IMG/VR virus record: IMGVR_UViG_643886092_000009
Origin: an uncultured virus (IMG/VR IMGVR_UViG_643886092_000009)
Lineage: Duplodnaviria; Heunggongvirae; Uroviricota; Caudoviricetes
Direction: 5' to 3' (one strand)
DNA: 64,000 nt
In this document: positions 1 through 64,000 of the stretch, piece after piece
How the letters are laid out: each line of letters starts with the position of its first letter
Numbering within the stretch: the stretch's first letter is position 1
Made by a program: the position numbers and the translations under genes
Notes under the pieces: generated by a model
Told to the model about the DNA's origin: nothing
What the model saw: only the letters and a program-made list of their open reading frames with translations
Database searches by the model: none

Positions 1-95
1 GGGACATATGTTTGTCATATGGATGAGAGATATGATAATAAAACAGTAGAAGAGTTATGGGAGTTGTTAAGGGGTAGTAAGGGAGGAAGAAAGTT

Positions 96-425
96 ATGCT
101 ATCAGGATTAAAACGGTTATTCAAACCAAATAAACAAGCGATGAAAGAGAAAGATATCATTATAAATATTAAGGTTATGCAAAAAGATAGAAAGAAACTA
201 GAAACTGAAAGAGCATTAAAGATTGATGAAATGTGCGAAACAGTAAAAGGTTTATCAAAAGAAAACAAAGATGTAGTAAGTACAAAACTAACAAATGATA
301 TTATGGAAATCAATGCACAAATTGACCCTAAAATTGAAGAATGTAACTTGTATATTCAAGAGCAGTTAGATAAAGCAATATACCTAAAACTAGATGTAGA
401 ATATATTAAAGAAATGGTAAGCTAA
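96..425 (+). CDS. hypothetical helical protein
   Basis: 109-aa ORF with GGGAGG RBS. Confidence 0.75.
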   Translation: MLSGLKRLFKPNKQAMKEKDIIINIKVMQKDRKKLETERALKIDEMCETVKGLSKENKDVVSTKLTNDIMEINAQIDPKIEECNLYIQEQLDKAIYLKLDVEYIKEMVS

Positions 426-429
426 CTAG

Positions 430-609
430 ATGGGTTTTCTAACAGACTTTATTATTTTATCAGTAGTACCAAGTATAGCGTTATTGTTAACAAAGAAGTT
501 TCCAATGAAACTAAGAATTGTATCAGTTATCATATGGGTTATCATTGTATGTATACTATTAAACACAGAAGCATATAAAGTAGACGGATGCTTAAAAGGT
601 TGTAAATAA
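430..609 (+). CDS. small membrane protein (59 aa, not in ORF track)
   Basis: ATG430-TAA609, MGFLTDFIILSVVP..., two hydrophobic stretches, fills the gap between co-oriented genes. Confidence 0.55.
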   Translation: MGFLTDFIILSVVPSIALLLTKKFPMKLRIVSVIIWVIIVCILLNTEAYKVDGCLKGCK

Positions 610-623
610 GAGAGGGTAATTAA

Positions 624-962
624 ATGAGTACGGAACTTCAATCTATGCAATTAATAGAGAAAATAGTAGAACATAAGGTTAAACTTCTATTACTTAGAGC
701 AGAAGAACAAAAGCTAGTTGAGTTTGAAGAAAATCATTTACGTGTAAACGGATTACAGTTACATATACCAAGTGTCGTAGCACATACAGAGAAAACATTA
801 GAAATTAGAAAAGAATATGCAAACAGAATAAAAGCAGTAGGAAAACAGAATGAAAAAGTAATGACTCTATTAAATGCCATGTACCCAAACAAGGAAGAAT
901 TGGAGAGAACACTTAATAGTGAAACAGTAAAAGCGTATCAATCAGGAAAGTATTCCATATAA
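624..962 (+). CDS. hypothetical coiled-coil protein
   Basis: 112-aa ORF with RBS; weak resemblance to 1286..1603. Confidence 0.75.
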   Translation: MSTELQSMQLIEKIVEHKVKLLLLRAEEQKLVEFEENHLRVNGLQLHIPSVVAHTEKTLEIRKEYANRIKAVGKQNEKVMTLLNAMYPNKEELERTLNSETVKAYQSGKYSI

Positions 963-977
963 AAGGGGTAGGAAGTT

Positions 978-1289
978 ATGTTAAACTTTACAAAAGCAGT
1001 AGTAAAGCATATGCAGAAGTATATGAATGAGTTAAAGGACTTGAATGCAGAGGAAGAACGAGTAGTTACAGATTTAAAATTCGTAATGGAAACAAGAAAG
1101 AAAGTAAACGATATTTTAGGTATTTTTGAAGCAGAGGAAGAGTTATTAAACAAGAGAGTACATTTTAATAAACAAAAGAAACTAGTATGGTCAAAATTAT
1201 TAGCGGTGGTAGAGTTTGCAAGTGAATTAGATGCAGAGGAAGAAATGAAACAAATGATTGAAACGATTATGAAAGGTAGAGGGATATGA
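978..1289 (+). CDS. hypothetical coiled-coil protein
   Basis: 103-aa ORF with RBS. Confidence 0.75.
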   Translation: MLNFTKAVVKHMQKYMNELKDLNAEEERVVTDLKFVMETRKKVNDILGIFEAEEELLNKRVHFNKQKKLVWSKLLAVVEFASELDAEEEMKQMIETIMKGRGI

Positions 1290-1603
1290 CAAATAAGGAA
1301 AGTATCATAAACGCCTTAGTAAGATGTCATAATGCAATCGTCCAGTTAAAGGAACTAGAAGAGTTAAGAAAAGAAGCGGTAGAGATTGATTCTACTAATT
1401 TAAACTTAGATTATATCATGAAGAAGCATAATGAAACAGTACGAGTTCAAGAAATGTATAATAGAAACATTGAAAAAGAGTATGCTAGTTATCAAGCTAT
1501 ATTAAAACTAGCAGAAGAGTTAGGGTATAGTGAGAAAGAGTTAAAACATAAAAGTAAGTTAAGAGTAGAAGAAATAATCAAGTCAGCGGAGAAAGAAGCA
1601 TAA
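1286..1603 (+). CDS. hypothetical coiled-coil protein
   Basis: ATGA overlap with the upstream gene. Confidence 0.75.
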   Translation: MTNKESIINALVRCHNAIVQLKELEELRKEAVEIDSTNLNLDYIMKKHNETVRVQEMYNRNIEKEYASYQAILKLAEELGYSEKELKHKSKLRVEEIIKSAEKEA

Positions 1604-1628
1604 GTTAAAATAGAAACGAGGGGTAATT

Positions 1629-2963
1629 GTGGTTGTTAATTTAGATTTTGCTTTAGAGGGGGATAAAGTTGTACACATTAAAGACAGACTATCTAGAGAT
1701 ATGACTTACAAATGCCCTTTTTGTGGAGACGAAGTAGGTTACAGGAAGGGTAGTGAAAGAGAGCATTGTTTTTACCATAAAAATCTGGAAACTTGTAACC
1801 CTACTAAAGAAACATTACTTCATTATGATTCAAAACATTACCTTTCTAATTTTATTAATAATACGGATTATAGAGTAATAGGTAAAGACTTGTATTTTAC
1901 AGTAAATTGGTCTTTACTAGATGCAGACTATTATAAGATTTTAAAGAATTTAGGAATGACAATGTATTCTATATCTTTGAAGGAACTTTTAAGTTATTAC
2001 TCAACTTTCTACTCCGAAGTAGAGAAGACTGTTTCTACTTTTAAAGCTGATGTTTGTGTTGTAAATAAGACTTATAGTACAAACCCTCTAGTATTTGAGA
2101 TATTCGTAACACATAAAAATGAGGAAGAAAAAGTAAAATATTTAAAAGACAGTAATATACCTTATTTAGAGTTAAAACCAACAAGAACAAGTGAAGGTTT
2201 TATTTATGAAGTAGTAGATTTTAATTTAGAAGACTTTTTAGAATATAAATATAGTACGTTGAGAGAATCTATATTGAATTTAGTATATAAAGACCAAAAA
2301 GAAGAATTAAAGAGTAAAGTATCAGAAGAAGTAAGAGTTACAATAAAAGAAGAACTTGAAAAAGATATTAAAAATGAATTTTTAATGGAAGCTAGAAAAG
2401 ATATTTCAAATATAAACCTAAGAGATTTCATAAAGAAATCTTTGTATAAAGAAATGAATAGTATAGATTGTCTAAATAGTAAAGTTAAAAACAGACCTTT
2501 AAAGAGAAGAGAAAGATATTATAATTTCGAAACTAAGATTCACAAAGGTAATAAGATACTAATAGCCAACATGGGAAATTATTATGTAACTGACCCTTTA
2601 AATATGCTGAGTAGTTTAATTAATCAACTATCGAACCACTATGATATTGAGATTCTTATTGCAGACATACCTAATTATAACAGAACTTCAAATAGGGAAG
2701 AGGTAATAGGTTTTAATTTAATGTTACCTAACGAAAAATCAACAGGAATACAGTTGAAAAGTATTATGTTATCTTCATTAGATTACTTATTTTCAAATCC
2801 TGAACTACAAACTACAAAGCTAACTATATATGGTATAGACTCCAAAGGTAAATGGGTGAAAACAACGAGAGTTAAAAGGGACAAGATAAGTAGTGTAATA
2901 GAAGCTTATAAGAACGCAGGTATGGGATACCGAAGTCATAAAATAGAAGAATTACCGTATTAG
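1629..2963 (+). CDS. CoiA-like nuclease (N-terminal Zn finger plus PD-(D/E)XK-like domain)
   Basis: YKCPFCG...HCFYH...ETLLH and KADV...VFEIFVTH motifs, as in CoiA-family proteins. Confidence 0.65.
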   Translation: MVVNLDFALEGDKVVHIKDRLSRDMTYKCPFCGDEVGYRKGSEREHCFYHKNLETCNPTKETLLHYDSKHYLSNFINNTDYRVIGKDLYFTVNWSLLDADYYKILKNLGMTMYSISLKELLSYYSTFYSEVEKTVSTFKADVCVVNKTYSTNPLVFEIFVTHKNEEEKVKYLKDSNIPYLELKPTRTSEGFIYEVVDFNLEDFLEYKYSTLRESILNLVYKDQKEELKSKVSEEVRVTIKEELEKDIKNEFLMEARKDISNINLRDFIKKSLYKEMNSIDCLNSKVKNRPLKRRERYYNFETKIHKGNKILIANMGNYYVTDPLNMLSSLINQLSNHYDIEILIADIPNYNRTSNREEVIGFNLMLPNEKSTGIQLKSIMLSSLDYLFSNPELQTTKLTIYGIDSKGKWVKTTRVKRDKISSVIEAYKNAGMGYRSHKIEELPY

Positions 2964-2976
2964 GAGGGGTAGAACA

Positions 2977-3867
2977 GTGTCAGAAGTACACAAATGTAAT
3001 AACGGTCAAAAGTTTGATAAACAATTAAGAAAATTAGTTCCATGTGAAATATGTAAAAGAGAACGTAAAAATGAAGTACGTGATGGGATTGTAAATCAAC
3101 AAACTGGCAATCGTGAATCGCTATCTATTCATTTAGGAATTGACCAAAGATACGTTTCAGATATGTATAGTCAAGAAGCGATTATTGGTACGACAGACTT
3201 ATACTACCTTGAAGACAACTCTGTATATGAGTTTAATGCAGTAGTAGAAGCGTTAATGGCTGGTCTAACTGGTGGTCAACTACCTGAGACTTCATTTGTT
3301 ATGTATGCAGGTCGTCATGCTGAATTACAGAAACTAGCTTATTGTTTCTTAGCATCAGCTTACAAAGGGTTATTAACGGTAGGTAGAGTGCTAACAGCTA
3401 GAGAGATTCGAGTAAACAAATACAAAGAAGATTTTGATGAGTATTACAAGAAAGACATTATTGTAGTAATTATGACAGATGATGCAGATAGTGTAACTTT
3501 CGGTGAAGTACAAGGGTTTATGCAAGAGCGTTCATTAAACAATAAACCTACAATCGTATTATTAAGTAATCGTAGAAACTTTACATTAACAATCGGTAGA
3601 CTTTGTAGTCTGAGCGAAGCAAGATATGATTTAGGGGTATTTATCGGTGTAAACTATAAGCAAGGTTTAGATATGTCAGAAGAAACTATCAAAATTGCTA
3701 CAAAAGCCTTTAAAGTATCAAATGAAACTTTAGGTACAAATCAGAAGTTAGAAGATATTATGAGAATACCGAATGAGAATCTAAAGACTACGGATGCTGA
3801 AATGCAGTCATTTGATATGGATAAATTCACAAAAGGAAACCTAAACTTCAATGGTAAAGGAAGTTAA
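2977..3867 (+). CDS. degenerate DnaC/DnaI-like helicase-loader homolog
   Basis: N-terminal Cys pairs (HKCNN...PCEIC) and DnaC-like C-terminal ER..NNKPTIVLLSN; no canonical Walker A. Confidence 0.4.
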   Translation: MSEVHKCNNGQKFDKQLRKLVPCEICKRERKNEVRDGIVNQQTGNRESLSIHLGIDQRYVSDMYSQEAIIGTTDLYYLEDNSVYEFNAVVEALMAGLTGGQLPETSFVMYAGRHAELQKLAYCFLASAYKGLLTVGRVLTAREIRVNKYKEDFDEYYKKDIIVVIMTDDADSVTFGEVQGFMQERSLNNKPTIVLLSNRRNFTLTIGRLCSLSEARYDLGVFIGVNYKQGLDMSEETIKIATKAFKVSNETLGTNQKLEDIMRIPNENLKTTDAEMQSFDMDKFTKGNLNFNGKGS

Positions 3868-3869
3868 AT

Positions 3870-4142
3870 ATGTTAAACTTTGTAGTATCTCATATGGTTA
3901 CAATTTCTTGGATAATTAGCTTTTATTTCTTTATTGATTCTATCATTCAGTTAAACAATAAAGAAAAGAGGAAAGAAGAAGAATTTAACAAAATGGTAGG
4001 TAAGAAACACAAAGACCTATTTACAGACTTTGCACTTAAATTTGTTATCGTATTCTCGATAGGGTTGTATGGTGTTTATACAAACACGTTTGAAACAGCA
4101 ATTCAATCTTTATTAAACTTTAAATTACACTTGGAGGGGTAG
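3870..4142 (+). CDS. small membrane protein
   Basis: two hydrophobic segments. Confidence 0.7.
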   Translation: MLNFVVSHMVTISWIISFYFFIDSIIQLNNKEKRKEEEFNKMVGKKHKDLFTDFALKFVIVFSIGLYGVYTNTFETAIQSLLNFKLHLEG

Positions 4143-4144
4143 TC

Positions 4145-4285
4145 ATGGGAAACTTAATAAACAGTTTCCTATTTTCTTTTGTCTTTTTAGTTGTTGCATC
4201 CTATAGCATGTTTTCAATGAGAGACATAAAGACAATGGATAAAGAACATTTTAAATTACCATCAGAACAGAAAGAAGGTTTATAA
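4145..4285 (+). CDS. small membrane peptide (46 aa, not in ORF track)
   Basis: GGAGGGG RBS, ATG4145, TAATG overlap with the next gene. Confidence 0.55.
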   Translation: MGNLINSFLFSFVFLVVASYSMFSMRDIKTMDKEHFKLPSEQKEGL

Positions 4286-4554
4286 TGGAATTTGTATACA
4301 TACTAAACTCCATATTCGTTGTGATTGTATGGATTATTACAATTAAAACTTGTATTTCTTTCCTACAGACATTATCTTTTAATAAGAAAGTAATGGATAA
4401 AGAACAAGGGTATGATGATAAAGAATTATTAAATATAGAAAACAGTCAGAATAAAGTAAAGAACCAATTAATATTTTTCCTTGTTATTAATGCTTTATAT
4501 GTAACTACAGATGGATTTGCTTATACTGTACATGCATTACGTAATTTAATTTAA
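4285..4554 (+). CDS. small membrane protein
   Basis: two hydrophobic segments, same layout as 3870..4142. Confidence 0.7.
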   Translation: MEFVYILNSIFVVIVWIITIKTCISFLQTLSFNKKVMDKEQGYDDKELLNIENSQNKVKNQLIFFLVINALYVTTDGFAYTVHALRNLI

Positions 4555-4631
4555 ATAATTATCTAAACTGTATTTATAAGTTAAACTTTGTATAAAAATA
4601 TACAGACAGAAAAATAATTTTGTGTTTAGTA

Positions 4632-4660
4632 TTGATTTATACAGTGAGATATGGTATACT
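4632..4660 (+). promoter_or_regulatory. sigmaA-type promoter
   Basis: TTGATT-N17-TATACT with extended -10 TG. Confidence 0.7.
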
Positions 4661-4697
4661 ATGTATATAGTAAGATACTATATTGGAGGTTTTAATC

Positions 4698-5141
4698 ATG
4701 AGTACAAATAAAACAGTTACATTAGGTGAGTTAAAGCAAGGTGTTTGGAATGCAGTAAGGGGAGACATGGAAATAGAAGCAAACTTCATTCTAGTTAAAC
4801 CGGAAGCTGATAAGGTAACTTTCACATACATGGGTGAGTATGATGATACAAATACCGCTTTAGAGTATGAAAGAGTAGCATATGTTGTACATGAAGAAAT
4901 CTTTATGTTTGATGAAAACCTTGCAGGATTAACATTACAATCAATGAGTGTTAATAAACTGGTTGATATAGTTGAAAGTCACCCAACAACTATTTTATTT
5001 GACATATTTATTACAGGAACAAATAAAGATATTTATCCAAACTTAGATGAATTAGAAAAATTAGCATATAAAACTGATGTTTCGGAAGAGTTAGAAGGAT
5101 TCCGTTTAGAAGATGGAACACCTGTAACACCAATGAAATAA
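4698..5141 (+). CDS. hypothetical acidic protein
   Basis: GGAGGT RBS before ATG4698. Confidence 0.8.
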   Translation: MSTNKTVTLGELKQGVWNAVRGDMEIEANFILVKPEADKVTFTYMGEYDDTNTALEYERVAYVVHEEIFMFDENLAGLTLQSMSVNKLVDIVESHPTTILFDIFITGTNKDIYPNLDELEKLAYKTDVSEELEGFRLEDGTPVTPMK

Positions 5142-5146
5142 GCCAT

Positions 5147-5183
5147 AAACAAACTCCACTAGTAAATAAGTGGGGTTTGTTTT
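5147..5183 (+). terminator. intrinsic terminator
   Basis: AAACAAACTCCACT / AGTGGGGTTTGTTT hairpin. Confidence 0.7.
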
Positions 5184-5201
5184 ATATAAACTGGAGGGAA
5201 T

Positions 5202-5591
5202 ATGATGTTAGGATTAGAATACGTTTTATTTATTAAAGGTTTAAGTGGAACTGAGATAGCAAAGAATATAGGGGTATCAAGTCAAATGGTGAATCACTGG
5301 GTACAAGCTCGTAGACCTATGGATTCTGAAAGATTAGCTTATTTCGAGGGATTACTAGAAGTACCTTCAACTTACTTAAACAAAGAAATAGACTCAAAAG
5401 ATAGATTAGAAATTGATATTATTATTTGTAAAACAGAAGGTGTTTCAATTGAAAGTGATGTAGTAAATAAAACAATAGAACTAGAAACGATGAGAGAAAA
5501 CTATGCAAAACTACTTAATAAGTATAATGAGTCTTTAGTAGATAAGAAAGAATTCAAAGAGAAAATCATTGCAATGATACAAAATATGTAG
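5202..5591 (+). CDS. XRE-family HTH regulator
   Basis: LSGTEIAKNIGVSSQMVNHWVQ HTH signature. Confidence 0.8.
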   Translation: MMLGLEYVLFIKGLSGTEIAKNIGVSSQMVNHWVQARRPMDSERLAYFEGLLEVPSTYLNKEIDSKDRLEIDIIICKTEGVSIESDVVNKTIELETMRENYAKLLNKYNESLVDKKEFKEKIIAMIQNM

Positions 5592-5599
5592 TAACTTAT

Positions 5600-5628
5600 T
5601 TGACAAATGGAGAACTATATGATATAAT
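5600..5628 (+). promoter_or_regulatory. sigmaA promoter
   Basis: TTGACA-N17-TATAAT with extended -10 TG. Confidence 0.85.
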
Positions 5629-5669
5629 AAGTATATAAGTTAAATAATAGAGAAAAGGGAGAGGTTATT

Positions 5670-5915
5670 ATGAATATCGTTCAATTATTAACAGGTAAAA
5701 ACGTAAAGGGTTTATATAAAATTACACATTCAATTAGTGAGTCATGGATTGGAGCAGTAGTAAACGTACAAGAGGATACAGACATAAATGAAGGTAATTA
5801 TCGTTACATTATTGTTAAGGGTGTAGAAGACCAAACAATAAACCACGTAGTAAACAATGCATTACCTTTAGTCGGTGCAGTAACTACAGCTGAGTTCGAA
5901 AAGGTAGGTAAATAA
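5670..5915 (+). CDS. hypothetical protein, family A copy 1
   Basis: shares Y.I..S....W...V and PL...I..AEF with the next two genes. Confidence 0.8.
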   Translation: MNIVQLLTGKNVKGLYKITHSISESWIGAVVNVQEDTDINEGNYRYIIVKGVEDQTINHVVNNALPLVGAVTTAEFEKVGK

Positions 5916-5916
5916 T

Positions 5917-6180
5917 ATGAAACCTGTATCTATTGTAGATATCATACAAAACGGTAAGAAAGATGAAAAGTACCGTATTGTTAACTCATCGGCAGATAAC
6001 TGGGTAGATGTACAAGTAACAGTAAAAGAACAGATAAAGCATAATGAAGAACCTACAAAATCTGTTTATATAACAGATTTATCACAAGATAATGTAGGAG
6101 AATACTACTTAAACTGTCCAGTACCTTTAATAGATGCAATTATTTCAGCAGAATTTATAAAAGAAGAGAACGAAAACTAA
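5917..6180 (+). CDS. hypothetical protein, family A copy 2
   Basis: paralog of 5670..5915. Confidence 0.8.
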   Translation: MKPVSIVDIIQNGKKDEKYRIVNSSADNWVDVQVTVKEQIKHNEEPTKSVYITDLSQDNVGEYYLNCPVPLIDAIISAEFIKEENEN

Positions 6181-6215
6181 AGAAAAGAAGGGGTAGATAA
6201 CTCCTTCTTTTCTTT
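6179..6215 (+). terminator. intrinsic terminator
   Basis: AAAGAAAAGAAGGGG / CTCCTTCTTTTCTTT inverted repeat. Confidence 0.65.
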
Positions 6216-6232
6216 ATAAACAGGAGGTATTT

Positions 6233-6474
6233 ATGAACCTATTAGAGTTACTATCAGAAGAAAGTACAGAAGGAACATATGAAATCACACAAACACCTAG
6301 CGAACTTTGGTTGGGAACTGTTGTAACTTTAAACATTCGTACATACAAGAAAATAAGTAATTGTCGTGCTATAAAGTTGTTTCTGTAAAAGATAAAAGAC
6401 TAAAGAGTTATATTGATAAACCACTACCGATTATAGGTTCAATTACGGTAGCAGAATTTACAAAGAAAGATTAA
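6233..6474 (+). pseudogene. frameshifted family A copy 3
   Basis: MNLLELLS...W in one frame and KPLPIIGSITVAEFTKKD* in another; 242 nt, one base short of an intact frame. Confidence 0.7.
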
Positions 6475-6497
6475 TAAAATATAAGGAGAGACTGAAA

Positions 6498-6788
6498 ATG
6501 GAATGTCCATATTGTAAAGGGAGTTTAGACTATAATACTACATGGTATACAGGATTGTACGGTAGAGAAGACTATCAAGAAAGAGGTATTGAATATAAAT
6601 GTCCAAACTGGCAAGGTTTTAATGATGAAAAAGAAAGACAAGCTTATATAGAAAGAAACAATATAGTAGTTGGTAAAGACCAAGAATTTGAAACAGTTGA
6701 AGATGTTATTTGTAAGAGTCATGAAGAATGTAACGGAGATTTCTATACAGACGGAAGCGAAGAACTTATAGAAGGAAATCCATGTTAG
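6498..6788 (+). CDS. Cys-containing putative Zn-binding protein
   Basis: CPYC...CPN; AAGGAG RBS. Confidence 0.75.
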   Translation: MECPYCKGSLDYNTTWYTGLYGREDYQERGIEYKCPNWQGFNDEKERQAYIERNNIVVGKDQEFETVEDVICKSHEECNGDFYTDGSEELIEGNPC

Positions 6789-6801
6789 GGGTAGGAAACA
6801 G

Positions 6802-7182
6802 ATGAAATTAAAAGCAGTAGTAATAGAAGTAGAAGAAGAAACATTAGATGTAAATAAAACTGTAGTATATTTAGAGCCAAACACACATGATAATATAAGT
6901 AAAGTAGGTATAGACCGATTAGGTTGGTTTGATAGTATAAAAGAAACTTCTGTACATAAAAATATTATCGCTTTAACAGAAGAGAATGGTACGTATACAA
7001 AGAAAACTTATTTTGCACCAAACTATCCAAAACCTACAGTTGGGTTTGTGTATGGAAAAGCTTTATTTGTAGGGGTAAACGAAGAAGGAGAGTATATCGC
7101 TTTAACAAACGAGCAAATATACTTAATAATGAATTACATACCTATTCTTACGAAAGGTGAAAACCTCCTATATCAAGGTTAA
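6802..7182 (+). CDS. DUF3846-like protein
   Basis: VYGKALFVGVNEEGEYIALTNEQI C-terminal motif. Confidence 0.6.
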   Translation: MKLKAVVIEVEEETLDVNKTVVYLEPNTHDNISKVGIDRLGWFDSIKETSVHKNIIALTEENGTYTKKTYFAPNYPKPTVGFVYGKALFVGVNEEGEYIALTNEQIYLIMNYIPILTKGENLLYQG

Positions 7183-7320
7183 ATAAAGTTTTCAAAGTAT
7201 CAATAAAAGGCTATCTCAAACAAATCGAATATTTTTGAGTTTACTTTAAAGGTCTAGAGATAGTGAAATAGGCTAAGAAACAGATAGTTTTATAATAAGA
7301 AACAAAATAGTAGAAAAAGT

Positions 7321-7352
7321 AAGGAAGGTTGCTTATACACCTTCCTTTTCTT
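7321..7352 (+). terminator. intrinsic terminator
   Basis: AAGGAAGGT / ACCTTCCTT followed by a T-rich tail. Confidence 0.65.
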
Positions 7353-7420
7353 ATATAAACAAATAGTTAAGAATAAAGAAACTAGTTTAATGTATCCTTG
7401 AGTTTATTTAAAATTTTAAG

Positions 7421-7494
7421 TAACTTTGCTATCTCACCATTGTCTACTCGTCTTCCTAATAACCGACAAAAATTTTATTACTTTTCTACCAAAC
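7421..7494 (+). repeat. dispersed fixed-spacing motif, copy 1
   Basis: TAACTT-N14-TGTCTA...AAAAATTTT...ACCAAAC. Confidence 0.55.
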
Positions 7495-7518
7495 TACTAA
7501 AATAAATCACAAATATAT

Positions 7519-7547
7519 TTGACAAATAAAGAAACTTATGGTATAAT
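7519..7547 (+). promoter_or_regulatory. sigmaA promoter
   Basis: TTGACA-N17-TATAAT with extended -10 TG. Confidence 0.85.
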
Positions 7548-7596
7548 AAATACATAAGGTTAAGGTAATACAAAAGAGAGAGAGGAAGTTGTAAAA

Positions 7597-8001
7597 ATGA
7601 GTACAGATAATACATTGCAAGTGGCAGAAGGTAAAGCAAACGTGTTAAAGTTATATGTAACAGAAGATGTAGATTTAAAGTGGGAAGTTATTCAGTTAGA
7701 AACAAATGAAGAAGGTTTTATTGAGCATGAAACTATTGTAAAAGCAATAAACGGTGGAGAATATGTAGGCGGTATGTGTGCATTAGAAACTTCATCTTTA
7801 TACTATGATGAGGAAGGTATTAATAACTTCGAAACATGGTTTGCTATTAAAACTCCATATGAATATACAGCAAAAGTCTACGGGGTAGGAATCTTTGTAG
7901 GACATGGTGTAGATGAAGAACCGATTGGTCTAACTGAGGAAGAAATAAAAGAAATGAGAGAGCGTTGTGAAATTCGGGGTTATGGAAGCAAACAGAATTA
8001 A
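7597..8001 (+). CDS. DUF3846-like protein
   Basis: YDEEG...VYGVGIFVG...PIGLTEEEI. Confidence 0.6.
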   Translation: MSTDNTLQVAEGKANVLKLYVTEDVDLKWEVIQLETNEEGFIEHETIVKAINGGEYVGGMCALETSSLYYDEEGINNFETWFAIKTPYEYTAKVYGVGIFVGHGVDEEPIGLTEEEIKEMRERCEIRGYGSKQN

Positions 8002-8074
8002 GTAAGAGCAAGAATATAATTGGGGTAGTTGGGTTGCTATCCCTTTCTTGTCATAAAAACTGGAGGTGTATGTA

Positions 8075-8260
8075 ATGAAACGATTCTTTACGGAATTTAT
8101 TAGTGCAGAAACGCCAAACCAAGATGTATGTCAGGAAGTCGTAGAAGCTAAATCAAGAAATGAACTATTTAAGAGTATGAGAAAACGTAGTGATGTAGGT
8201 CTTCTATTACGTGTAGAAGATAGAGGGGAGGTAAACCCTAATGAGTCATGTAAGCACTAA
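8075..8260 (+). CDS. hypothetical protein
   Basis: GGAGGT RBS. Confidence 0.6.
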   Translation: MKRFFTEFISAETPNQDVCQEVVEAKSRNELFKSMRKRSDVGLLLRVEDRGEVNPNESCKH

Positions 8261-8570
8261 GATTCCAAGAATAAAATCTGAAATTAAAGTGAAAGACCAG
8301 TATGTAGAAAATGAGATAAGGATTGTAGAACTGGACACAGATTATGATTTCTTAGAAGGTTTGTTTATAAATCTAGCTTGCTTTATTAGAAGTGATAAGA
8401 TTAAGAAACTACGTGCTGATTTATTCAAGTTAAACGTAAACGGTTGTCTATTATCATTTAAAGAGGGGATACGTGCGTATGAGTTATTAAACATGTACGA
8501 TAATAGATATGAAACAAGAGAAGGTACAACAATCGGTAATATACATGGAAAACATAATAGGAGGAAGTAA
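8241..8570 (+). CDS. hypothetical protein
   Basis: GGAGGT RBS. Confidence 0.7.
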   Translation: MSHVSTKIPRIKSEIKVKDQYVENEIRIVELDTDYDFLEGLFINLACFIRSDKIKKLRADLFKLNVNGCLLSFKEGIRAYELLNMYDNRYETREGTTIGNIHGKHNRRK

Positions 8571-8571
8571 G

Positions 8572-9234
8572 ATGGGAGTATCAATTTTAAAACAATTTCG
8601 AAACGATGAGAATCGAGTATTTAAACTGGAAATGATTTCTTCAAGTGCATTCAATGAAGACATCTATAAAGAAATGACAGACTGGGTTAACAGTGAGTTA
8701 TTTGACAGATATAGTAGTCTTGAAATTGTAACTACAATTAATGGTGTTACTTTTGAAGTTAAACGAGGGGATACACCAGAGCAACTGAAATCTCGTCATG
8801 TAAAGAAAAGAGAATTAATCGAGTCAGTAGATAAAGCCCTTAGTTTAAGAGTAGGAGAACCGAAAGCAGTTGTTGTGTTAGAAGCAAAAGAAACACATTT
8901 CGTAGCAGACCCTAAGCCTTTCACACTCACAAACGAAGGGGTATTATCAAACGAAGAAATTTATCGTTTGATTGATTCAAAATATTTTGTACCGATTCCT
9001 TTTAGTGAGACAATTGATATGTTAGTAGACGAAGAAGGAATTCATACAAAGGAAACATATGTAGATGTTATCACACCTAGAGATACGATTCGTTTATATG
9101 GTAAAGTATTATTTGTAAACCGTACAAACGATGGAGATTATACACCGTTAACACAAAATCAAGAACATAAACTGATTGATATTGTTCGTGCAAAAGATTT
9201 TGGTAAGAACGTATATAAGAAGCAATCCTGTTAA
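8572..9234 (+). CDS. protein with C-terminal DUF3846-like domain
   Basis: AGGAGG RBS; LVDEEG...LYGKVLFV...YTPLT. Confidence 0.65.
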   Translation: MGVSILKQFRNDENRVFKLEMISSSAFNEDIYKEMTDWVNSELFDRYSSLEIVTTINGVTFEVKRGDTPEQLKSRHVKKRELIESVDKALSLRVGEPKAVVVLEAKETHFVADPKPFTLTNEGVLSNEEIYRLIDSKYFVPIPFSETIDMLVDEEGIHTKETYVDVITPRDTIRLYGKVLFVNRTNDGDYTPLTQNQEHKLIDIVRAKDFGKNVYKKQSC

Positions 9235-9275
9235 GGGGTTGTTTCTTTCTATTTCAATGTAACTAGGAGGTTTTT

Positions 9276-9458
9276 ATGAAGACTAAGAAAGAAATCGAAG
9301 AGGAAATCAAGTCATTTGAAAACACAATTAAAAACTATCGTAAAGCAGTAGCAAACGGAAAGTTTCCTAAGGAAGAACTACCAAACATCATACGAGAAAA
9401 CCAAGCAGGTATTTCTGCACTCTTATGGGTGTTAGGAGAGAATGATAGGTTTGATTAA
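9276..9458 (+). CDS. hypothetical protein
   Basis: AGGAGG RBS. Confidence 0.65.
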   Translation: MKTKKEIEEEIKSFENTIKNYRKAVANGKFPKEELPNIIRENQAGISALLWVLGENDRFD

Positions 9459-9592
9459 AGGGTAGGTGAAACATGGATAAATCAAAGAGACAGAAGATAT
9501 TCAATATTATATGGATAATCTGTTATATTGGACTCACAATACAAGGTGTAATGTGGGTAATTACTTTATATAACCAATAGGAGGAATAAAGC

Positions 9593-10117
9593 ATGAAAAA
9601 CCCTATCATATTAACTTATAAGAGACATAATACGCAAGTACATGAAGAAACGGTAAATATGAGTATACATGCTACGGAAAGTATGTTAAAAACAATTAAG
9701 CGTGAAGGATGTAAAGGTACAATCTATTTAGCAAACATAAAAGGTCAGCTTTGGGATTCTGTAGATGTGAAGCAAGTAAATGAGTTAGGTACAGTTATTT
9801 TCGAAGAATCAAACTGGGTAACAGCAGGTAATTACATAACAGACTCAATTAAAGATAAGGTGACAATAGAGGACTTACAAAACTATGTAGCAGATTTTAA
9901 AAGAGTGAATTGTTATGAAGATGAGTCAGTAGAAAAGAGGATGAACCATTTATTTAAGCAGACTGATAGGTTAGCAGATGCAATCGCACAAGAGAATAAG
10001 GAACAAGTAAGTAAAGACTTATATTATGCGATGTGGAATCTAATGGATATTGCAAACAAGCTAGGTGTTGATATAAACGGAGAGTGTAAAAAGAGAATGG
10101 AAGAGAAATATGAATAG
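9593..10117 (+). CDS. protein with degenerate MazG-like C-terminal domain
   Basis: IEDLQNYV...LADAI...NLMDIANKLGVDI pattern; catalytic Glu residues absent. Confidence 0.55.
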   Translation: MKNPIILTYKRHNTQVHEETVNMSIHATESMLKTIKREGCKGTIYLANIKGQLWDSVDVKQVNELGTVIFEESNWVTAGNYITDSIKDKVTIEDLQNYVADFKRVNCYEDESVEKRMNHLFKQTDRLADAIAQENKEQVSKDLYYAMWNLMDIANKLGVDINGECKKRMEEKYE

Positions 10118-10128
10118 GGGTAGTTGAG

Positions 10129-10386
10129 TTGAAACAAAGATGGCGTAAAACAAAGAATACAAAGAGTTGGTTATGTGATTTCTGTCAAAACCTTACCTTA
10201 GTAGAAAAAGACTATAAGCCTGAGACATGTTGTGATGGTTACATGTGTGGTTGTTACGGAATGGTAAACAATCCAGTGTTATGTAAGAAGTGTGAAAACC
10301 GTATGAATCTAAATGCAAAACTAAGAAGTAGAAAACTATCAAAACGTGAATTACACAACGTAAAAATAGATGTGTATCTACCATAA
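10129..10386 (+). CDS. Cys-rich putative metal-binding protein
   Basis: CDFC, CCDGYMCGC and CKKC. Confidence 0.7.
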   Translation: MKQRWRKTKNTKSWLCDFCQNLTLVEKDYKPETCCDGYMCGCYGMVNNPVLCKKCENRMNLNAKLRSRKLSKRELHNVKIDVYLP

Positions 10387-10397
10387 AGGGGTAGTCG

Positions 10398-10601
10398 ATG
10401 TATATTTATAAAGGAACGAAATGGGAGAGATTCAAACATAGATGTAAAAAGATAGGAAAAGGTTTCTTACATGTTTTAGATTATATTATATCAGACATAT
10501 TAGTCGATTTACTCTTTAAAGGATTCTTTAGACTGATAGGTTGGTTCTTCAAAGGTATATTAAAAGCATTAAAACATTTAATAGAGCATATATTTGATTA
10601 A
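10398..10601 (+). CDS. hypothetical amphipathic peptide
   Basis: ORF with RBS. Confidence 0.6.
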   Translation: MYIYKGTKWERFKHRCKKIGKGFLHVLDYIISDILVDLLFKGFFRLIGWFFKGILKALKHLIEHIFD

Positions 10602-10614
10602 AGGAGGGGTAGTT

Positions 10615-10800
10615 ATGGAAGTAAGACGTATCAATTCAAAAGACAAACAAGGTATTATTGTTATGGGTACAGGAGTAAGGAGACTGAATTTAGATTTAAT
10701 GAGAGAGCAAATCAAGATAATGAAACAAGATGAAGAAGCAATAACAATTAAGAATGGTTATTTACATCATAATTTACCTAAAGCATACAAAAGAAAATAG
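10615..10800 (+). CDS. hypothetical protein
   Basis: AAGGAGG RBS. Confidence 0.6.
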   Translation: MEVRRINSKDKQGIIVMGTGVRRLNLDLMREQIKIMKQDEEAITIKNGYLHHNLPKAYKRK

Positions 10801-10902
10801 GCATAAACAACATAACTTCCTTAGAGTAACCTCTTAGGAAGTTTGTTTCTTTAAAAGATACTGTAACTATGGAAGAAAATGCTAAGACTAGTAAAATAAG
10901 TA

Positions 10903-10931
10903 TTGATTTTTGGCGTAACTTATGGTATAAT
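10903..10931 (+). promoter_or_regulatory. sigmaA-type promoter of the topoisomerase B gene
   Basis: TTGATT-N17-TATAAT with extended -10 TG. Confidence 0.75.
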
Positions 10932-11048
10932 ATTAGTATAAGGTTGAAAGAGTAAGTCTGTTAAAATTTTTCGAGGTTAAATGGGTTAACGTTAAATTTT
11001 AGTCAGACGGAATTATATAGAATGTAGAAATTTTAAGGAGTGATTCTT

Positions 11049-13220
11049 TTGTCACAAAACTACGGTAATAATAGTATAGACAGTTTAGAGGGTGCGGAAC
11101 GTGTACGTAGACGTCCTGCGGCGGTATTAGGTTCTAGTGGTATTGAGGGTGCTAGACATGGTGTAACTGAAATTGTAGGTAACTCTGTAGATGAAGGAAC
11201 AGCAGGGTTCGGCTCAAAACTAGATATTAATTACTTCAAAGATGGAAGTATCTCTATTAGAGACTATGGTCGTGGAGTACCAATGGGGTATAACGAAAAC
11301 AAAGGAATTTCAAACTGGTTCTTAGTTTTCAATGAAATGTATGCAGGTGGTAAATATAAAGATTACCAAGAAGAACTAAGAGCAATTAAAGACTGGTCTA
11401 CATTTAATCCAACTGATTATAACTACTTGTTCTCAATTGGTCTAAACGGACTTGGTGCGGCATCAACCCAGTATACGAGTGAGTTCTTTGAAGCAATCTC
11501 TATTACAGACGGTATTGCAACTAAAATGGAATTCCGTGGTGGATATCCTATTTTAAAAGATGCAAACGGTAATGAAGTACATGCAATCATTGGTGAAGAG
11601 AGACTATTAGAAGAACATGGTATCGTATTAAAAGAATACGTAGCAGAAACTTATGAAACAGAAGAGGAAAACGGTACATACATTCACTGGAAACCAGATA
11701 TTAGAGTATTCTCTGATGTTGATATCACACTTGGTTGGATTAAAGACGTATGTGAGTCTGTAGCATATATTAGTGGTTTAGATGTAAACCTATATGATGA
11801 AGCAACAGATACAATGCATGAATATCAAAGTGGTACAATCAGTGATTTAAACTTAATTTTAAATGAGAAAAACTTAGTAAATGAGGATTCTCCTTCTGTA
11901 TATGAAGACAATGATATTACACATGGTAATGTAAAACAAAATAATGAAAACTTCATTTATGTATTTAAAGCTGATGTATCTGTAGTAAGAACAAGAGAAA
12001 AAGGTAAAACTGTATGTTTCCACAATGCAATTAAAATGAAGGGTGGAGCGCAATATCGTGCAGTTGATTCAGCAGTAGCAGACTTTGTAATCGGCTTAGG
12101 AAACACAAAAGGTGTAAAAGTAGTCGAGCGTGATTTCGAAGGAAAATTAGGGGTAGTCGTTAAGAGTTATTCAAACGTTGCTTCTTATAAAGGTCAAACG
12201 AAAGACGAAGTAGATGATAACTTTATCTACCGTGATTTAAAAACTATCATTTACAGACTTATTAATACAGAATACCATAAAGGTAATAAAGACATCATTG
12301 AGTTTGTTGATAAGGTACTTGAAGAAGCTGAACTACGTATCACTTTACAAGAACAAGCTAAAATGTTACGTGAAGTTAAGAAAACAAGTCGTACTCGTAA
12401 ACTACCTGAGAAGTTTTTACCTTCAAAACTATTTAAAGAAAAAATAGTAAAGAAGTCGGAACTATGGATTGTAGAGGGTGACTCGGCTAAAACTTCTGTT
12501 AAGAATGCACGAGACCCTCTATTCCAAGCGATTTACGCTGTTAGGGGTAAAGTAACAAACGCCCTAAAAGCTTCATTTAAGAAGTTAATGGAGTCAGAAG
12601 AGATTCGAGACATCTTTTCACTATTAGGAACTGGTATGGATGTAGAACTGTTAGATGATAATGAGTTCGATATTGATGCTTGTCGTTTTGAGAAAATTAT
12701 TATCGGAACGGATGCCGATGAAGATGGATATCAAATTCGTGTGTTATTATTCGTAGTCTTTTGGGTTCTTGCACCTGAGATTATCAAACGTGGTATGCTT
12801 TATATTGGAGAAACACCAAAATTCGGTATTAAACTATCAAATGGTGAAATGGTATATGCTATCAATGAAGTTGATAAAGCAGAACGAGAAAAGGAATATG
12901 CAGGTCAGATTGTAAAAGTAGAGCGATATAAAGGTTTAGGTGAAGTAAACGCTGATGTATTAGGGTTCACTACACTAGCCCCTGAAACTCGTAATTTAAT
13001 TCAGATTAAATTAGACCCTGCTGACCACATTTTATCCGAGTTTGTTGAAACATTATTCGGTAAAGACCCGTATAAAAAGCGTAAAGAAACAATGTTACGT
13101 GTATTGGGTAGTGATGCAATGGATATGTTTAATGATACAGACGAAAAAGAAGAATTTAGCATTGTAGATGTTTTAGATGCAGACGATGTAGAAGAGGAAA
13201 ACGAATTGGAAGTCATTTAA
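11049..13220 (+). CDS. gyrB: type IIA topoisomerase B subunit (GyrB/ParE family)
   Basis: GHKL motifs EIVGNSVDE, DYGRGVP, GLNGLG; TOPRIM IVEGDSA and TDADEDG; RYKGLGE; TTG start after AAGGAG (GTG at 11040 is the alternative). Confidence 0.92.
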   Translation: MSQNYGNNSIDSLEGAERVRRRPAAVLGSSGIEGARHGVTEIVGNSVDEGTAGFGSKLDINYFKDGSISIRDYGRGVPMGYNENKGISNWFLVFNEMYAGGKYKDYQEELRAIKDWSTFNPTDYNYLFSIGLNGLGAASTQYTSEFFEAISITDGIATKMEFRGGYPILKDANGNEVHAIIGEERLLEEHGIVLKEYVAETYETEEENGTYIHWKPDIRVFSDVDITLGWIKDVCESVAYISGLDVNLYDEATDTMHEYQSGTISDLNLILNEKNLVNEDSPSVYEDNDITHGNVKQNNENFIYVFKADVSVVRTREKGKTVCFHNAIKMKGGAQYRAVDSAVADFVIGLGNTKGVKVVERDFEGKLGVVVKSYSNVASYKGQTKDEVDDNFIYRDLKTIIYRLINTEYHKGNKDIIEFVDKVLEEAELRITLQEQAKMLREVKKTSRTRKLPEKFLPSKLFKEKIVKKSELWIVEGDSAKTSVKNARDPLFQAIYAVRGKVTNALKASFKKLMESEEIRDIFSLLGTGMDVELLDDNEFDIDACRFEKIIIGTDADEDGYQIRVLLFVVFWVLAPEIIKRGMLYIGETPKFGIKLSNGEMVYAINEVDKAEREKEYAGQIVKVERYKGLGEVNADVLGFTTLAPETRNLIQIKLDPADHILSEFVETLFGKDPYKKRKETMLRVLGSDAMDMFNDTDEKEEFSIVDVLDADDVEEENELEVI

Positions 13221-13238
13221 GACTTCCTTTTCTTTTTA
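13208..13238 (+). terminator. intrinsic terminator
   Basis: GGAAGTC / GACTTCC followed by a T-tract. Confidence 0.7.
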
Positions 13239-13318
13239 TATAAATCATAAGAGACGAAATAAAATAATCGTAACTTAAATATAATAGTATGATTGTTTGA
13301 AAAACTTATGTAACTTGG

Positions 13319-13347
13319 TTGACAAATGGGTTGTTTTATGGTATAAT
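13319..13347 (+). promoter_or_regulatory. sigmaA promoter of the topoisomerase A gene
   Basis: TTGACA-N17-TATAAT with extended -10 TG. Confidence 0.85.
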
Positions 13348-13497
13348 AGTAGTATAAATAAGAGCAGAAGTTTGTTTTCAAGCTAAAAGAGGGGTAGGTA
13401 ATCTCTCAAACGGTTACATATAGAAACTTGGAGTATAGAAAAAGAAAAGGAAACTAGAGTAAGAGTCTAGTAGTAAACAAGATTGGAGTTGTTGTAA

Positions 13498-15735
13498 GTG
13501 GTAAAGGAATTACATGATGCTGAAAACTTCACATTAGAAGAGAAAGACATTGATAGTTTAACAGAAGAGGATTTATTTAAACTGTTACACTTGGAAAATA
13601 CAAAAGGTTCAGACGTGCATAATTCGGGTTTTCAGTACCTAGTTAGAGGTTACATTGATTATGCACGAGAAGTATTAACAAACCGTGCTTTAGAGGATAT
13701 TCGAGACGGTTTAAAACCAGTACAACGCTATGCATTATATTGGATGTTTAAAGAGAAAGCCAAAGACATGATTAAGTCAGAACAAGTCGGAGCAGGGGTA
13801 CTAAAGTATCACCCTCATAATGCAGACTCGGCTTATGAATCTCTAACAAAAATGGTAGAATCAAACGGTACATTTTACGTTCCACTTTTAATTGGTAAAG
13901 GTGAACTAGGTAAAAAGTTCTCGAACGGTAGTCCAGCCGCATCACGTTATACGTCAGTTAAGTTCCATGAAAACGCAAAAGAAATGTTTACCGCAATGGA
14001 CGGAATTGATATGGTATGGAACTTTGATGATACAGAACGTGTTCCTGAGGTGTTACCTGCATCTGTACCTTACATCTTAATGAAGTATGCAGACGGTATC
14101 GCAGTTGGTTTCTCTACGAAATCACCATCATTCTTACCACAAGATGTAACAAACCTAGTACGTGAGTACATTAGAGACGGTAAATGTTCTACTATGATTG
14201 TACCAGACTTCTCAACTGGTGGCTTCATTTCTTATACAGAGAAAGAGTTAGAAAAGTTAATGAAAACTGGTAAAGGTAGTTTCATGACTCGTGGTAAAGT
14301 ATTTATAGACGGTAAAAACATCGTAGTTACAGAAGTACCACAAGGGGTAACAGTCGAAAAGATTATGAAAGAAATTGAAAAGGCTGAGATTCAAGGTATT
14401 ACACCAAACGGCTATAGTGATTTAACAGGTAAAGATGGTTGTTACTTTGAAATCACTTGTCGTGCGAAAAACCGTGTACAAGAAGTATTAATGGAGTTAT
14501 ACACAAAGACTTCATTACAAAAGAAATTCAACTCAAACCTGTTAGCAGTAGAAAGCAAAAAACTAGTTATCACAGGGGTATGGGGTATTATAGACCGTTG
14601 GGTAAAATGGCGTAGAAAAGTTTTAACTCGTCAAACTCGATTAGATTTAGCTAAGTTAGTAGAAAGTGCAAAATACACAAAAGGTTTCATCGACTTACTA
14701 GCAATTGAAGGTGCTAGAGACGAGATTGTAGAACTTACTACTAAGAAATCAGACAATGATGCTATCAAGCGTATTCAAGAGTACATTCAATGTGAACGTG
14801 ATGTTGCGGAATGGATTATCAAACGTAGATTAAACCAATTCCGAAATGATAATAAGTATATTAATCAATATGCAAACTATCAGATTGAAATTGCTAAACT
14901 AGAAAAGTACCTAGAAAACATTGATACGTTAATTCTAGAAGATATGGATAGATTTGATTTATTAGTATCTAAGAAACACGAACGTAGAACTGAAATTACA
15001 AACAAGGTATATGAAGTAGAAACAGTAAAAGAGGATGAAATTGAGATTCCTGTAAGTGAGTGTTACTACCAAATTAAAGATGGATTCTTACGTAAACTTC
15101 ACGTTAAACCAACATCAGGTGAAGGAATCATCTTTGAGGGGTATACAAACTCTACTATCATTGCTTTATCTAGTGAAGGTGAAATCTTCCGTATTTACGG
15201 AAACGATATTAATTACCTAACAGGAAACGATATCGGAACTTACATTCCTACGTATTCCGGTTTAGCAAATGCTCAACATGTACAACTGATTTGGGCAACT
15301 GTATGTGATGAGAAGAAATATGTATTAACATATGAAGACGGATTTGTTGGATTCCTAGATACGGCTGAGTTCCTAGTAGGTGCAATTAAGTCTAAGTACT
15401 TACGAAACGGTATTTCAGCACATGCGGACAAGCTAACAGACGTGAGAGAGTACCAAGAAGATTCTGTTATCGTAGTAGAAACTCACGACAAGTTATATGC
15501 TTGCGCTCATCTAGACAGCATTAAAATGAAGTCTAGAACAGCAAGAACTCGTGTATGGTATACGGATAACCTATATGATTCAGCAATTATTCCAATGAAT
15601 GAAATTTCAAAACGTGTTCCGAATTACATGACCCTATTTAATAAGAAGCCAGTAATGTATAATGGTGAAATGAACCTATGGGGTGAAGTAAGGGTATACG
15701 AAGAAAATTCAGAGGAACTATTAGCAAGCAGTTAA
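13498..15735 (+). CDS. gyrA: type IIA topoisomerase A subunit (GyrA/ParC family)
   Basis: RALEDIRDGLKPVQR, KYHPH, catalytic AASRYT, GIAVG, PDFSTGG; no recognisable GyrA-box. Confidence 0.92.
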   Translation: MVKELHDAENFTLEEKDIDSLTEEDLFKLLHLENTKGSDVHNSGFQYLVRGYIDYAREVLTNRALEDIRDGLKPVQRYALYWMFKEKAKDMIKSEQVGAGVLKYHPHNADSAYESLTKMVESNGTFYVPLLIGKGELGKKFSNGSPAASRYTSVKFHENAKEMFTAMDGIDMVWNFDDTERVPEVLPASVPYILMKYADGIAVGFSTKSPSFLPQDVTNLVREYIRDGKCSTMIVPDFSTGGFISYTEKELEKLMKTGKGSFMTRGKVFIDGKNIVVTEVPQGVTVEKIMKEIEKAEIQGITPNGYSDLTGKDGCYFEITCRAKNRVQEVLMELYTKTSLQKKFNSNLLAVESKKLVITGVWGIIDRWVKWRRKVLTRQTRLDLAKLVESAKYTKGFIDLLAIEGARDEIVELTTKKSDNDAIKRIQEYIQCERDVAEWIIKRRLNQFRNDNKYINQYANYQIEIAKLEKYLENIDTLILEDMDRFDLLVSKKHERRTEITNKVYEVETVKEDEIEIPVSECYYQIKDGFLRKLHVKPTSGEGIIFEGYTNSTIIALSSEGEIFRIYGNDINYLTGNDIGTYIPTYSGLANAQHVQLIWATVCDEKKYVLTYEDGFVGFLDTAEFLVGAIKSKYLRNGISAHADKLTDVREYQEDSVIVVETHDKLYACAHLDSIKMKSRTARTRVWYTDNLYDSAIIPMNEISKRVPNYMTLFNKKPVMYNGEMNLWGEVRVYEENSEELLASS

Positions 15736-15839
15736 GTGTACATGGTACAGATAAGATAAATGAATTTTACAGAACAAACAAGAAGAGACTGGATTGAAAC
15801 GAGTCCAGTTTCTTCTATAAGTTAGAAAGGGGTATTGAG

Positions 15840-16505
15840 TTGTTATTAACGGTAGAGCAATTAGTTGGAAGTAAGAATGAGTTAGAAGCTACTACCTTAG
15901 ACTTAGGTGAAGTCAATAAGTTTACAGGTTCAAAAGAGTTAAACGATTTACTATTTTCATCTTTGCAAAATATATTCACAAAGAATGGGGTAATTGATAC
16001 AGTAACTTCTAAGAAAGAAGAAGTATTAGATTACCGTACAAGAGCAACGAATAGGTTTGTATTACGAGTAGATAAAGAGCAGTTTGAAACAAAGTCAGCT
16101 ATCTTTGTAACAGATGAGCATGTTATTAAGAACGATAAAGCAAAAGAGAAACAACATACTGGAAAAGAGATTGAGTACAATATTTTAACATTAATTAAGA
16201 AGTATGAAGACATGTTTGATATTAAGCAGTTAAGTGACCAAGAGTACAGACTGATTAGTATACTAAATGTCATAATGTTAACAGAAGCAAGTTTTGTTGT
16301 ATTCGGTATGGAAGCTACAGATATGCATGAAAACTTATTACTTATGATAGAAGATTATAAAGAGAATAGTTTAAACTGTAAATTAGAAACAATTATCTTT
16401 TATGAAAATGAAGACAATCGTATTGCATATGGTGGGATTAATGAGTTTTCAACACATAAAGTAAAGAGTCCAAACCAATATGAGAAGTTTTATAAGAGCG
16501 TATAA
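15840..16505 (+). CDS. hypothetical protein
   Basis: 221-aa ORF with RBS. Confidence 0.75.
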   Translation: MLLTVEQLVGSKNELEATTLDLGEVNKFTGSKELNDLLFSSLQNIFTKNGVIDTVTSKKEEVLDYRTRATNRFVLRVDKEQFETKSAIFVTDEHVIKNDKAKEKQHTGKEIEYNILTLIKKYEDMFDIKQLSDQEYRLISILNVIMLTEASFVVFGMEATDMHENLLLMIEDYKENSLNCKLETIIFYENEDNRIAYGGINEFSTHKVKSPNQYEKFYKSV

Positions 16506-16595
16506 AGGTTAAGTAAACAGATAGATAAATAGGCGAACAGCGATAATAAAGAGATAAAACTAGGCAATGTTTTAAGTTTGAAAGGCGGTAGTATT

Positions 16596-18041
16596 ATGGC
16601 ATTAGAGCCTACAGAAAGACTGGAGTATTTTTCAGACATCATTTTAAGCAGAATGTTAACATCAAGTGATGATAGAGACTTGATTATTACACAATTACAA
16701 CCTGAGGTATTTACAAACGAGAATTTCTTAATCTATTCCGTTATGTATAGCTTCAAAGACAGGGGTATTGTTCCTGATAAAGAGTTTTTAAATATGTATT
16801 TATCTCGTAATACGAAATTAATTACACAAAACCCACAAAACATAGAAGCTGATTTATTTAGTGATACAGGGGATGATGTAGTAAGTTCATTTATTAGTGC
16901 TACAATAAACAAGTTAGTAAGACTACAGGGTGAAGACTATTCAAAACAAAATATAGATTTAATATTAGAAAAGTTCCGAATTGATTTCAAAACTATATAC
17001 CAAACAAAGGTGTTAGACGGTGCGAAGTTAATTCTAAACGATAAGCTACAAGTAGGGTATAAAACGTATAGTGGTCAAGAAGATAGTGATTTATACTATC
17101 AAGAACAAATGACGAAACTGAATACATTAATCAACAGTGATGCAAGTGAAGGTTTCGTAGATGATACAATAGACGGTATGGATGATTCATCAAGAGTTAT
17201 GCCTGTAACTGTTAGTGACTTCCACTACTTAGATTTCTTAAACAAACATTATGGCGGTATCAAAACTGGTTACTTCTATAACATCATGGCTCCACCTAAG
17301 AGTGGTAAGTCTAAGTTCTGTTATAGAGCGATTCATACCGCTAGGGTTAAGTATGGCGTAAACTGTGGATTCTGGGCAAACGAGGGTGGTCGTAAAAAAG
17401 CCCAAGCAGAAATGAGAGCAATTCACTTTGATTACTATTACAATGAGAAACAAGGGGAAGATTATGCTCAACTATCAGGTCAAGATATCTTAGATGATAA
17501 TTTCCCTTCACAACAATATCGTGAGTTAGAAGCAATTAGTCGAGCAGACTTATTTACAAATCCAAACCACGGTAAAGTTATTTTCATTGAAGAACCTTTA
17601 GAGATTGAACATTATATTCATCAATTAACATTAGCAACAAAGCGTTATAACTTAAAGTTAATCGTAGTCGATTACCTACAGTTAATGGGTAGTAAAGGTA
17701 ATAAAATGAGTAAGAATGAGCGTATCGGTGTTGCATATCAGCAAACCCTAGCGTTCATCGGTAAGTATCAAGTAGCGTTTATCAGTCCTTCACAGTTCAA
17801 ACAGGAATTCTTAAAAGAGATTGATAAGGGTGGAGACGTAGATACTCGATTAGGTGGCGGTGAGTCAGCAGAGATTGTACGTACTCCCGATGTAAACATA
17901 GCCTTATACGGTACACCTACCGATATTGACAATAATAAACTATCCTTACTAAGTATCCCTTCTCGTGTAGCTAGACCATTTGAGAAGCGTGATATCTATG
18001 TGGATTTGGGGTATTGTTTCTATTCAGATATAAATTGGTAA
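16596..18041 (+). CDS. dnaB: DnaB-like (SF4) replicative helicase
   Basis: Walker A APPKSGKS, Walker B IVVDYLQLM, SPSQ motif. Confidence 0.85.
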   Translation: MALEPTERLEYFSDIILSRMLTSSDDRDLIITQLQPEVFTNENFLIYSVMYSFKDRGIVPDKEFLNMYLSRNTKLITQNPQNIEADLFSDTGDDVVSSFISATINKLVRLQGEDYSKQNIDLILEKFRIDFKTIYQTKVLDGAKLILNDKLQVGYKTYSGQEDSDLYYQEQMTKLNTLINSDASEGFVDDTIDGMDDSSRVMPVTVSDFHYLDFLNKHYGGIKTGYFYNIMAPPKSGKSKFCYRAIHTARVKYGVNCGFWANEGGRKKAQAEMRAIHFDYYYNEKQGEDYAQLSGQDILDDNFPSQQYRELEAISRADLFTNPNHGKVIFIEEPLEIEHYIHQLTLATKRYNLKLIVVDYLQLMGSKGNKMSKNERIGVAYQQTLAFIGKYQVAFISPSQFKQEFLKEIDKGGDVDTRLGGGESAEIVRTPDVNIALYGTPTDIDNNKLSLLSIPSRVARPFEKRDIYVDLGYCFYSDINW

Positions 18042-18055
18042 TAAGTAATAAAACG

Positions 18056-18125
18056 AGTCTTAGTTTGTTCCTAACCAAAATGTGTATAAAATTGTACATA
18101 GGTAGAGCAAGCTAAGACTTTTCTA
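18056..18125 (+). terminator. long hairpin / terminator
   Basis: AGTCTTAGTTTGTTC / GAGCAAGCTAAGACT followed by TTT. Confidence 0.6.
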
Positions 18126-18134
18126 TTATTTATC

Positions 18135-18208
18135 TAACTTCACTACCTTTCCATTGTCTAGTGGTATTCAAAGTAAATATAAGATTTTTAATCAAGAATT
18201 TAAGAAAC
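18135..18208 (+). repeat. dispersed fixed-spacing motif, copy 2
   Basis: TAACTT-N14-TGTCTA-N20-AAGATTTTT...AAGAAAC. Confidence 0.55.
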
Positions 18209-18371
18209 AATAAGGTAGATTAGATGTGAAGTTACTGTATAACTTTTCCTCTAGACCAAAACAAGTTCAATAGGTTATAAGTTTTATATTTATTTTGAAG
18301 GGGTATAAGCACTACATACCTGTTCAAATAAGATATATGTAATCAAAACGAATAGAAGGGGAGACTAAAAG

Positions 18372-19043
18372 ATGTCTAAAACAAAACCTGTTTTAAATCC
18401 ACAAATGATTGAACAAATCAATGAAAGAACAGCTAAGTTACCTGAGAATGAGCAGTTCTTAATTGCAAACTGTATTCAAAACTTATTAAACGGCTCTAGT
18501 TGGGGCTTTATGACAAAAGAAATGGTTGAAGCTTATGGAGACCCAATGAAGTTTAATAATGAACTTACAAAAGTATATTCATTAGCTCCTAAACCATCAA
18601 AACGTGCAGGGAAAACAAATCCAGTATACATGGTAGAATCAAACTACCAAAACGCATTAACAACGTTACAAAAGGTAGTTCCAGGCGTTGTAAATAATGA
18701 GTTTGTACAAGAGTTTAAAGACGAAGTACAAGATAGTATTGAATCATTTAAGAAGTTCTATGCAAAAGCTTCTAAAGAAGGTTTCCAAGGAATCATCGGT
18801 TTTAACTCTGTAAATAAAACAGAAACAATGACTTTCAATGGAAAACGTGAAAGAGCATTCCAATTACCATTATCAGCAGTGTTAGGTCTTATGAACGATA
18901 ACAACACTCGCCTTAACTTAGGTGGAATAGTAACACCTTCACAAGTAAAAGCAAACTTCGAACAGTACGCAAGTAAATTACTAACAAGTGAAGGCTCAAC
19001 AGCGGTTGTTGTTCAACTTGTAATTCGAGGAACAGGTAAATAA
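18372..19043 (+). CDS. hypothetical protein, family B copy 1
   Basis: WGF and FQGIIGFN motifs shared with the next gene. Confidence 0.8.
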   Translation: MSKTKPVLNPQMIEQINERTAKLPENEQFLIANCIQNLLNGSSWGFMTKEMVEAYGDPMKFNNELTKVYSLAPKPSKRAGKTNPVYMVESNYQNALTTLQKVVPGVVNNEFVQEFKDEVQDSIESFKKFYAKASKEGFQGIIGFNSVNKTETMTFNGKRERAFQLPLSAVLGLMNDNNTRLNLGGIVTPSQVKANFEQYASKLLTSEGSTAVVVQLVIRGTGK

Positions 19044-19110
19044 GTAACAAAAGCAGACCCCTATTAGTGTAAAAACTAGTAGGGGCATCTCTGTAAAAGG
19101 TGGTATAATT

Positions 19111-19689
19111 ATGATAACTCCATTAGAATCATTCGTACTTACACATATGGGTGAAAACTTCATGGAAGGTGCGAACTGGGGATTTTGTCCTCCCGAAGAC
19201 TACGAAAGACATTTACCAACATTCCAAAAAGAAGTAGTTGGGGTAGCAAACTTTAGTGTCTTAAAAAGTCGAGGTGGTATATTAATTGAAGTAGAACCAA
19301 ACTTCTTAGTACAAGCATTATCTAAGCTACCAAATGTAGGTTTTGATAATGAAGACTTGAAGAGTGCATTAGCTGAACGTCAGTTAGCATTAGTACAGTT
19401 TCGTATATGGATTGAGAATAACTCATCATATCAAGGCTTCCTTGGTATCAACGAAACAACAGACTCCAAATCCGTAACCATCAGTCAAGTTCCGTATCCT
19501 TCCTTCAAAGTTGGGGTAGACACATTCTTCCATGAATTTATGAATTATAAAGTACAGTTCCTAAACAACAAGAACCAATGGCAATACTTTGATAGTGGTA
19601 TGGATAGACAAGAATTTATTAATGCTTGTTCTATCTCACCTACAAGAAACTGTATGGTAATTCCAATAAAGATTGAAGGTAAACGATAA
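19111..19689 (+). CDS. hypothetical protein, family B copy 2
   Basis: WGF and YQGFLGIN. Confidence 0.8.
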   Translation: MITPLESFVLTHMGENFMEGANWGFCPPEDYERHLPTFQKEVVGVANFSVLKSRGGILIEVEPNFLVQALSKLPNVGFDNEDLKSALAERQLALVQFRIWIENNSSYQGFLGINETTDSKSVTISQVPYPSFKVGVDTFFHEFMNYKVQFLNNKNQWQYFDSGMDRQEFINACSISPTRNCMVIPIKIEGKR

Positions 19690-19712
19690 ACCGGAAAGGG
19701 GGTTTAGTTGAA

Positions 19713-20351
19713 ATGTCTTTTAAACAAATCATATATGATGAACTAAAAGGAGAAGTAAGTCCGAAACGTAGAGCAGTCGTATCTGATACAGACAGTTATC
19801 TATTAGGAGTTGCTTCTACAAAAGAAGAGTTAAAAACTTTACTGAATAAAGAAACTGTAGGTAGTGTAGTATGTGACCAATCTATAATAGGTACAGTAGG
19901 TTTTAATGTAGAAACAGAAGAAGTTGTAGTTTCAAAGAATATATCGAAAATAGAACCTCTATCTAATCCCGTTATAACAGAGATTACAGGTAGTAGGTAC
20001 GTTAATGATACAAAACTAAGTAAATCAGAGTTAAATCAATTGATTGAAAGAAACAACGAATATGTAGATAAAATACATAAGTCTTTAATGAATTACCAAA
20101 CATTAACTACATTAAAAGACGAGAAGGAAGTATTACATGACCTTCCAAAAGTAGTTTCCTTGAAAATAGGTAAAGACGGTATATGGTTCTACTTATCTGA
20201 ACTACAATTAAGTACAGAAACATATTGTGGAACATTCATGGTACACGGTAAAGGTAAAGACTTATATGCACATGAAATAGCTGAAATAGTGTCTCCTGTA
20301 TGGGGTATATCGGAGAAAGAAATAGAAGATATATTACTAGGTGGATTTTAG
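19713..20351 (+). CDS. family C paralog 1
   Basis: FKQ.IY.EL, GVA..KEEL..LL, VGF, MVH...D. Confidence 0.85.
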   Translation: MSFKQIIYDELKGEVSPKRRAVVSDTDSYLLGVASTKEELKTLLNKETVGSVVCDQSIIGTVGFNVETEEVVVSKNISKIEPLSNPVITEITGSRYVNDTKLSKSELNQLIERNNEYVDKIHKSLMNYQTLTTLKDEKEVLHDLPKVVSLKIGKDGIWFYLSELQLSTETYCGTFMVHGKGKDLYAHEIAEIVSPVWGISEKEIEDILLGGF

Positions 20352-20402
20352 AATAGAGACATGGAGTATAAAATACAAAACAATTAGAAAGAGGGATATA
20401 GA

Positions 20403-20990
20403 ATGGCGACAGCAACAAAACCAATTAGTTTTAAGAAACAGGTATTTAATCAATTAAAAGACGAAGTAAGTATCGTAACTCCAATTATTGGTTTTAACGA
20501 TGAAGGTCACTTAACTGGGTTAGCTTTAACAAGAAAAGAATTAGTAAACTTAATGAACAATAAAGATACAAAAGGGGTAGTTGCTACAGACACTACGTTC
20601 GGTGCGGTAGGTTTTCATTTTAAATCGAAAGCAAGTTCAACTGATGCTTTACTTGTTCCAAACCAAAGAGAAGTAAATGAATTAATAGACTTCACAGAGG
20701 AAGAAAGCTTTGCTTTTATTACAAGATTAGAAGGATTAATAAAGAAATTAGACCCAAAAGCAATCGCATATGTACAAGGTAATGTACATACAATTAATTT
20801 TGAAGTATCAAACGTAGCATTCTCTATTACAGCTGACCAAATAAGAGTATTAACTAAAAATGGTAACATCATTGTACACGGTCAAGGAAGAGACTTAACA
20901 TTAGAAGAAGTTGCAAGTTATTTACATGAGACATTTAATCTATCACATCAAGATTTTGTTAATCTATTAAGACAAGCATACGGTATTTAA
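20403..20990 (+). CDS. family C paralog 2
   Basis: same motifs as paralog 1. Confidence 0.85.
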   Translation: MATATKPISFKKQVFNQLKDEVSIVTPIIGFNDEGHLTGLALTRKELVNLMNNKDTKGVVATDTTFGAVGFHFKSKASSTDALLVPNQREVNELIDFTEEESFAFITRLEGLIKKLDPKAIAYVQGNVHTINFEVSNVAFSITADQIRVLTKNGNIIVHGQGRDLTLEEVASYLHETFNLSHQDFVNLLRQAYGI

Positions 20991-21014
20991 TCAAACTGGG
21001 ATAGGGGTATTCAA

Positions 21015-21653
21015 ATGACTGAAACAAAAGGATTTAAACAAAGTGTTTATGATGAATTGAAAGTAGAAATAGAAAACTCACTTACAAAAGTAATTGGATT
21101 TTCAGATGCAGGAACTGTAGTAGATATCGCTTCAAATAAAAGTGAATTAGGTTCACTATTAAAGAACTCAAATGTAAAAGGTGTTGTAGCAGACTATACC
21201 CAACACGGTTCAGTCGGATTTGTATTTAAAACAAAACGCAGTGTAGTGAGTACAAACTTATCACCTGTACCTGAGTTAATAGACTTTGTAGTTGAAGATA
21301 TAAAGAATACTATTTCAAGTTATAGTGAGTTCGAGAAAGCGGTTGTATCTAGCAATCGCTTTAATCATAGACTTGTAGAGGTATTTCAAGGTAAACCACA
21401 TATTGAATTTGAATTAAAATCTACCTACATTATGGGTGACGATGAAACGTTTCCACTATTTAAGTTCTTATATGTATATGTAGGAAACTTAGCATTTTGT
21501 ATAACAGAGAGTCAAATTTCATTAATGACTGAGTGTGGTAACTTTATTGTACATAGTTCAAAACATGATGTAGAAGCAAGTTTTATTTTTCCATTCCTAG
21601 CAAAACACTTAAAAGTAGACGAATCAGAAATAAAGAAAGTTTTCATCGGATAA
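21015..21653 (+). CDS. family C paralog 3
   Basis: same motifs as paralog 1. Confidence 0.85.
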   Translation: MTETKGFKQSVYDELKVEIENSLTKVIGFSDAGTVVDIASNKSELGSLLKNSNVKGVVADYTQHGSVGFVFKTKRSVVSTNLSPVPELIDFVVEDIKNTISSYSEFEKAVVSSNRFNHRLVEVFQGKPHIEFELKSTYIMGDDETFPLFKFLYVYVGNLAFCITESQISLMTECGNFIVHSSKHDVEASFIFPFLAKHLKVDESEIKKVFIG

Positions 21654-21668
21654 GAAAGGGGTAGACCA

Positions 21669-22313
21669 ATGGCTAGTGAGTTAGCAGAGTTTAAGAAAGG
21701 TTGTTATAATCATTTTCGAGACGAATTAAAAGAGCATAAAGACGCTATGATAATTGGTTTTGATGCAAAACACGTTGTAATGGGAATTGCAACTACACCA
21801 ACTGAGTTAAGAGATTTATTAAAATTAAAGGGACTTAATGCAGTTGTCATTAACCATCCTGATATCTTTATGGTGGGTTATGATTTCAAGAAAAAATCTC
21901 AATTTGTCAGAACAGACGATTCTGTATTAGGCAGACTGTATACTAAAACAATTGATAAACAATACAAGGAAATCTTCAAAAATGCAAAAAGCAAACAATT
22001 GGTGACTCAGGAAAACCACGAATTAATTCAACGTATTGAAGATTTCTGTATGCGTTATCAAATTCCTCATTCTAAAAGTGCAGGAGACAGAGCAGGAGAT
22101 AACACAAACATTATAGTGATTAACTTAATGATGGGTAACATAAAAATAGAAATTACAGAAGAACTAACTTATATTCAGTTACATGAAACATACTTAATCG
22201 TACACGATATGCATCATGATATTGAGACAAGTAAGTATATGAATATTATGTCTAAACTGTTATTCGTACCTGAGTTAGAAGTACAAAGATTGTTCATGCC
22301 AAACGTTAGATAA
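21669..22313 (+). CDS. family C paralog 4
   Basis: same motifs as paralog 1. Confidence 0.85.
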   Translation: MASELAEFKKGCYNHFRDELKEHKDAMIIGFDAKHVVMGIATTPTELRDLLKLKGLNAVVINHPDIFMVGYDFKKKSQFVRTDDSVLGRLYTKTIDKQYKEIFKNAKSKQLVTQENHELIQRIEDFCMRYQIPHSKSAGDRAGDNTNIIVINLMMGNIKIEITEELTYIQLHETYLIVHDMHHDIETSKYMNIMSKLLFVPELEVQRLFMPNVR

Positions 22314-22327
22314 AAGGGGTATGTATA

Positions 22328-22510
22328 GTGATAAAGAAAACAGACCCATTGAGAGTATATAAACAACTACGAGAAGTTGTAAAAGAATATAAAGAGGGTT
22401 TTCTGAATATACCAAGAAACCAAATAGAAGACGATATAGACTATGCCTACTCTAAAGAACGTATAGGGTACAATGAGTATATCGTCTTGAAAGATTACTT
22501 ACAGGGGTAG
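22328..22510 (+). CDS. hypothetical protein
   Basis: 60-aa ORF inside the family C array. Confidence 0.55.
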   Translation: MIKKTDPLRVYKQLREVVKEYKEGFLNIPRNQIEDDIDYAYSKERIGYNEYIVLKDYLQG

Positions 22511-22549
22511 TTTTCATTACTACCAAACAATAGAGGAAGGTATGAACAA

Positions 22550-23194
22550 ATGGCTAAAACATTAAAACAAGATGCATATAGTTTTCTAGGTAGTCAACTA
22601 GAAGAGATAGGTTCAGAACTGGTAGTTGGATATGATAAAGACTATGGTGTAATCGGTATTGCAAAGAATAAAGCACAACTGAAACAGGTCTTAAAAACAA
22701 AAGGTATCGCAGGAGTCATTATAGCAGATAGAGAATCTTGTGCAGTAGGGTATGACTTCATTAAAGGTGAACAATACTTTGGGATGCCAGAACGTCATGG
22801 TCATATATCAGACTATATTGATAAAGAAAAAGTTGCTGTCTACGGAAACGGTGATACGGATAAACTTGTTATAGAGAATAATGACTTTATGTTAAAGCTT
22901 ATGGAATTTTTAGATAAAAACAATATATCGTATAATGATTCAACTTACGCTCCAATAAGAGGACACAAGTACATGTATGAGATAACTGTCTATAACGGCA
23001 GGTGTTCGACTACCATATCAAAGAATCAAACGTATATGAAAACAAGTACAGATGTATTAATTGTACATGATTCTACAAGAGACGTAGAGTTTGAGTTTTA
23101 CGCTGAGTTTTTATGTAAAGTATTAAATATAGACTTTAACGTAGCAAAACAGTTAATTATCGACTGTTATAATGCAAAAGGATTGTACCAGTAA
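22550..23194 (+). CDS. family C paralog 5
   Basis: same motifs as paralog 1. Confidence 0.85.
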   Translation: MAKTLKQDAYSFLGSQLEEIGSELVVGYDKDYGVIGIAKNKAQLKQVLKTKGIAGVIIADRESCAVGYDFIKGEQYFGMPERHGHISDYIDKEKVAVYGNGDTDKLVIENNDFMLKLMEFLDKNNISYNDSTYAPIRGHKYMYEITVYNGRCSTTISKNQTYMKTSTDVLIVHDSTRDVEFEFYAEFLCKVLNIDFNVAKQLIIDCYNAKGLYQ

Positions 23195-23213
23195 ACTAAA
23201 GGAGAGAAACAAA

Positions 23214-23852
23214 ATGACAAAATCAATTAAACAAGAAGCATATACAACTTTAGGTAAGTTTTTACAAACAGATAATGGAAGTCTTGTATTCGGTTACAAC
23301 AAGAACTACGAGGTAACAGGGGTAGCAAGAACAAAAGAACAATTAAAAGAAGTCATACAAACGAAGGGTATAGCAGGGGTTATCTTTCCTATGACACAAC
23401 CTCATGCAACTGGATATGACTTTGTAACAGGAGAAAAGTATAAGACTTTAAAAGGTAGAGCAGGGGATATAAAAGACTACACAGAAAAAGAAAATCATAA
23501 CTTATATGAGTACAGCACTAACATAGATGAAATGATTAGAGAGAATACAAACTTTATAGAACCCTTCATGGAATTTTTGGATAAAATAGATGCAAGCTAT
23601 GGTTGTATAACAGAACAGCCTGTAAGTGGTCATAACTCTACATATGAAGCAGTTATTACTCTTAGTGGTTGTCGTGTTAGAGTTTCAAAACATGGTACAG
23701 TTGTAACTTTAAGTCCAAACTATTTAGTTGTTCATGACTCTACTAAAGACACTGACATTAACTTCTATTCAACATTTATGGCTAGAGTATTGAATGTAGA
23801 CGAAAATATAATGAAAGATGTACTTGTAAAGTGTCTACAGAATAAGGGGTAA
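23214..23852 (+). CDS. family C paralog 6
   Basis: AAGGAG RBS before ATG23214; closest to paralog 5. Confidence 0.85.
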   Translation: MTKSIKQEAYTTLGKFLQTDNGSLVFGYNKNYEVTGVARTKEQLKEVIQTKGIAGVIFPMTQPHATGYDFVTGEKYKTLKGRAGDIKDYTEKENHNLYEYSTNIDEMIRENTNFIEPFMEFLDKIDASYGCITEQPVSGHNSTYEAVITLSGCRVRVSKHGTVVTLSPNYLVVHDSTKDTDINFYSTFMARVLNVDENIMKDVLVKCLQNKG

Positions 23853-23857
23853 TTAAT

Positions 23858-24553
23858 ATGAACTTCAGATATGCAATTTTAAACCTAACAGAATTTAAAA
23901 GTACAAAGAAACATTTCTACTCTGAACTGGAACAACGTTTCGTTCAGAGTAGGTTTAATTCTCAAAGACCTGTAATAGCAATTAATAGTGAAAATAATAC
24001 AGTAATAGACATGATATATGGTAAAGACTTTAGAGGTCAATTAGCAAAGCATATGTTATGGGGCGAAAACGTAAATCTAGCTATACCCTTAAAGATTGAA
24101 GATAAGAAGGTATCTTTGGAAGAGAAACTGTATAGACAATACAAGTATCAATTTGAAACACAAAAACCCGAAGAAGGTAACGCTTTCGAAGAACATGTAA
24201 ACAAAGTATTCCAAGCAGAATCACAAGGGGTAGCAAGTAATAATCAGTTTGTATTAAATTTTAAGACTTTCCTTGATACAAATAGTATAGAAGAAAGAAT
24301 GAAACCTAGTACGAAAGAAAATAGTATTGTATTACAATCAGGTGAGACAGCAAACTACCTACAAATCAAGTTATTCGAAGGGGTAGTGTTGTATGCCTTT
24401 GAAAATCAAATGTTATACAAGACAATAAACTCTAATGTCATCATTGTTCATGATTACCACCATGACATTGATGTAGAAAAGTTCCTAGACTTCTTATCTC
24501 CAGCATTAACGATTGAAAGAGAAAATTTAAAGGAATTTTTCTTAGGGAGTTAA
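23858..24553 (+). CDS. family C paralog 7 (divergent)
   Basis: KKHFYSEL, NNQFV, IIVHDYHHDID. Confidence 0.8.
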   Translation: MNFRYAILNLTEFKSTKKHFYSELEQRFVQSRFNSQRPVIAINSENNTVIDMIYGKDFRGQLAKHMLWGENVNLAIPLKIEDKKVSLEEKLYRQYKYQFETQKPEEGNAFEEHVNKVFQAESQGVASNNQFVLNFKTFLDTNSIEERMKPSTKENSIVLQSGETANYLQIKLFEGVVLYAFENQMLYKTINSNVIIVHDYHHDIDVEKFLDFLSPALTIERENLKEFFLGS

Positions 24554-24653
24554 GTTGAAAAGGTTTTAAGAACTAGGTATACATAGGTAGACGTATACAT
24601 AGTAAGTAGGAGATTATTTCCAGTAGATTGTAAAACAAAGGAGGTAATAATGA

Positions 24654-25337
24654 ATGTCTAAGGAATCAAAACGTGCTATATACGATGTGTATAATAGAGC
24701 ATGGTTCAGTAACCCTACAATCAGGGCGTTAGGGTACAACGAAGACCGCTTCTGTACTGGATTGGCAACCACGCCAAAAGAACTTATTCCATTACTAAAC
24801 AATAAACAATGTACAGGGGTGGTATTTCTTACAAGTCCTGTAGACTTTGAAGAGTATCATAAGAACACAGGTAAAAAGATACAGATAGAGAAATTTATCA
24901 ACGGAGAGGAATTTCTTCACTATTCGTATCGTGATTACGCAAACGCCATGTTAGAGTGGGGTTTAGATATATCTGATAAAGAAGACTTATATAAGTTCGA
25001 TAAAAGATTAGAAGGAAATAGTTTATTCCTAGACTCTCTTATCAATTATGGTTTCAAGAGTAATATAGATGTAGAACCATTTGCTATGAAAGTAGAAGGT
25101 GGCGCACAATTTCCACTACGAACTGTATATTTGACAAGAGGTAACTTAACATTTTGTGTAACAAGTGAGCAAGTCGCTATCAAAGTTGGGGTAGACGATT
25201 TCATGATAGTACATGATGCAACAAGAGATATAGACTTCCAACTACTAGTAGATATTATGGCAAGAGGTTTAGGTCTTAGTCATGGTGAGTTACAGACAGA
25301 ACTTATTAAAGCAATTGAATTAAGCGATATTAGTTAA
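24654..25337 (+). CDS. family C paralog 8
   Basis: GLATTPKELIPLL, GVVF, MIVHDATRDID. Confidence 0.85.
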   Translation: MSKESKRAIYDVYNRAWFSNPTIRALGYNEDRFCTGLATTPKELIPLLNNKQCTGVVFLTSPVDFEEYHKNTGKKIQIEKFINGEEFLHYSYRDYANAMLEWGLDISDKEDLYKFDKRLEGNSLFLDSLINYGFKSNIDVEPFAMKVEGGAQFPLRTVYLTRGNLTFCVTSEQVAIKVGVDDFMIVHDATRDIDFQLLVDIMARGLGLSHGELQTELIKAIELSDIS

Positions 25338-25401
25338 GCGGTATAAAGTACATAAACTTTATAAGTAAAAGTATCAAAGTAGAAGTAAAGGGGTAGTTAT
25401 A

Positions 25402-25974
25402 ATGGACTTACAAAGACAGGTCGTTACAAGTCGAAAGAATGGGAAGGTAATCGCAACTGTTGAAGATTACTACGATAGATTCGTGCATGACATGGGGGCA
25501 AAATACAAGAAAACTAGCTTTACAAAAGATAAACTATGTATTTGCCCCTTCCATGATGATAATGATGCATCGTTAGGTTTATTCCGAGATAAACATGATA
25601 AAGAAGTTAAAATCTTTCACTGTTTCGGTTGTGGAGCAGGTGGAGACATCGTTCAATTCCATAGAAGACTTATTAACATTACAGAACATAGAAATATCTC
25701 ATTAGAGGTAGCAAGTAAAGAAGTAGCAAACTTATATGGAATTGAAATAAATGAAGAAGCTATCGAAGAACACTTAAAATCGTTACTGTTTGAACGAGAA
25801 TTGGAAGTAGAGAGAAACTTAGGTCAATATAACTTCCGTTCACATAGTAGTAACTTAATGAAACTAAGAATGGAACAAGAAAATATGTCATTAGGTGATT
25901 TTAGTGAAAACTTAGATGTAGTTATAAACATGTGGAAACTAGCAATCAGACAAGCGGAAAATAAAGATAATTAA
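25402..25974 (+). CDS. stand-alone primase-type CHC2 zinc-finger protein
   Basis: CPFHDDNDAS...FHCFGCGAGGDIVQF; no TOPRIM domain. Confidence 0.85.
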   Translation: MDLQRQVVTSRKNGKVIATVEDYYDRFVHDMGAKYKKTSFTKDKLCICPFHDDNDASLGLFRDKHDKEVKIFHCFGCGAGGDIVQFHRRLINITEHRNISLEVASKEVANLYGIEINEEAIEEHLKSLLFERELEVERNLGQYNFRSHSSNLMKLRMEQENMSLGDFSENLDVVINMWKLAIRQAENKDN

Positions 25975-26019
25975 TACGTAGAGAAACTACGAGTAATGTA
26001 ACAAAGTGGGGTATATAAA

Positions 26020-26895
26020 ATGTTCGAATTAGCATCAATACAGAAACCAACCGTATTAAATGTATTACAAAACACAATGGAAAGTGGATTAGGATTAGAT
26101 ATTTCTAAGACTTCAACAGGTATTACAATCTTTGATGGAGAAACGGTTAAAACATATCAATGCGTAATAGAATATGATGAAGACTCACCGTTCCATTGGT
26201 ATCTACTAACAAAGGCATTAGAAGACGATTTAAAGTCTTTATTACAAGGAAAACATTTTGATGTAATAGGTATAGAAGATTCAATTCAAGGGGAAAACTA
26301 TGATACAGTACGAAAATTAATCCTTCTTAATAGTGTAATAGATAAAATTATCATGGAAGGAAACGTAACTTGTGATTATTTCAAACGAATTGGTAATACA
26401 GTTTGGAAGAAATGGTTAAGAACCTTAAAGCCTGGCAAGAAGATTTTAAAAGATAAAGCAGAGATTGAAATGATTCTAGATTACTTGGATTTTCCATTAG
26501 TAGACTTATATCGTAATGAAAAGAACAGTGTAAAAGAAAAAGATGGATATCAAGACCAATTAGATTCTACAGGGGTATTAATTGGTGTAGGACTTGAACG
26601 TCAAAATAATAACCTAACTGGCAAAAATAAAAAGAAACCTAGCAAGTTACGTATACATAATTATAGTAGTGCAGAAGAACTGTTAAAATATCATGAAGGT
26701 ACTACTTTAACCCCGATAAATCTAGGTGGGGACTTAAAATCTTCTGTTAAAACCTTTTTTGAAGGACTGTCCAACGAAGATAAACAGAAAAAGTACTATA
26801 TGTGTAAAGACTCCTTAGGTAGCTTGGGTTTAGAGTATGGACTTGCGGATTACAGAAATGGAAACCACATTGTCATGTACCATGAATTAAAATAA
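26020..26895 (+). CDS. ruvC: RuvC-like Holliday junction resolvase
   Basis: LGLDISKTSTG, IGIED and DQLDS acidic motifs. Confidence 0.7.
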   Translation: MFELASIQKPTVLNVLQNTMESGLGLDISKTSTGITIFDGETVKTYQCVIEYDEDSPFHWYLLTKALEDDLKSLLQGKHFDVIGIEDSIQGENYDTVRKLILLNSVIDKIIMEGNVTCDYFKRIGNTVWKKWLRTLKPGKKILKDKAEIEMILDYLDFPLVDLYRNEKNSVKEKDGYQDQLDSTGVLIGVGLERQNNNLTGKNKKKPSKLRIHNYSSAEELLKYHEGTTLTPINLGGDLKSSVKTFFEGLSNEDKQKKYYMCKDSLGSLGLEYGLADYRNGNHIVMYHELK

Positions 26896-26923
26896 AGTAA
26901 GCAGACAACAAGGAGGGGTTCAA

Positions 26924-27472
26924 ATGGCAACTGAGAAAGAAGTTGTAAGTTATTTAGCAACATCAAACGGATACAAAATAGGAGAACTGGTAAAAATGCC
27001 TGACGATGGTTCAGCAGATTCACCGCAGGTAAAACACATATGTCGTAATGGGGTAGCGTTTATACCTAGAGTAGAACTTACAACTCGATATCAACTAAGT
27101 ACAAATAAGATTAGAAACTTACAATGTTACTATTGGAATTGTATGGCTTGTGGCAAAACGTATTATAGTGCAAATAAAGAAGATATAGATATCTCAAACA
27201 ATAATAAACAGCAACAAAACATGTATAACCCGAATATGGGTCAACAAACAAATATGAGTCAAGGTTATCCACATCAAAACCAATATCCAAATCAGCAGTA
27301 TCAGCAAGGGTATCCGAATCAACAATATCCAAACCAACAATATCAGCAACAACAAGGGTATCCACAACAGGGTTATCCGCAACAAGGTCAAAACTATTAT
27401 AGTCAACAACAAAATAACCGCCAACAGCAACCTACTCATCAACCAAATCAAGGAGTATGGAGAGGTTACTAA
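26924..27472 (+). CDS. putative Zn-ribbon protein with Q/Y/P/G/N-rich low-complexity tail
   Basis: HIC...CMAC; QQGYPNQQYP-like repeats. Confidence 0.8.
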   Translation: MATEKEVVSYLATSNGYKIGELVKMPDDGSADSPQVKHICRNGVAFIPRVELTTRYQLSTNKIRNLQCYYWNCMACGKTYYSANKEDIDISNNNKQQQNMYNPNMGQQTNMSQGYPHQNQYPNQQYQQGYPNQQYPNQQYQQQQGYPQQGYPQQGQNYYSQQQNNRQQQPTHQPNQGVWRGY

Positions 27473-27723
27473 TGGTATTAGATTTCATAACGAACGGCAA
27501 AATCACACAAACTCATTTAAACTTGAAAATGAACCCTTCAAAGTTCATCAAAGTTGGGGTAAGTGAGGATTTAGAAACCGTTCTATTCTCATATCTAGAG
27601 TTAGAAGACCGTTGCAACTTCATAAATCCTTCCATTATTACTGTTTTATTAGCTAGAAAAGTAATAACAAGAGAAGAACAAACGGTGGACGGTCAAACAA
27701 TTCTACTAAAATATAGCTATTAA
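27472..27723 (+). CDS. hypothetical protein
   Basis: TAATG overlap with the upstream gene. Confidence 0.65.
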   Translation: MVLDFITNGKITQTHLNLKMNPSKFIKVGVSEDLETVLFSYLELEDRCNFINPSIITVLLARKVITREEQTVDGQTILLKYSY

Positions 27724-27736
27724 TTGTAGATGTGAG

Positions 27737-28042
27737 GTGGTTTTGTTGCAGTTAGTTACAAAGAAAAAGTTACTAACAGTAGTAGACAATGATGGGTATT
27801 GGAAAGGCGTATTTGCACCATGCAAGATAAGGAAGACCTACGTAAATGATAATCACCCTTCTTGTACTGAGGTATTGATTCAAAAGATAAAATATACGAA
27901 TGGTGAGATAAAGACATTAGTAAAGACAGTTAGAAACCCATATGGGAAAGAGTTAGAGTTAGAAGAGTTTATTGAAAACTTCATTTTCCACAATTGCAAT
28001 GAAGAAGACGGAATAAACATTAAATATTGGCAGTTAGCATAG
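27737..28042 (+). CDS. family D paralog 1
   Basis: W.G..AP and HNCN.E.G..I.YW. Confidence 0.8.
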   Translation: MVLLQLVTKKKLLTVVDNDGYWKGVFAPCKIRKTYVNDNHPSCTEVLIQKIKYTNGEIKTLVKTVRNPYGKELELEEFIENFIFHNCNEEDGINIKYWQLA

Positions 28043-28053
28043 GAGGGGTAGAT

Positions 28054-28326
28054 ATGGGTTTAAAGAAAGTAACATTAGCACAAGTAAAAGCATCGGTTAA
28101 GAAGAACAAAAGTTGGAATGGATATGTAGCACCAAACAAGGTAGCAGAGTTTCATGTGAACCAAGGATGGCACTTAGGGGTACAAATTAACGTAATGACA
28201 AACGATAACGGGGATTTATTTGTAGGTGGACAGCATTTATTAACAAGATATCTAGAAAACTTCCAGTATCATAATTGTAACAACGAAGTAGGAACAGGGG
28301 TAGCTTATTGGGAGTTGACAAGCTAA
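28054..28326 (+). CDS. family D paralog 2
   Basis: WNGYVAP and HNCNNEVG.GVAYWE. Confidence 0.8.
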   Translation: MGLKKVTLAQVKASVKKNKSWNGYVAPNKVAEFHVNQGWHLGVQINVMTNDNGDLFVGGQHLLTRYLENFQYHNCNNEVGTGVAYWELTS

Positions 28327-28586
28327 TGAGGAAAGTAAATCAAACTCACATTAAGAAAACAATTAAACAAACTGGTAGTTGGACTGGATATATTGCACCT
28401 AGTAACGTACCACAAGAGAATGTAGTTACAGGATGGGGTATGGGAAGACTGACTACAATTACAGAATTAAGCAGTACATTAATGGTAGACAATAATGCAT
28501 ACTCCTTAGAATATTTATTAACTCATTTAAAAGCCAATAACGAAAGAAACGGATTAGGTAATGGCATTGCCTATTGGGAGGCATAA
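28326..28586 (+). CDS. family D paralog 3
   Basis: WTGYIAP and GNGIAYWE. Confidence 0.8.
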   Translation: MRKVNQTHIKKTIKQTGSWTGYIAPSNVPQENVVTGWGMGRLTTITELSSTLMVDNNAYSLEYLLTHLKANNERNGLGNGIAYWEA

Positions 28587-28593
28587 ACTTAAA

Positions 28594-29376
28594 ATGTTTA
28601 AAAGTAAAGTATTAAACAGTAAACTAGTAAAAACATTAGCCTTAACTACAGGGATTTTAGGATTTGCAACTGGTTGTGATAACTTAGTAGACCAAGCTAC
28701 TCAAACATTTAAAGCCGACCACGGAGTTAAAACAGAAGAGGTAGCACAAGCGAAGAAACCAAAAGTTACAGATTTAAAGAAAATCGCAACGAGTTACAAC
28801 GGTGAAAAGGTAGTAACAGTTAACAACAATAAAGCAGACTTTACACAAGACCAATTAGATAAGGTAAGATTAACTCAAACTGACCCTACATGGCAAGAAT
28901 ACTCGAATTTAGATAATATGAATAGAGTAGGGGTAGCAACGGCATTACTTGGAATGCAGAATCAACCGAAGGAAAAGCGTGACGATAGATTAAATACAAA
29001 ACCTACAGGTTGGCATCAAAAGAAACTAAGTGATGGTAGCTACTTGTATGATAGAAGTCATCTAATTGGATTCCAGTTATCAGGACAAAACGATAACCCG
29101 AAAAACCTTATGACAGGTACAAAAGACTTTAATCGTAAGAGCATGTTAAAATATGAGAACATGGTAGACAAAGAAGTAGAAAAAGGAAGCTACGTCTTAT
29201 ATGAAGTAAAACCCGTATTCATTGGAAGTGAAAAGGTTGCTCGTGGTGTAAACATGAAAGCAAAATCAATGAACAATCAAAATTTAGAATTCAACGTATT
29301 TTGTCATAATGTACAAGATGGGGTAGAAATAAACTACGAAGACGGAACTTCTAAACTAACAGGTAAGTTGAAATAA
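28594..29376 (+). CDS. lipoprotein DNA/RNA non-specific endonuclease (EndA/streptodornase-like)
   Basis: lipobox FATGC; YDRSHLIG active site; NLMTGTKDFN. Confidence 0.88.
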   Translation: MFKSKVLNSKLVKTLALTTGILGFATGCDNLVDQATQTFKADHGVKTEEVAQAKKPKVTDLKKIATSYNGEKVVTVNNNKADFTQDQLDKVRLTQTDPTWQEYSNLDNMNRVGVATALLGMQNQPKEKRDDRLNTKPTGWHQKKLSDGSYLYDRSHLIGFQLSGQNDNPKNLMTGTKDFNRKSMLKYENMVDKEVEKGSYVLYEVKPVFIGSEKVARGVNMKAKSMNNQNLEFNVFCHNVQDGVEINYEDGTSKLTGKLK

Positions 29377-29388
29377 GGAGGGTAGATA

Positions 29389-29754
29389 ATGAATTTAGCA
29401 CAAGTAGACATACATACGAAACAGTTAATTACAAACACAATTGGTAATTCAATTGATACAAACTGGTTCTTTAACTGGTTAACAACTAGAGTAGGTAGAC
29501 AGTATACAATTTACAACGGAAGTGACATTACAAATCTTGAAACGCTAAAGAATCAACGAGAAACTTGTATTAAGACAGGTATTATCACAAGAGTTTTCGA
29601 AGATGGAAATCGTATTTATATAGAACTGAATAACGACCCATATAACTTAGATTTCTTTGACTATAAACAATTTACAGGTATTTGTACACATGGTTACGGA
29701 ATGTATTATATTATCTATCCAAACTGTACGTACCACAAGGTTCACATTCAATAA
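29389..29754 (+). CDS. hypothetical protein
   Basis: AAGGAGG RBS. Confidence 0.75.
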   Translation: MNLAQVDIHTKQLITNTIGNSIDTNWFFNWLTTRVGRQYTIYNGSDITNLETLKNQRETCIKTGIITRVFEDGNRIYIELNNDPYNLDFFDYKQFTGICTHGYGMYYIIYPNCTYHKVHIQ

Positions 29755-29954
29755 ATAAGGAAAGCCTACTCGAAAGGGTAGGCAAGACCCTATTTTAGCT
29801 TAGTGTTAAGCATCTAAACAATTAGGTGTTTATAGTAAGTTAAAGTAAAAGTAGAGAGATAGAGAGACGTGAGTAAGTTGAAATAGACATCGTAGATAAC
29901 AGACAAATTAAAACTAAATGAAACTAATAAATGAAAATGCAAGGAGAGAATTAC

Positions 29955-30278
29955 ATGACAAACACAACTGATAAAGTAAAAGCGATTATTGAAGAGAATT
30001 GGGATTTAACAAATGAAACAGTAAACACAATTCATTTTCGTTTTGGAACAAGTCGAGGAGAACCTAAATTTGTTTATAAAAAAGATACTGAAACAGTAAA
30101 CCTAGTAGACAAAGACATAGATTCTAGAAAAGAAGCACTATCTGTAGAAGTTAAAACACTAATTTACAGTCAAATCCGCGACGGGGTAGAACCAATAGAC
30201 GCTCAAAAAGTATTCTTAGAACGTAATACAGATGAAATGAAGAAGATAATTGAACTGTATGGTGGACATAATGATTAA
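29955..30278 (+). CDS. hypothetical protein
   Basis: AAGGAG RBS. Confidence 0.7.
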   Translation: MTNTTDKVKAIIEENWDLTNETVNTIHFRFGTSRGEPKFVYKKDTETVNLVDKDIDSRKEALSVEVKTLIYSQIRDGVEPIDAQKVFLERNTDEMKKIIELYGGHND

Positions 30279-30298
30279 ACCGATAGGAGGTAAATAGA

Positions 30299-30856
30299 GT
30301 GTGTCACGTACCTAAATGTAATTGCCTGTCAAACAGTTTTTATCGTTCCATTTTAGAAGGTAAAGGAAGGTCACTCATACTAGGGGTAGATGAACTCTTT
30401 GAATGTAATGGAGACCATTTTATAAAAACATTATTAAACGAAGATAAATATTATATAACACTTAGCACAGAAGGATTAACTAAATTATTACGTAAGAAAC
30501 AAATAACTTCATCAGCTACAAATTATATTATAAATAGAGTTAAATATTCAGAAGAAGAACAGTATGTACGATTAAGGGCTTATCTAACAGCAAACCGAGA
30601 GGTTGGTAAGAAGGTAACTTATATAAGAGTAAAAGATAATACAGTAATAACGAATAAAGAATATATGGAAGATTTCAGTTTACCTTTAGAAGACCTACTA
30701 GATTACATAACTTTCTTAGGATATAAACCAGTAAACTTAAAAACAAAAGAAGCAACTAGAGAAGTAGACTTAAACGATGTAAGTGACTATGTTTTCGCTG
30801 ACAAAAGGATGGATGGTCTTTTAACAATATTCATAGACGTAACAGAGGGCGTGTAA
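30299..30856 (+). CDS. hypothetical protein
   Basis: AGGAGGT RBS. Confidence 0.7.
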   Translation: MCHVPKCNCLSNSFYRSILEGKGRSLILGVDELFECNGDHFIKTLLNEDKYYITLSTEGLTKLLRKKQITSSATNYIINRVKYSEEEQYVRLRAYLTANREVGKKVTYIRVKDNTVITNKEYMEDFSLPLEDLLDYITFLGYKPVNLKTKEATREVDLNDVSDYVFADKRMDGLLTIFIDVTEGV

Positions 30857-30858
30857 CC

Positions 30859-31326
30859 ATGATAAACTATTGGGATTTAGCGGTCATTGTACCGTGTGTC
30901 GTTATACAGATATGGTTAGGTTTACTAATCATGGATTATCTCATTAAACGAGGTAATGAGAATAAGAAGAATGAAATTAAGCAAACGAAACTTATGAGAA
31001 AAATTGTAGGAAACCGAGATATAAAAAGTATCAAGAACAAAGTAATCATGGTTTCTATCCTGTTAGGGGTAGTTCTACTATGTAGACAGTGGATTTACGA
31101 TTCTAGATACACAAACGATTTGCTATTTGGTAGTTTACAAATAAACGTACTATTTTTATTATGGTATGCGTCAGCATTTAAAACACAAAAGCCAGACGAT
31201 AGTAAGTTAATTCAATCATATGCAAAGATACTAGGACGTATTAGTATATCATTCGCATGTATGGGGTATTCCGTATTCTATGTATACTTTGTATTTAAAC
31301 TTATCTTTTCAGGAGAGTTCATTTAA
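30859..31326 (+). CDS. 4-TM membrane protein
   Basis: four hydrophobic segments. Confidence 0.75.
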   Translation: MINYWDLAVIVPCVVIQIWLGLLIMDYLIKRGNENKKNEIKQTKLMRKIVGNRDIKSIKNKVIMVSILLGVVLLCRQWIYDSRYTNDLLFGSLQINVLFLLWYASAFKTQKPDDSKLIQSYAKILGRISISFACMGYSVFYVYFVFKLIFSGEFI

Positions 31327-31368
31327 GGCTAGGTAGTTTTACTACTTAGCTATTTTTTATATAAGGAA

Positions 31369-31773
31369 GTGAAACCATTGGATAGTTCGTATATGGCACA
31401 ATTAGGGGTAGTATTAATTCAAGTATTGATTATCTTAACTATCATACAATCTATGGTAGTGAAAGAGAAAGGCAAACTACAAAAGAGGTTGTGGATGTTT
31501 CCTTTCATTGCTTTATTTGTATTTGCACTCTTAACTTTCATAGGTGATAGAATAAACTTACCATCTACCTTAGCAGACACATTAGCTACAGGAGTAGCAT
31601 CAAATGAGTGCTTACTATTGTATTTCGGAAGTATTTGGGTAGAAGAAAGGCACAAAAGAAACGAAGCTATTTATCAAAACTATATAAAGTATGGTGTATT
31701 ACTATTAAAGTATGTAGCACTAGGGTTTGGAATTCTATTAACTTTAGTCGCAATAGCAGACTTATTTATATAA
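31369..31773 (+). CDS. 4-TM membrane protein
   Basis: four hydrophobic segments. Confidence 0.75.
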   Translation: MKPLDSSYMAQLGVVLIQVLIILTIIQSMVVKEKGKLQKRLWMFPFIALFVFALLTFIGDRINLPSTLADTLATGVASNECLLLYFGSIWVEERHKRNEAIYQNYIKYGVLLLKYVALGFGILLTLVAIADLFI

Positions 31774-31806
31774 GTAGCAAGTCATATAGTAGGAGGATAA
31801 AAGGGG

Positions 31807-32232
31807 ATGGAGATTACAGTTTCACTAGACGTACTAAACATAATAGTAAGAGTAGGAATACTAGTTGTACAAACAGTTATATTTTTGAGTATTAGTAGTT
31901 TACTTTTATTTAAGAAAGACTTACTAGATTATAAGAGAGTTTGGATTCCTACAGTTTTAACAATACCACTATATTTTATTTTAATCTATATGGGAGACGT
32001 AATAGATTGGTCAAAGCAAACTTCTAATATGATATTCTTCGGATTAATGATGGGTAGCTTCTTTCCAATGTACTTCTTCACATATTTAGCAAAGAGAAAC
32101 TATAGGAACAAACATAGATACATGCCTAAGTATTTAGAGTTTATGTTAGGAGCATTTAGAACTTTCTTTTTCCTAATATTAACTCTAGTATATGGTATGC
32201 TAATCTATCATTTTGTTATTAGTTTTAAATAG
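31807..32232 (+). CDS. 4-TM membrane protein
   Basis: four hydrophobic segments; similar to 32255..32674. Confidence 0.75.
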   Translation: MEITVSLDVLNIIVRVGILVVQTVIFLSISSLLLFKKDLLDYKRVWIPTVLTIPLYFILIYMGDVIDWSKQTSNMIFFGLMMGSFFPMYFFTYLAKRNYRNKHRYMPKYLEFMLGAFRTFFFLILTLVYGMLIYHFVISFK

Positions 32233-32254
32233 TATAAAACAAAGAGGTGTTAAA

Positions 32255-32674
32255 GTGGAAACAGTAGTAATAGAAAAGAGTGTGTTAGATTATTTCATCA
32301 TAATAGGGGTATTCTTAGTACAGACTTTCTTCATAGGTATGTTAGTTTACTTAAAGAGAAAGAAACGTACTATAGGAGATTCAAAGATACTTCCTTTTGG
32401 TTCTGTCATTACAGTAGTTTTATATTATATCTTAATAAGCCAATCAAACAGTTTAGAGATTAATGAGTTCTCTATAGCATCTTTAGTAAACGGAGTTGTA
32501 ATCAATCAATTCTTAATCTTAATGTATATCTTTACTTGGATTAGAGACCATTTTAAAGCAAAGAACTCTCCTAAATTGTTAACGAATGTAGGAGTTATCC
32601 TATTTATGTCGTTAGCAGTTGGGTTATACGGAATCTACTTATTAAACTTCATGTTTAGTTGGGTGACTGTATAA
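32255..32674 (+). CDS. 4-TM membrane protein
   Basis: GAGGTG RBS, GTG start. Confidence 0.75.
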   Translation: METVVIEKSVLDYFIIIGVFLVQTFFIGMLVYLKRKKRTIGDSKILPFGSVITVVLYYILISQSNSLEINEFSIASLVNGVVINQFLILMYIFTWIRDHFKAKNSPKLLTNVGVILFMSLAVGLYGIYLLNFMFSWVTV

Positions 32675-32730
32675 GAAATAAGCCTTATTACACGTAAGGC
32701 TTTTTGTTTTGTATAGGAAGGGGTAAACAA

Positions 32731-32919
32731 ATGATAGATATACTAGAACTAAACTATACCTTTCTCTTCTTTTTAATTTTGTTAGAAGTAGCGGTATTTC
32801 TACTACTTATGAACGAAATGAAGCATAAAAGACCGGATGAGAAGAAAGTAACGATTCCACTTTTATTACTAACTTTCATATTACTTGTGTGTCTGTTCTC
32901 CTATTTCATCGTTTTCTAA
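32731..32919 (+). CDS. 2-TM membrane protein
   Basis: RBS; hydrophobic. Confidence 0.65.
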   Translation: MIDILELNYTFLFFLILLEVAVFLLLMNEMKHKRPDEKKVTIPLLLLTFILLVCLFSYFIVF

Positions 32920-32967
32920 CGGAAATAGGAGTTTTTTATGCAAACAAATAAAGAATTTGTAGACTAC

Positions 32968-32996
32968 TTGACAAATGAAGAAATTTATGGTATAAT
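32968..32996 (+). promoter_or_regulatory. sigmaA promoter
   Basis: TTGACA-N17-TATAAT with extended -10 TG. Confidence 0.85.
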
Positions 32997-33033
32997 AAAG
33001 TAGTAATAAAGAAGCAAGAAAGAGGTGTTAGAA

Positions 33034-33168
33034 ATGGAACACAAATTAAGTAATGTCCCTTATATAAAGTGTAAGAACTGTGGGAAAGAAACGATACAAG
33101 CGATACATTTTAAAGTGTGTCAGCATTGTAAACAGGTCTACACAAAGAAAGCAAGTACAGACAAGTAA
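33034..33168 (+). CDS. Zn-ribbon mini-protein (44 aa, not in ORF track)
   Basis: CKNC...CQHC; GAGGTG RBS. Confidence 0.65.
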   Translation: MEHKLSNVPYIKCKNCGKETIQAIHFKVCQHCKQVYTKKASTDK

Positions 33169-33187
33169 TTATATGGAGGAAACCTAA

Positions 33188-33583
33188 ATGAAAGAAAAAG
33201 AAGATTCCTTATATGTTGTGGTGACAGAGAATCCACATGATAAATTTGGTAATAAACCATTAGCAATGAGATTGTGGCATGAAAGCTTAGATTTAAAATT
33301 GTTTATTATGCCAAAACATGCATTTAAATCAGAAGAACAGTTTAAGAAAGAAATGATATTAAAATTAAACCGTGCTATTCCTGATTTTAAATCAATGAAA
33401 GAAGAAGAAACTTCATTTGGTTATAGATACATAAAATATATTCTTAAAGACCCTGATGGTGCAGTTTGGGACGTTGAAACAGAAAAACAGGCAACCCACA
33501 TTTTAGAGTATAACGTACATAAAGTAGAAGTAAAACTTGGCGAAGATAGAAAAGAAGTATTAAATATCAGAAGTATCAATTGA
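33188..33583 (+). CDS. hypothetical protein, family E copy 1
   Basis: ETSFGYRY...TH..EYNV. Confidence 0.75.
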   Translation: MKEKEDSLYVVVTENPHDKFGNKPLAMRLWHESLDLKLFIMPKHAFKSEEQFKKEMILKLNRAIPDFKSMKEEETSFGYRYIKYILKDPDGAVWDVETEKQATHILEYNVHKVEVKLGEDRKEVLNIRSIN

Positions 33584-33601
33584 ACTAAGGGGTAGGTAAT
33601 T

Positions 33602-33910
33602 ATGACAAAGATGATTGAGTTAAATGGTGAAACACATTTTCTAAACACAATTCACGATTTTATTGAATTGTTACCACACGATTCTCAAAAACCTGTTTAT
33701 GATTTAATGGAGGAAGAAACAGGTGGAAAGGATTTAAAGACTGAATTTCGTGCATTAGAGGGTTCACTAGATGACCAACGAAAAGCGGTAAATGAAGTAT
33801 TAAACTTACTCAATAAGATGGAAAAGCATATGGAAGGTGCAAGATTAAACCGTAAAACATTAACAGAATGTATTTCAAGTGCAAAACAAGTCATTAATAA
33901 TACATTCTAA
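33602..33910 (+). CDS. hypothetical protein
   Basis: ORF with RBS. Confidence 0.75.
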   Translation: MTKMIELNGETHFLNTIHDFIELLPHDSQKPVYDLMEEETGGKDLKTEFRALEGSLDDQRKAVNEVLNLLNKMEKHMEGARLNRKTLTECISSAKQVINNTF

Positions 33911-33927
33911 GTCAAGGAGGGGTAGAA

Positions 33928-34314
33928 ATGAGTGAAAAAGTATATCCAGACCATTACTATATGAGAGCAACTGAGAAAATAATAGACAGAGAGGGTACTA
34001 CAGGGTACTACTCTCGTCTTATTGCCACAAACGAGATTTACGGATATGTAGTTGAGAGTTATAGAGTGAAAACAAAAGAAGACTTACTAGAAAAGGTAGA
34101 AGAAATACTAACAAGGCATTTAGGAAAATTAGACGAATACACAAGAGTTGAAACACCTTATGGTTGGAAATACGAGTTGTATGTACATTGGTTTAATGAT
34201 GATATGGACTACAGAGTTACAGATAAAGACGGAGATTGGACGCACCATGAAGTATTTAATGTAGATATTAGTCTTTTTGAAGAAGTACATAATCCAATGT
34301 CAAAACTGAGTTAA
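33928..34314 (+). CDS. hypothetical protein, family E copy 2
   Basis: ETPYGWKY...TH..VFNV. Confidence 0.75.
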   Translation: MSEKVYPDHYYMRATEKIIDREGTTGYYSRLIATNEIYGYVVESYRVKTKEDLLEKVEEILTRHLGKLDEYTRVETPYGWKYELYVHWFNDDMDYRVTDKDGDWTHHEVFNVDISLFEEVHNPMSKLS

Positions 34315-34328
34315 GGAGGAAGTTAAAC

Positions 34329-34787
34329 GTGAAAGGCGCAAATGAAAAGTATGATTTAATTACAAAAGCAGTACAAGAAGGGGTAGGGGAGTTAGAGAAA
34401 TTAAAACTAAAGTATGGTTGGAACGGAGGGGATTCAGAAGCATTCCTTCATGGAAACTTAATTTTTGTTATAGCAACTCACGCTAGAGGTAAAACATTCC
34501 GTATCTTTATTACAGAAGACCCTACACAAGCACATGAACAAATTAAAGATACAGCTTTAGAAGTATATGGTGTAACAGGTGGTCAATTAGGTTGGACTGA
34601 AACATATGGATGGATTCATGAAGGTGCTTGGGTAGATGCAATTGAGCAATACTTCGCAACTTTAAGTAATACGTTACATTTAATAAAAGAAACACGTAAG
34701 AAAGAGAAAGAAAAGAAAAATACATCAGACCATTTAGTGTTAAAAGGAAAACTTACAAATTTGTCAGAGAAGTTCAAACAGGTTTAG
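34329..34787 (+). CDS. hypothetical protein
   Basis: AAGGAGG RBS; EVYG..GGQLGWTE.YGW motif. Confidence 0.75.
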   Translation: MKGANEKYDLITKAVQEGVGELEKLKLKYGWNGGDSEAFLHGNLIFVIATHARGKTFRIFITEDPTQAHEQIKDTALEVYGVTGGQLGWTETYGWIHEGAWVDAIEQYFATLSNTLHLIKETRKKEKEKKNTSDHLVLKGKLTNLSEKFKQV

Positions 34788-34790
34788 GGT

Positions 34791-35168
34791 ATGGGCTTTA
34801 TAACAGACTCTACATTCTTATTTATGATTGTAGTAAATGTACTACAGACAATTATGTTGGGTAGTACCTTCTATATTGTTTTTCATTTGCAAGATAAGAA
34901 GAAAATCAAAACACTCATGGTCTATGTAACCGTATTAAATCTAGAGTACATTGGGGTATTAACGGTATTCTGTTTGTATAAGGGGTTTTATCCATATGAG
35001 CAACTGATAGCCGCTATAGTAACAAACGTATTTCTACTCGTATATTTAGGTATTACAAGAAGTAAAACGGGAGAAAGAAGAGAAGTAAACGTAATGAAGA
35101 AAGTATTGTATGCTATGTGGTTAGTAGGGAATACAGTATGTTTACTAATCTTCTTAAACTCCATTTAG
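34791..35168 (+). CDS. 4-TM membrane protein
   Basis: hydrophobic segments. Confidence 0.75.
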   Translation: MGFITDSTFLFMIVVNVLQTIMLGSTFYIVFHLQDKKKIKTLMVYVTVLNLEYIGVLTVFCLYKGFYPYEQLIAAIVTNVFLLVYLGITRSKTGERREVNVMKKVLYAMWLVGNTVCLLIFLNSI

Positions 35169-35180
35169 GGGGTGTAAAGA

Positions 35181-35567
35181 GTGAATCAATTAAACTTCGC
35201 ATTATTCGGGGTAGTAGTTATTTTATTAACAGGTACAAGTTACCTTTATTATGGTTACTTTAAAACAATGAAAACAGCAGAGAATAAAAATGAAACAGCT
35301 TATGCTTTTATATTTGGATTTATTATTTTCCTTATAACTACATTAGGACTTGTTATATCAGACCACATAACTGTACAACAAGAGAAAACATCTTTACTTT
35401 CAATTCTTATTGTTTTCTTAGCAAACGGTATGTTAGCTATTTGGGTAAGAGGTATGTACGATTTAACGAAGTCTAGTAAGTATAAAACATGGGTAATGTT
35501 AGTTAGACTGGTTTCTATTACTTGTATTATTATAGTTGGATTTAATGTGTATAAAGTAATAGGTTAA
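35181..35567 (+). CDS. 4-TM membrane protein
   Basis: YYGY...N..E...G pattern shared with the next two genes. Confidence 0.75.
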   Translation: MNQLNFALFGVVVILLTGTSYLYYGYFKTMKTAENKNETAYAFIFGFIIFLITTLGLVISDHITVQQEKTSLLSILIVFLANGMLAIWVRGMYDLTKSSKYKTWVMLVRLVSITCIIIVGFNVYKVIG

Positions 35568-35591
35568 GGACTAAAGAAAGGATGATGAACT

Positions 35592-35978
35592 ATGGTATTC
35601 ACATCAGTAAACGTACTTATCTTTTTAACAGTAGCTACAGTATTCGTTTATTTCTATTACGGTTACAAAGCAAGAAAACAGGGAAACAGTAGAGAAGAAA
35701 TGTTTGGTTTCTTTATAGGTATCCTAATTGCAATTATATCCTCTTTAGCTTTAATAGATATAGACAAAGTAGTCATTTCAAAAGACCGTCTACATGTAAT
35801 CATTGTATTAGCTTCTTTCTTAGCATTAACTGTATTAAATTTATTTATGCGTTACAAGTGGCATATTCAAGGGTTAAGAGAGTTTAGACTTCATTTGAAT
35901 GTAGGAAGAATTTTAATTCTTGTTTGTGTCGGTATTATGATATTCAAGACACACGTATCATGGGTACACCACGTATAA
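35592..35978 (+). CDS. 4-TM membrane protein
   Basis: YYGYKARKQGN...GL.EFRLHLN. Confidence 0.75.
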   Translation: MVFTSVNVLIFLTVATVFVYFYYGYKARKQGNSREEMFGFFIGILIAIISSLALIDIDKVVISKDRLHVIIVLASFLALTVLNLFMRYKWHIQGLREFRLHLNVGRILILVCVGIMIFKTHVSWVHHV

Positions 35979-35991
35979 AGAGAGGGAAACA

Positions 35992-36360
35992 ATGCAAACG
36001 GTTATATTTTATATTATAGTAGCTTTAGTCACTTTCATGAGTAGATGTTATTACGATTATGGTAAAACAGCAAAGAATGAGGGAAACAAAGTAGAGAAGA
36101 TACTAGGATATTCAATTAGTACTATATCAGCTATTGTTTTCTTTTTCCTTTTATATGATGGTGGACAGATAAATGAAGAAAAAGACTTACTAATCAATTA
36201 CCTAGTTATTGTTTTTGCATTAATAACAATGATAGTAGGAATAGATTTCAGAGAAAAAGTAAAACTAGAAGGTCTAATGCAGTATAAACTTAAATTACAT
36301 ATAAACAGATTTATGATAGTCGTCTGTTTTGGGTTTCTAGTAGCAAGAATTATCTTATAG
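35992..36360 (+). CDS. 4-TM membrane protein
   Basis: YDYGKTAKNEGN...GL.QYKLKLH. Confidence 0.75.
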   Translation: MQTVIFYIIVALVTFMSRCYYDYGKTAKNEGNKVEKILGYSISTISAIVFFFLLYDGGQINEEKDLLINYLVIVFALITMIVGIDFREKVKLEGLMQYKLKLHINRFMIVVCFGFLVARIIL

Positions 36361-36374
36361 AAAGGGGTAGTAAA

Positions 36375-36818
36375 GTGCAAACAGTTTGGTTCATTGTCTT
36401 AACGATAATTGCCCTTCTTGTAAGCGTACTAAACGTTTATAGTACAAGAACAGTATTAAGTAAAGCAAGTAAGGAAGAAGGGGTAGATGCTGAAAAAGAG
36501 AAGGGTTCAGCAGTAGTTTTAGTAACTTTATTGTTTATTATGTGTACGGGAACTTCTTTTGTTGCAGGTTCAATGGAGATATCACTAAAACTAATAGGTT
36601 ATTACATCGGTATAACTATTATTATGTGTTTAGTACCTGTTGTCTTTTTAAAACTAAGAAAGAAACATGAGTTACTTTCAAATCTTGTTCCAGTCTTTGC
36701 TATATTTGTGTTATTTTATCCTATGAGTGAACTTATAAATATGATGTTTACAGTATGGAAGGAGATAACAGACATACCATACCCTTATATAAACTTTATT
36801 TCATGGTGGTGGGAATAA
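36375..36818 (+). CDS. 4-TM membrane protein
   Basis: hydrophobic segments. Confidence 0.75.
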   Translation: MQTVWFIVLTIIALLVSVLNVYSTRTVLSKASKEEGVDAEKEKGSAVVLVTLLFIMCTGTSFVAGSMEISLKLIGYYIGITIIMCLVPVVFLKLRKKHELLSNLVPVFAIFVLFYPMSELINMMFTVWKEITDIPYPYINFISWWWE

Positions 36819-36821
36819 ATC

Positions 36822-37208
36822 ATGCGTAATATGACTGATTTTTCTATTATCATAAACTTCATTGTATTTATTGGACAGCTTATCTTATTTATTAAGTTGT
36901 TTCGATTAAAGGCGAATGAAGATTTTGTAAACCACAAACGATTATTAGTATACATGACTTTTGGGATTGTCGTTTTACTAAGTATCAGTTTATCCTTAAA
37001 CGCTGAATATTTAGTACCGCTTATATTAGGAATCGTTTCAAACGTATTTGCATTTGCTATTTGTATAGCAAGACAGATGTATCGAAAAGAAAGACGAAAA
37101 ATACTGAAAAGAAGAATTTGGATTATAAGAGACGCATTGATGGTATTTTTCATGTTCTCGAATCTATTGCATATAATTATGGTTATTAAACCAATTATAC
37201 AAGAGTAG
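36822..37208 (+). CDS. 4-TM membrane protein
   Basis: hydrophobic segments. Confidence 0.75.
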   Translation: MRNMTDFSIIINFIVFIGQLILFIKLFRLKANEDFVNHKRLLVYMTFGIVVLLSISLSLNAEYLVPLILGIVSNVFAFAICIARQMYRKERRKILKRRIWIIRDALMVFFMFSNLLHIIMVIKPIIQE

Positions 37209-37542
37209 GCAAGGTGATAAGATGTCTTTAAAACTGTTAAACGAGATTATTAAAGATATAGTTGGGGTAGTACTCTTTTCGGTATGTTTGACTATGTTCA
37301 TGACAGACGATTATAGACCCTTAGTAAAACTAGTAGAAGGATTTACTTATTTGTTTAAGTAAGATAGGAGTAAATGATGTTATTAGACAAGGTAGAAAAG
37401 AAAAAGAAACCGTTAATTAAACTTATGTGTTTTTGTGTAGTATGGTTGATAGTCGCATCTTTAATTTGTTCATTTACAAGTTAAACTGAGTATAACTAAG
37501 AAAACTAAATCGAGTTAAAGTATTACTTTAGGAGGGGTAAAC

Positions 37543-37713
37543 TTGGATAGGAAAGTAAATGAAGATTTTAAAAGGGAAATGAAAGAAGAAGCAAACTTGA
37601 GTCCTTTTGAAACCACTTTATACAATGCAGATGAAGATTGCGAACATGATATTCAACCTTCAAACGGTGGAGGTGTTCATTGTACAAAGTGTAAAGGTTG
37701 GTTTTGTTATTGA
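37543..37713 (+). CDS. small Cys/His protein (56 aa, not in ORF track)
   Basis: LYNADEDCEH...GGGVHCTKCKGWFCY; GGAGG RBS, TTG start. Confidence 0.65.
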   Translation: MDRKVNEDFKREMKEEANLSPFETTLYNADEDCEHDIQPSNGGGVHCTKCKGWFCY

Positions 37714-37732
37714 CAACAGGAGGTAAGACAGA

Positions 37733-38179
37733 TTGATTTTACTAGGTGGTTTATTATTTATTGGGCTAACTTTGTTTACGTTCGTGCAAATACTCATATA
37801 CATGATAATTGTGCTATTCTACGTGAAAAATGATTTATTTTACATGATTGTAGACAGAGCTTTTAGAAAGAAAACAAGCAATTCTAAATACGAAAACTTG
37901 AGAAGATTTAAAAATGAATTAATCAAATTATCGGTGATATATTGTATATTTGTAACTTTTTCATTTTTCTTTGGACTTGCTTCGGTTTTATTTTTAACAG
38001 TATTACGAGCAGGAACTACAATTTTGTTAATGATTCTTATGTCATATGAGTTAAAAGCAATACGTCAAGAGGAAGACTTATATACTAAAGTATTGAAAAT
38101 AATCATTTCTCTAGGGGCAGTTGGTTTAATCCTTTTAACTGTTTTCCATACAGTAGAGAAAATGATATACAGATTCTAA
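37733..38179 (+). CDS. 4-TM membrane protein
   Basis: hydrophobic segments. Confidence 0.7.
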   Translation: MILLGGLLFIGLTLFTFVQILIYMIIVLFYVKNDLFYMIVDRAFRKKTSNSKYENLRRFKNELIKLSVIYCIFVTFSFFFGLASVLFLTVLRAGTTILLMILMSYELKAIRQEEDLYTKVLKIIISLGAVGLILLTVFHTVEKMIYRF

Positions 38180-38261
38180 ACAAATAAGTAGAAAGGAGAA
38201 ACTATAGAGATAAAATAAACAGTTTCTTTGCATGAATTTAAATAAGAGAGGATAACCAACA

Positions 38262-38684
38262 ATGACAGAATTTTGGAGTTTTATTGGGACAAACATAGAG
38301 CCATTATTTCACTTATTTGTGAACATAATGATTTTAGTGTTTCAAGGTATAATCTTAAAAGGATTTACGGAAGACTACTTTAAAGATAGACATCTAAGAA
38401 AGTTAAAGTACGATAGAGGTTTTGCCTTGATAACTTTAGGGGCTTTTATCCTCGTTATGATACTTTCAAAACTTATGCACGTATCTATTTACGGTCTTAT
38501 GGTAGTAGGAACAATCAATACATTATTAATCATCGTTATCATCACATTGGTATTAGAAAACGGTAAAGCGAAACTACTAAACTCATTTATTACATTACTA
38601 ATCGCTATTTGGGGTGTTGGAAACATTCTTTTAGTTGTTCAGTTAGTAAGAGAAGGAATCGAACTTTGGGGTATGTTAAAGTAG
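38262..38684 (+). CDS. 4-TM membrane protein
   Basis: hydrophobic segments. Confidence 0.75.
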   Translation: MTEFWSFIGTNIEPLFHLFVNIMILVFQGIILKGFTEDYFKDRHLRKLKYDRGFALITLGAFILVMILSKLMHVSIYGLMVVGTINTLLIIVIITLVLENGKAKLLNSFITLLIAIWGVGNILLVVQLVREGIELWGMLK

Positions 38685-38699
38685 AAATGGGGTGTAAAC

Positions 38700-39098
38700 T
38701 TGGATTACGTGTTTCTTGGTATTTACATGGTATTTCAACTTGGAGGTATGATGGTCTTTAGTCTATACCTTATAAACAAAAACCTATTAGAAAATATGTA
38801 TAGACGAGTAGATACGGAGGATACAGTAGAAAGGTATAGCTTAGAACTGGCATCTATAAGTTTAATTGTTGTATCTGTCATGGGACTTGTACAAACACAA
38901 CTACACTTCTTACCATACAATACGATATCAGGGGTAGGAACATTACTAGCTATATCTATTACTATGTTTTTCAGTACTGAACTAAGTAAGAAAAAGGTAA
39001 CTACTCGATTCTCAAAGCATAGAAATAAAGCATACAAACTGTCTTCTATTGTGTGTTTAGCAGGGTATATAGTTACAATCATATTTTTGTTAAAGTAA
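38700..39098 (+). CDS. 4-TM membrane protein
   Basis: hydrophobic segments; resembles 37733..38179. Confidence 0.75.
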   Translation: MDYVFLGIYMVFQLGGMMVFSLYLINKNLLENMYRRVDTEDTVERYSLELASISLIVVSVMGLVQTQLHFLPYNTISGVGTLLAISITMFFSTELSKKKVTTRFSKHRNKAYKLSSIVCLAGYIVTIIFLLK

Positions 39099-39104
39099 CT
39101 ATAC

Positions 39105-39133
39105 TTGACAAATTGTTAAACTTATGGTATAAT
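39105..39133 (+). promoter_or_regulatory. sigmaA promoter
   Basis: TTGACA-N17-TATAAT with extended -10 TG. Confidence 0.85.
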
Positions 39134-39208
39134 AGTTATATAGTTAAGGAAGGAATTCTTTAATTATATAGCTATTTTTTTTATTAGAAGTAAGGGAGGT
39201 AAACGAGT

Positions 39209-39499
39209 ATGTTTGAAGAAGAAAAAGAAGAAGAAGAGTGTAGTTCTGACTGTGATTTTGAAGGAAGACTTACTTTTATAAACGGTTGTAAATTCCTATC
39301 AAACGTAAGTGATGGTGGAGAAAACAGATATATTAAAGTGTGCAATGATTTGGGAATCAAATATCATGTAGAAGCAATCGCATTCGATAGGTGGGGTAGA
39401 CCTATTTTGGGAAGGAAAATGGTAGGATTCTATATAGATAAAGACTTTAAAGACTTTCAGTTATTTTGGAACAAACTAAAAGAACGAAAAGGAGTGTAG
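39209..39499 (+). CDS. family F copy 1
   Basis: CKFLSN...C.DLGIK.H.E..AFD. Confidence 0.8.
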   Translation: MFEEEKEEEECSSDCDFEGRLTFINGCKFLSNVSDGGENRYIKVCNDLGIKYHVEAIAFDRWGRPILGRKMVGFYIDKDFKDFQLFWNKLKERKGV

Positions 39500-39787
39500 A
39501 TGGTGTTGAGTATACTAGGAGCTAGATTTAGAAGAGACTTACATGGTCGAAGAATGATAGAAGATTGTCATTTCTTAACTAACTTATCAAACGGGGATGA
39601 AAAATTATTCAAACAAGCTTGTGATGAGTTAGGTATTAAGTGTCATATCGAAGAAGTTGTATTCGATGGATTGAATCGTAGGATTGAAGGAACAGACATG
39701 GTAGCATTTTATATAGACAAGTCTTTAGCAAACCTAGACGCATTTTGGAAAAGAGTTAGAGAATTAGAAGAGTTGAAGATTTCATAG
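39500..39787 (+). CDS. family F copy 2
   Basis: CHFLTN...CDELGIKCHIE..VFD. Confidence 0.8.
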   Translation: MVLSILGARFRRDLHGRRMIEDCHFLTNLSNGDEKLFKQACDELGIKCHIEEVVFDGLNRRIEGTDMVAFYIDKSLANLDAFWKRVRELEELKIS

Positions 39788-39839
39788 AATCTTACAAACG
39801 AAGTTATTATAATATGCGAATAATGTAATAATAGTAGAG

Positions 39840-40517
39840 GTGAGAAGGTTGGCTAGTTATACAGAAGACCAGTTAGTAAGAGCAATAGAACTATATAAAG
39901 ATAAAGCAAACAATGGGATGAGGTTACGAGATATATTAAAAGAGACAAACGTACCTTCAAGTGCTTTATATTCGACTATAAGAGAACAGGAAGTTGAGTT
40001 GCAAGGCAAAACAAAAGTTACAGAATACCCTAACTTAGAAAAAGCTTTAGAGTTATACGCAGATAGGGGTAGTAACGGTCTAACTGTTAATAGTATAGCA
40101 TCTAAATATGGTATTCCAACTTCAAGATTGTATTTAGAAATAGATATTAGAGGTATTAAACCAAGAATGAAGGGAAGAAAATATACAGAAAAAGATGTGC
40201 ATAGAGCAGTAGACTTGTATATAAATAGACCTACAAATGGTTTAAAGGTTAAGGATATATTAGCACAGACAAGCGTAACACAAACAGCTTTATATGGTGA
40301 GTTAAATAGACGTGGTATTGTTAGTATTGATAAGAATAAAGAACAAAAAGATTTAAATTCATTAATGAGACGAAAAGGTAACTTAGATAAAGCGGTAGAA
40401 CTATTCATTCACAAAGATACATATGGCTTAACTGTTACCAAGATTCTTAAAATAGCAAAAGTAAGTACAACAACGTTATATGGGGAATTAAGAAAACGAG
40501 GTTATAAAATAGACTAA
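39840..40517 (+). CDS. multi-HTH protein (4 modules)
   Basis: repeated A.ELY...GLTV..I...T.V....LY.EL..RG (resolvase/Hin HTH-like). Confidence 0.85.
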   Translation: MRRLASYTEDQLVRAIELYKDKANNGMRLRDILKETNVPSSALYSTIREQEVELQGKTKVTEYPNLEKALELYADRGSNGLTVNSIASKYGIPTSRLYLEIDIRGIKPRMKGRKYTEKDVHRAVDLYINRPTNGLKVKDILAQTSVTQTALYGELNRRGIVSIDKNKEQKDLNSLMRRKGNLDKAVELFIHKDTYGLTVTKILKIAKVSTTTLYGELRKRGYKID

Positions 40518-40525
40518 TAAAGGGA

Positions 40526-41383
40526 ATGGTGAGGAACATGGTTAAAGTATTAGAAACGGATAAACTTGTAGAAGTGGAGATTACTAGAGACCAACAAATC
40601 GCTAAAGCAATTGAGTTATATAAGAGTAAGATGAAAGTTAAGGATATTATAAAAGAAACTGGTATTCCTGAGTCTACGTTATACCGTATCTTTAGAGCAA
40701 ACAATTTAAGAAATCAACCTAGAGATAAAAAGATAGATGTAGAGAAGTTAGAGGAAGCATTAGACTTATTTATAAACAGGGATAAGTTAGGGTTAACTGT
40801 TAAGCAAATTGCAGAGAAAACAGGTATTTCCAAACAAACTATTTATGTAGAAGCAAAAGCAAGAGAGGTAAACTTTGAGTTTGTCGGCAAGGGGTATACA
40901 AAAGAATCTTTGGAGAAAGCGGTTGAAATGTATCAAAGACCGATACAAGAAAAGATTACACTAAAGAAAATTTACGAAGAGACAGGTGTTTCTAGAAGTG
41001 TATTATATAAAGAATTAGAATCACGGGGTATTGAAATCAGACATGGTAATCGTTTATCTTATACCGAAGAGTCTTTAGAAACTTCAGTTCATTTATATAA
41101 GAACCGTCATGAACTAGGGTTAGGAGTTTCAGACATTATTGATAGAACAGGTATTTGTATAAACGCCTTACATAAAGAGTTAAGAAAGAGAAAACTAATA
41201 AAGGGTAATACAAATAGAAAATACCCTATTAGACTAGTAAACCAAGCAATACGTTTAATCCTTAATAAAGAGAATAATTTTTCAGTTGCTCAAGTATCAG
41301 AGCAGACTGGTATTAAGGAAAGCACATTGTTTGCAGAATTAAGAGATAGGGGTATACGATTACGAGAACGGAAGGCGATGTAA
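40526..41383 (+). CDS. multi-HTH protein (5 modules)
   Basis: same repeat unit. Confidence 0.85.
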   Translation: MVRNMVKVLETDKLVEVEITRDQQIAKAIELYKSKMKVKDIIKETGIPESTLYRIFRANNLRNQPRDKKIDVEKLEEALDLFINRDKLGLTVKQIAEKTGISKQTIYVEAKAREVNFEFVGKGYTKESLEKAVEMYQRPIQEKITLKKIYEETGVSRSVLYKELESRGIEIRHGNRLSYTEESLETSVHLYKNRHELGLGVSDIIDRTGICINALHKELRKRKLIKGNTNRKYPIRLVNQAIRLILNKENNFSVAQVSEQTGIKESTLFAELRDRGIRLRERKAM

Positions 41384-41857
41384 GTGGCGTTAGAAGAACA
41401 AACTAATTTAGATAAAGCGATACGTTTATACGTAAATAGAAGTAGAACGGGATTAACAGTGAGACAAATATGTAAACAGACTGGAATACCTCTACACACG
41501 CTTTATAAAGGGTTAAGAGAACTAGGGTTAGCAATTAAACCGAATAAAAGGGTAGATAAAGAGAAGTTAAATCAAGCGGTTGAATTGTATTTAGAAAAAG
41601 AAGAACTAGGGTTGACTGTAGAAGACATTGTAAACAAAGTTGGAGTATCAGCAAGTGTTATTTATAATGAATTAAGAGACAGAGGATACAAATTAAAAAC
41701 ATGTGGTCGTAAATTTGAACAAGAAGATTTAGAAGAAGCGATTTCTTTATTCCTAAGAAAGAAAGAACTAAAGTTATCAGGAGAAGCAATTGCAGAAAGA
41801 ACTGGAGTACCAAGACAAACAATCTATTGGCATTTAAACAGAAGAGGTTTAAAGTAG
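41384..41857 (+). CDS. multi-HTH protein (3 modules)
   Basis: same repeat unit. Confidence 0.85.
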   Translation: MALEEQTNLDKAIRLYVNRSRTGLTVRQICKQTGIPLHTLYKGLRELGLAIKPNKRVDKEKLNQAVELYLEKEELGLTVEDIVNKVGVSASVIYNELRDRGYKLKTCGRKFEQEDLEEAISLFLRKKELKLSGEAIAERTGVPRQTIYWHLNRRGLK

Positions 41858-41866
41858 GAGGTTACA

Positions 41867-42514
41867 ATGAGTGAGCCAAACCTAGAATTACGAGAAGCAG
41901 TTTTTATGTATTTGTATCGAAAAGATTATAATTTAAAACTAGAAGATATCGTAGAGCAAACAGGGGTTGCAGAACAGGATATACTAGATGAATTAGTTAG
42001 ACTAGGTATACCTTTAGAAATAAACCAACTTCAAAAGTATGCAGCTAGTACGTTAGACGTAGCAATTCTCTTACATTTAGGTAAAGAAACGAATGGAATG
42101 TCAGTACAGGATATTGCAAACAAAACTGGCATCCATCGTTCAGCTTTATACAACGAATTAAAGAGAAGGGGTATTTTAGATTTAAAGAGTCTTACACCTG
42201 ACTATAAGTATGATATGGAAAAAGCAATAGAATTAATACTAAACCGTGAAGAAAACAGGTATAGATTAATAGATATTGAATTAGAAACAGGGGTATCGAA
42301 GTCTTCCTTATACCGTGAACTAGAAAACAGGGGTATTGAAGTAGTGAACGGGAATCGGAAAACTTCACAAGAAGCGATAGATGAAGCATTAGACTTATAT
42401 GAAAATAGAAAAGAAAATGGGTTAACAGTACGTAAAATCATTACCCAAACAGGGGTATCGAGAAGTACTTTATATGCAGAATTAAAGAAGAAACAGGGAG
42501 AGAAAAATGAGTAA
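41867..42514 (+). CDS. multi-HTH protein (4 modules)
   Basis: same repeat unit. Confidence 0.85.
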   Translation: MSEPNLELREAVFMYLYRKDYNLKLEDIVEQTGVAEQDILDELVRLGIPLEINQLQKYAASTLDVAILLHLGKETNGMSVQDIANKTGIHRSALYNELKRRGILDLKSLTPDYKYDMEKAIELILNREENRYRLIDIELETGVSKSSLYRELENRGIEVVNGNRKTSQEAIDEALDLYENRKENGLTVRKIITQTGVSRSTLYAELKKKQGEKNE

Positions 42515-43142
42515 GAAAGAGTCAAACAAGCTAAGAAAAGCAGTATCAATGTGGGTTTATAGAAAAGACTTAGAATTATCAAATGAGGAAATCAGTCAAG
42601 AAACAGGAGTAGCAGTAGACGAACTAGAACAAGAGTTAGTAAGGGTTGGATTAATTTCTATTAATAAGGAATTAAATCGTGCAGTAGATTTATATGTAAA
42701 CCGTTATAAGCTAGGTTTAACAATGGATGAAATTGTAGAGAAAGAGTGTATATCGAAAAGTACTTTGTACGCAGAATTAAAGAACAGAGGTATTGACTGT
42801 AGAAGTATAGGTAAAACTTATACACAAAAAGATGTACATGAAGCAGTATCATTATTCTTAACTCGTGAAGAAACAGGGTTACATGTAAAAGACGTTTTAG
42901 AGAAAACAGGCGTACCACATTCTGTATTATATAAAGAGTTACATAGATTAGATATAACTTTAAAGGAAAGTAATGATTCAGCGATTAATCTTGCGATTGA
43001 GTTATACGAAAACCGAAAGCAAACGGGTATAAAAGTAATAGATATCTTAGAAAGAACAAAAATATCTAGTCAAACTTTATATAGAGAGATAAAACTAAGA
43101 GGTGTTCCATATCGAGGTCGTAGTAAGAAAAAGGTAGCTTAA
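42507..43142 (+). CDS. multi-HTH protein (4 modules)
   Basis: same repeat unit. Confidence 0.85.
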   Translation: MSKKESNKLRKAVSMWVYRKDLELSNEEISQETGVAVDELEQELVRVGLISINKELNRAVDLYVNRYKLGLTMDEIVEKECISKSTLYAELKNRGIDCRSIGKTYTQKDVHEAVSLFLTREETGLHVKDVLEKTGVPHSVLYKELHRLDITLKESNDSAINLAIELYENRKQTGIKVIDILERTKISSQTLYREIKLRGVPYRGRSKKKVA

Positions 43143-43194
43143 TTATAAACAAGTTGAAAATTAATAGAACTTAATACTAGGAGGATAAACATAC

Positions 43195-44667
43195 ATGTCA
43201 AAAGGAATTGAGTTTGAAATTGGTAGTTTTCTAGGTGAGTTTGATGTAACAGACTATACAATGAGTCAAGTTGAGAAGTTAGAAGATTACATTGAACAAG
43301 CCAATACAATAGCAAACATGAAAACTGGTGAGTTACTAGTTGTAGACGCTATTTATAATGAAATGGTATCTATTTTACGTCAAGTAAAACCGGATTCACA
43401 TTTATTAACTGAGTTGTGGGAAACTGGTGATGAAGATAACGTTGAAGGTAATCAGTATACAGATTTATTAGTTAAAAACCCGATGAAATCTATCTTAACG
43501 GTTAAGTCTTTTAATAGTGCTGAAATGGGTATCTTTAAAAGCAATTATCCTGAGGATGAACCTGTTACATTACATGGTAGTTTAAAAGAGAACGGTTGGG
43601 GTATCCGTATTGCTTATATGGACGGTGAATATGTATCAGCAACTTCAAGGGCGAGAGCAAGTGCAGGTAAAGATTTAACAAGGCAAGTTGGAGTTGTATT
43701 AGAAAAGAAAGGTTTATTAACGTTAGAAGATGTACCAGACGGATTAGCTGAAGTACGAGGTGAGTTATTACTATCTTTTAACAACTTGGATGAAGCACGA
43801 GCATACAATCCAAACATCGTAAGTGCATTCAGTGGGGTAGCAAGTATGGCACGAGACAGTGCAAGTGAAGAGGAAAACGCTTTACTTGATTTCGTAGCCT
43901 ATACAATAATCCACGAAGACCTAGAATTTGAATCTAAGTCAGAAGAGTACAGGTACTTGAAGGAGTATCTAGGTTTCGAAGTTCCTTTAAACTGGACAAT
44001 CGAAGATGTAACAATAGATGAACTAGAAGAAGTACTAGAAGACACACTAGCTGAAATTGAGGAAGAGGTATTCAATGAAGCAGAACCGTATGAGTACTTT
44101 ACAGATGGGGTAGTTATTCAGATAGACGATTATGCTACATTCCATGCTTTAGGTGATGATGGAGGTAAATATAATAAAGGAAACATTGCATTAAAAGTAG
44201 GAGCATGGTCACAAGATAATTACTATGGATATGTACAGTATATAGACTTTTCAAAAGGGAAATCAAAACTAAGTCCAGTAGCAATTTTAGGTACTGAGCC
44301 AAACCAAGCAGTATTCGAAATAGACGATGAAATATATCAAGGTTTAGACGAAGTAATGGAGTATCACGATATCGAAACTCTAAACTTCAACTTAGCTGAC
44401 TGTGTTAAGAATTACAAAGACTTAGGAGTAGGTACAGCAAGTGGAAATAAAGTAAGACGGGTTCCATTATATGAAGTAGCAAACATGATTTTACTTGGTA
44501 TAACGCCAAACTCTATTTTATACTTCAAGTACGGTGGAGAAGCAGGGGTAGTGCCTTGTCGTGAAGACGGCTCTTTAATCAAGGATATTAAAGGTGTTAA
44601 TTATATAGACGGATTATTTACAGAGGAAGACATTATAGGTTCTGAAGAAGGAGAAGAATGGGCTTAA
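43195..44667 (+). CDS. ligA: NAD-dependent DNA ligase-like protein (adenylation plus OB region only)
   Basis: DAIYN, PMKSI, SLKENG, ATSR, EVRGE, TDGVVI, IALK; no Zn finger, HhH or BRCT. Confidence 0.75.
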   Translation: MSKGIEFEIGSFLGEFDVTDYTMSQVEKLEDYIEQANTIANMKTGELLVVDAIYNEMVSILRQVKPDSHLLTELWETGDEDNVEGNQYTDLLVKNPMKSILTVKSFNSAEMGIFKSNYPEDEPVTLHGSLKENGWGIRIAYMDGEYVSATSRARASAGKDLTRQVGVVLEKKGLLTLEDVPDGLAEVRGELLLSFNNLDEARAYNPNIVSAFSGVASMARDSASEEENALLDFVAYTIIHEDLEFESKSEEYRYLKEYLGFEVPLNWTIEDVTIDELEEVLEDTLAEIEEEVFNEAEPYEYFTDGVVIQIDDYATFHALGDDGGKYNKGNIALKVGAWSQDNYYGYVQYIDFSKGKSKLSPVAILGTEPNQAVFEIDDEIYQGLDEVMEYHDIETLNFNLADCVKNYKDLGVGTASGNKVRRVPLYEVANMILLGITPNSILYFKYGGEAGVVPCREDGSLIKDIKGVNYIDGLFTEEDIIGSEEGEEWA

Positions 44668-44754
44668 TCTGTAGAGGGTTATAATCAAACGAAAACAAAC
44701 CGAGCAGAAGTGTTCGGTTTTTCTTTGTTTTGTTCGATTATTTAGAAGACTATA

Positions 44755-44783
44755 TTGACAAAATTAGAAATGTATGGTATAAT
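44755..44783 (+). promoter_or_regulatory. sigmaA promoter
   Basis: TTGACA-N17-TATAAT; preceded by a terminator hairpin at about 44697-44725. Confidence 0.85.
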
Positions 44784-44847
44784 AGTATTAAGAGTTAAGA
44801 AAATATAGCATAGAAAATAATCAAACAGATGGGGAGAGAAAAGGGTT

Positions 44848-45279
44848 ATGAAACAAACAAAGTTGTTCAAAACAATGTGTAAACCGAAACAAAATGGAGT
44901 AGCAGGTTACGATGATTTAGACGTTGATGTGCAAATAAATGAGTTTATCGCAAACAATGATATTGATGTAATCAGTATTGAGTTAGCAACTGGTATAGAT
45001 AGTGAAGGAAACCCATATGACCGTGCATTACTATCATATGATGATAAAGTCAAACAGCCATCAAAAGAGCAATTAAAACTAGCAAATCAAGATACTGAGT
45101 TAAAATGTATGTCTTTATCAGAACTAATTGAGTCTAGATTATTGGATATTCAAGAATTAAGTAGTATAGAAGGTTTAGACATACCTTTATTATGGGCAAA
45201 ACATGGTATTTGGATAGTACATAATCTTCAAAGCCAGTTAGAATTAACAAGACGAGTAGAGGAAAGAAAGAACAAATAA
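44848..45279 (+). CDS. family G copy 1 (N-terminus possibly Cse60/DUF2758-like)
   Basis: LDV..QINEF...GNP..ALLSYDDK...LW.KHG. Confidence 0.75.
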   Translation: MKQTKLFKTMCKPKQNGVAGYDDLDVDVQINEFIANNDIDVISIELATGIDSEGNPYDRALLSYDDKVKQPSKEQLKLANQDTELKCMSLSELIESRLLDIQELSSIEGLDIPLLWAKHGIWIVHNLQSQLELTRRVEERKNK

Positions 45280-45292
45280 GGAGGTTAAAACT

Positions 45293-45736
45293 TTGAAGAA
45301 AACAAAGAGTTTTACAGGCGCAATCAGGGGTATGAAGGCTGGTTTAGATGTAGAAATTAATAATTTCCTTACAACTCATGGTTATGAGTTACTAGATGTA
45401 CATTACACAATCTATCATGATGTAAACGGTAACCCAGTTCGAGACGCCTTAATTACATATGATGATAAAAAGGTTCAAGAAGAAGAAGTTACGAACAAAA
45501 ATCCAGACTTAGTACCTACTTTCATTACAAATGGTGGTATTCCAATCGTAAAGAGAATGCATGAAACAATGATAGAGGAAATCCAAACAATAGAAGGTCT
45601 AGAAAAGAACGGAGAAAAAGGTGTTCTTAGACTATGGGAGAAATATGGTCAAAACTTACTATTTTCTCATAATGAAATGGTTCTTATGTTAGAAAAACGA
45701 TTTAAACAGTTACAAGAACTAGAAAAAGAAGAGTAA
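45293..45736 (+). CDS. family G copy 2
   Basis: LDVEINNF...GNP..ALITYDDK...LWEKYG. Confidence 0.75.
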   Translation: MKKTKSFTGAIRGMKAGLDVEINNFLTTHGYELLDVHYTIYHDVNGNPVRDALITYDDKKVQEEEVTNKNPDLVPTFITNGGIPIVKRMHETMIEEIQTIEGLEKNGEKGVLRLWEKYGQNLLFSHNEMVLMLEKRFKQLQELEKEE

Positions 45737-45749
45737 GAGGTGTAAATAA

Positions 45750-46091
45750 GTGAACCAAACAATAGAGTCGTATCCTAAACAAGCAAGCTATTGTGGGGTA
45801 TGTAATAAAGAAATAGGAGCATACGATAGAGTAGTGTATAGACGAGAAAGAAGTGGTTTATATACATTTTATTGTATGCATTGTGAGGAAGAAGCAAGAA
45901 GCTTAAAGGAATGTAAGGTCTGTCAACTACATAGAGCAAACTGTAAGTGTGAAAAGCGCAAAGAAAAGTTATTAGAAAGAGAAAACTATGGTGCTTTAGG
46001 TGGTCGAACAAATAGAAAGAAAAAGAAGACCGAAGAATCGAAAAGTAATACATGGTGGACTCATTATCAAAACCAATTAGGGAGAAGGTAA
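45750..46091 (+). CDS. Cys-rich putative Zn-binding protein
   Basis: CGVC, CMHC, CKVC, CKC. Confidence 0.7.
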   Translation: MNQTIESYPKQASYCGVCNKEIGAYDRVVYRRERSGLYTFYCMHCEEEARSLKECKVCQLHRANCKCEKRKEKLLERENYGALGGRTNRKKKKTEESKSNTWWTHYQNQLGRR

Positions 46092-46095
46092 ACAA

Positions 46096-46401
46096 ATGGG
46101 CGTAAGAAAAGTAGGTAGAAGAAAAATTTCAAATAATGGTGATGCACCACCTTCAAATGGATATCAAACGTATAGTTACGTATCTCCTAAAGTTACTTTA
46201 GAGTGTGAGAAACTAACAGAAGACGAGTTAAAAGCATTAAGTAGTGATGTAAAAACGTATCGTGTTGAAGAATTAATCAAGAATAAAGAAGCTATAACGG
46301 TAATTGCTGATGATACAAACGGAGTATATTCATTTTTCATTAAGAAGTATGATGTTAAAGAAGGAGACATTGTAAAAGACCCCCTTAGGAGTCGAGTATA
46401 A
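46096..46401 (+). CDS. hypothetical protein
   Basis: ORF with RBS. Confidence 0.65.
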   Translation: MGVRKVGRRKISNNGDAPPSNGYQTYSYVSPKVTLECEKLTEDELKALSSDVKTYRVEELIKNKEAITVIADDTNGVYSFFIKKYDVKEGDIVKDPLRSRV

Positions 46402-46466
46402 AGTAGTGGTAAAGGTAAGTGACTTAAAAGTATTAGTAAACAAAGTCTAGAGAGGGGTAGCAAGTA

Positions 46467-47303
46467 ATGAAAACCAAAACAGTAAGTGGACTAGCTATTG
46501 TTTGTTCATTAGCTATGTTAACTACAGGTTGTGGAAAAGATTCACCAATTAAAGAACAAACAGCAAAAGCAGAAGTAAATGAAATTTTAACCGAAGAAGA
46601 CTATCTAGGGGTATCAGAGGAAATTGACTACATTAAACCTACTCCAAAAGAGAATAAAGAAGAGGTAGATTATATCAAACCGGCAACTACGCCAAATAGA
46701 GTCGCTCAAGGGTTAGAGAGACAGAATGCTAATGATATAGAAGTAGTCGTAAACAAGAAGAACAAGTTACCTGATAATTATAAACCAAAAGATTTAGTTG
46801 TACCAAACGTATCTTTTGCTTACGACGGGGTATATGAGAAGTCTCACTTACGTAAAGAAGCGTCAGACTCCTTAGAGAAACTATTTGCACTTGCAGAAAA
46901 AGATGGTATCTATTTAAATGCAGTATCAGGTTTCCGTTCGGCTGAGTATCAAACGAAAGTCTATAATGGAAATGTAAAGAAAGATGGAAAAGACCATGCT
47001 GATATGTTTTCAGCAAAACCTGGTCATAGTGAGCATCAAACTGGTTTAGTTATGGATGTATCAGCTAAATCATTTGATAACAAGTTAGAGCAAGAGTTTG
47101 AACAAACAAAAGAAGGTAAGTGGTTGGCGAAGAATGCTCATAAAACTGGATTTATCATTCGTTATCCAAAAGGTAAAGAAGATGTAACTGGTTATGAGTA
47201 TGAACCTTGGCATATCCGATATGTAGGAGATATTGCTACTAACCTGTTCGAAAAAGGTCTAACTTTAGAGGAATACAAAGAGCAGAAGGCTACTTACGAG
47301 TAA
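46467..47303 (+). CDS. lipoprotein D-alanyl-D-alanine carboxypeptidase (M15B, VanY/YodJ-like)
   Basis: lipobox LTTGC; SGFRS, SEHQTGL.MD, EPWHIRYVG. Confidence 0.9.
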   Translation: MKTKTVSGLAIVCSLAMLTTGCGKDSPIKEQTAKAEVNEILTEEDYLGVSEEIDYIKPTPKENKEEVDYIKPATTPNRVAQGLERQNANDIEVVVNKKNKLPDNYKPKDLVVPNVSFAYDGVYEKSHLRKEASDSLEKLFALAEKDGIYLNAVSGFRSAEYQTKVYNGNVKKDGKDHADMFSAKPGHSEHQTGLVMDVSAKSFDNKLEQEFEQTKEGKWLAKNAHKTGFIIRYPKGKEDVTGYEYEPWHIRYVGDIATNLFEKGLTLEEYKEQKATYE

Positions 47304-47357
47304 GATTTTAAATTTACTAGTATTTTATAGAAACATAATTAAAACGGAGGTGGAAGA

Positions 47358-47684
47358 ATGGAAGACTTAAATTTCGATTTCCTAAAAGAATTATCTACGC
47401 TACATAACGAGATAGTGTTAGGTAGAAAACAAGATTCAGATTTTCATAGTTTTATCTTATCAAACAAAGAAAGATTCAATAACTTGGAATATCTTTCTGT
47501 AGCAATGGAACGATTTGAGTTATCAGAAGAGTATATTCAACAAAACTTTGAATCTTGTAAGTTTGTTTATGATTTTATGAAAGAGAACCGCTGTTTAGCA
47601 TTAAACACAACTGGTCTACGTACTGGAATCCGTTTAGGAATGTTCGAAGACTTTGTAGAAGACATCATGAAACAAGAGAGGTAG
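47358..47684 (+). CDS. hypothetical protein
   Basis: GGAGGT RBS. Confidence 0.75.
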   Translation: MEDLNFDFLKELSTLHNEIVLGRKQDSDFHSFILSNKERFNNLEYLSVAMERFELSEEYIQQNFESCKFVYDFMKENRCLALNTTGLRTGIRLGMFEDFVEDIMKQER

Positions 47685-47689
47685 TAAGT

Positions 47690-47857
47690 ATGGACATCTT
47701 TTTATGTATAACACTAGGAGCATTTCTTGTATCAGGGGCTTTAGTTATTAGAACCGCATACAAGAGAAGCAAAATAGATATACTAGAAACGAGTGTATTC
47801 GGTCTATCAGGGCTAATTCTATCGGTAGGTTTAGTAATACTAGTAATTAAGGGGTAG
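47690..47857 (+). CDS. small 2-TM protein (55 aa, not in ORF track)
   Basis: CITLG...R.AYK...E...GLS, shared with 51468..51623. Confidence 0.6.
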   Translation: MDIFLCITLGAFLVSGALVIRTAYKRSKIDILETSVFGLSGLILSVGLVILVIKG

Positions 47858-47924
47858 ACTTAGAGGGTTTGTTAGAAATAGCAAACCCTTTTTCTTATAT
47901 AAAGGAATAATATAGCAAACTATG

Positions 47925-47953
47925 TTGACAAATGATGAAATCTATGTTATAAT
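47925..47953 (+). promoter_or_regulatory. sigmaA promoter
   Basis: TTGACA-N17-TATAAT; preceded by a terminator at about 47864-47895. Confidence 0.85.
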
Positions 47954-48023
47954 AAGAGTATAAATTAAGGGAATAAGTAAATAGAAAAGATAAAACAAAG
48001 AGATATTGAGAGGAGTAGGAAAC

Positions 48024-48551
48024 ATGGAAGTAGTAGAGTTAGCAGTAGTAGAGGAAAACTTAAAACCATTCGCAGGTGTTACAGTAACAGGAGAATGGGA
48101 AGAGTGGCATGAAGAAGACGAAAATGGTGTAATGGTAAACAAGAAGTGTTCAAACCTTACAAAAGATGATTGGGACAACTATTCAGCTAGACTACATAAT
48201 GGTCGTGTATTTTCAACTGATGGAGGTAAAACTTGGTTTGTAAATGAAAACAGTGGATTACCTTTAGATTTTCCTTGTGAGTTACCATCAAAACCGAAAA
48301 AATTCGTATTAAGTCATACTGGTTTAGTAGAGGTATCGGGTAAAGAAGCAAGTGACTTTTTACGTAATGGTGGAAAACTATGGTTTGAAGATATGGGTAG
48401 TTATTTAACATTTGAACACTACTATGGAGAACCGAAAGTATTTGTTACAACAGAACCATTTCCAATGTATGAAGACGAAGAACCACAACGTGGGCAGACA
48501 ATGTTTGCACTAGAAAAAGTACAAGCAAAACGATGGTTAAGAGAGGGGTAA
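48024..48551 (+). CDS. protein with C-terminal family H domain
   Basis: VSGKEA..FL..G.KLWF...WL. Confidence 0.75.
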   Translation: MEVVELAVVEENLKPFAGVTVTGEWEEWHEEDENGVMVNKKCSNLTKDDWDNYSARLHNGRVFSTDGGKTWFVNENSGLPLDFPCELPSKPKKFVLSHTGLVEVSGKEASDFLRNGGKLWFEDMGSYLTFEHYYGEPKVFVTTEPFPMYEDEEPQRGQTMFALEKVQAKRWLREG

Positions 48552-48556
48552 GTTAA

Positions 48557-48835
48557 ATGTCAGTAAAGATTTCAATTACAAATGAAGGATAAACACCTAA
48601 GTTTGTTACAATAAACGGTACTAAGTTACAACTAATTGAGGGATATGATTTTGTAACAGGAGTATATGGAGTTGACACGATAGAACAAGGTGAAGAACTG
48701 ATTAATCCTGAGAACAAAGATGTATTATATTATCAAGAATATTGGGGTAAAGGTATTATTTATAGAAACAATATTGAAACAGAATTAGACATGAGTTTCA
48801 TTCAAACTCAATATTGGTTAGTTAAGTCTAAATAA
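48557..48835 (+). pseudogene. family H paralog with an in-frame TAA at codon 12
   Basis: MSVKISITNEG*TPKFVTINGTKLQLIEGYDFVTG...YWLVKSK aligns with 48848..49243. Confidence 0.7.
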
Positions 48836-48847
48836 GAGGTGATAAGT

Positions 48848-49243
48848 ATGTCAAGAGAAATCAAAGTATTTAAAAGTAAAACTGGAATACTAATGGTCAG
48901 AGACGTAGAGACAGGTGATACATTACCATTTTCTGAATTAGTGAAAGCAGGTCACGAAGAAGAACTTATTCTTATCCCACAAGAAACAGTTCCTTCTATT
49001 ACAGTAAACGGTACTAAGCTAGAAGTAGTTGAGGGTTATGAATATGTAACAGGTAGAGACGTAGAACATCATTTACAAGAAGGTGAAACATTATACTTCA
49101 CTGATTTAGAAGGTTGTATGAAATTAATATACAATAATGGAATAGGTAGACTGTATAGTAATCGAAATAGTCCTTCACTTGTAGAGTCAGGTTACAGAAT
49201 GGACGAAGTAACTCGTAAGTTTTGGTTAATCAAATCTGAATAG
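48848..49243 (+). CDS. family H paralog
   Basis: TVNGTKLEVVEGYEYVTG...FWLIKSE. Confidence 0.8.
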   Translation: MSREIKVFKSKTGILMVRDVETGDTLPFSELVKAGHEEELILIPQETVPSITVNGTKLEVVEGYEYVTGRDVEHHLQEGETLYFTDLEGCMKLIYNNGIGRLYSNRNSPSLVESGYRMDEVTRKFWLIKSE

Positions 49244-49255
49244 GGGTAGTTAACT

Positions 49256-49696
49256 ATGACAATTACAAAATTTGAAATGTATTTTCATAAGGAAACTGAT
49301 GAGTGGATTATTAAAAACTCAAAAACAAGTGAAGAAGACTTTTTAAGTCATGTACTAGAAGAACGTTTCAATCGTGAGAGTATAGAAATCGAATTTACAG
49401 GTTTTATAAGCAAACAAGAAGAAGTAGTAAAAGAAACTTTAGAACCTAAGGTTGAAGAGTCAAAACCTTTTGTAAAAGTAACTGATTATGAAGCAGTACA
49501 ACATCTATTAGCAGGAGATATAATGTTAGGTATGAATTCGGACACGTATCTTAATTATCATAGAAACCACCCATATCCAGACGGTAAATTATCTTGGAGA
49601 GATATAAACGGTAAAGATATGACACCTGAGGGAGAGGTATTAGACTTAGAATTTGTACGTAAAAATGAGTGGTGGATGAAGGAGTGTAGGAAATGA
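49256..49696 (+). CDS. family H paralog
   Basis: VTDYEAV..L..G...WRD...DM.P...VRKNEW. Confidence 0.8.
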   Translation: MTITKFEMYFHKETDEWIIKNSKTSEEDFLSHVLEERFNRESIEIEFTGFISKQEEVVKETLEPKVEESKPFVKVTDYEAVQHLLAGDIMLGMNSDTYLNYHRNHPYPDGKLSWRDINGKDMTPEGEVLDLEFVRKNEWWMKECRK

Positions 49697-50085
49697 AACG
49701 AGTAAAGTTATATTTAGATGATATAACAGGTAATTGGATGGTACAAGACCACGAAACAGAGAAGACATATGATTTAGAAGAGTTGTTGTCTGTACCTTTA
49801 GGCGGTGATGTATTAATTACAAACAACAAGTTACCAGTATCAAGAGTGAAAGGTTTTAAAACAGTAACACATAATGAAGCAGTCGAACTTGTTATAAAAG
49901 GTCACAAGTTATATACACCAGCTTTAGACAGTTATGTGAAGATTCAAGAGTATCAATTAAAATCTGAACTTGTTTGGAGAGATTTATACGATAATGATAT
50001 GTCACCTATTTATTCTAAATTAAACTATGATTATGTTCGTAAAAACCAATGGTTGGTAAAGGAGGAAGACTATGAAACAGCCTAA
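49693..50085 (+). CDS. family H paralog
   Basis: VTHNEAV..V..G...WRD...DM.P...VRKNQW. Confidence 0.8.
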   Translation: MKRVKLYLDDITGNWMVQDHETEKTYDLEELLSVPLGGDVLITNNKLPVSRVKGFKTVTHNEAVELVIKGHKLYTPALDSYVKIQEYQLKSELVWRDLYDNDMSPIYSKLNYDYVRKNQWLVKEEDYETA

Positions 50086-50773
50086 AATTAATATTCAAGG
50101 TAAGATTTATAAGGTATTAGAACTAGGTTTCCATTCAAAGACAGGTGAGTTAGATAAGGTATTGTTTCAAATTAAAGAGTATAATCACTGTCATATATTT
50201 AAAAAGAATACAATGGTTAATGATAAATTGACAGAAGACTTACCAATTACAGAAACAACAAGACATCCTTATCATGACTATTACCATTCCCCTGACTTAG
50301 TAAGTTTACTTATCTTTGACGATGGAAAGAATGACGAAACGTTTGATATACATTCTAGAATTAGATTAGGACAATTTATACGTACATTTCTTGGACTAGA
50401 CTTAAGTATACATGACTTAAAAGATGTAGTAGATGAACTTCCACAAGAGATTGTGACAAGAGGTTTCGAGTTAGATGTACAAGGTTCTGATGTAAACGGT
50501 CTTTTATCTAACTGGGTATGTGAAAATAAAGAGTTAATTAAAAGCAAGAAAACATTTGATAGTGAATATTTAAACTCTATTCGTGAAGCTGTTTTACAAG
50601 CTTTAAACGAATATATTACAGATGAACAGGTTCGAGAAGTTGCATTCCATCTTCCTACTGATATTCTAAAACTTGTTGAAGAGTTTGGAAATAATGGGGT
50701 AGAGGTATTAGACTACATTTATAGATGGTCTAATGAGCATATTGAACTAATTGAAAGCTTTAAAACTAAGTAA
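50072..50773 (+). CDS. hypothetical protein with internal C-terminal duplication
   Basis: two ...V...LP.(E/D)I....W..E..ELI.S.KT units. Confidence 0.75.
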   Translation: MKQPKINIQGKIYKVLELGFHSKTGELDKVLFQIKEYNHCHIFKKNTMVNDKLTEDLPITETTRHPYHDYYHSPDLVSLLIFDDGKNDETFDIHSRIRLGQFIRTFLGLDLSIHDLKDVVDELPQEIVTRGFELDVQGSDVNGLLSNWVCENKELIKSKKTFDSEYLNSIREAVLQALNEYITDEQVREVAFHLPTDILKLVEEFGNNGVEVLDYIYRWSNEHIELIESFKTK

Positions 50774-50978
50774 AAGATAAAGGTTGTTGTATATGACTAT
50801 GCAAAATGTATATTTACTACTTTCTTTAATACTAACATCTATTACGTTAAACTTAGTTGTAATGAAAAGACACAATAAAGATAAAGTAAAGACTCGTCAT
50901 ATTGTTGAGTCTTTACTTTTGACAATAGGAGTAATTGGATTCCATTTACTTTATTTTAATTAAAACAGGAGGGTAAAC

Positions 50979-51230
50979 ATGAACTACATAAACACAATCC
51001 ATGCCGAAACATTATTCTACGTGTTAGGTAGTTTAACAGGGGTAATGACTGTATTTTTCATTTACTTGAAACTAAGAAATCTGTATACAATCAGCAATCA
51101 TTTAATTAGTACTTTTGCATTAGCAACAGCAGGTTTCTTTATTTACAACTATTTTATTATTCAAAACAGCGGGAGCAACTTTTTAAGTTTACCAGTGATT
51201 CATGATTTTATGCGAATAGTAACTCCATAA
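50979..51230 (+). CDS. small membrane protein
   Basis: hydrophobic; RBS. Confidence 0.7.
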   Translation: MNYINTIHAETLFYVLGSLTGVMTVFFIYLKLRNLYTISNHLISTFALATAGFFIYNYFIIQNSGSNFLSLPVIHDFMRIVTP

Positions 51231-51246
51231 AGGAAGTGAAACAGGT

Positions 51247-51447
51247 ATGTTATTTACGTTTGTTATACATCTAGAAGGAAGTAAGCAGAGGGGTTTAGTG
51301 AAGAGTTTTGACTTCACAATACAAGCTGAGTCTTATGCAAAGAAACTTATATCTGAGAAAGCTGAGACAATCAAGGTAGAAATCTTTCAATACGTAGACA
51401 GTAGCTTTATTCTTATAGACAGTGTATATAACGTAGAGAAAGAATAA
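51247..51447 (+). CDS. hypothetical protein
   Basis: 66-aa ORF. Confidence 0.6.
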   Translation: MLFTFVIHLEGSKQRGLVKSFDFTIQAESYAKKLISEKAETIKVEIFQYVDSSFILIDSVYNVEKE

Positions 51448-51467
51448 GAAATTAGGGGTATTTCATC

Positions 51468-51623
51468 ATGAACTCATATGGATGTATTACATTAGGTATT
51501 TTCACACTTGTTTGTTTATCTATTCTAAGACGGGCATATAAGGAGAGAAGATTTAGTTTTGTCGAACTACTAATACTAGGTCTATCGACTTATATTCTCG
51601 TTTTTGGTTTATATAAAATGTAA
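51468..51623 (+). CDS. small 2-TM protein (51 aa, not in ORF track)
   Basis: paralog of 47690..47857. Confidence 0.6.
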   Translation: MNSYGCITLGIFTLVCLSILRRAYKERRFSFVELLILGLSTYILVFGLYKM

Positions 51624-51849
51624 GAACTGATTTAAGGTGTAATTTTACCATGAAAAATAGCAATTTAAAACTTTTCATAATTTTGAAAGAAAAATAATAA
51701 ATTTGCTAACAGGTAGGTATAAATACCTTAACAAAGAAAAATTTTAATAAACGAAATAAGCTTCTGAACTCTATTTATACGTAAAGAACAGATAAGTATA
51801 ATAGGTTAGATGAAGTAATTGAAAAGAGAACATATTTTAAAAATTTAAG

Positions 51850-51923
51850 TAACTTTACCTATGAATTACTGTCTGTAGGAAAGAAGAAAACGAGTAAGAT
51901 TTTTCATCAGTTTTTAACCAAAC
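51850..51923 (+). repeat. dispersed fixed-spacing motif, copy 3
   Basis: TAACTT-N14-TGTCTG-N20-AAGATTTTT...ACCAAAC. Confidence 0.55.
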
Positions 51924-51986
51924 AGAGGTAAAATCTAGGATAAAACCTAGTTTAATATAATATAAACAGTATAGGAGGTAATACAA

Positions 51987-52358
51987 ATGTATAATTCAAG
52001 ACGTGATGTATTTGATGGATTAGTTTCCTTGGAAGATTACGCAAAAGTAGTAGAACTTATGCTAAAGTTAGAGGGTGAGAAACTAAAAGCAGAATCAATT
52101 CGTAGTGCCGTTAAAGAAATTAGGGGTATTGCACAAAACGAACATGTAGTTACAGAACCCGAATTAAATGAATTTATAAACGATGCTAACCGCATTAAGA
52201 ACACATTTAATTATGTGGCTGAACATTTCCCTTCAACAAAGTCATTCATTGAAAAGTACATTACTGTTCATACAGAAGTGATTGATAAATCTGTAGACTT
52301 TTATCGTAATGGCGGTAGTAAGAAGGATGATAACTTAGAAAACACGATTTGGGGCTAA
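51987..52358 (+). CDS. hypothetical protein
   Basis: AGGAGGT RBS. Confidence 0.75.
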   Translation: MYNSRRDVFDGLVSLEDYAKVVELMLKLEGEKLKAESIRSAVKEIRGIAQNEHVVTEPELNEFINDANRIKNTFNYVAEHFPSTKSFIEKYITVHTEVIDKSVDFYRNGGSKKDDNLENTIWG

Positions 52359-52362
52359 ACTT

Positions 52363-52566
52363 ATGTATGAGATACTGTATGGGGTAGGATTGTTTGTTTA
52401 CTTTTATATGTGTATTAAAACTCTTTTATATTATAAGAAAACAAATAAAGTAAATGAACTAGGTATTACACTAGTAATTATAATAGGTTTTGGTCTACTT
52501 TATTTTATGCCTGAGACTTTAAGAGATATGTTACCTTACTTGGCTACACCTTTAGCTTTTAATTGA
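52363..52566 (+). CDS. small membrane protein
   Basis: two hydrophobic segments. Confidence 0.65.
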   Translation: MYEILYGVGLFVYFYMCIKTLLYYKKTNKVNELGITLVIIIGFGLLYFMPETLRDMLPYLATPLAFN

Positions 52567-52627
52567 GTACCTATTAGACTTGGCGGTCTTGGAACTGGGG
52601 TACTACAAAACGAAAGAGGTTATCAAA

Positions 52628-53029
52628 ATGGGTTTACATTCAGGTTTTTATACATTAAACAACAAGGAATTAGAGAAGGAAGACAGATTACATTACAAAA
52701 CAAAAGCTACAGAGAAATATGACTTTTTCGGTAACGGAATCATATATCAATGGTTTATTCGTAAGGTAATGAACAGCGAACCTTCTTATGATTACTTTAA
52801 AATTAACAAAGAAATGGTACAAGAACTACGAGACACATGTGAAAGAGTATGGAACGACCATGAGTTGGGCTATACGGAATTACCATTCAATAAAGTCTGG
52901 AGGGGTAGATTCTCTCAAAACGATAAAAGTTATTTCGAGTACATTGAAAAAGCTATAGAATGGTTAGACTTCATACTAGAGTATCATGATTTTGAAAAAG
53001 AAACATTATATTATAGTGCAGATTGGTAA
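52628..53029 (+). CDS. phage-type hypothetical protein
   Basis: GAGGT RBS; MGL...I.QWF...LP...YF...DFE...YY.ADW pattern recalled from phage proteins. Confidence 0.7.
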   Translation: MGLHSGFYTLNNKELEKEDRLHYKTKATEKYDFFGNGIIYQWFIRKVMNSEPSYDYFKINKEMVQELRDTCERVWNDHELGYTELPFNKVWRGRFSQNDKSYFEYIEKAIEWLDFILEYHDFEKETLYYSADW

Positions 53030-53034
53030 GAAAA

Positions 53035-53325
53035 AGAGCCTATAGACCAATATCTTTTCTTTTAAGATAAAGGGACTATAGGCTCTATGTGAAGGAACTC
53101 GGACAATTCTTCATATGTCAGTAAAGAATCATCCTTCAGCGAGAATGGGGTAAACTCGGTATGGGGTTAGGTACATCAATGCCTAAAACCAAAAATTGAT
53201 GTATAGAACTGAGCGTTAGAGTGTATAGAATGTTTACCCCTTAGTTTAAACGAGTATTGCAAATGTAAGTACTGAGTTTATAAGAAACCGACTATCAATT
53301 AGAGGTAGTCGGTTTCTTCATTTAT
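53035..53325 (+). ncRNA. candidate structured RNA with pseudoknot
   Basis: five consecutive hairpin domains; G-U pairs favour the + strand; terminator-like 3' hairpin. Confidence 0.5.
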
Positions 53326-53470
53326 AGATTTACCAATATGAGTGAAGAAAATACAGGTAAATACTGGACGAAATTATAAGAGGTATAAAGTAGCGTAAAA
53401 GTAAAATCTACTATAATGAATTTATGAAACTATATTTAATATATTAATAGACAGGAAAGAGGTAAAAGAA

Positions 53471-54022
53471 ATGAGTCAAGTAGTTAACTTAGAAGAGTTA
53501 TTCGCATTACAAAAAGTGTTAGACACTCGTATCGTATTAGAACATCCGATTCAAGAAGGTGAAGACCGATTAGGTAAGAAGTTCTTAGCGTTAAGTGTTG
53601 AGTTATATGAATGGATTAATGAGTTACCTGAGACGTTTAAGTATTGGAGTAACAAGAAGAACAAATACGAAGAATCATTGAAAGAATATGTAGACGGATT
53701 ACATTTCATTCTATCAATTGGTTTGGAACTTGGCTTTGATACAAAACAAGACATTCATGTAGTATATGGAACAGAGTTTTTAGGGGAAGAATCCTTAGTA
53801 GGTTCATTCCATCAAAAGTTTATGATATTCAATACATTAGTAAACAAGGTATATGTTTACCGTGACACAGAACCAAATCAGCATAGTCACAAAGCGTATG
53901 TAAACATGTTATCTTCTTACCTAAAACTAGGTGAAGAAATGGGATACAAAACAGAAGATGTAATCATTTACTACAAGCATAAGAACGAAGTAAATCACAA
54001 GCGACAAACGAATAATTACTAA
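53471..54022 (+). CDS. dimeric (all-alpha) dUTPase
   Basis: AL.VEL.E..NE..FKYWS, EYVDGLHFILSIG, KN.VNH.RQ..NY. Confidence 0.88.
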   Translation: MSQVVNLEELFALQKVLDTRIVLEHPIQEGEDRLGKKFLALSVELYEWINELPETFKYWSNKKNKYEESLKEYVDGLHFILSIGLELGFDTKQDIHVVYGTEFLGEESLVGSFHQKFMIFNTLVNKVYVYRDTEPNQHSHKAYVNMLSSYLKLGEEMGYKTEDVIIYYKHKNEVNHKRQTNNY

Positions 54023-54039
54023 GTAAGGAGGGGTAGTAT

Positions 54040-55908
54040 ATGTCAGTTGAAGAGTTAAAAGACCAAGAGGTACATGGTGATGAAGAAGATTTTGAAGATG
54101 AAGACGAATTAATTGATGAAGAAGACGATGAAGAGTTCATCGAAGAGGAAGAAGACGAAGAACTAGAAGATGACGATGAAGAGGAATTTATTGAAGACGA
54201 GGACGAAGAGTTCGAGGAAGAGGATGATGAAGACCTAGAGGAAGATGAAGAGGATTTCGAGGAAGAGGACGAAGACCTTGACGAAGAAGATGATGAGGAA
54301 TTAGAAGAAGACGAAGATGATTTAGATGAAGACGAACTTGATGATTCAGAAGACGAAACTATCGAAGAAGAATCAGAAGAGGAAGGTCAAGAAATTGAGG
54401 ATGAACCTGTTATTGGTGAGGGTATATTTCAACCAGTAGAAGAACCGAGTGAGGTATTCCTACAAAACCCTTCTGTTGATTTAGGAAGTGGTATTGTATT
54501 AGATGCTAACTCTGGTGAAAACCTAGAAGACCGTCCTAGAGTTGTATTAGAAAAGAATATGGATACAGACGAGATTGAAGATTCTGAGTCTCGTGAAACA
54601 TTGAGTTTACTAAGTAGTACTTCTGAAACGTTATCTGATATGGGTATAGAAAAGGAAAATTACACGCTAACTTACGTAAATAATATTAAACTTACGAAAA
54701 TAGCGATTAGTGAGCCAATGAAGAAAGGTAGAGCATCAACAATTGTCGGTTTAACGAAGTCAATCGGTGAATTAGGGGTAGTAACGCCAATTCATTTAAT
54801 GAAACTAGAAACCGCAGATGAAGATGAAGATTCGGACATGCCAGCTTATCAAACTATTGATGGGTTAAGACGTATCTATAGTTCTGTTAAGAATAACTTA
54901 GAAACAATACCTGCAATTGTTTGGGACTTTAAAGATAAACAGAAAGGTAGACAAGCCGCACTTATCTTAGGTCTTACATTAAACCGTCAACAAAAGAGAA
55001 CATGGTCTGAGATTTGGGATTTATATACTATCTTAGAACGTCAAACTCAAATTAAACCAAACACATTTGAGTCACTCTTCCAATTAGAGGGCGGAGACGC
55101 TATGAAATTGAAAGATGTAGTACTAAGTGAGTATACAGAAGTCAAAGAAGAGTTATTTTCTAATGAAAAGACTCTAGAACAATGTTATAAAAACTTACAA
55201 AAGCTACGTAAGGAAGAAAATACACTAGAGATTGAAGACCAAACTGGTTTCGCTGATACAAGTGATATGGCAAAAGATGTAGTAGAAGGGGAAGAAAAAC
55301 CTGAGGTACAGTTGTCTAACGATGAAGTATTAGCTATCCTTGAAATGGGAGAAGCACTAGATAAAGAGATAAACCCTGATGACTTCGGTAGTATGGGAGA
55401 CATGTTTGGGGAAGTTACACATCAAGATGTGAAGAACCGTAAACCAGTTGACCCAATAATCAAACAACAGACTTTAGCTAGGGATGACTACCGTTGTAGA
55501 TGTTGCGGAACTGGTGGGAAAGCCTTCTTATCTACGATAATTTTCCATCACATCGTTCCTGTTCATGCAGGTGGACCGGATACTGTAGCTAACGGTTTAA
55601 CACTTTGCGACTCTTGTCACATCACACTTCATGTAATAGAGCGAAACGGTAGGCTTCCTCTTACAGAAGAAGAATTTAAAGAGTATGAACCAGAAGACCA
55701 ATGGAGAATCAAAAATATCCTTCATTATGCTCGAATTGCTATCATGGCAGGTAAGAATAAAGGTCTAACTGACGAACAAAGAAAAGAGTTAGCTAAGTCA
55801 GGTACAAGACATCGTATGCCAGGTGAAGGAAATAAAGAAAATCAACAAGGTTTTGCTTTATATGAACAAGACCGAGAAGATAAAAAGAAAGAAGAAACTA
55901 CAGCATAG
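54040..55908 (+). CDS. acidic tract + ParB/Srx-like + HNH endonuclease fusion
   Basis: about 115-aa D/E tract; SIGELGVVTPI...IDGLRR; CRCCG...HHIVP..AGG....NGLTLCDSCH..LH. Confidence 0.8.
   Translation: MSVEELKDQEVHGDEEDFEDEDELIDEEDDEEFIEEEEDEELEDDDEEEFIEDEDEEFEEEDDEDLEEDEEDFEEEDEDLDEEDDEELEEDEDDLDEDELDDSEDETIEEESEEEGQEIEDEPVIGEGIFQPVEEPSEVFLQNPSVDLGSGIVLDANSGENLEDRPRVVLEKNMDTDEIEDSESRETLSLLSSTSETLSDMGIEKENYTLTYVNNIKLTKIAISEPMKKGRASTIVGLTKSIGELGVVTPIHLMKLETADEDEDSDMPAYQTIDGLRRIYSSVKNNLETIPAIVWDFKDKQKGRQAALILGLTLNRQQKRTWSEIWDLYTILERQTQIKPNTFESLFQLEGGDAMKLKDVVLSEYTEVKEELFSNEKTLEQCYKNLQKLRKEENTLEIEDQTGFADTSDMAKDVVEGEEKPEVQLSNDEVLAILEMGEALDKEINPDDFGSMGDMFGEVTHQDVKNRKPVDPIIKQQTLARDDYRCRCCGTGGKAFLSTIIFHHIVPVHAGGPDTVANGLTLCDSCHITLHVIERNGRLPLTEEEFKEYEPEDQWRIKNILHYARIAIMAGKNKGLTDEQRKELAKSGTRHRMPGEGNKENQQGFALYEQDREDKKKEETTA
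54070..54405 (+). repeat. GAA/GAT/GAG/GAC low-complexity coding tract
   Basis: encodes poly-Asp/Glu with a periodic F/L/I. Confidence 0.9.
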
Positions 55909-55971
55909 TAAAGGGGTAGGAAACTATCTCTTTTCTTGCTGAAATTAGGGGACAATGGAGGAACAACGATA

Positions 55972-56442
55972 ATGAATAAAGAGTTTGAATTTAAAGGTGC
56001 AGGGAAATCGAAAATAGTAATAGACGGTAATTTCATCCGTATATCTCGTAAAGGGTTTATGAACCTTATGAATCACGGTCTAGGCGGTGAGAAGACAATA
56101 GATTTGAATAACGTAACAGGTGTTCAAATGAAGAAAGCAGGACTTACAAACGGTTATATTCAGTTTATCTTTGTAGGTAGTCAAGAGAGCAAGAAGGGTG
56201 TATTTGCAGCAACTCAAGATGAAAATACAGTTATGTTTACGAAGAAAGAGCAACCTAAAGCAGAAGAAATTAAGAAGTATGTAGAAAACTTCCTTGCTAA
56301 CAAAAGTAAACCACAAGTTGCAAGTACAGTAGAATCCGTTAGCATATCAGACGAAATTGTAAAGTTAAACGATTTAAAAGAAAAAGGTATTCTTACAGAA
56401 GAAGAATTCCAAGCAAAGAAAAAGCAACTACTAGGGCTTTAA
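55972..56442 (+). CDS. DUF4429-like protein with C-terminal SHOCT domain
   Basis: GEKTI...TGVQMKKAGLTNGYIQF; LKEKGILTEEEFQAKKKQLL. Confidence 0.8.
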   Translation: MNKEFEFKGAGKSKIVIDGNFIRISRKGFMNLMNHGLGGEKTIDLNNVTGVQMKKAGLTNGYIQFIFVGSQESKKGVFAATQDENTVMFTKKEQPKAEEIKKYVENFLANKSKPQVASTVESVSISDEIVKLNDLKEKGILTEEEFQAKKKQLLGL

Positions 56443-56464
56443 TCACAAGAAGGGGTAGATAAAC

Positions 56465-56707
56465 ATGGCAAGAACAAAATGGGTTAAGCAACCAAACTTT
56501 GAACAATACCACAGTCACCATATTACAATAGAACATTATGGTGAGAAAGTACCAATGTATACAATTTTATTAAACCCGCAGATTGGTAGATATGTGATAG
56601 GTAGTTTTTACGCATTCACAAGTGAGTATACACCATTCCAACCACATTTAAACTTCGGTACAGTAGAAGAAGCAAAGAAATACATTGATTCAAACTATAA
56701 CAAGTAA
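56465..56707 (+). CDS. hypothetical protein
   Basis: ORF with RBS. Confidence 0.7.
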   Translation: MARTKWVKQPNFEQYHSHHITIEHYGEKVPMYTILLNPQIGRYVIGSFYAFTSEYTPFQPHLNFGTVEEAKKYIDSNYNK

Positions 56708-57161
56708 GTTAGAAAGCCACCTTATATGAAAACGTAAGGTGGTCTTCTTTTAAACGATAAAGGAGGAAAATTACATGTTTTCAAAACGAATGATTATAAT
56801 CTCTATTCTTTCTATGTTAAGTCTTGCAACTATTATAGACTATAGTAGAGTAGGAGGTAGAAGCCTAACTCATGGGTGTTTACTAGCTATACTAGGTTTA
56901 TTACTTGTAATATATGTAGAAAAGACGCAAAAGAAAACAAAGTAAACAGCTAAGACAGAAGAAAGAGGTCACACATGAACGAAAGAGGTAAGTTAGCGTG
57001 TTTGATTACAGGGGTATTTGCACTAGGTCATATATTCAGTTATTGGTTAATAGGTAGCCTAAACATTATATCTTTTATCTTGTCCTTACTAGGAGGGGTA
57101 GCAGGATTTTGGGTACTAGCTAGACTAGAAGGTGTAATTTAAAGAATAGGAGGAACGATAA

Positions 57162-57344
57162 ATGAAGAAAATAGAAGTAGTTTCAGCAGTTTGTTTCTTT
57201 TTGGTTGTAGTTGTATCAAACTTACTATTAGAAGCCTTATTCGATAACTTAGAGTTATCTATTGTAATCAGTGTAGCGTTAGGTATCTTAGTATACTACG
57301 GTTTTGATATGAAGAACAAAGAAGTAACTACACAAGACGGGTAG
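57162..57344 (+). CDS. small 2-TM protein
   Basis: AGGAGG RBS. Confidence 0.65.
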   Translation: MKKIEVVSAVCFFLVVVVSNLLLEALFDNLELSIVISVALGILVYYGFDMKNKEVTTQDG

Positions 57345-57373
57345 CTTGTGTAACAGGGTAAGGAGGGAAGTTT

Positions 57374-57583
57374 ATGTGGAAGAAAAGCATAGACTATTGG
57401 TATCCAGTCCTAGCAGGTGGCGTTATGGGTGTGTTTGTAGGAGATATGTTATTCGAGTCTGAACTGATTGGTGCTACGTGGGGTATGGCAGTAGGTTTAG
57501 CGTTTATACCGAGTATCAAACCAAAAGGTAAGAAAAGGGAAGATGGGGAAGATGAGGAAGAGAAAGAAAAGAGGATTTTATGA
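57374..57583 (+). CDS. small 2-TM protein
   Basis: AGGAGG RBS. Confidence 0.65.
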   Translation: MWKKSIDYWYPVLAGGVMGVFVGDMLFESELIGATWGMAVGLAFIPSIKPKGKKREDGEDEEEKEKRIL

Positions 57584-57957
57584 CAGCAAGACTATATAAA
57601 GAAGTAGGAAGAACATTAAGAGTACAGAGAAAGCAACAAGGTCTATCATTAGACTCCGTATCAAAACAGGTAGGTATCAGTATAAACTACCTTTCTGAGT
57701 TAGAGAAGGGTGATAAAGGGAAAGTACCTTCTGATAATGTCCTTCAACGGTTAATAACTATATTAAACTTAAATGAGAAAGAGTTATACGTGGGTTTCGG
57801 AAAGATTCCATTATCGGTAGTAGAAGAGTTACAAAGTAATGAGAAACTATTAAGTATATTATATGGAGTAATTCACAATCCAAACGTATCAAGAGAAGAC
57901 TTCTATAATGACATGCAGAAACTATATTTTAAATACGCAAGTAGGTCACAGGGGTAG
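57580..57957 (+). CDS. XRE-family HTH regulator
   Basis: GLSLDSVSKQVGISINYLSELEKG. Confidence 0.88.
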   Translation: MTARLYKEVGRTLRVQRKQQGLSLDSVSKQVGISINYLSELEKGDKGKVPSDNVLQRLITILNLNEKELYVGFGKIPLSVVEELQSNEKLLSILYGVIHNPNVSREDFYNDMQKLYFKYASRSQG

Positions 57958-58020
57958 GTCGTTAGACTTACCTCTTTTCTTTATCCTGTACTTGACAAAT
58001 CAAGAAACTTATGTTATAAT
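57951..58020 (+). promoter_or_regulatory. terminator plus sigmaA promoter cassette
   Basis: GGGGTAGGTC / GACTTACCTC hairpin with T-tail, then TTGACA(57992)-N17-TATAAT. Confidence 0.85.
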
Positions 58021-58063
58021 AGTAGTATGGTAAATGAGAGAAAATACATAAGGAGTGTTGAAA

Positions 58064-59122
58064 ATGGCAAGTAGAGAACAGAGTTATGTAATTTTAGTTA
58101 CGAAAGATACAGACGTGAAGGAATTAGAGAAAAACTTTCCTGATATTAAACAAAACGCTGATTTGTTAGAAGATACAGTTCATTTACAAAGAAAAGATGT
58201 AGTAGTAAATTGGGAGTACTACAATCAAATACTAGAAACAGTTAATAATTATCAAGAAACAGAAGAATATAAATCAATAGCAAGAGTTTATACGAAACTA
58301 TATCATTCTACGATTAGTAGAATATTACATATCACATTTGATTTAGATTTAAGAAGACTTGGTTACGAAGGTTGTACTACAGATTTTGAAGAGATATTAA
58401 ACTTCATTTTACTGGAAAACATAACATTAAGCACACAAATTCCATTAGAAGGTGGAGAAACAACAGAGCAAGTAATTGTTACTTCTGAACAGTTACAGAA
58501 GTATTTAATGTATACAGAAACATACCGAAAAGGAAGTACAAGTATAAATCTTATTACTGAGTTAAGTGGGTATAAACCAGAATATAAAGAAGGTAGTAAA
58601 GAATTAGATTTCTCAAATGCACCGAAACGATTAGCTTTACCAATCAATCATGTAACAAAGAATTACGTTACATTTGAAGGAGATAAAACGTTAATTAGTT
58701 TTAAGTTAGTTACAAACGGTGGGGTAGAGTTATTCTTAAATAGACTTTTAACATTTACAAATACAGACTACGAACTAGAAATTGTAGACTTACAAAAAGC
58801 ATTTGAAAAAGTACATGAGAATGATTTTGTTTACTTTAACTTACTTTGCAATGAAAAAGCAGAGTCAGACGTAATACGTTTGGTACTAAGTTTGATTCGA
58901 GAAACAATTAATGTAAGCCCTCTACAAGAAACTACAATTATGTCTGTCTTAGTTCAAAGAGGGGTAGACAAAGAAATTACGTCAGAAAGTAGTTATTACT
59001 TTGTAACTGGTAAAGGATATACGCATGTTACAAAAGGAGAATACCATAACATGGTAGACCAATATAAAGAACATTTAACACAAACAAATGCAAATCTATT
59101 TGGATATGCAACATTCATGTAA
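58064..59122 (+). CDS. family I paralog 1
   Basis: RKDV, LPINHVT, EIVD, VYFNLLC. Confidence 0.85.
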   Translation: MASREQSYVILVTKDTDVKELEKNFPDIKQNADLLEDTVHLQRKDVVVNWEYYNQILETVNNYQETEEYKSIARVYTKLYHSTISRILHITFDLDLRRLGYEGCTTDFEEILNFILLENITLSTQIPLEGGETTEQVIVTSEQLQKYLMYTETYRKGSTSINLITELSGYKPEYKEGSKELDFSNAPKRLALPINHVTKNYVTFEGDKTLISFKLVTNGGVELFLNRLLTFTNTDYELEIVDLQKAFEKVHENDFVYFNLLCNEKAESDVIRLVLSLIRETINVSPLQETTIMSVLVQRGVDKEITSESSYYFVTGKGYTHVTKGEYHNMVDQYKEHLTQTNANLFGYATFM

Positions 59123-59137
59123 GGAGGAAGAAACGAT

Positions 59138-60109
59138 ATGTCAAATGCTATTTTAATAGATGTACAAGATAATAAAGAATTAATGGCAAGACTTACAAAT
59201 GTAGCAGACCATTTATCTCCATATAGAGTAGTAGAAAGAAGAGGTTTCTTTCCAATTCGTAAAGACGTAGAAGTACAATTTGATAACTATAGAAAATATA
59301 AACCCGAAGTATTCTTTAGCCCTGAGGAACTAAAAGAATATAATAACTACTTAGAATTTCGTGAGAAACTGAAAAATGTTTTAACATATGGTAATGTAAC
59401 TTTAAATTTAGGAATTAAACTAGAAGGTAAAAAGAATCTTTCAGACGCATATCTTGACTATGTGATTGAATTAATTATGGAAAAAGATGGAGACGCAAGT
59501 AAACTAGAAGTTAACTTAGATAAGTTCTATATTAAATTAGAAGGTAGTAAAGTGTACAAATTCAACCAGTATAAACGTATGTATGAAAGAGTACAAGAGG
59601 GATATCGAATTATTAATGATTTACAAGGTAAAGAAGACCCTTATTATGTAAAGATTCCAATTAACCGTAATACACTACCATTTTTAGATAAGAACAAGAA
59701 TGGTTTAACAGCTAAATACTTATACAGTTATACATTCAAAAAGAATTTACGTACAGACCGATTAATTCAACGTTTCTTAACTGAATTTGAATCATCAGAC
59801 AGTATTGAAATTACAGATTTATCATTTAATAAAAACTATGTTTACTTAGATATTGTTTGTTCTGCGATTCGTCAGAAAGAGGTAATTGCAATCTTCAAGC
59901 ATGTATTTGATGAAACAGGTGATAACAAATTAAAAGACTATTATGTTATGGTACAAGTACACAATATGAACCTGTCACTAGAAAATGAGCATTCTTACTT
60001 TATTCTAGAAGGAGACTGTAAGTTTCAAATAGGGGAACTTGAAATTCTATCTGATAATTTCATGGAATTTCCGATGTATTGGTTAAGTAACGGTGAATCT
60101 TACTGTTAA
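59138..60109 (+). CDS. family I paralog 2
   Basis: RKDV, IPINRNT, IEITD, VYLDIVC. Confidence 0.85.
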   Translation: MSNAILIDVQDNKELMARLTNVADHLSPYRVVERRGFFPIRKDVEVQFDNYRKYKPEVFFSPEELKEYNNYLEFREKLKNVLTYGNVTLNLGIKLEGKKNLSDAYLDYVIELIMEKDGDASKLEVNLDKFYIKLEGSKVYKFNQYKRMYERVQEGYRIINDLQGKEDPYYVKIPINRNTLPFLDKNKNGLTAKYLYSYTFKKNLRTDRLIQRFLTEFESSDSIEITDLSFNKNYVYLDIVCSAIRQKEVIAIFKHVFDETGDNKLKDYYVMVQVHNMNLSLENEHSYFILEGDCKFQIGELEILSDNFMEFPMYWLSNGESYC

Positions 60110-60205
60110 ACGATATAATTTTAAAGGTAACTTATCTTTTCATACAAGGACTATATGTTTAAAAGCATGTAGTCTTTTTATTTACTAACTTTTAGTAGAA
60201 CTAAC

Positions 60206-60234
60206 TTGACAAAACAGGTAACTTTTGGTATAAT
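60206..60234 (+). promoter_or_regulatory. sigmaA promoter
   Basis: TTGACA-N17-TATAAT; preceded by a terminator at about 60147-60180. Confidence 0.85.
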
Positions 60235-60289
60235 AGAAGAGTAATAAAATTCAGCTTACAAGGTAGTAAGCAATCAGGAGGTACTGATA

Positions 60290-61207
60290 ATGGAGAAAGT
60301 AAGCAAAGAAAGAGAACAAACTGGGTTTTTCATTCAAGTATTGGAAGGTGAATTAGAAAAACGCAAAAACCTTTCAGAAAAAGTATTAGAAACTCACTCG
60401 AACGGGGTATCGAATCTACATATCTTTCCTTATCGTAAGAAAGTAGAGTTAAAACAAGATATTTTAGATTTAGACGTGATGTCTTATACCTATAGTTATT
60501 TAGAAGAAGATATAAACAAATATACTTCTTTACGTAAACTGATAAAGAAAGCCTTTAACGAGGAAGTTTTCGATTCCTTAACGTTTAAGGAGAAGGAAGA
60601 GTTGTTCTTCAAGCAAGGAAACAATGAAGTAGTCTATACAGATAAAAATTACAAGAAACATACAGTTACAAAAGAAGAATATGATTTATTCTTTAAGAGA
60701 CGAAAAGCATATAATCAAGCGATGGAATTTTACAATGTTAGAGAACATGTAAACTCCGAAGATTACTTACCAATTAACAGAGCCACAAAGCATTATATTA
60801 AATTTAATAAAGAACAAGTATTGGTTTCACTTAGACTTGAGTCATCTAATTATAGAACAGGTAGAATTACAAGTAAATTCATTTCTTGTCTCCAAAACTT
60901 TATAAAAGATACGGGTATTGAAATTGTGAACATTGACCAAACGGAAAATGCTACTTATGTAAACCTTTTAAGTGAGAAAGAGAATTTCATGTTAAACGGT
61001 TTAAGAGAAGTAATTAGTCAATGTGAGTTATATAGAACAGAAGAAAGTTTCAATTACAACTTAGAAGTAGAAATAGAACGAAATTTACATCAAGAAAACT
61101 ATAGTAAAGATTGGTATTACTTCTTTACTGGAAATAAGTACGAAGAATTAAAAGATATGTTTAAGAAACAGGAATCAAACTTCTTAGCACATCCATTATA
61201 TAAATAA
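60290..61207 (+). CDS. family I paralog 3
   Basis: YRKKV, LPINRAT, IEIVN, YVNLL. Confidence 0.85.
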   Translation: MEKVSKEREQTGFFIQVLEGELEKRKNLSEKVLETHSNGVSNLHIFPYRKKVELKQDILDLDVMSYTYSYLEEDINKYTSLRKLIKKAFNEEVFDSLTFKEKEELFFKQGNNEVVYTDKNYKKHTVTKEEYDLFFKRRKAYNQAMEFYNVREHVNSEDYLPINRATKHYIKFNKEQVLVSLRLESSNYRTGRITSKFISCLQNFIKDTGIEIVNIDQTENATYVNLLSEKENFMLNGLREVISQCELYRTEESFNYNLEVEIERNLHQENYSKDWYYFFTGNKYEELKDMFKKQESNFLAHPLYK

Positions 61208-61224
61208 AAGTAGGAGGGTAAACA

Positions 61225-61440
61225 ATGAATCACATGGATAAAGTTTGTATCATACTTGGGGTAGACTTATTTGAAAAGTTTAATATCATAAAAGAGCGTC
61301 CTAACATATTCCAAAAGAATATCAGAAACCCTTACTACTTTACTGACGAGGGTTTAATGAATAGTTTCGGTGTGTTAGATAATCAATTTCTAGCAGACTT
61401 ACTTGTTGGTAGTTTAAAACTAGAGAAAGTAAACAGGTAA
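61225..61440 (+). CDS. hypothetical protein
   Basis: AGGAGG RBS. Confidence 0.7.
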   Translation: MNHMDKVCIILGVDLFEKFNIIKERPNIFQKNIRNPYYFTDEGLMNSFGVLDNQFLADLLVGSLKLEKVNR

Positions 61441-61441
61441 G

Positions 61442-61819
61442 GTGGTTAAAATGGACAAAACCGTTTATGTAGAACTAAGAGAATCACCAACAACTGGATA
61501 TATTTCAGTTTCCAATATGTTTCACATGAAAGACCTAGAATCTAAGTATGAACACTACGTAGAAATATGTAAGAGTATTGGTAACAGGTATGAGTCTTTG
61601 AAGGGGTATGAACTATCATTTCTATTATTAACTGTCACATATGATGGTAGAAAAAGAAGTATAACCGATGAAGACATTATGAAGGCTATGCTTAAACTAG
61701 GTTACGTTACACAAGTAGGAAACAGTATGTTAGGTGGATTTTATTTAAAAACACCTAAGTTAACTCAATTATTAGCAGACAAACTAGCTGAAAGAAAGTC
61801 TTTAGTTGGTATAATATAA
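61442..61819 (+). CDS. hypothetical protein
   Basis: 125-aa ORF. Confidence 0.7.
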   Translation: MVKMDKTVYVELRESPTTGYISVSNMFHMKDLESKYEHYVEICKSIGNRYESLKGYELSFLLLTVTYDGRKRSITDEDIMKAMLKLGYVTQVGNSMLGGFYLKTPKLTQLLADKLAERKSLVGII

Positions 61820-61889
61820 GGGGTAGGTCATTAGACTTACCTCTTTCTTTATACCTACATTTGACATTTTAGGTAACTTATGGTATACT
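61820..61889 (+). promoter_or_regulatory. terminator plus sigmaA promoter cassette
   Basis: GGGGTAGGTC / GACTTACCTC hairpin, then TTGACA(61861)-N17-TATACT. Confidence 0.85.
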
Positions 61890-61972
61890 ATAATAGTAAA
61901 GTTATGAGATTTATAGAGGTAGTTATCTTTCTAAACCATACCTTTACAAATAAAACTGAAGAGGTGTTTTAA

Positions 61973-63013
61973 GTGTCAAACTTAAACGTAACAAACCATG
62001 ATGATGTAGCTTATACTGAATTAACAGGCAATAGTCTTTTAGTTCGTATAACACCAAACGATTCTACATGTTTTCGTAATACTCTAGTAACAAAACTGAA
62101 TATTGCATTAGGATTTGATATTCTTGATAATGTAGACACATCAAATGTTATTATGTACAGAAAAGATGTATCTATAGACAATGTAAGTATTAAGAGTTCT
62201 GAGGAATACTGTAAGTTCTTTAGAACAGATTATAATACAAAGGTATTAGATGTATTAGACTTATCACTAAGAGAGTCCATTTCCAGTAGAAGATTAGATA
62301 CAGAAGAGAGTGAGTATCTAGAGCAGTGGGGTATCGAAGAAGGAACTGATATAGAAGTTCATTTAAAAGAAGCCTTAAAACTGTTTTTAAAATATAATGG
62401 TTCAGATTATGCATTAAACGTAGCAGGTTTAAATACGAAGCATACTTTTGAAGTAGGAGACGTTGAAAGATATTTAAAATATTTATCAGAAGATAATAAA
62501 CTTAGTTTATTCAAATTAATACGTTCAAGATTAAATACAAACAATAACCTACCAATTAACTATGCTACAAAAGATTTTATTAAGGTCAAGAAAGGAAAAA
62601 CTTTGGTAAGCGTTACAGTAAACGATGATTACGATTCAAGTGAGTTAATCAATAAATTCATTACAGAGTTGAATAAACTACATGAAGGTGTAGTAGATTT
62701 TGTTAACTTTGCAAAAGAACGAGGTAGAATTCATTTTAACATTTTATGTGACAATAAAGACGCACAAGATATGTTAGACTTAATTGCTCTTTTATATACT
62801 AACTTATATGGAGAAACAAGCCTAGGTATAAGAGAAGACTTTTATTGTAATATTGAAATTGAGAAAAGTCTATCTCATGAGGGTTATGAACGTGATATCT
62901 ATTGTATTGTTCAGGGGTATGAATTTGAACCCGTTATAAGTTTCTTAGAAGAGTTAAGAGCAGAAGACGAGTCAAGATACGAAACAGATATGGTTAAGCT
63001 AATTATAGGTTAG
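61973..63013 (+). CDS. family I paralog 4
   Basis: YRKDV, LPINYAT, IHFNILC. Confidence 0.85.
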   Translation: MSNLNVTNHDDVAYTELTGNSLLVRITPNDSTCFRNTLVTKLNIALGFDILDNVDTSNVIMYRKDVSIDNVSIKSSEEYCKFFRTDYNTKVLDVLDLSLRESISSRRLDTEESEYLEQWGIEEGTDIEVHLKEALKLFLKYNGSDYALNVAGLNTKHTFEVGDVERYLKYLSEDNKLSLFKLIRSRLNTNNNLPINYATKDFIKVKKGKTLVSVTVNDDYDSSELINKFITELNKLHEGVVDFVNFAKERGRIHFNILCDNKDAQDMLDLIALLYTNLYGETSLGIREDFYCNIEIEKSLSHEGYERDIYCIVQGYEFEPVISFLEELRAEDESRYETDMVKLIIG

Positions 63014-63019
63014 ATTAAA

Positions 63020-63124
63020 CTAGGTATTCCAGTTTATTGACTCCTAATATCCTATTGGCACGTAGGTTTTAAATAGTTACAATATATCTTGGTCGTTATA
63101 TTGTAGGAACAAGTCAATAAACTG
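63020..63124. ncRNA. candidate three-way-junction structured element
   Basis: 13-bp perfect closing stem around two internal hairpins. Confidence 0.4.
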
Positions 63125-63136
63125 TTAACCATAACG

Positions 63137-63206
63137 GGATAAGTCATTTAGACTTATCCTTTTATTTTTGGTTGAACTTGACAAATAAAGAAACATATGG
63201 TATAAT
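63137..63206 (+). promoter_or_regulatory. terminator plus sigmaA promoter cassette
   Basis: GGATAAGTC / GACTTATCC with T-tail, then TTGACA(63178)-N17-TATAAT. Confidence 0.85.
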
Positions 63207-63266
63207 ATAAGAGTAAGCAAAATAAATCCTACAAGAGAGTAGGTAAGGAACAGGAGAGACTGTTAA

Positions 63267-64000
63267 ATGAACAAAGTAGATGAAGTAAGACCAGTAGAGG
63301 AAGATGTAATTGTATTTAATTCAACAGGTAAGCTACATAAGGATAAAAACCTTTTAACTGAAAAGAGAACTAAAGTATTTGAGTTGATAACTTCTCTTAG
63401 AAATAGTTTAAAACCAGAACCAAAGTCAAAAACATATTATTACAGAAAGTCAGTAAAATTAGATTTAGAACAAGCAGATAAAGATTCTAATTCTATGGAA
63501 GAATTAGATAAAGATATAAAACGTAGGGTTAGTCAGTTCAATACATTTGTTATGAACCGTCTGAAAAGAGGGACTTTAGGACAGTATTATCCTTTTAGTG
63601 AGATAGAAGATTTAGACAAGTATAAATTTAAAGACATCAAATTTTTACGTAATAAAGTAATAGAAGAGTACAAAACAATTACGTTTACTTCTTTGTCAGG
63701 TGAAGAGTTAACAATAACAGAAGAAGAATATGAATTACATTCTCACCATATGAAGTTAAGTTCAAAAGGTAAACATCTATTTAGAGTATTAAACGAATTA
63801 GGTTATTGGATAGAAGACATGAGGGAGGAAGAAAGAATTCCTGTAATGTGGAAGACAATACCTTATATCCAGTTTGAAGATAATAAAACGTTTGTAGAGT
63901 TCAGTTTTAGTACATTATTTTCAGATATGGAAACAAAGACGAATATAATTATCAATCAACTTATAACTGAATTAGAGAAAACAGAAGGTATCGAAGTTGT
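63267..64000 (+). CDS. family I paralog 5 (runs off the window end; not in ORF track)
   Basis: open frame from ATG63267; YRKSV, IPVMWKTIPYI, GIEV. Confidence 0.75.
   Translation, partial: MNKVDEVRPVEEDVIVFNSTGKLHKDKNLLTEKRTKVFELITSLRNSLKPEPKSKTYYYRKSVKLDLEQADKDSNSMEELDKDIKRRVSQFNTFVMNRLKRGTLGQYYPFSEIEDLDKYKFKDIKFLRNKVIEEYKTITFTSLSGEELTITEEEYELHSHHMKLSSKGKHLFRVLNELGYWIEDMREEERIPVMWKTIPYIQFEDNKTFVEFSFSTLFSDMETKTNIIINQLITELEKTEGIEV

Follow-up and report, generated by a model that had tools for sequence, protein, structure and literature searches.

Gene content and features of the window

The window analysed here, a stretch of 64,000 nt, corresponds to bases 8299–72298 of pXO16 (NZ_CP013277.1, 349,600 bp), the ~350-kb conjugative plasmid of B. 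thuringiensis sv. israelensis. It contains genes for type II topoisomerase subunits, a DnaB-like helicase, an NAD-dependent DNA ligase and a stand-alone CHC2 zinc-binding-domain (ZBD) protein (Table 1). The ZBD matches the structures PDB 1d0q (E 6.5e-6) and 2au3, and the stretch IFHCFGCGAGG surrounding its third and fourth zinc ligands is identical to 1d0q. In addition, pXO16 encodes a Toprim_2 protein (profile match), whose gene lies 128 kb from the ZBD gene, as well as a family-A polymerase with 3'–5' exonuclease, an RNase H and a clamp-loader-like ATPase. The predicted gene set is that of a T7-like replisome, and the ligase is predicted to belong to the plasmid's own lagging-strand toolkit.

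Table 1. Features of the window, in window coordinates
Feature	Position	Strand	Description	Basis
GGGGTA array	71..62919	+	118 copies, consensus [A/T]GGGGTA[G/T]; part of 657 plasmid-wide	
RBS-type copy (example)	2966..2979	+	GGGGTAG; 7 nt from G-run to GTG start at 2977	position analysis
Stop-codon copy (example)	4136..4147	+	TAG ends gene 3870–4142; G-run 5 nt before start 4145	position analysis
Terminator-like hairpin	8022..8043	+	opens GGGGTAGT, closes GCTATCCC; one G·U pair, then T-rich run; record position 16320	
Type II topoisomerase subunits	11040..15735	+	GyrB-like 11040–13220 (3 internal motif copies); GyrA/ParC-like 13498–15735 (5 copies)	Pfam, PHROG
In-frame GGG-GTA copy (example)	12150..12155	+	Gly-Val, inside GyrB-like gene	frame analysis
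Closest pair of copies	14575..14587	+	7 nt apart, two different frames; such short gaps are rare	counts
DnaB-like replicative helicase	16578..18041	+	RefSeq start at window 16596	Pfam DnaB_C + DnaB; PHROG 19
Stand-alone DnaG-type CHC2 ZBD protein	25402..25974	+	190 aa; candidate motif reader	Pfam PF01807, E 1.9e-11, 44.1 bits
NAD-dependent DNA ligase	43195..44667	+		Pfam DNA_ligase_aden; PHROG 3869
Sole reverse-strand GGGGTA	53235..53240	-	TACCCC on +	string count
Terminator-like hairpin	57950..57975	+	AGGGGTAGGTC/GACTTACCTCT; motif TAG is stop of gene 57580–57957	hairpin scan
Terminator-like hairpin	61819..61844	+	stem identical to 57950 hairpin	hairpin scan

GGGGTA forms an evenly spaced, one-strand array

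Counting both strands, GGGGTA occurs 119 times in the window, 118 times on the + strand and once on the – strand. Strand-specific base composition predicts 11.0 and about 1.75 copies, respectively; the + strand is enriched ~10-fold, and the – strand is not clearly depleted. A preliminary description of this DNA had put the + count at roughly a hundred against about ten expected. Our counts reveal an even stronger one-strand bias than was claimed, all eight positions given there as examples hold GGGGTA, and the one TACCCC that it noticed near 53235 is indeed the only one, falling between an ORF ending at 53029 and an ORF starting at 53471. Dinucleotide-preserving shuffles (n = 100, both strands) gave 13.7 ± 3.7 copies with a maximum of 25, none reaching 119, and GGGGTA has the top order-0 z-score among window hexamers (32.2). 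By comparison, a maximal-order Markov model expects 88.3 copies against 118 seen, absorbing most of the excess, as GGGGT and GGGTA are over-represented 5-mers in their own right. GGGGT is completed to the full motif in 118 of 134 occurrences, and TA follows 118 of the 171 GGGG runs; the sister words GGGGTG, GGGGTT and GGGGTC occur 5, 11 and 0 times. The 5' flank is A or T in 112 of the 118 + copies and the 3' flank is G or T in 102.

The whole plasmid carries 657 copies on the + strand and 5 on the – strand, where composition predicts 61 and 11.7, so that depletion of the – strand is only weak. The + strand is rich in G and poor in C, and all 455 of 455 annotated genes lie on it. A polarity switch along the replicon, for which the preliminary description had suggested looking, is absent: each of the 34 ten-kb bins over positions 1–340,000 is + polar, with 12–27 + copies and positive GC skew.

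The array has a density of ~1 copy per 530 nt against a chance frequency of ~1 per 5.7 kb on the + strand, and therefore selection appears to have written the word. Gaps in the window average 537 nt, the longest being 1453 nt. Over the whole plasmid, the coefficient of variation (CV) of the gaps is 0.71, compared with 1.00 ± 0.04 for random placement (minimum 0.87 in 2000 sets), and the longest gap (2071 nt) is shorter than the smallest longest-gap of the random sets (2431 nt). Gaps below 100 nt number 31 against 112 expected, and gaps above 1500 nt 13 against 39. This CV is the lowest among 469 hexamers present 200 times or more, and also among the 84 hexamers with 400–900 copies. Copies at ribosome-binding-site (RBS) positions are clumped by themselves (CV 1.40), and all classes combined are even. 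Repeats do not explain the array, as only 14 of the 657 flanks on the plasmid are at least 70% alike to another flank. Taken together, GGGGTA is a selected, evenly spaced, directional one-strand signal on pXO16. In the literature that could be searched, the primary pXO16 papers apart, the motif is not described.

The array outlasts coding and ribosome-binding controls

Annotation-independent classification places 27 window copies at RBS-type positions (spacing 5–10 nt), 79 in long ORFs (46/21/12 by frame) and 12 elsewhere. The RBS-type copies probably double as Shine-Dalgarno sequences, and on the plasmid 105 of the 657 copies lie at Shine-Dalgarno distance to a start codon. In 6 window copies the TAG of the motif also serves the preceding gene as its stop codon. 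Such placements, together with the in-frame GGG-GTA copies (55 in the window) that had likewise been described before, the G-rich, C-poor + strand and some copies within repeated HTH modules (window 39840–43142), are what one would predict if the array had no reader and were a by-product of how codons are used, of Shine-Dalgarno sequences, of protein repeats or of biased mutation.

This prediction fails against synonymous-codon shuffling. Gene-internal copies in the window number 82 (frames 55/19/8) against 23.3 ± 4.5 (maximum 34 in 200 shuffles), and those in all plasmid genes 469 (308/81/80) against 112.7 ± 9.3 (maximum 131 in 60), an excess of more than 30 s.d. for the plasmid that is present in all three reading frames. 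GGG accounts for 161 of the 1105 Gly codons of the window, yet GGG-GTA encodes 55 of its 120 Gly-Val pairs. In the plasmid genes, the sister words GGGGTT (30 vs 52) and GGGGTG (16 vs 28.7) fall below shuffle expectation, whereas the dipeptides Gly-Val (569 vs 441) and Gly-Tyr (362 vs 259) are in excess. The enrichment thus survives control for codon usage and RBS positions, which the preliminary description had named as decisive. Consistent with this, a 4.4-kb non-coding stretch (record 162,886–167,324) contains 8 + copies and no – copy against 0.42 expected.

Other plasmids of the same host, similar in codon usage, are not enriched. Over their first 50 kb, pBtic360, pBtic235 and pBtoxis contain 5, 6 and 5 sense-strand copies against 4.6, 7.4 and 4.5 expected, with GGG-GTA codon pairs at expectation and the motif upstream of 0/29, 0/30 and 1/38 genes, respectively. 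The signal, and hence its reader, is specific to pXO16 among the host's plasmids compared. With shuffle nulls, non-coding copies, same-host plasmids and an under-dispersed spacing that composition does not produce all against it, a by-product is ruled out, its residual probability being negligible.

The only relatives found are 215-kb plasmids of B. velezensis/B. amyloliquefaciens, with 23% identity in the ZBD and 26% in the Toprim protein. GGGGTA is not enriched in the one relative analysed, a B. velezensis plasmid in which the homologous helicase and ZBD genes adjoin. Its genes contain GGGGTTA 56 times against 25.2 ± 4.5 (maximum 36 in 100 shuffles), and its strands 67 and 7 times; this weak, 2–3 fold signal is possibly a 'dialect' of the motif.

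Terminator hairpins and reading at the RNA level

Four window hairpins (6190, 8022, 57951 and 61820), among 14 from a plasmid-wide scan, and a further one read at 55913 open with GGGGTAG and are closed with G·U pairs. The terminator stems described previously are therefore real; with 14 such hairpins on a C-poor + strand, closure by G·U pairs may reflect compositional bias.

GGGGUA in long co-directional transcripts could have a plasmid-encoded factor or, weakly, the 30S subunit as its reader, and could mark processing sites, protect against 5'-exonuclease or influence translation. For protection against 5'-exonuclease, cry3A mRNA of B. thuringiensis offers a model in its STAB-SD element. The copies of the array are all in sense orientation on pXO16, where the annotated genes share a single direction, the copies at Shine-Dalgarno distance and those opening hairpins fit such a role, and a SpoVG-family protein, of a family that binds nucleic acids, is encoded at record 4545–4889. 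We nevertheless consider an RNA-level signal unlikely. Ribosome, RNA polymerase and RNases are common to the three same-host plasmids without enrichment. Pairing with the anti-Shine-Dalgarno sequence leaves the invariant A unexplained, and the better-pairing GGGGTG, depleted in genes, is rare on the whole plasmid (23 vs 657 GGGGTA); the canonical internal Shine-Dalgarno word GGAGGT is also depleted in genes (37 vs 73.8), while GGGGTA is up four-fold. Moreover, the density is maintained in the ORF-less 4.4-kb stretch, although this stretch may be transcribed. Because the coding and RBS controls were survived, non-coding copies exist, the spacing is even and same-host plasmids lack the array, the signal is best regarded as element-specific, polar and acting at the DNA level. 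Transcription-coupled and replication-coupled readers are inseparable by sequence, since genes and GC skew share one direction throughout.

Transfer, recombination and nicking as alternatives

A directional cis signal for conjugative transfer or translocation, on the transferred strand or the duplex, would be read by the transfer machinery, for instance an FtsK/SpoIIIE-type coupling ATPase or some nickase. Its many copies would set the direction or the starting point of export and, spread over the plasmid, take the place of a single oriT. PMC9673590 and PMC6199540 describe pXO16 as having no identified relaxase or oriT, and its ssDNA transfer as very fast, with oriT-less plasmids and chromosomal DNA moved far less often. 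Strict polarity without a switch suits one-way export, as does specificity to pXO16, and an FtsK/SpoIIIE-domain protein is encoded at record 852–3182, just upstream of the window. However, this protein has a motor domain only, with no gamma-type DNA-reading domain at E ≤ 1, and a KOPS/SRS-type translocase system would require a polarity switch. Avoidance of close pairs is no obvious need of a translocase, and DNA without the array is still transferred by pXO16; the word is therefore not required for export. Coupling proteins are not known to read dispersed words, and for Streptomyces TraB the known clt/TRS sites occur in clusters. We judge a transfer signal unlikely. Of the orientation signal proposed in the preliminary description, the element-specific, strand-polar and DNA-level character stands, whereas a translocase is a weaker candidate reader than the primase ZBD.

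A Chi-like signal, protecting intermediates of replication or transfer that are linear or single-stranded and read by host AddAB or by the UvrD-like helicase or SbcC/SbcD-like pair encoded on pXO16, appears very unlikely. GGGGTA is G-rich, strand-polar and over-represented as Chi sites are; a host-read Chi, however, should be favoured on the other replicons of the host, which is not so on the three plasmids, and the B. subtilis-type Chi word is not enriched on the + strand of pXO16 (83 vs 146.8). One copy per 530 nt with close-pair avoidance is no known Chi property, and if forks follow the direction of transcription, Chi would have to lie on the opposite strand to act on a sigma tail.

Programmed single-strand interruptions, comparable to the nick sites of phages T5 and tf and made on the + strand by a plasmid nuclease, would account for restriction to one strand, and nuclease genes are present (ParB_N + HNH at 54040–55908 and NS endonuclease at 28567–29376 in the window; GIY-YIG at record 289,972). 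We hold this highly doubtful: a stably maintained low-copy plasmid with 657 nicks in one strand could hardly be supercoiled or transfer an intact 350-kb strand, and nick motifs known from elsewhere exceed GGGGTA in length and occur much less densely.

A possible primase initiation site

The leading explanation, a serious possibility short of an even chance, is that pXO16's own DnaG/T7-type primase initiates at GGGGTA on the template. The observed polarity, density, coding-independence, plasmid specificity and gene presence agree with it, and even spacing is the expectation for a site required at intervals. According to PMC2978363, primases initiate at a trinucleotide and start at its middle base; Firmicute-class enzymes use d(CTA) and d(TTA), T7 primase uses d(GTC), or d(GTA) and d(GTG) when it carries the H33A mutation, and a ZBD is able to act in trans on the catalytic domain of another subunit. 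The G. stearothermophilus primase carries the same IFHCFGCGAGG as the pXO16 ZBD, and its sites, CTA and TTA, share the 3' TA of the motif. On this circumstantial evidence the stand-alone ZBD is the best candidate reader.

Its zinc finger would recognise 5'-GTA-3', and the separate Toprim protein would supply catalysis. The primer would begin opposite the T, leaving the 3' A uncopied, and extend into the G tract, yielding a short C-rich primer, pppACCCC-like RNA, comparable to the T7 product pppACCA on a 3'-CTGGT-5' template (PMC9198812). Such a primer would remain annealed in 33%-GC DNA until the family-A polymerase takes over; the four Gs are not needed for trinucleotide recognition and may serve primer stability.

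T7, the best-studied precedent, lacks array-like selection, which counts against a primase site, as does the 128-kb distance between the ZBD and Toprim genes. Unlike pXO16, its sites GGGTC (39 vs 37.8 on +, 55 on –) and GTGTC (43 vs 35.9) are not selected genome-wide, only TGGTC being raised (79 vs 35.9), and the gaps between them are close to randomly distributed (CV 0.92).

Should a primase be the reader, selection would have placed copies at the cheapest sites, namely Shine-Dalgarno positions, Gly-Val and Gly-Tyr codons, terminator stems and spacers. We infer forks moving with transcription, for which the + strand would be the lagging-strand template; the helicase, travelling 5'→3' on the single-stranded + strand, presumably carries the primase there. 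The + strand would also be single-stranded on conjugative entry into the recipient, provided that it is the strand transferred. According to PMC6199540, pXO16 transfers ssDNA and mobilised plasmids require an intact, correctly oriented single-strand origin; because of this requirement, priming on transferred ssDNA matters in the pXO16 system.

Polarity and enrichment of GGGGTA on pXO16

The window, with a GC content of 32%, carries 118 copies of GGGGTA on the + strand and a single copy on the – strand (at 53235). By comparison, strand composition predicts 11.0 copies on the + strand, and dinucleotide shuffles give 13.7 ± 3.7 on both strands together, which bears out the heavy one-strand over-representation claimed in the preliminary description. 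GGGGTA is the top hexamer of the window by enrichment. In the window, 118 of 171 GGGG runs continue with TA (GGGGTG, 5; GGGGTT, 11; GGGGTC, 0), 118 of 134 copies of GGGGT extend into GGGGTA, and the word prefers A or T before it and G or T after it. A maximal-order Markov model predicts 88.3 copies, most of the count, because GGGGT and GGGTA, the word's own 5-mers, are themselves over-represented.

Megablast of the window against plasmid records returned ten Bacillus thuringiensis plasmids of ~350 kb at 100% identity, and the window is exactly bases 8299–72298 of NZ_CP013277.1 (plasmid pAM65-52-2-350K of B. thuringiensis sv. israelensis AM65-52), a record equated with the conjugative plasmid pXO16 in excerpts of PMC6199540. 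The stretch is contained in 20 of the 24 sequencing runs listed, 16 of them with at least half of its words. All long ORFs of the window lie on the + strand, as do 455 of 455 annotated features of the whole 349,600-bp circle; the excerpts of PMC6199540 record this common gene orientation and take it to suggest a phage-like nature. GC skew is positive in 16 of 16 4-kb bins of the window, and each 10-kb bin of pXO16 is positive in both GC and AT skew; the plasmid therefore has no skew-defined origin or terminus. Neither tRNA genes nor Rfam families were found in the window.

Over the whole of pXO16, GGGGTA occurs 657 times on the + strand (61.2 expected) and 5 times on the – strand (11.7 expected), so that a 10-fold gain on the + strand is the main effect and the deficit on the – strand is weak. 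Each of 34 10-kb bins (positions 1–340,000) contains 12–27 + copies and 0–1 – copies with a positive GC skew. The polarity switch along the replicon that had been envisaged is absent, as 34 of 34 bins are polar in the same way.

Coding, ribosome-binding and repeat controls

Position classes of GGGGTA copies, independent of annotation (copies in each codon frame in brackets)
Class	Window	Plasmid
RBS-type	27	105
Inside long ORFs	79 (46/21/12)	469 (295/85/89)
Other	12	83

Synonymous-codon shuffling predicts 23.3 ± 4.5 copies in the window genes, where 82 are observed, and 112.7 ± 9.3 in the plasmid genes, where 469 are observed with enrichment in every frame. The enrichment, which was to disappear after control for codon usage and RBS positions if these produced it, thus persists, and codon usage or RBS origin of the array is rejected, the shuffle nulls being far exceeded. 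Within the window only a minority of Gly codons are GGG (161 of 1105), yet GGG-GTA accounts for 55 of the 120 Gly-Val pairs. Protein composition is itself shifted on the plasmid, with 569 Gly-Val pairs (441 expected) and 362 Gly-Tyr pairs (259 expected). Under the same synonymous shuffle, the sister words GGGGTT (30 vs 52) and GGGGTG (16 vs 28.7) are depleted inside genes. The internal Shine-Dalgarno word GGAGGT is likewise depleted (37 vs 73.8), whereas these genes hold a four-fold excess of GGGGTA.

Outside genes, a 4.4-kb stretch of the record, taken as non-coding since no ORF reaches 80 aa on either strand, contains eight + copies and no – copy, compared with 0.42 expected. Flanks at least 70% like another flank are found for only 14 of the 657 copies, which rejects protein or DNA repeats as their source.

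The RBS-type copies of the window lie 5–10 nt before start codons and probably double as Shine-Dalgarno sequences. In addition, six window copies provide the preceding gene with its stop codon, and 14 terminator-like hairpins on the plasmid are opened by GGGGTA. The perfect complement of the word is present in the stem of none of these 14, in line with the preliminary description. The RBS, stop-codon and terminator positions look like cheap places for a word wanted for another reason. Membership of the array in the Shine-Dalgarno family is rejected, as only 105 of 657 copies occupy that position and the invariant A is unpaired; moreover, the better-pairing GGGGTG is rare, and real internal Shine-Dalgarno words are depleted while GGGGTA is enriched.

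Spacing of the copies

The gaps between GGGGTA copies on the plasmid have a coefficient of variation (CV) of 0.71, compared with 1.00 ± 0.04 for random placement (minimum 0.87 of 2000 sets). This is the lowest value of the 469 hexamers with at least 200 copies, and also of the 84 hexamers with 400–900 copies (median CV 1.05). Both tails of the distribution are thinned, with 31 gaps below 100 nt (112 expected) and 13 above 1500 nt (39 expected), and the longest gap is 2071 nt, whereas the smallest longest gap among the random sets is 2431 nt. Few long gaps and even spacing are expected of a site needed at intervals.

This evenness does not come from one RBS copy per gene, a source that is rejected: the RBS-type copies alone are clumped (CV 1.40), and the non-RBS copies alone have a CV of 0.74, the value obtained by random thinning. 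Each class therefore fills places left empty by the other. A passive by-product that has no reader is excluded.

Specificity for pXO16 among plasmids of the same host

The first 50 kb each of pBtic360, pBtic235 and pBtoxis, all resident in the same strain, served as controls.

Sense-strand GGGGTA on co-resident plasmids (first 50 kb of each; observed vs expected)
Plasmid	GGGGTA	GGG-GTA codon pairs	Genes with the word upstream
pBtic360	5 vs 4.6	4 vs 3.8	0/29
pBtic235	6 vs 7.4	3 vs 3.5	0/30
pBtoxis	5 vs 4.5	5 vs 3.3	1/38

All three are at expectation over this sample, and a host-level effect as the source of the enrichment is rejected. Because these replicons share the host's ribosome, RNA polymerase, RNases, DnaG and AddAB, whatever reads GGGGTA, or else the need for the word, belongs to pXO16.

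These controls bear on two alternatives. A signal read at the RNA level in long transcripts would fit the sense-strand location of the copies, but the better anti-Shine-Dalgarno match is avoided and the other plasmids of the host are not enriched in the word, and we regard such a signal as improbable. The second is the Chi sequence, a polar, over-represented, G-rich word like GGGGTA, which acts on a translocating enzyme (RecBCD or AddAB) as the pXO16 word might. Chi is a property of the host and is shared by its replicons, whereas GGGGTA is confined to pXO16 among the four same-host plasmids sampled; furthermore, Chi is not characterised by even spacing or by a scarcity of close pairs. Among the known Chi, SRS and KOPS words checked on pXO16, the B. 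subtilis-type Chi word is under-represented on the + strand, and two other Firmicute Chi words were checked and rejected. With the same-host plasmids at expectation and none of these words favoured, a host Chi is unlikely.

Relatives of pXO16

Sequence searches suggest that pXO16 is nearly an orphan. Megablast of window 20000–32000 found no match among phages, searches of viral contigs with the GyrA-like and GyrB-like proteins found no related locus, and neither a PolA search of genome contigs nor a Toprim alignment search of genome and viral contigs found a relative. The GyrA-like search of metagenome contigs gave seven loci at 25–29% identity, with GGGGTA among the top hexamers in none of the seven. 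By tblastn, phage matches were all below 60% identity (24–55% among the matches listed), and the plasmid matches were only ten near-identical copies of pXO16 and two 215-kb plasmids of B. velezensis/B. amyloliquefaciens. Excerpts of PMC6199540 report diverged 'counterparts' of pXO16 in sv. yunnanensis, sv. pondicheriensis and HD1011.

The B. velezensis plasmid NZ_CP076292.1, the one of the two that was analysed, is a distant relative with the replication gene set of pXO16. It shares the Toprim, PolA, UvrD-like helicase and topoisomerase genes with pXO16; its helicase gene adjoins that of the stand-alone CHC2 zinc-binding-domain protein (ZBD), and its gene orientation is near-uniform. Identity to pXO16 is 23% for the ZBD and 26% for the Toprim protein. 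In 141 kb of this plasmid GGGGTA is not enriched (68 vs 60.4), while GGGGTT (112 vs 74.2 ± 8.0) and GGGGTTA (56 vs 25.2 ± 4.5; largest 36 of 100) are. GGGGTTA is found 67 times on one strand and 7 times on the other, with a gap CV of 0.78. It may be a weaker 'dialect' of the pXO16 word, such as coevolution of the word with a diverged reader would produce, a comparison to which we give little weight. Over NZ_CP076292.1, GGGGTT is the most enriched hexamer (144 vs 45.8 expected; 14 on the other strand). The plasmid also carries a CBASS-like pair (SAVED and DncV-like), several DNA methyltransferases and YopX genes.

A candidate primase reader

pXO16 encodes a T7-type replisome set comprising a DnaB-like helicase, the stand-alone ZBD, an NAD ligase and type II topoisomerase subunits, and in addition a family-A polymerase with 3'–5' exonuclease, an RNase H and a clamp-loader-like ATPase. 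Both parts of a candidate DnaG-family primase, the CHC2 ZBD and a Toprim protein, are available to the replicon as separate genes. The zinc finger has matches in the ZBDs of two primases, those of G. stearothermophilus and A. aeolicus, and is identical to the former over the stretch IFHCFGCGAGG. The two genes lie 128 kb apart, and the DnaG-type primase appears split in two proteins. The same split is seen on the B. velezensis plasmid, where the zinc finger gene directly follows that of the DnaB-like helicase.

Features of pXO16 (record, NZ_CP013277.1)
Feature	Window	Record	Match or content
ZBD	25402–25974		PF01807, 44.1 bits (cutoff 24.9); PDB 1d0q, 2au3
Toprim_2 protein		162,101–162,886	33.6 bits (cutoff 22.1)
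Gene after the ZBD	26020–26895		291 aa; no Pfam or PDB match
Non-coding 4.4-kb stretch		162,886–167,324	Imperfect direct and inverted repeat families
Tandem array		near 167.2 kb	AACTTACCAAT-type
Helix-turn-helix genes	39840–43142		Four adjacent genes (225, 285, 157, 215 aa), fifth of 211 aa next; HTH_23, HTH_7, TetR_N
Run of near-equal-sized genes	19111–25337		~190–230 aa; family match not found
Run of near-equal-sized genes	33188–37208		~100–150 aa; family match not found
VanY-type gene	46467–47303		M15/VanY-type D-Ala-D-Ala carboxypeptidase

The gene after the ZBD was considered as the missing primase domain and rejected, having neither a Pfam nor a PDB match. The N-terminus of its product reads GLDISKTSTG and its Atlas neighbours are RuvC-like proteins, which suggests, as a lead only, a RuvC-like nuclease; a similar N-terminal motif recurs in the gene that takes this position on the B. 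velezensis plasmid.

According to excerpts of PMC2978363, primases of phages and bacteria initiate at the middle base of specific trinucleotides. These are d(CTA) and d(TTA), with the third base uncopied, for the Firmicute enzymes (S. aureus, G. stearothermophilus, B. anthracis) and d(GTC) for T7 primase, whose H33A mutant shifts to d(GTG) and to d(GTA), the ending found in GGGGTA. The same excerpts place the specificity residues next to the third zinc ligand and indicate that a ZBD can work in trans, with the catalytic domain of a different subunit. Excerpts of PMC9198812 describe synthesis of pppAC, pppACC and pppACCA by T7 gp4 on 3'-CTGGT-5'.

The 3' end G-T-A of GGGGTA fits the 5'-N-pyrimidine-N-3' start-site rule, a matter of compatibility only. 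Priming at 5'-GGGG-T-A-3' would yield a pppACCCC-type primer and leave the final A uncopied, and the G tract would stabilise a primer of 4–5 nt in 33%-GC DNA. Helicases of the DnaB type travel 5'→3' along the lagging-strand template. The + strand would be that template if forks move in the direction of transcription and GC skew, an assignment in which the skew of pXO16 may stem from gene orientation alone. The incoming single strand in conjugation would also need repeated priming. The best reading of the array, which we advance tentatively from these sequence features, is a set of primase initiation sites. Against this reading stand the distance between the ZBD and Toprim genes and the co-orientation of all genes, with which a transcription-linked or RNA-level reader would also be compatible.

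Comparison with known systems

T7 gp4 primase acts at GGGTC, TGGTC and GTGTC, giving pppACCC, ACCA and ACAC. Its sites are short G-rich words that end in T plus one uncopied base and lie on the lagging-strand template, as GGGGTA would under the primase reading; in T7, a DnaG-family zinc finger works on a DnaB-type helicase and short C-rich primers pass to a family-A polymerase, and the same set of parts is present in pXO16. T7 primase is, however, one polypeptide fused to the helicase, whereas ZBD, Toprim protein and helicase of pXO16 are three gene products. Moreover, T7, the closest precedent, lacks this pattern of word counts and spacing, which weighs against the primase reading. In its genome GGGTC occurs 39 times on the + strand (37.8 expected) and 55 times on the – strand, GTGTC is near expectation at 43 (35.9), only TGGTC is raised (79 vs 35.9), and the three words together are spaced near-randomly (CV 0.92). 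The T7 sites thus show no strand polarity, over-representation as a set or even spacing, whereas GGGGTA on pXO16 has a 10-fold enrichment, a polarity of 99% and the most even spacing among hexamers. A 48%-GC genome may have such sites by chance, which would account for the absence of the pattern in T7.

Firmicute DnaG sites share the 3' TA with GGGGTA, with the start at T and the A uncopied (excerpts of PMC2978363). They differ in being trinucleotides present every few tens of bases, with no need of selection (CTA 5107 and TTA 11647 times on the pXO16 + strand), whereas in the pXO16 word the base preceding TA is G, and four Gs are required.

KOPS (read by FtsK) and SRS (read by SpoIIIE) are likewise G-rich, strongly strand-skewed short words, and they direct a DNA motor; pXO16 has a gene with an FtsK/SpoIIIE domain just upstream of the window. 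However, they switch strand at the terminus, which the pXO16 word does not, and they are 8-mers and far sparser. In the FtsK/SpoIIIE-domain protein only the PF01580 motor was found at E ≤ 1 (residues 469–606 of 776), and no FtsK_gamma reading domain at the same threshold. A KOPS/SRS-type word is rejected, given the missing gamma domain and the lack of convergence on a terminus or dif site over the 34 bins; the SRS and KOPS words themselves are unremarkable on pXO16 (11 vs 6.8 and 1 vs 1.2). Of the element-specific orientation signal put forward in the preliminary description, the strict, plasmid-specific polarity stands, while its reading by a translocase loses ground for want of both gamma domain and switch.

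A signal for transfer or translocation of pXO16 would nevertheless fit its missing oriT and relaxase: excerpts of PMC9673590 state that the replication origin, relaxase and oriT of this long-studied plasmid are still unidentified. The FtsK-like protein lacks a reading domain, however, and DNA without GGGGTA is still moved, so that the word is not needed for export; we consider such a signal unlikely.

Plasmid primases carried into the recipient (Sog of ColIb-P9, TraC of RP4) and the single-strand initiation signals ssi and sso address the same problem, namely starting the complementary strand on transferred ssDNA. By comparison, ssi and sso are single, long, folded elements, whereas the pXO16 word has 6–7 nt and is dispersed 657 times. 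In this regard, excerpts of PMC6199540 report that pXO16 transfers ssDNA and that plasmids mobilised by it require an intact, correctly oriented single-strand origin.

Three other kinds of polar or repeated word were compared. The EcoP15I sites of phage T7 are also asymmetric hexamers confined to a single strand of a replicon whose genes are co-oriented. That orientation is explained by loss from one strand in escape from the Type III enzyme, whereas pXO16 has a 10-fold gain on the + strand and a weak deficit on the other. DNA uptake sequences (DUS/USS), which are dispersed on both strands and often form inverted pairs in terminators, are rejected by the strand counts of 657 and 5 and by the perfect complement in 0 of 14 stems. 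In T5 and tf, single-strand breaks occur at a word in packaged or isolated DNA; by analogy, GGGGTA might mark programmed nicks on the + strand, a reading that we hold to be very improbable.

Other features of pXO16

The non-coding 4.4-kb stretch lies directly 3' of the Toprim gene in an otherwise densely coding plasmid and includes hairpin units AGCATAGA...TTGTATGGTGT in at least 4–5 repeats. It may be a replication origin or an array of non-coding RNAs. The proteins of the helix-turn-helix genes consist almost entirely of tandem modules, and several GGGGTAT copies lie inside the repeated modules. The two runs of near-equal-sized neighbouring genes may be the paralogue arrays mentioned in a review. 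The VanY-type gene is flagged by PLSDB as a 'vanY' resistance gene at 35% identity; in this setting it resembles a cell-wall hydrolase of the element more than a resistance determinant.

Discussion

The GGGGTA array is real, strongly selected, plasmid-specific, strictly polar and evenly spaced over the whole of pXO16, and it is a variant among known kinds of polar DNA words. No description of it was found in the literature searched; the primary pXO16 sequence papers lie outside that search, and an earlier mention is possible. The word is not mentioned in the excerpts of the reviews covering pXO16 (PMC6199540, PMC9673590), where the sole 'motif' in those of PMC6199540 concerns pBtoxis.

GGGGTA could also act in cis as a distributed signal by which pXO16 is established or transferred in conjugation, hundreds of entry points on one strand replacing a single oriT or ssi, though this is doubtful. 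The entry points would be read on the incoming single strand by the plasmid's own primase, and perhaps also by a transfer ATPase. Such points would explain how pXO16, at 350 kb and with no recognisable relaxase or oriT, reaches nearly all recipients within minutes, and why DNA without the array moves 10^5–10^6 times less well.

pXO16 is workable at the bench, and a 657-copy, 99%-polar, evenly spaced hexamer provides a concrete handle on the questions of its origin, relaxase and oriT. The array predicts which strand is single-stranded, and in which direction, and it names the ZBD, the Toprim protein and the DnaB-like helicase as candidate readers. If the primase reading is true, pXO16 would be the first case known to us of a replicon visibly rewriting its genes to supply primase sites, a rewriting that would reach its usage of Gly-Val and Gly-Tyr. 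If that reading fails, the array would still be, within the literature searched, an undescribed directional signal of a conjugative megaplasmid.

What the first reader, a model, noticed from the sequence alone, without database searches (positions are those of the whole stretch)
39840..43142. Five tandem genes built entirely from 20 diverged HTH modules: a possible modular DNA-reading system
Seen: five adjacent, closely spaced or overlapping genes consist almost only of a ~45-55 aa unit, L..A(V/I).L(Y/F)..R...GL(T/S)V..I...TG(V/I)xxxxLY.EL..RG, repeated 4, 5, 3, 4 and 4 times. The scaffold is conserved while the presumed recognition-helix positions vary (SRSV, SKQT, PEST, HRSA, PRQT, PHSV, SSQT, CINA). 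No catalytic domain is attached. Knowledge: the unit resembles the single DNA-binding HTH of serine resolvases/invertases (Hin, HTH_7). Inference: chained modules could read long composite sites in the manner of zinc-finger or TALE arrays, acting as the element's regulators or DNA organisers, or as decoys. The first modules of the last two genes have acidic helices (AEQDILDE, AVDELEQE) and probably do not bind DNA.
Basis: partly seen in the sequence, partly recalled or inferred. Interest (0 to 1): 0.85.

Follow-up and report, generated by a model that had tools for sequence, protein, structure and literature searches.

The report
Five-gene cluster of helix-turn-helix arrays
Five neighbouring genes on the large Bacillus thuringiensis plasmid pXO16 encode proteins made only of 3 to 5 small DNA-binding heads in a row, a little-studied but not unique protein design whose DNA targets are still unknown.

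Summary
Window 39840-43142 carries five + strand genes (225, 285, 157, 215 and 211 aa) built from 4+5+3+4+4 = 20 copies of a ~40-aa three-helix HTH core, mostly joined by 14-aa linkers, with no other domain.

The window is 100% identical to pXO16, the 350-kb conjugative plasmid of B. thuringiensis sv. israelensis. These 20 modules are the only ones on the plasmid.

The genes lie between a perfect sigma-A consensus promoter (39105-39133) and a terminator (44697-44720), together with two small paralogues and an NAD-dependent DNA ligase. RNA-library contigs cover this unit.

Orthologues occur on four other B. cereus-group contigs. They keep the module counts, and each of the 20 modules stays a separate lineage.

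The closest solved relative is archaeal Cbp2, a tandem-HTH protein that binds CRISPR repeats. Single modules resemble serine-recombinase HTHs.

Best reading: multi-head DNA binders that lay their heads along one DNA, as shown for Cbp1. Targets and role are untested.

HTH arrays are widespread: 102 of the best 150 relatives have 3 or more modules. This scan has also noted such arrays on other DNA. It is therefore a new variant of a known kind, of moderate interest.

The parts
39105..39133 (+). Predicted sigma-A promoter of the operon (TTGACA, 17 nt, TATAAT, with TG before the -10)
   Evidence: It matches 12 of 12 consensus positions. It is one of 10 such sites in the window and of 67 on the + strand of pXO16, with 0 on the - strand. 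RNA-library contigs begin at 39174/39175 (X14, X6) and 39221 (X9).
39209..39499 (+). First gene of the unit, 96 aa, unknown function
   Evidence: ORF. It is a paralogue of the next gene. It has no Pfam or PHROG match.
39500..39787 (+). Second gene of the unit, 95 aa, paralogue of the first
   Evidence: The Atlas holds only a low-confidence model (pLDDT 0.55), and its structural neighbours are not informative.
39840..40517 (+). g1, 225 aa, 4 HTH modules (cores 39873-39992, 40035-40154, 40197-40316, 40383-40502)
   Evidence: pI 9.8. RefSeq calls it 'transcriptional regulator'. Orthologues are P0006 (57%) and P0009 (37%).
40526..41383 (+). g2, 285 aa (RefSeq starts 12 nt later, 281 aa), 5 HTH modules (cores 40598-40705, 40748-40867, 40910-41029, 41075-41194, 41237-41353)
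   Evidence: pI 9.7. Orthologues are P0001 (94%) and P0003 (57%), both with 5 modules.
41384..41857 (+). g3, 157 aa, 3 HTH modules (cores 41408-41527, 41567-41686, 41729-41848)
   Evidence: pI 9.5. It aligns to Cbp2 (2lvs) over two modules, E 4e-4. Orthologues P0161, P0162 and P0163 are all 157 aa. RefSeq's label 'TetR/AcrR family' does not fit, because there is no ligand-binding domain.
41867..42514 (+). g4, 215 aa, 4 HTH modules (cores 41888-42007, 42053-42172, 42215-42334, 42377-42496); the first module is acidic
   Evidence: The whole protein is acidic (pI 5.3, net -6). Orthologues are P0158 (87%) and P0159 (54%).
42507..43142 (+). g5, 211 aa, 4 HTH modules (cores 42531-42650, 42672-42791, 42834-42953, 42984-43103); the first module is acidic
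   Evidence: pI 9.0. The AlphaFold2 model has pLDDT 80.8 and pTM 0.43, with four separate HTH units. The orthologue is P0005 (64%).
43195..44667 (+). Last gene of the unit: diverged NAD-dependent DNA ligase, 490 aa
   Evidence: Pfam DNA_ligase_aden, 51.5 bits against a cut-off of 27. phrog_3869, E 3.6e-24.
44697..44720 (+). Intrinsic-terminator-like hairpin followed by a T run, closing the unit
   Evidence: The next perfect promoter starts at 44755. X9 RNA-library contigs stop at 44678 and resume at 44810.

Best explanation
The five genes encode free-standing arrays of 3 to 5 helix-turn-helix DNA-binding heads.

Shown:
- The fold and family of the heads.
- The absence of any other domain.
- The 40-aa core plus a linker that is mostly 14 aa.
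- Each of the 20 heads is kept as its own lineage in related B. cereus-group elements.

Predicted, and consistent with RNA-library contigs: the genes are co-transcribed with two small unknown genes and an NAD-dependent DNA ligase. Transcription would run from a consensus sigma-A promoter in the DNA-replication and DNA-metabolism part of the phage-like conjugative plasmid pXO16.

Inferred mechanism: as shown experimentally for archaeal Cbp1, the heads of one protein lie one after another along one DNA duplex. Helix 3 of each head sits in a major groove, and the partly basic linkers bridge between heads. A 3-5-head protein would then occupy roughly 25-50 bp. The five paralogues would recognise different composite sites. 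The acidic first heads of g4 and g5 would serve as protein contacts rather than DNA contacts.

Inferred role: element-specific DNA binders that regulate or organise pXO16 DNA, through transcription of its many strong promoters, or through replication or segregation.
For: HTH identity:
- HTH_23 and HTH_7 are above cut-off in 5 of 5 proteins.
- The module model has pLDDT 91.8 with the helix pattern H1, short helix, H2, turn, H3.
- Structural neighbours are all DNA-binding HTHs: TrpR-like Z 6.1, Sin recombinase DNA-binding domain Z 5.8 at rmsd 1.5 over 44 residues, then TetR, MuA, Myb and Cbp2.

Tandem similarity to Cbp2:
- phmmer of g3 gives E 4e-4, spanning two modules and the linker.
- The module profile gives E 1.7e-4.
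- Cbp2 is the best Foldseek row for the module, at 38% identity.
- Mechanistic precedent: PMC3597662 (abstract) and PMC10883916 (passages).

Constraint on each head:
- Orthologues keep 4, 5, 3, 4 and 4 modules.
- On the tree the 20 module groups need 21 changes against a minimum of 19. The shuffled mean is 49.6, and 0 of 200 shuffles are as low.
- Helix-3 variable positions are 0.50 identical in 34 diverged orthologue module pairs, against 0.18 in 190 paralogue pairs.
- Distinct helix-3 motifs are identical at 54-64% overall identity: CINA, PRQTIYWHL, HRSA, SKQT and SSQT.

Charge: four of the five proteins are basic, pI 9.0-9.8.

Operon and expression:
- Promoter and terminator.
- Identical contigs in 3 RNA libraries from 2 studies. 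In X9 the contigs break at both intergenic boundaries.

Context: type II topoisomerase, DnaB-like helicase, primase zinc ribbon, nuclease, ligase and dUTPase lie in the same window.
Against: No DNA target was found.
- The conserved promoter spacer looks like an ordinary extended -10 element.
- No repeated 25-50-bp motif was linked to the proteins.

Helix-3 positions are only slightly more conserved between orthologues than other surface positions.
- The values are 0.50 against 0.38, 0.44 and 0.45.
- Fisher p is 0.016 against helix 2, 0.22 against helix 1 and 0.04 pooled.
- The constraint is therefore not specific to the DNA-reading face.

g4 is acidic overall (pI 5.3), which is unusual for a DNA binder.

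The relative placement of the heads is not predicted: pTM is 0.43.

The similarity to Cbp2 is weak.
- Sequence E-values are about 1e-4.
- Foldseek E is 0.52 for the module and 0.075 for g5.
- No Foldseek match reaches E <= 0.001.

Contigs from RNA libraries cannot prove transcription, strand or transcript ends. One X6 contig runs through the terminator.

Tandem paralogy is general on this plasmid, with 9 tandem paralogue families in the window. Five copies need not mean five distinct functions.
Confidence: 0.5

Rival explanations
1. Low-specificity DNA coating. The arrays are abundant nucleoid-associated-type proteins that coat or compact the 350-kb plasmid, or protect newly transferred DNA, with little sequence preference. 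The many heads would give avidity rather than a long address.
For: They are expressed from a 12 of 12 consensus promoter. They are multivalent and mostly basic. Cbp1 itself builds chromatin-like structures together with Cren7. No specific target motif was found.
Against: Each of the 20 heads keeps its own helix-3 motif across elements that are 54-64% identical. Coating alone would not demand this. All pXO16 units seem to use the same kind of promoter, 67 on the plasmid, so a strong promoter says little.
Confidence: 0.2
2. Detached targeting arms. The arrays derive from, or work in trans with, homing-endonuclease-type or recombinase-type enzymes. They would guide a nuclease, recombinase or the co-transcribed ligase to particular DNA sites.
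For: The same module occurs fused to other domains: an endonuclease VII/HNH-type domain (P0028), a nuclease-like central domain flanked by 11 modules (P0030), and serine-recombinase-like N-terminal regions (P0031, P0032). My naming of the domains in P0030 to P0032 rests on reading their sequences, not on a family search. Of the best 150 relatives, 56 have 2 or more modules plus at least 100 aa of other sequence. The nearest plasmid matches are the HTHs of small recombinases and of an HNH endonuclease. A ligase shares the operon, and nucleases are in the window.
Against: None of the five proteins has a catalytic domain. No module was found in the window's own HNH/ParB-like protein or in its non-specific nuclease. 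Module counts and module order are stably kept in orthologues, unlike decaying remnants.
Confidence: 0.12
3. Not DNA binders. The arrays are protein-binding adaptors or decoys, for example against host defence or regulators, that only reuse the HTH fold.
For: Two heads have acidic helix 3 (net -3 each), and g4 is acidic overall. Surface positions outside helix 3 are almost as conserved between orthologues as helix 3. Cbp1's third HTH recruits a protein partner.
Against: Eighteen of the 20 heads keep the TG turn and the S/T-rich start of helix 3 with the LY..L..RG pattern. This is shared with the recombinase and TetR-type DNA-binding HTHs that score above cut-off. Four of the five proteins are basic.
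Confidence: 0.08
4. RNA-binding helical repeats of the PPR kind.
For: Designed PPR proteins top the PDB profile search, with summed E down to 2.4e-11. Pfam PPR_2 gives weak hits of 15.8 and 16.6 bits.
Against: Each PPR match covers only 16 profile positions (helix 1). It scores 3.6-4.1 bits with an independent E-value above 300, and the total comes only from 8-10 identical repeats. PPR_2 is far below its cut-off of 30. The unit here is about 54 aa with a helix-turn-helix, not a 35-aa hairpin.
Confidence: 0.02

Closest known systems
Cbp1 / Cbp2, archaeal CRISPR DNA repeat-binding proteins (PDB 2LVS; PMC3597662, PMC10883916)
   Same: Both are free-standing proteins made only of 2-3 imperfect tandem HTH repeats joined by short linkers. 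g3 aligns to Cbp2 across two heads plus the linker (E 4e-4). Cbp2 is the best Foldseek row for a single module (38% identity). The shown Cbp1 mechanism, heads aligned 5' to 3' along one repeat with one head recruiting a partner protein, is the model used here.
   Different: Cbp1 and Cbp2 are crenarchaeal, chromosomal, single genes that bind CRISPR repeats. Here there are five paralogous genes with 3-5 heads each, on a Bacillus conjugative plasmid. No CRISPR link was seen and the targets are unknown. The similarity is weak.
DNA-binding HTH of small serine recombinases (Hin/resolvase type, Pfam HTH_7 PF02796; Sin structure 2R0Q)
   Same: HTH_7 is above cut-off in all five proteins. Identity to the C-terminal HTHs of Bacillus plasmid recombinases is 44-48%. 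The Sin DNA-binding domain superposes at Z 5.8, rmsd 1.5 over 44 residues.
   Different: There is no recombinase catalytic domain. There are 3-5 heads per protein rather than one.
Uncharacterised multi-HTH 'DNA binding protein' families of phages (phrog_1303, phrog_3910, phrog_664) and a ~360-aa six-head family from metagenomes (P0013 and relatives)
   Same: They share the HTH-only array architecture. The five proteins match these PHROGs at E 1e-6 to 1e-13. One member of the six-head family's group, P0018, is the first gene of the arm that runs opposite to terminase, portal and major head genes on a 50-kb phage-like contig.
   Different: Those are single genes. Sequence identity is low, and none matched g2 in 50,697 phage records by tblastn. 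I found no experimental work on any of them.
Eukaryotic linked-HTH DNA-binding domains (Pax paired domain, Myb repeats, Tc3/mariner bipartite domain)
   Same: Two or three HTH units in one chain read adjacent DNA segments. Pax6, Pax8, Tc3 and Mos1 appear among the weak Foldseek rows. The Cbp2 abstract makes the same comparison.
   Different: There is no detectable sequence relationship, there are fewer units, and the setting is eukaryotic.

Membership tests
Resolvase/Hin-type and homeodomain-like HTH domains (Pfam HTH_7 PF02796, HTH_23 PF13384) | Profile score above the curated gathering cut-off | tested here: met
   HTH_7 scores 24.5, 63.1, 36.6, 44.1 and 28.6 bits (cut-off 23.8). HTH_23 scores 30.7, 66.3, 45.5, 40.6 and 33.2 bits (cut-off 24.6) for g1 to g5.
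Resolvase/Hin-type and homeodomain-like HTH domains (Pfam HTH_7 PF02796, HTH_23 PF13384) | Three-helix fold with a helix-turn-helix | tested here: met
   The module model has pLDDT 91.8 with helices at 3-14, 16-19, 23-30 and 34-43. The g5 model repeats this pattern four times. Neighbours are DNA-binding HTHs at Z 4.2-6.1.
Small serine recombinases (resolvase/invertase) | N-terminal serine-recombinase catalytic domain | tested here: not met
   No recombinase family appears among the Pfam hits. All sequence outside the modules is linkers of 7-24 aa.
TetR/AcrR transcriptional regulators (RefSeq's name for g3) | One N-terminal HTH followed by a C-terminal ligand-binding/dimerisation domain | tested here: not met
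   g3 is 157 aa with three HTH modules and no further domain. TetR_N matches only the HTH.
Cbp1/Cbp2 CRISPR repeat-binding proteins | Protein made of tandem imperfect HTH repeats joined by short linkers | tested here: met
   The alignment to 2lvs spans two repeats.
Cbp1/Cbp2 CRISPR repeat-binding proteins | Specific binding to CRISPR DNA repeats | not testable with these tools
   This needs binding assays. No dedicated CRISPR search was run. The tandem-repeat scan of pXO16 listed nothing I would read as a CRISPR array, but it was not designed for that.
Cbp1/Cbp2 CRISPR repeat-binding proteins | Significant sequence relationship to family members | tested here: inconclusive
   E-values are 4e-4 (g3) and 1.7e-4 (module profile) against 177,635 PDB sequences. 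Foldseek E-values are 0.075 and 0.52.
Homing endonucleases with HTH arms (HNH, GIY-YIG, endonuclease VII types) | A nuclease catalytic domain in the same protein | tested here: not met
   PHROG endonuclease families match only over the HTH part. Pfam finds no nuclease domain.
Pentatricopeptide repeat proteins | 35-aa helix-hairpin repeats scoring above the Pfam cut-off | tested here: not met
   PPR_2 scores 15.8 and 16.6 bits against a cut-off of 30. The PDB matches cover 16 positions at under 4.2 bits each.

The most novel reading that the evidence does not exclude
The cluster is a natural 'polydactyl' HTH system. In this reading, each of the 20 heads reads its own short DNA word through its conserved helix 3. 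The uniform 14-aa linkers set a fixed register, so the five proteins address five different 25-50-bp sites on pXO16 or on competing DNA. Heads could then be exchanged to change the address, giving a bacterial counterpart of zinc-finger arrays. The acidic first heads of g4 and g5 would pair the two proteins into one longer reader.
Probability: 0.12. Interest if true: 0.8.

Novelty: new variant of a known kind. Interest (0 to 1): 0.42.

Why it matters
pXO16 is an experimentally tractable conjugative plasmid. A review calls most of its coding sequence unexplained and notes its many paralogues and phage-like traits (PMC6199540, section 30).

These five genes are the only recognisable cluster of DNA-binding proteins in this 64-kb DNA-metabolism region, apart from one XRE-type gene. 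They are therefore the obvious candidates for how the element controls or organises its own DNA.

More generally, HTH-only arrays are common in sequence databases: 1,258 representatives match at E <= 0.001. Outside archaeal Cbp1/Cbp2 I found no experimental study.

This cluster offers five natural variants with 20 individually conserved heads and known orthologues. It would be a convenient system for asking whether such arrays read DNA head by head.

Tried and rejected
Searches for relatives:
- Megablast and tblastn against 50,697 phage records gave no match for the cluster, g2, P0013 or P0039.
- A scan of genome contigs with g2 gave 386 pattern matches but no relative.
- Scans of viral contigs with P0005 and P0013 gave no relative. 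The module alignment was too variable for that tool.

Data that were not held:
- No whole genome is held for the window. I rebuilt pXO16 from the plasmid record instead.
- The 2015 pXO16 sequence paper (Plasmid 80:8) is not held. Whether it mentions these genes is unknown to me.

Literature:
- In two reviews I read only search passages. Neither contains 'helix-turn-helix' (0 occurrences in each), and no passage shown concerns these genes.
- A phrase search for tandem or multiple HTH repeats gave 25 papers. None of the 21 listed was on bacterial or phage HTH-only arrays by title and abstract.

Structure searches:
- Foldseek with the whole g5 model gave no match at E <= 0.001. This is expected when the heads have no fixed mutual orientation.

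Candidate DNA targets:
- The conserved promoter block is explained by -35, TRTG/-16 and -10 elements.
- The 'GGGGTA' strings sit in ribosome-binding-site-like AGGAGGGGTAG contexts (families D13 and D14).
- A 21-bp repeat array at pXO16 220278-220599 was noted but could not be linked to the proteins.

Steps with no result:
- The raw-read RNA run X21 laid no reads, so it is no test.
- The Atlas look-up of the 95-aa upstream gene gave only a low-confidence model and uninformative neighbours.

Readings rejected:
- PPR-like, because of sub-threshold, helix-1-only matches.
- Transposase and terminase-small-subunit readings, because those matches cover the HTH only.


Full report
WHAT IS THERE

The window carries five + strand ORFs at 39840-40517 (g1, 225 aa, GTG start), 40526-41383 (g2, 285 aa), 41384-41857 (g3, 157 aa, GTG start), 41867-42514 (g4, 215 aa) and 42507-43142 (g5, 211 aa). 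They are separated by 8, 0 and 9 nt, and g4 and g5 overlap by 8 nt.

Twenty segments of about 50 aa align cleanly. The consensus is L..A(V/I).LY..R...GL.V.DI...TG(V/I)..S.LY.EL..RG, and mean pairwise identity is 34% (range 16-50%).

A test that avoids circularity used a profile built without the gene under test. It finds 4, 5, 3, 4 and 4 modules at 23.9-65.9 bits. The best domain in 200 shuffles of each protein scores at most 8.8 bits.

A six-frame scan of the window finds these 20 modules and then nothing better than 13.3 bits, in an XRE-type gene at 57580-57957. A scan of the whole 349,600-bp plasmid gives the same 20 plus that one weak hit.

The module core is 40 aa. Nine of the 15 inter-module linkers are 14 aa and the rest are 7-22 aa, so the usual period is 54 aa. 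Nothing else is in the proteins.

WHAT THE MODULE IS

HTH_23 and HTH_7 exceed their curated Pfam cut-offs in all five proteins, and TetR_N does so in four. No non-HTH family does.

AlphaFold2 on the 20-module alignment gives pLDDT 91.8 with the pattern helix, short helix, helix, turn, helix. On g5, with an alignment of eight four-module proteins, it gives pLDDT 80.8 and the same pattern four times. pTM is only 0.43, so there is no fixed arrangement of the heads.

Foldseek finds no match at E <= 0.001 for either model. The all-against-representatives aligner places one head on DNA-binding HTH domains:
- a TrpR-like protein, Z 6.1;
- the Sin serine recombinase DNA-binding domain, Z 5.8, rmsd 1.5 over 44 residues;
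- then TetR regulators, MuA, a Myb-like domain and Cbp2.

These Z values are modest, as expected for 45-residue domains.

On plasmids, tblastn with g4 finds 39 records. Ten are pXO16 copies. The other 29 match a single module; by their annotation, 20 of these matches lie in 'recombinase family protein'/integrase genes, 3 in HNH endonuclease genes and 6 in unannotated DNA. The two I opened show the match at the C-terminal end of a small recombinase and of a small HNH endonuclease gene.

WHERE IT IS

The 3.3-kb region is 100% identical to ten 350-kb B. thuringiensis plasmid records. One is pAM65-52-2-350K, which a review equates with pXO16, the aggregation-mediated conjugative plasmid of serovar israelensis (PMC6199540, Table 2 passage). 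The window equals plasmid positions 8299-72298.

The same review says that few pXO16 genes have database homologues. It adds that all genes share one orientation and that many are paralogues, which suggested a phage-like nature (section 30 passage). RefSeq labels the five genes 'transcriptional regulator', 'HTH domain-containing', 'TetR/AcrR family' and 'hypothetical'. I found no text on them in the two reviews searched. The 2015 sequence paper is not held.

TRANSCRIPTION UNIT

A 12 of 12 sigma-A consensus promoter with a TG motif lies at 39105-39133. A hairpin with a T run lies at 44697-44720, and the next such promoter starts at 44755. Between them lie two 95/96-aa paralogues of unknown function, g1 to g5 and a diverged NAD-dependent DNA ligase.

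Contigs 100% identical to this stretch occur in three RNA libraries from two studies:
- In X9 the contigs stop at 39087 and restart at 39221, then stop at 44678 and restart at 44810. Those are the two intergenic promoter/terminator gaps.
- X6 and X14 have contigs that begin at 39175 and 39174.

This fits the predicted unit. However, contigs cannot prove transcription or ends, and one X6 contig runs through the terminator.

The wider window encodes GyrB-like and GyrA/ParC-like subunits, a DnaB-like helicase, a primase zinc ribbon, a non-specific nuclease, a dUTPase and an HNH/ParB_N protein. It is a replication and DNA-metabolism region.

CONSERVATION

Relatives of the five proteins exist on four other B. 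cereus-group contigs:
- B. toyonensis, 359.5 kb: g2 94%, g3 86%, g4 87%.
- B. cereus, 126 kb: g2 57%, g3 60%, g4 54%, and a g1-like protein at 37%.
- B. cereus, 111 kb: g1 57%, g3 64%.
- B. toyonensis, 325 kb: g5 64%, next to another four-head protein.

All orthologues keep the module number. In a tree of 59 modules, orthologous modules group by gene and position. The 20 groups need 21 changes against a minimum of 19, with a shuffled mean of 49.6 and 0 of 200 shuffles as low. Deeper branches are unresolved except g4m1+g5m1 (100/96), g2m3+g4m3 and g1m3+g5m3. So the 20 heads were in place before these elements diverged, and each has been kept.

Identity by class of position:

| Class | 34 diverged orthologue pairs | 190 paralogue pairs |
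|---|---|---|
| Core | 0.72 | 0.55 |
| Helix-3 variable | 0.50 | 0.18 |
| Helix-2 variable | 0.38 | 0.18 |
| Helix-1 variable | 0.44 | 0.16 |
| Loop | 0.45 | 0.17 |

Helix 3 is thus the best-kept variable surface of the three helices, but only by a small margin: Fisher p is 0.016, 0.22 and 0.04 pooled. It is no more diverse among paralogues than the rest of the surface. Distinctive helix-3 strings are identical across orthologues: CINA, PRQTIYWHL, HRSA, SKQT and SSQT.

The first heads of g4 and g5 are acidic (net -6 and -3) and lack the LY pair. g4 as a whole has pI 5.3, while the others have pI 9.0-9.8.

HOW IT PROBABLY WORKS

The only solved structure with similarity across more than one head is Cbp2 (2lvs). 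g3 aligns to it at E 4e-4 over residues 20-104 and the module profile at E 1.7e-4. It is also the top Foldseek row for the module, at 38% identity.

Cbp2 has two HTH repeats tethered by a basic linker and binds CRISPR repeats (abstract). Cbp1 has three HTH domains that align 5' to 3' along the repeat, and its third domain recruits Cren7 (passages).

By analogy, I propose that each pXO16 protein lays its heads along one duplex, and that the five paralogues address different sites. This is inference. I found no target.

The conserved promoter spacer (tTTATGgTATAAT) is what an extended -10 / -16 element gives (the TRTG element is recalled knowledge). The GGGGTA strings sit in ribosome-binding-site-like contexts.

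HOW COMMON IS THE DESIGN

The module profile finds 1,258 representatives at E <= 0.001 among 1.84 billion, and 108 at E <= 1e-10. Among the best 150:
- 102 have 3 or more modules by my profile;
- 46 are HTH-only arrays;
- 56 carry at least 100 aa of other sequence.

These 150 include about a dozen from the pXO16-like cluster itself.

Examples:
- a ~360-aa six-head family;
- seven-head proteins with near-identical repeats;
- an endonuclease VII-type protein with three heads, from Sediminibacillus;
- a 796-aa Adlercreutzia protein with 11 heads around a central domain;
- recombinase-like proteins with 2-3 heads.

PHROG families 1303, 3910 and 664 cover such arrays. One array, P0018, is the first gene of the arm that runs opposite to terminase, portal and major head genes on a 50-kb contig. 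Earlier notes of this scan describe HTH arrays on other DNA and also point to Cbp1/Cbp2 and to homing-endonuclease arms. I had reached Cbp2 independently.

Tandem paralogy itself is ordinary on this plasmid, with nine tandem paralogue families in the window.

VERDICT

The proteins are HTH arrays of a widespread but experimentally almost untouched kind. What is particular here is five co-transcribed paralogues with 20 individually conserved heads, on a tractable plasmid, next to a DNA ligase. Their targets and role remain open.

Noticed in passing
window 5600, 7519, 13319, 32968, 39105, 44755, 47925, 57992, 60206, 63178 (whole plasmid: L002-L019): Perfect TTGACA-17-TATAAT promoters with a TG motif occur 10 times in the window. 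On pXO16 there are 67, all on the + strand, and none on the - strand. They share an extended consensus aC.ta.TTGACAAAT...gaAaTTTATGGTATAATAg...TAta.
   Followed up: partly
window 6802-9234, 19713-25337, 27737-28586, 35181-36360, 39209-39787, 44848-45736, 49256-50085, 58055-63013: Besides the HTH cluster, eight further tandem paralogue families of 2-8 members have no Pfam match. One is a run of eight ~190-230-aa genes at 19713-25337.
   Followed up: partly
window 11040-18041 and 25402-25974: There is a phage-like replication set: a GyrB-like protein (726 aa), a GyrA/ParC-like protein (745 aa), a DnaB-like helicase and a protein with a primase CHC2 zinc ribbon.
   Followed up: no
window 54040-55908: A 622-aa protein combines HNH and weak ParB_N matches. 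It begins with a long Asp/Glu-rich repeat region, seen as DNA repeats at 54059-54377. Similar acidic repeat tracts occur elsewhere on pXO16.
   Followed up: no
pXO16 220278-220599 (L013, outside the window): About 15 head-to-tail copies of a 21-bp unit (consensus near AATCTGAAAGTTATAGTAACG) look like an iteron or centromere array. It is a possible target for a DNA-binding protein of the plasmid.
   Followed up: no
window 57950-57985, 61819-61855, 63136-63170: Conserved hairpins (AGGGGTAGGTC...GACTTACCTCT followed by a T run) lie directly upstream of promoters. They are probably terminators of the preceding units (family D6).
   Followed up: no
window 46467-47303: A VanY/M15-type D-Ala-D-Ala carboxypeptidase (164 bits) lies in the next unit. 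PLSDB flags it as a predicted 'vanY' resistance gene at 35% identity, which looks like an over-call for a cell-wall hydrolase.
   Followed up: no
window 41384-41857: RefSeq names g3 'TetR/AcrR family transcriptional regulator', although it has three HTH heads and no ligand-binding domain. The name comes from the HTH match alone.
   Followed up: yes
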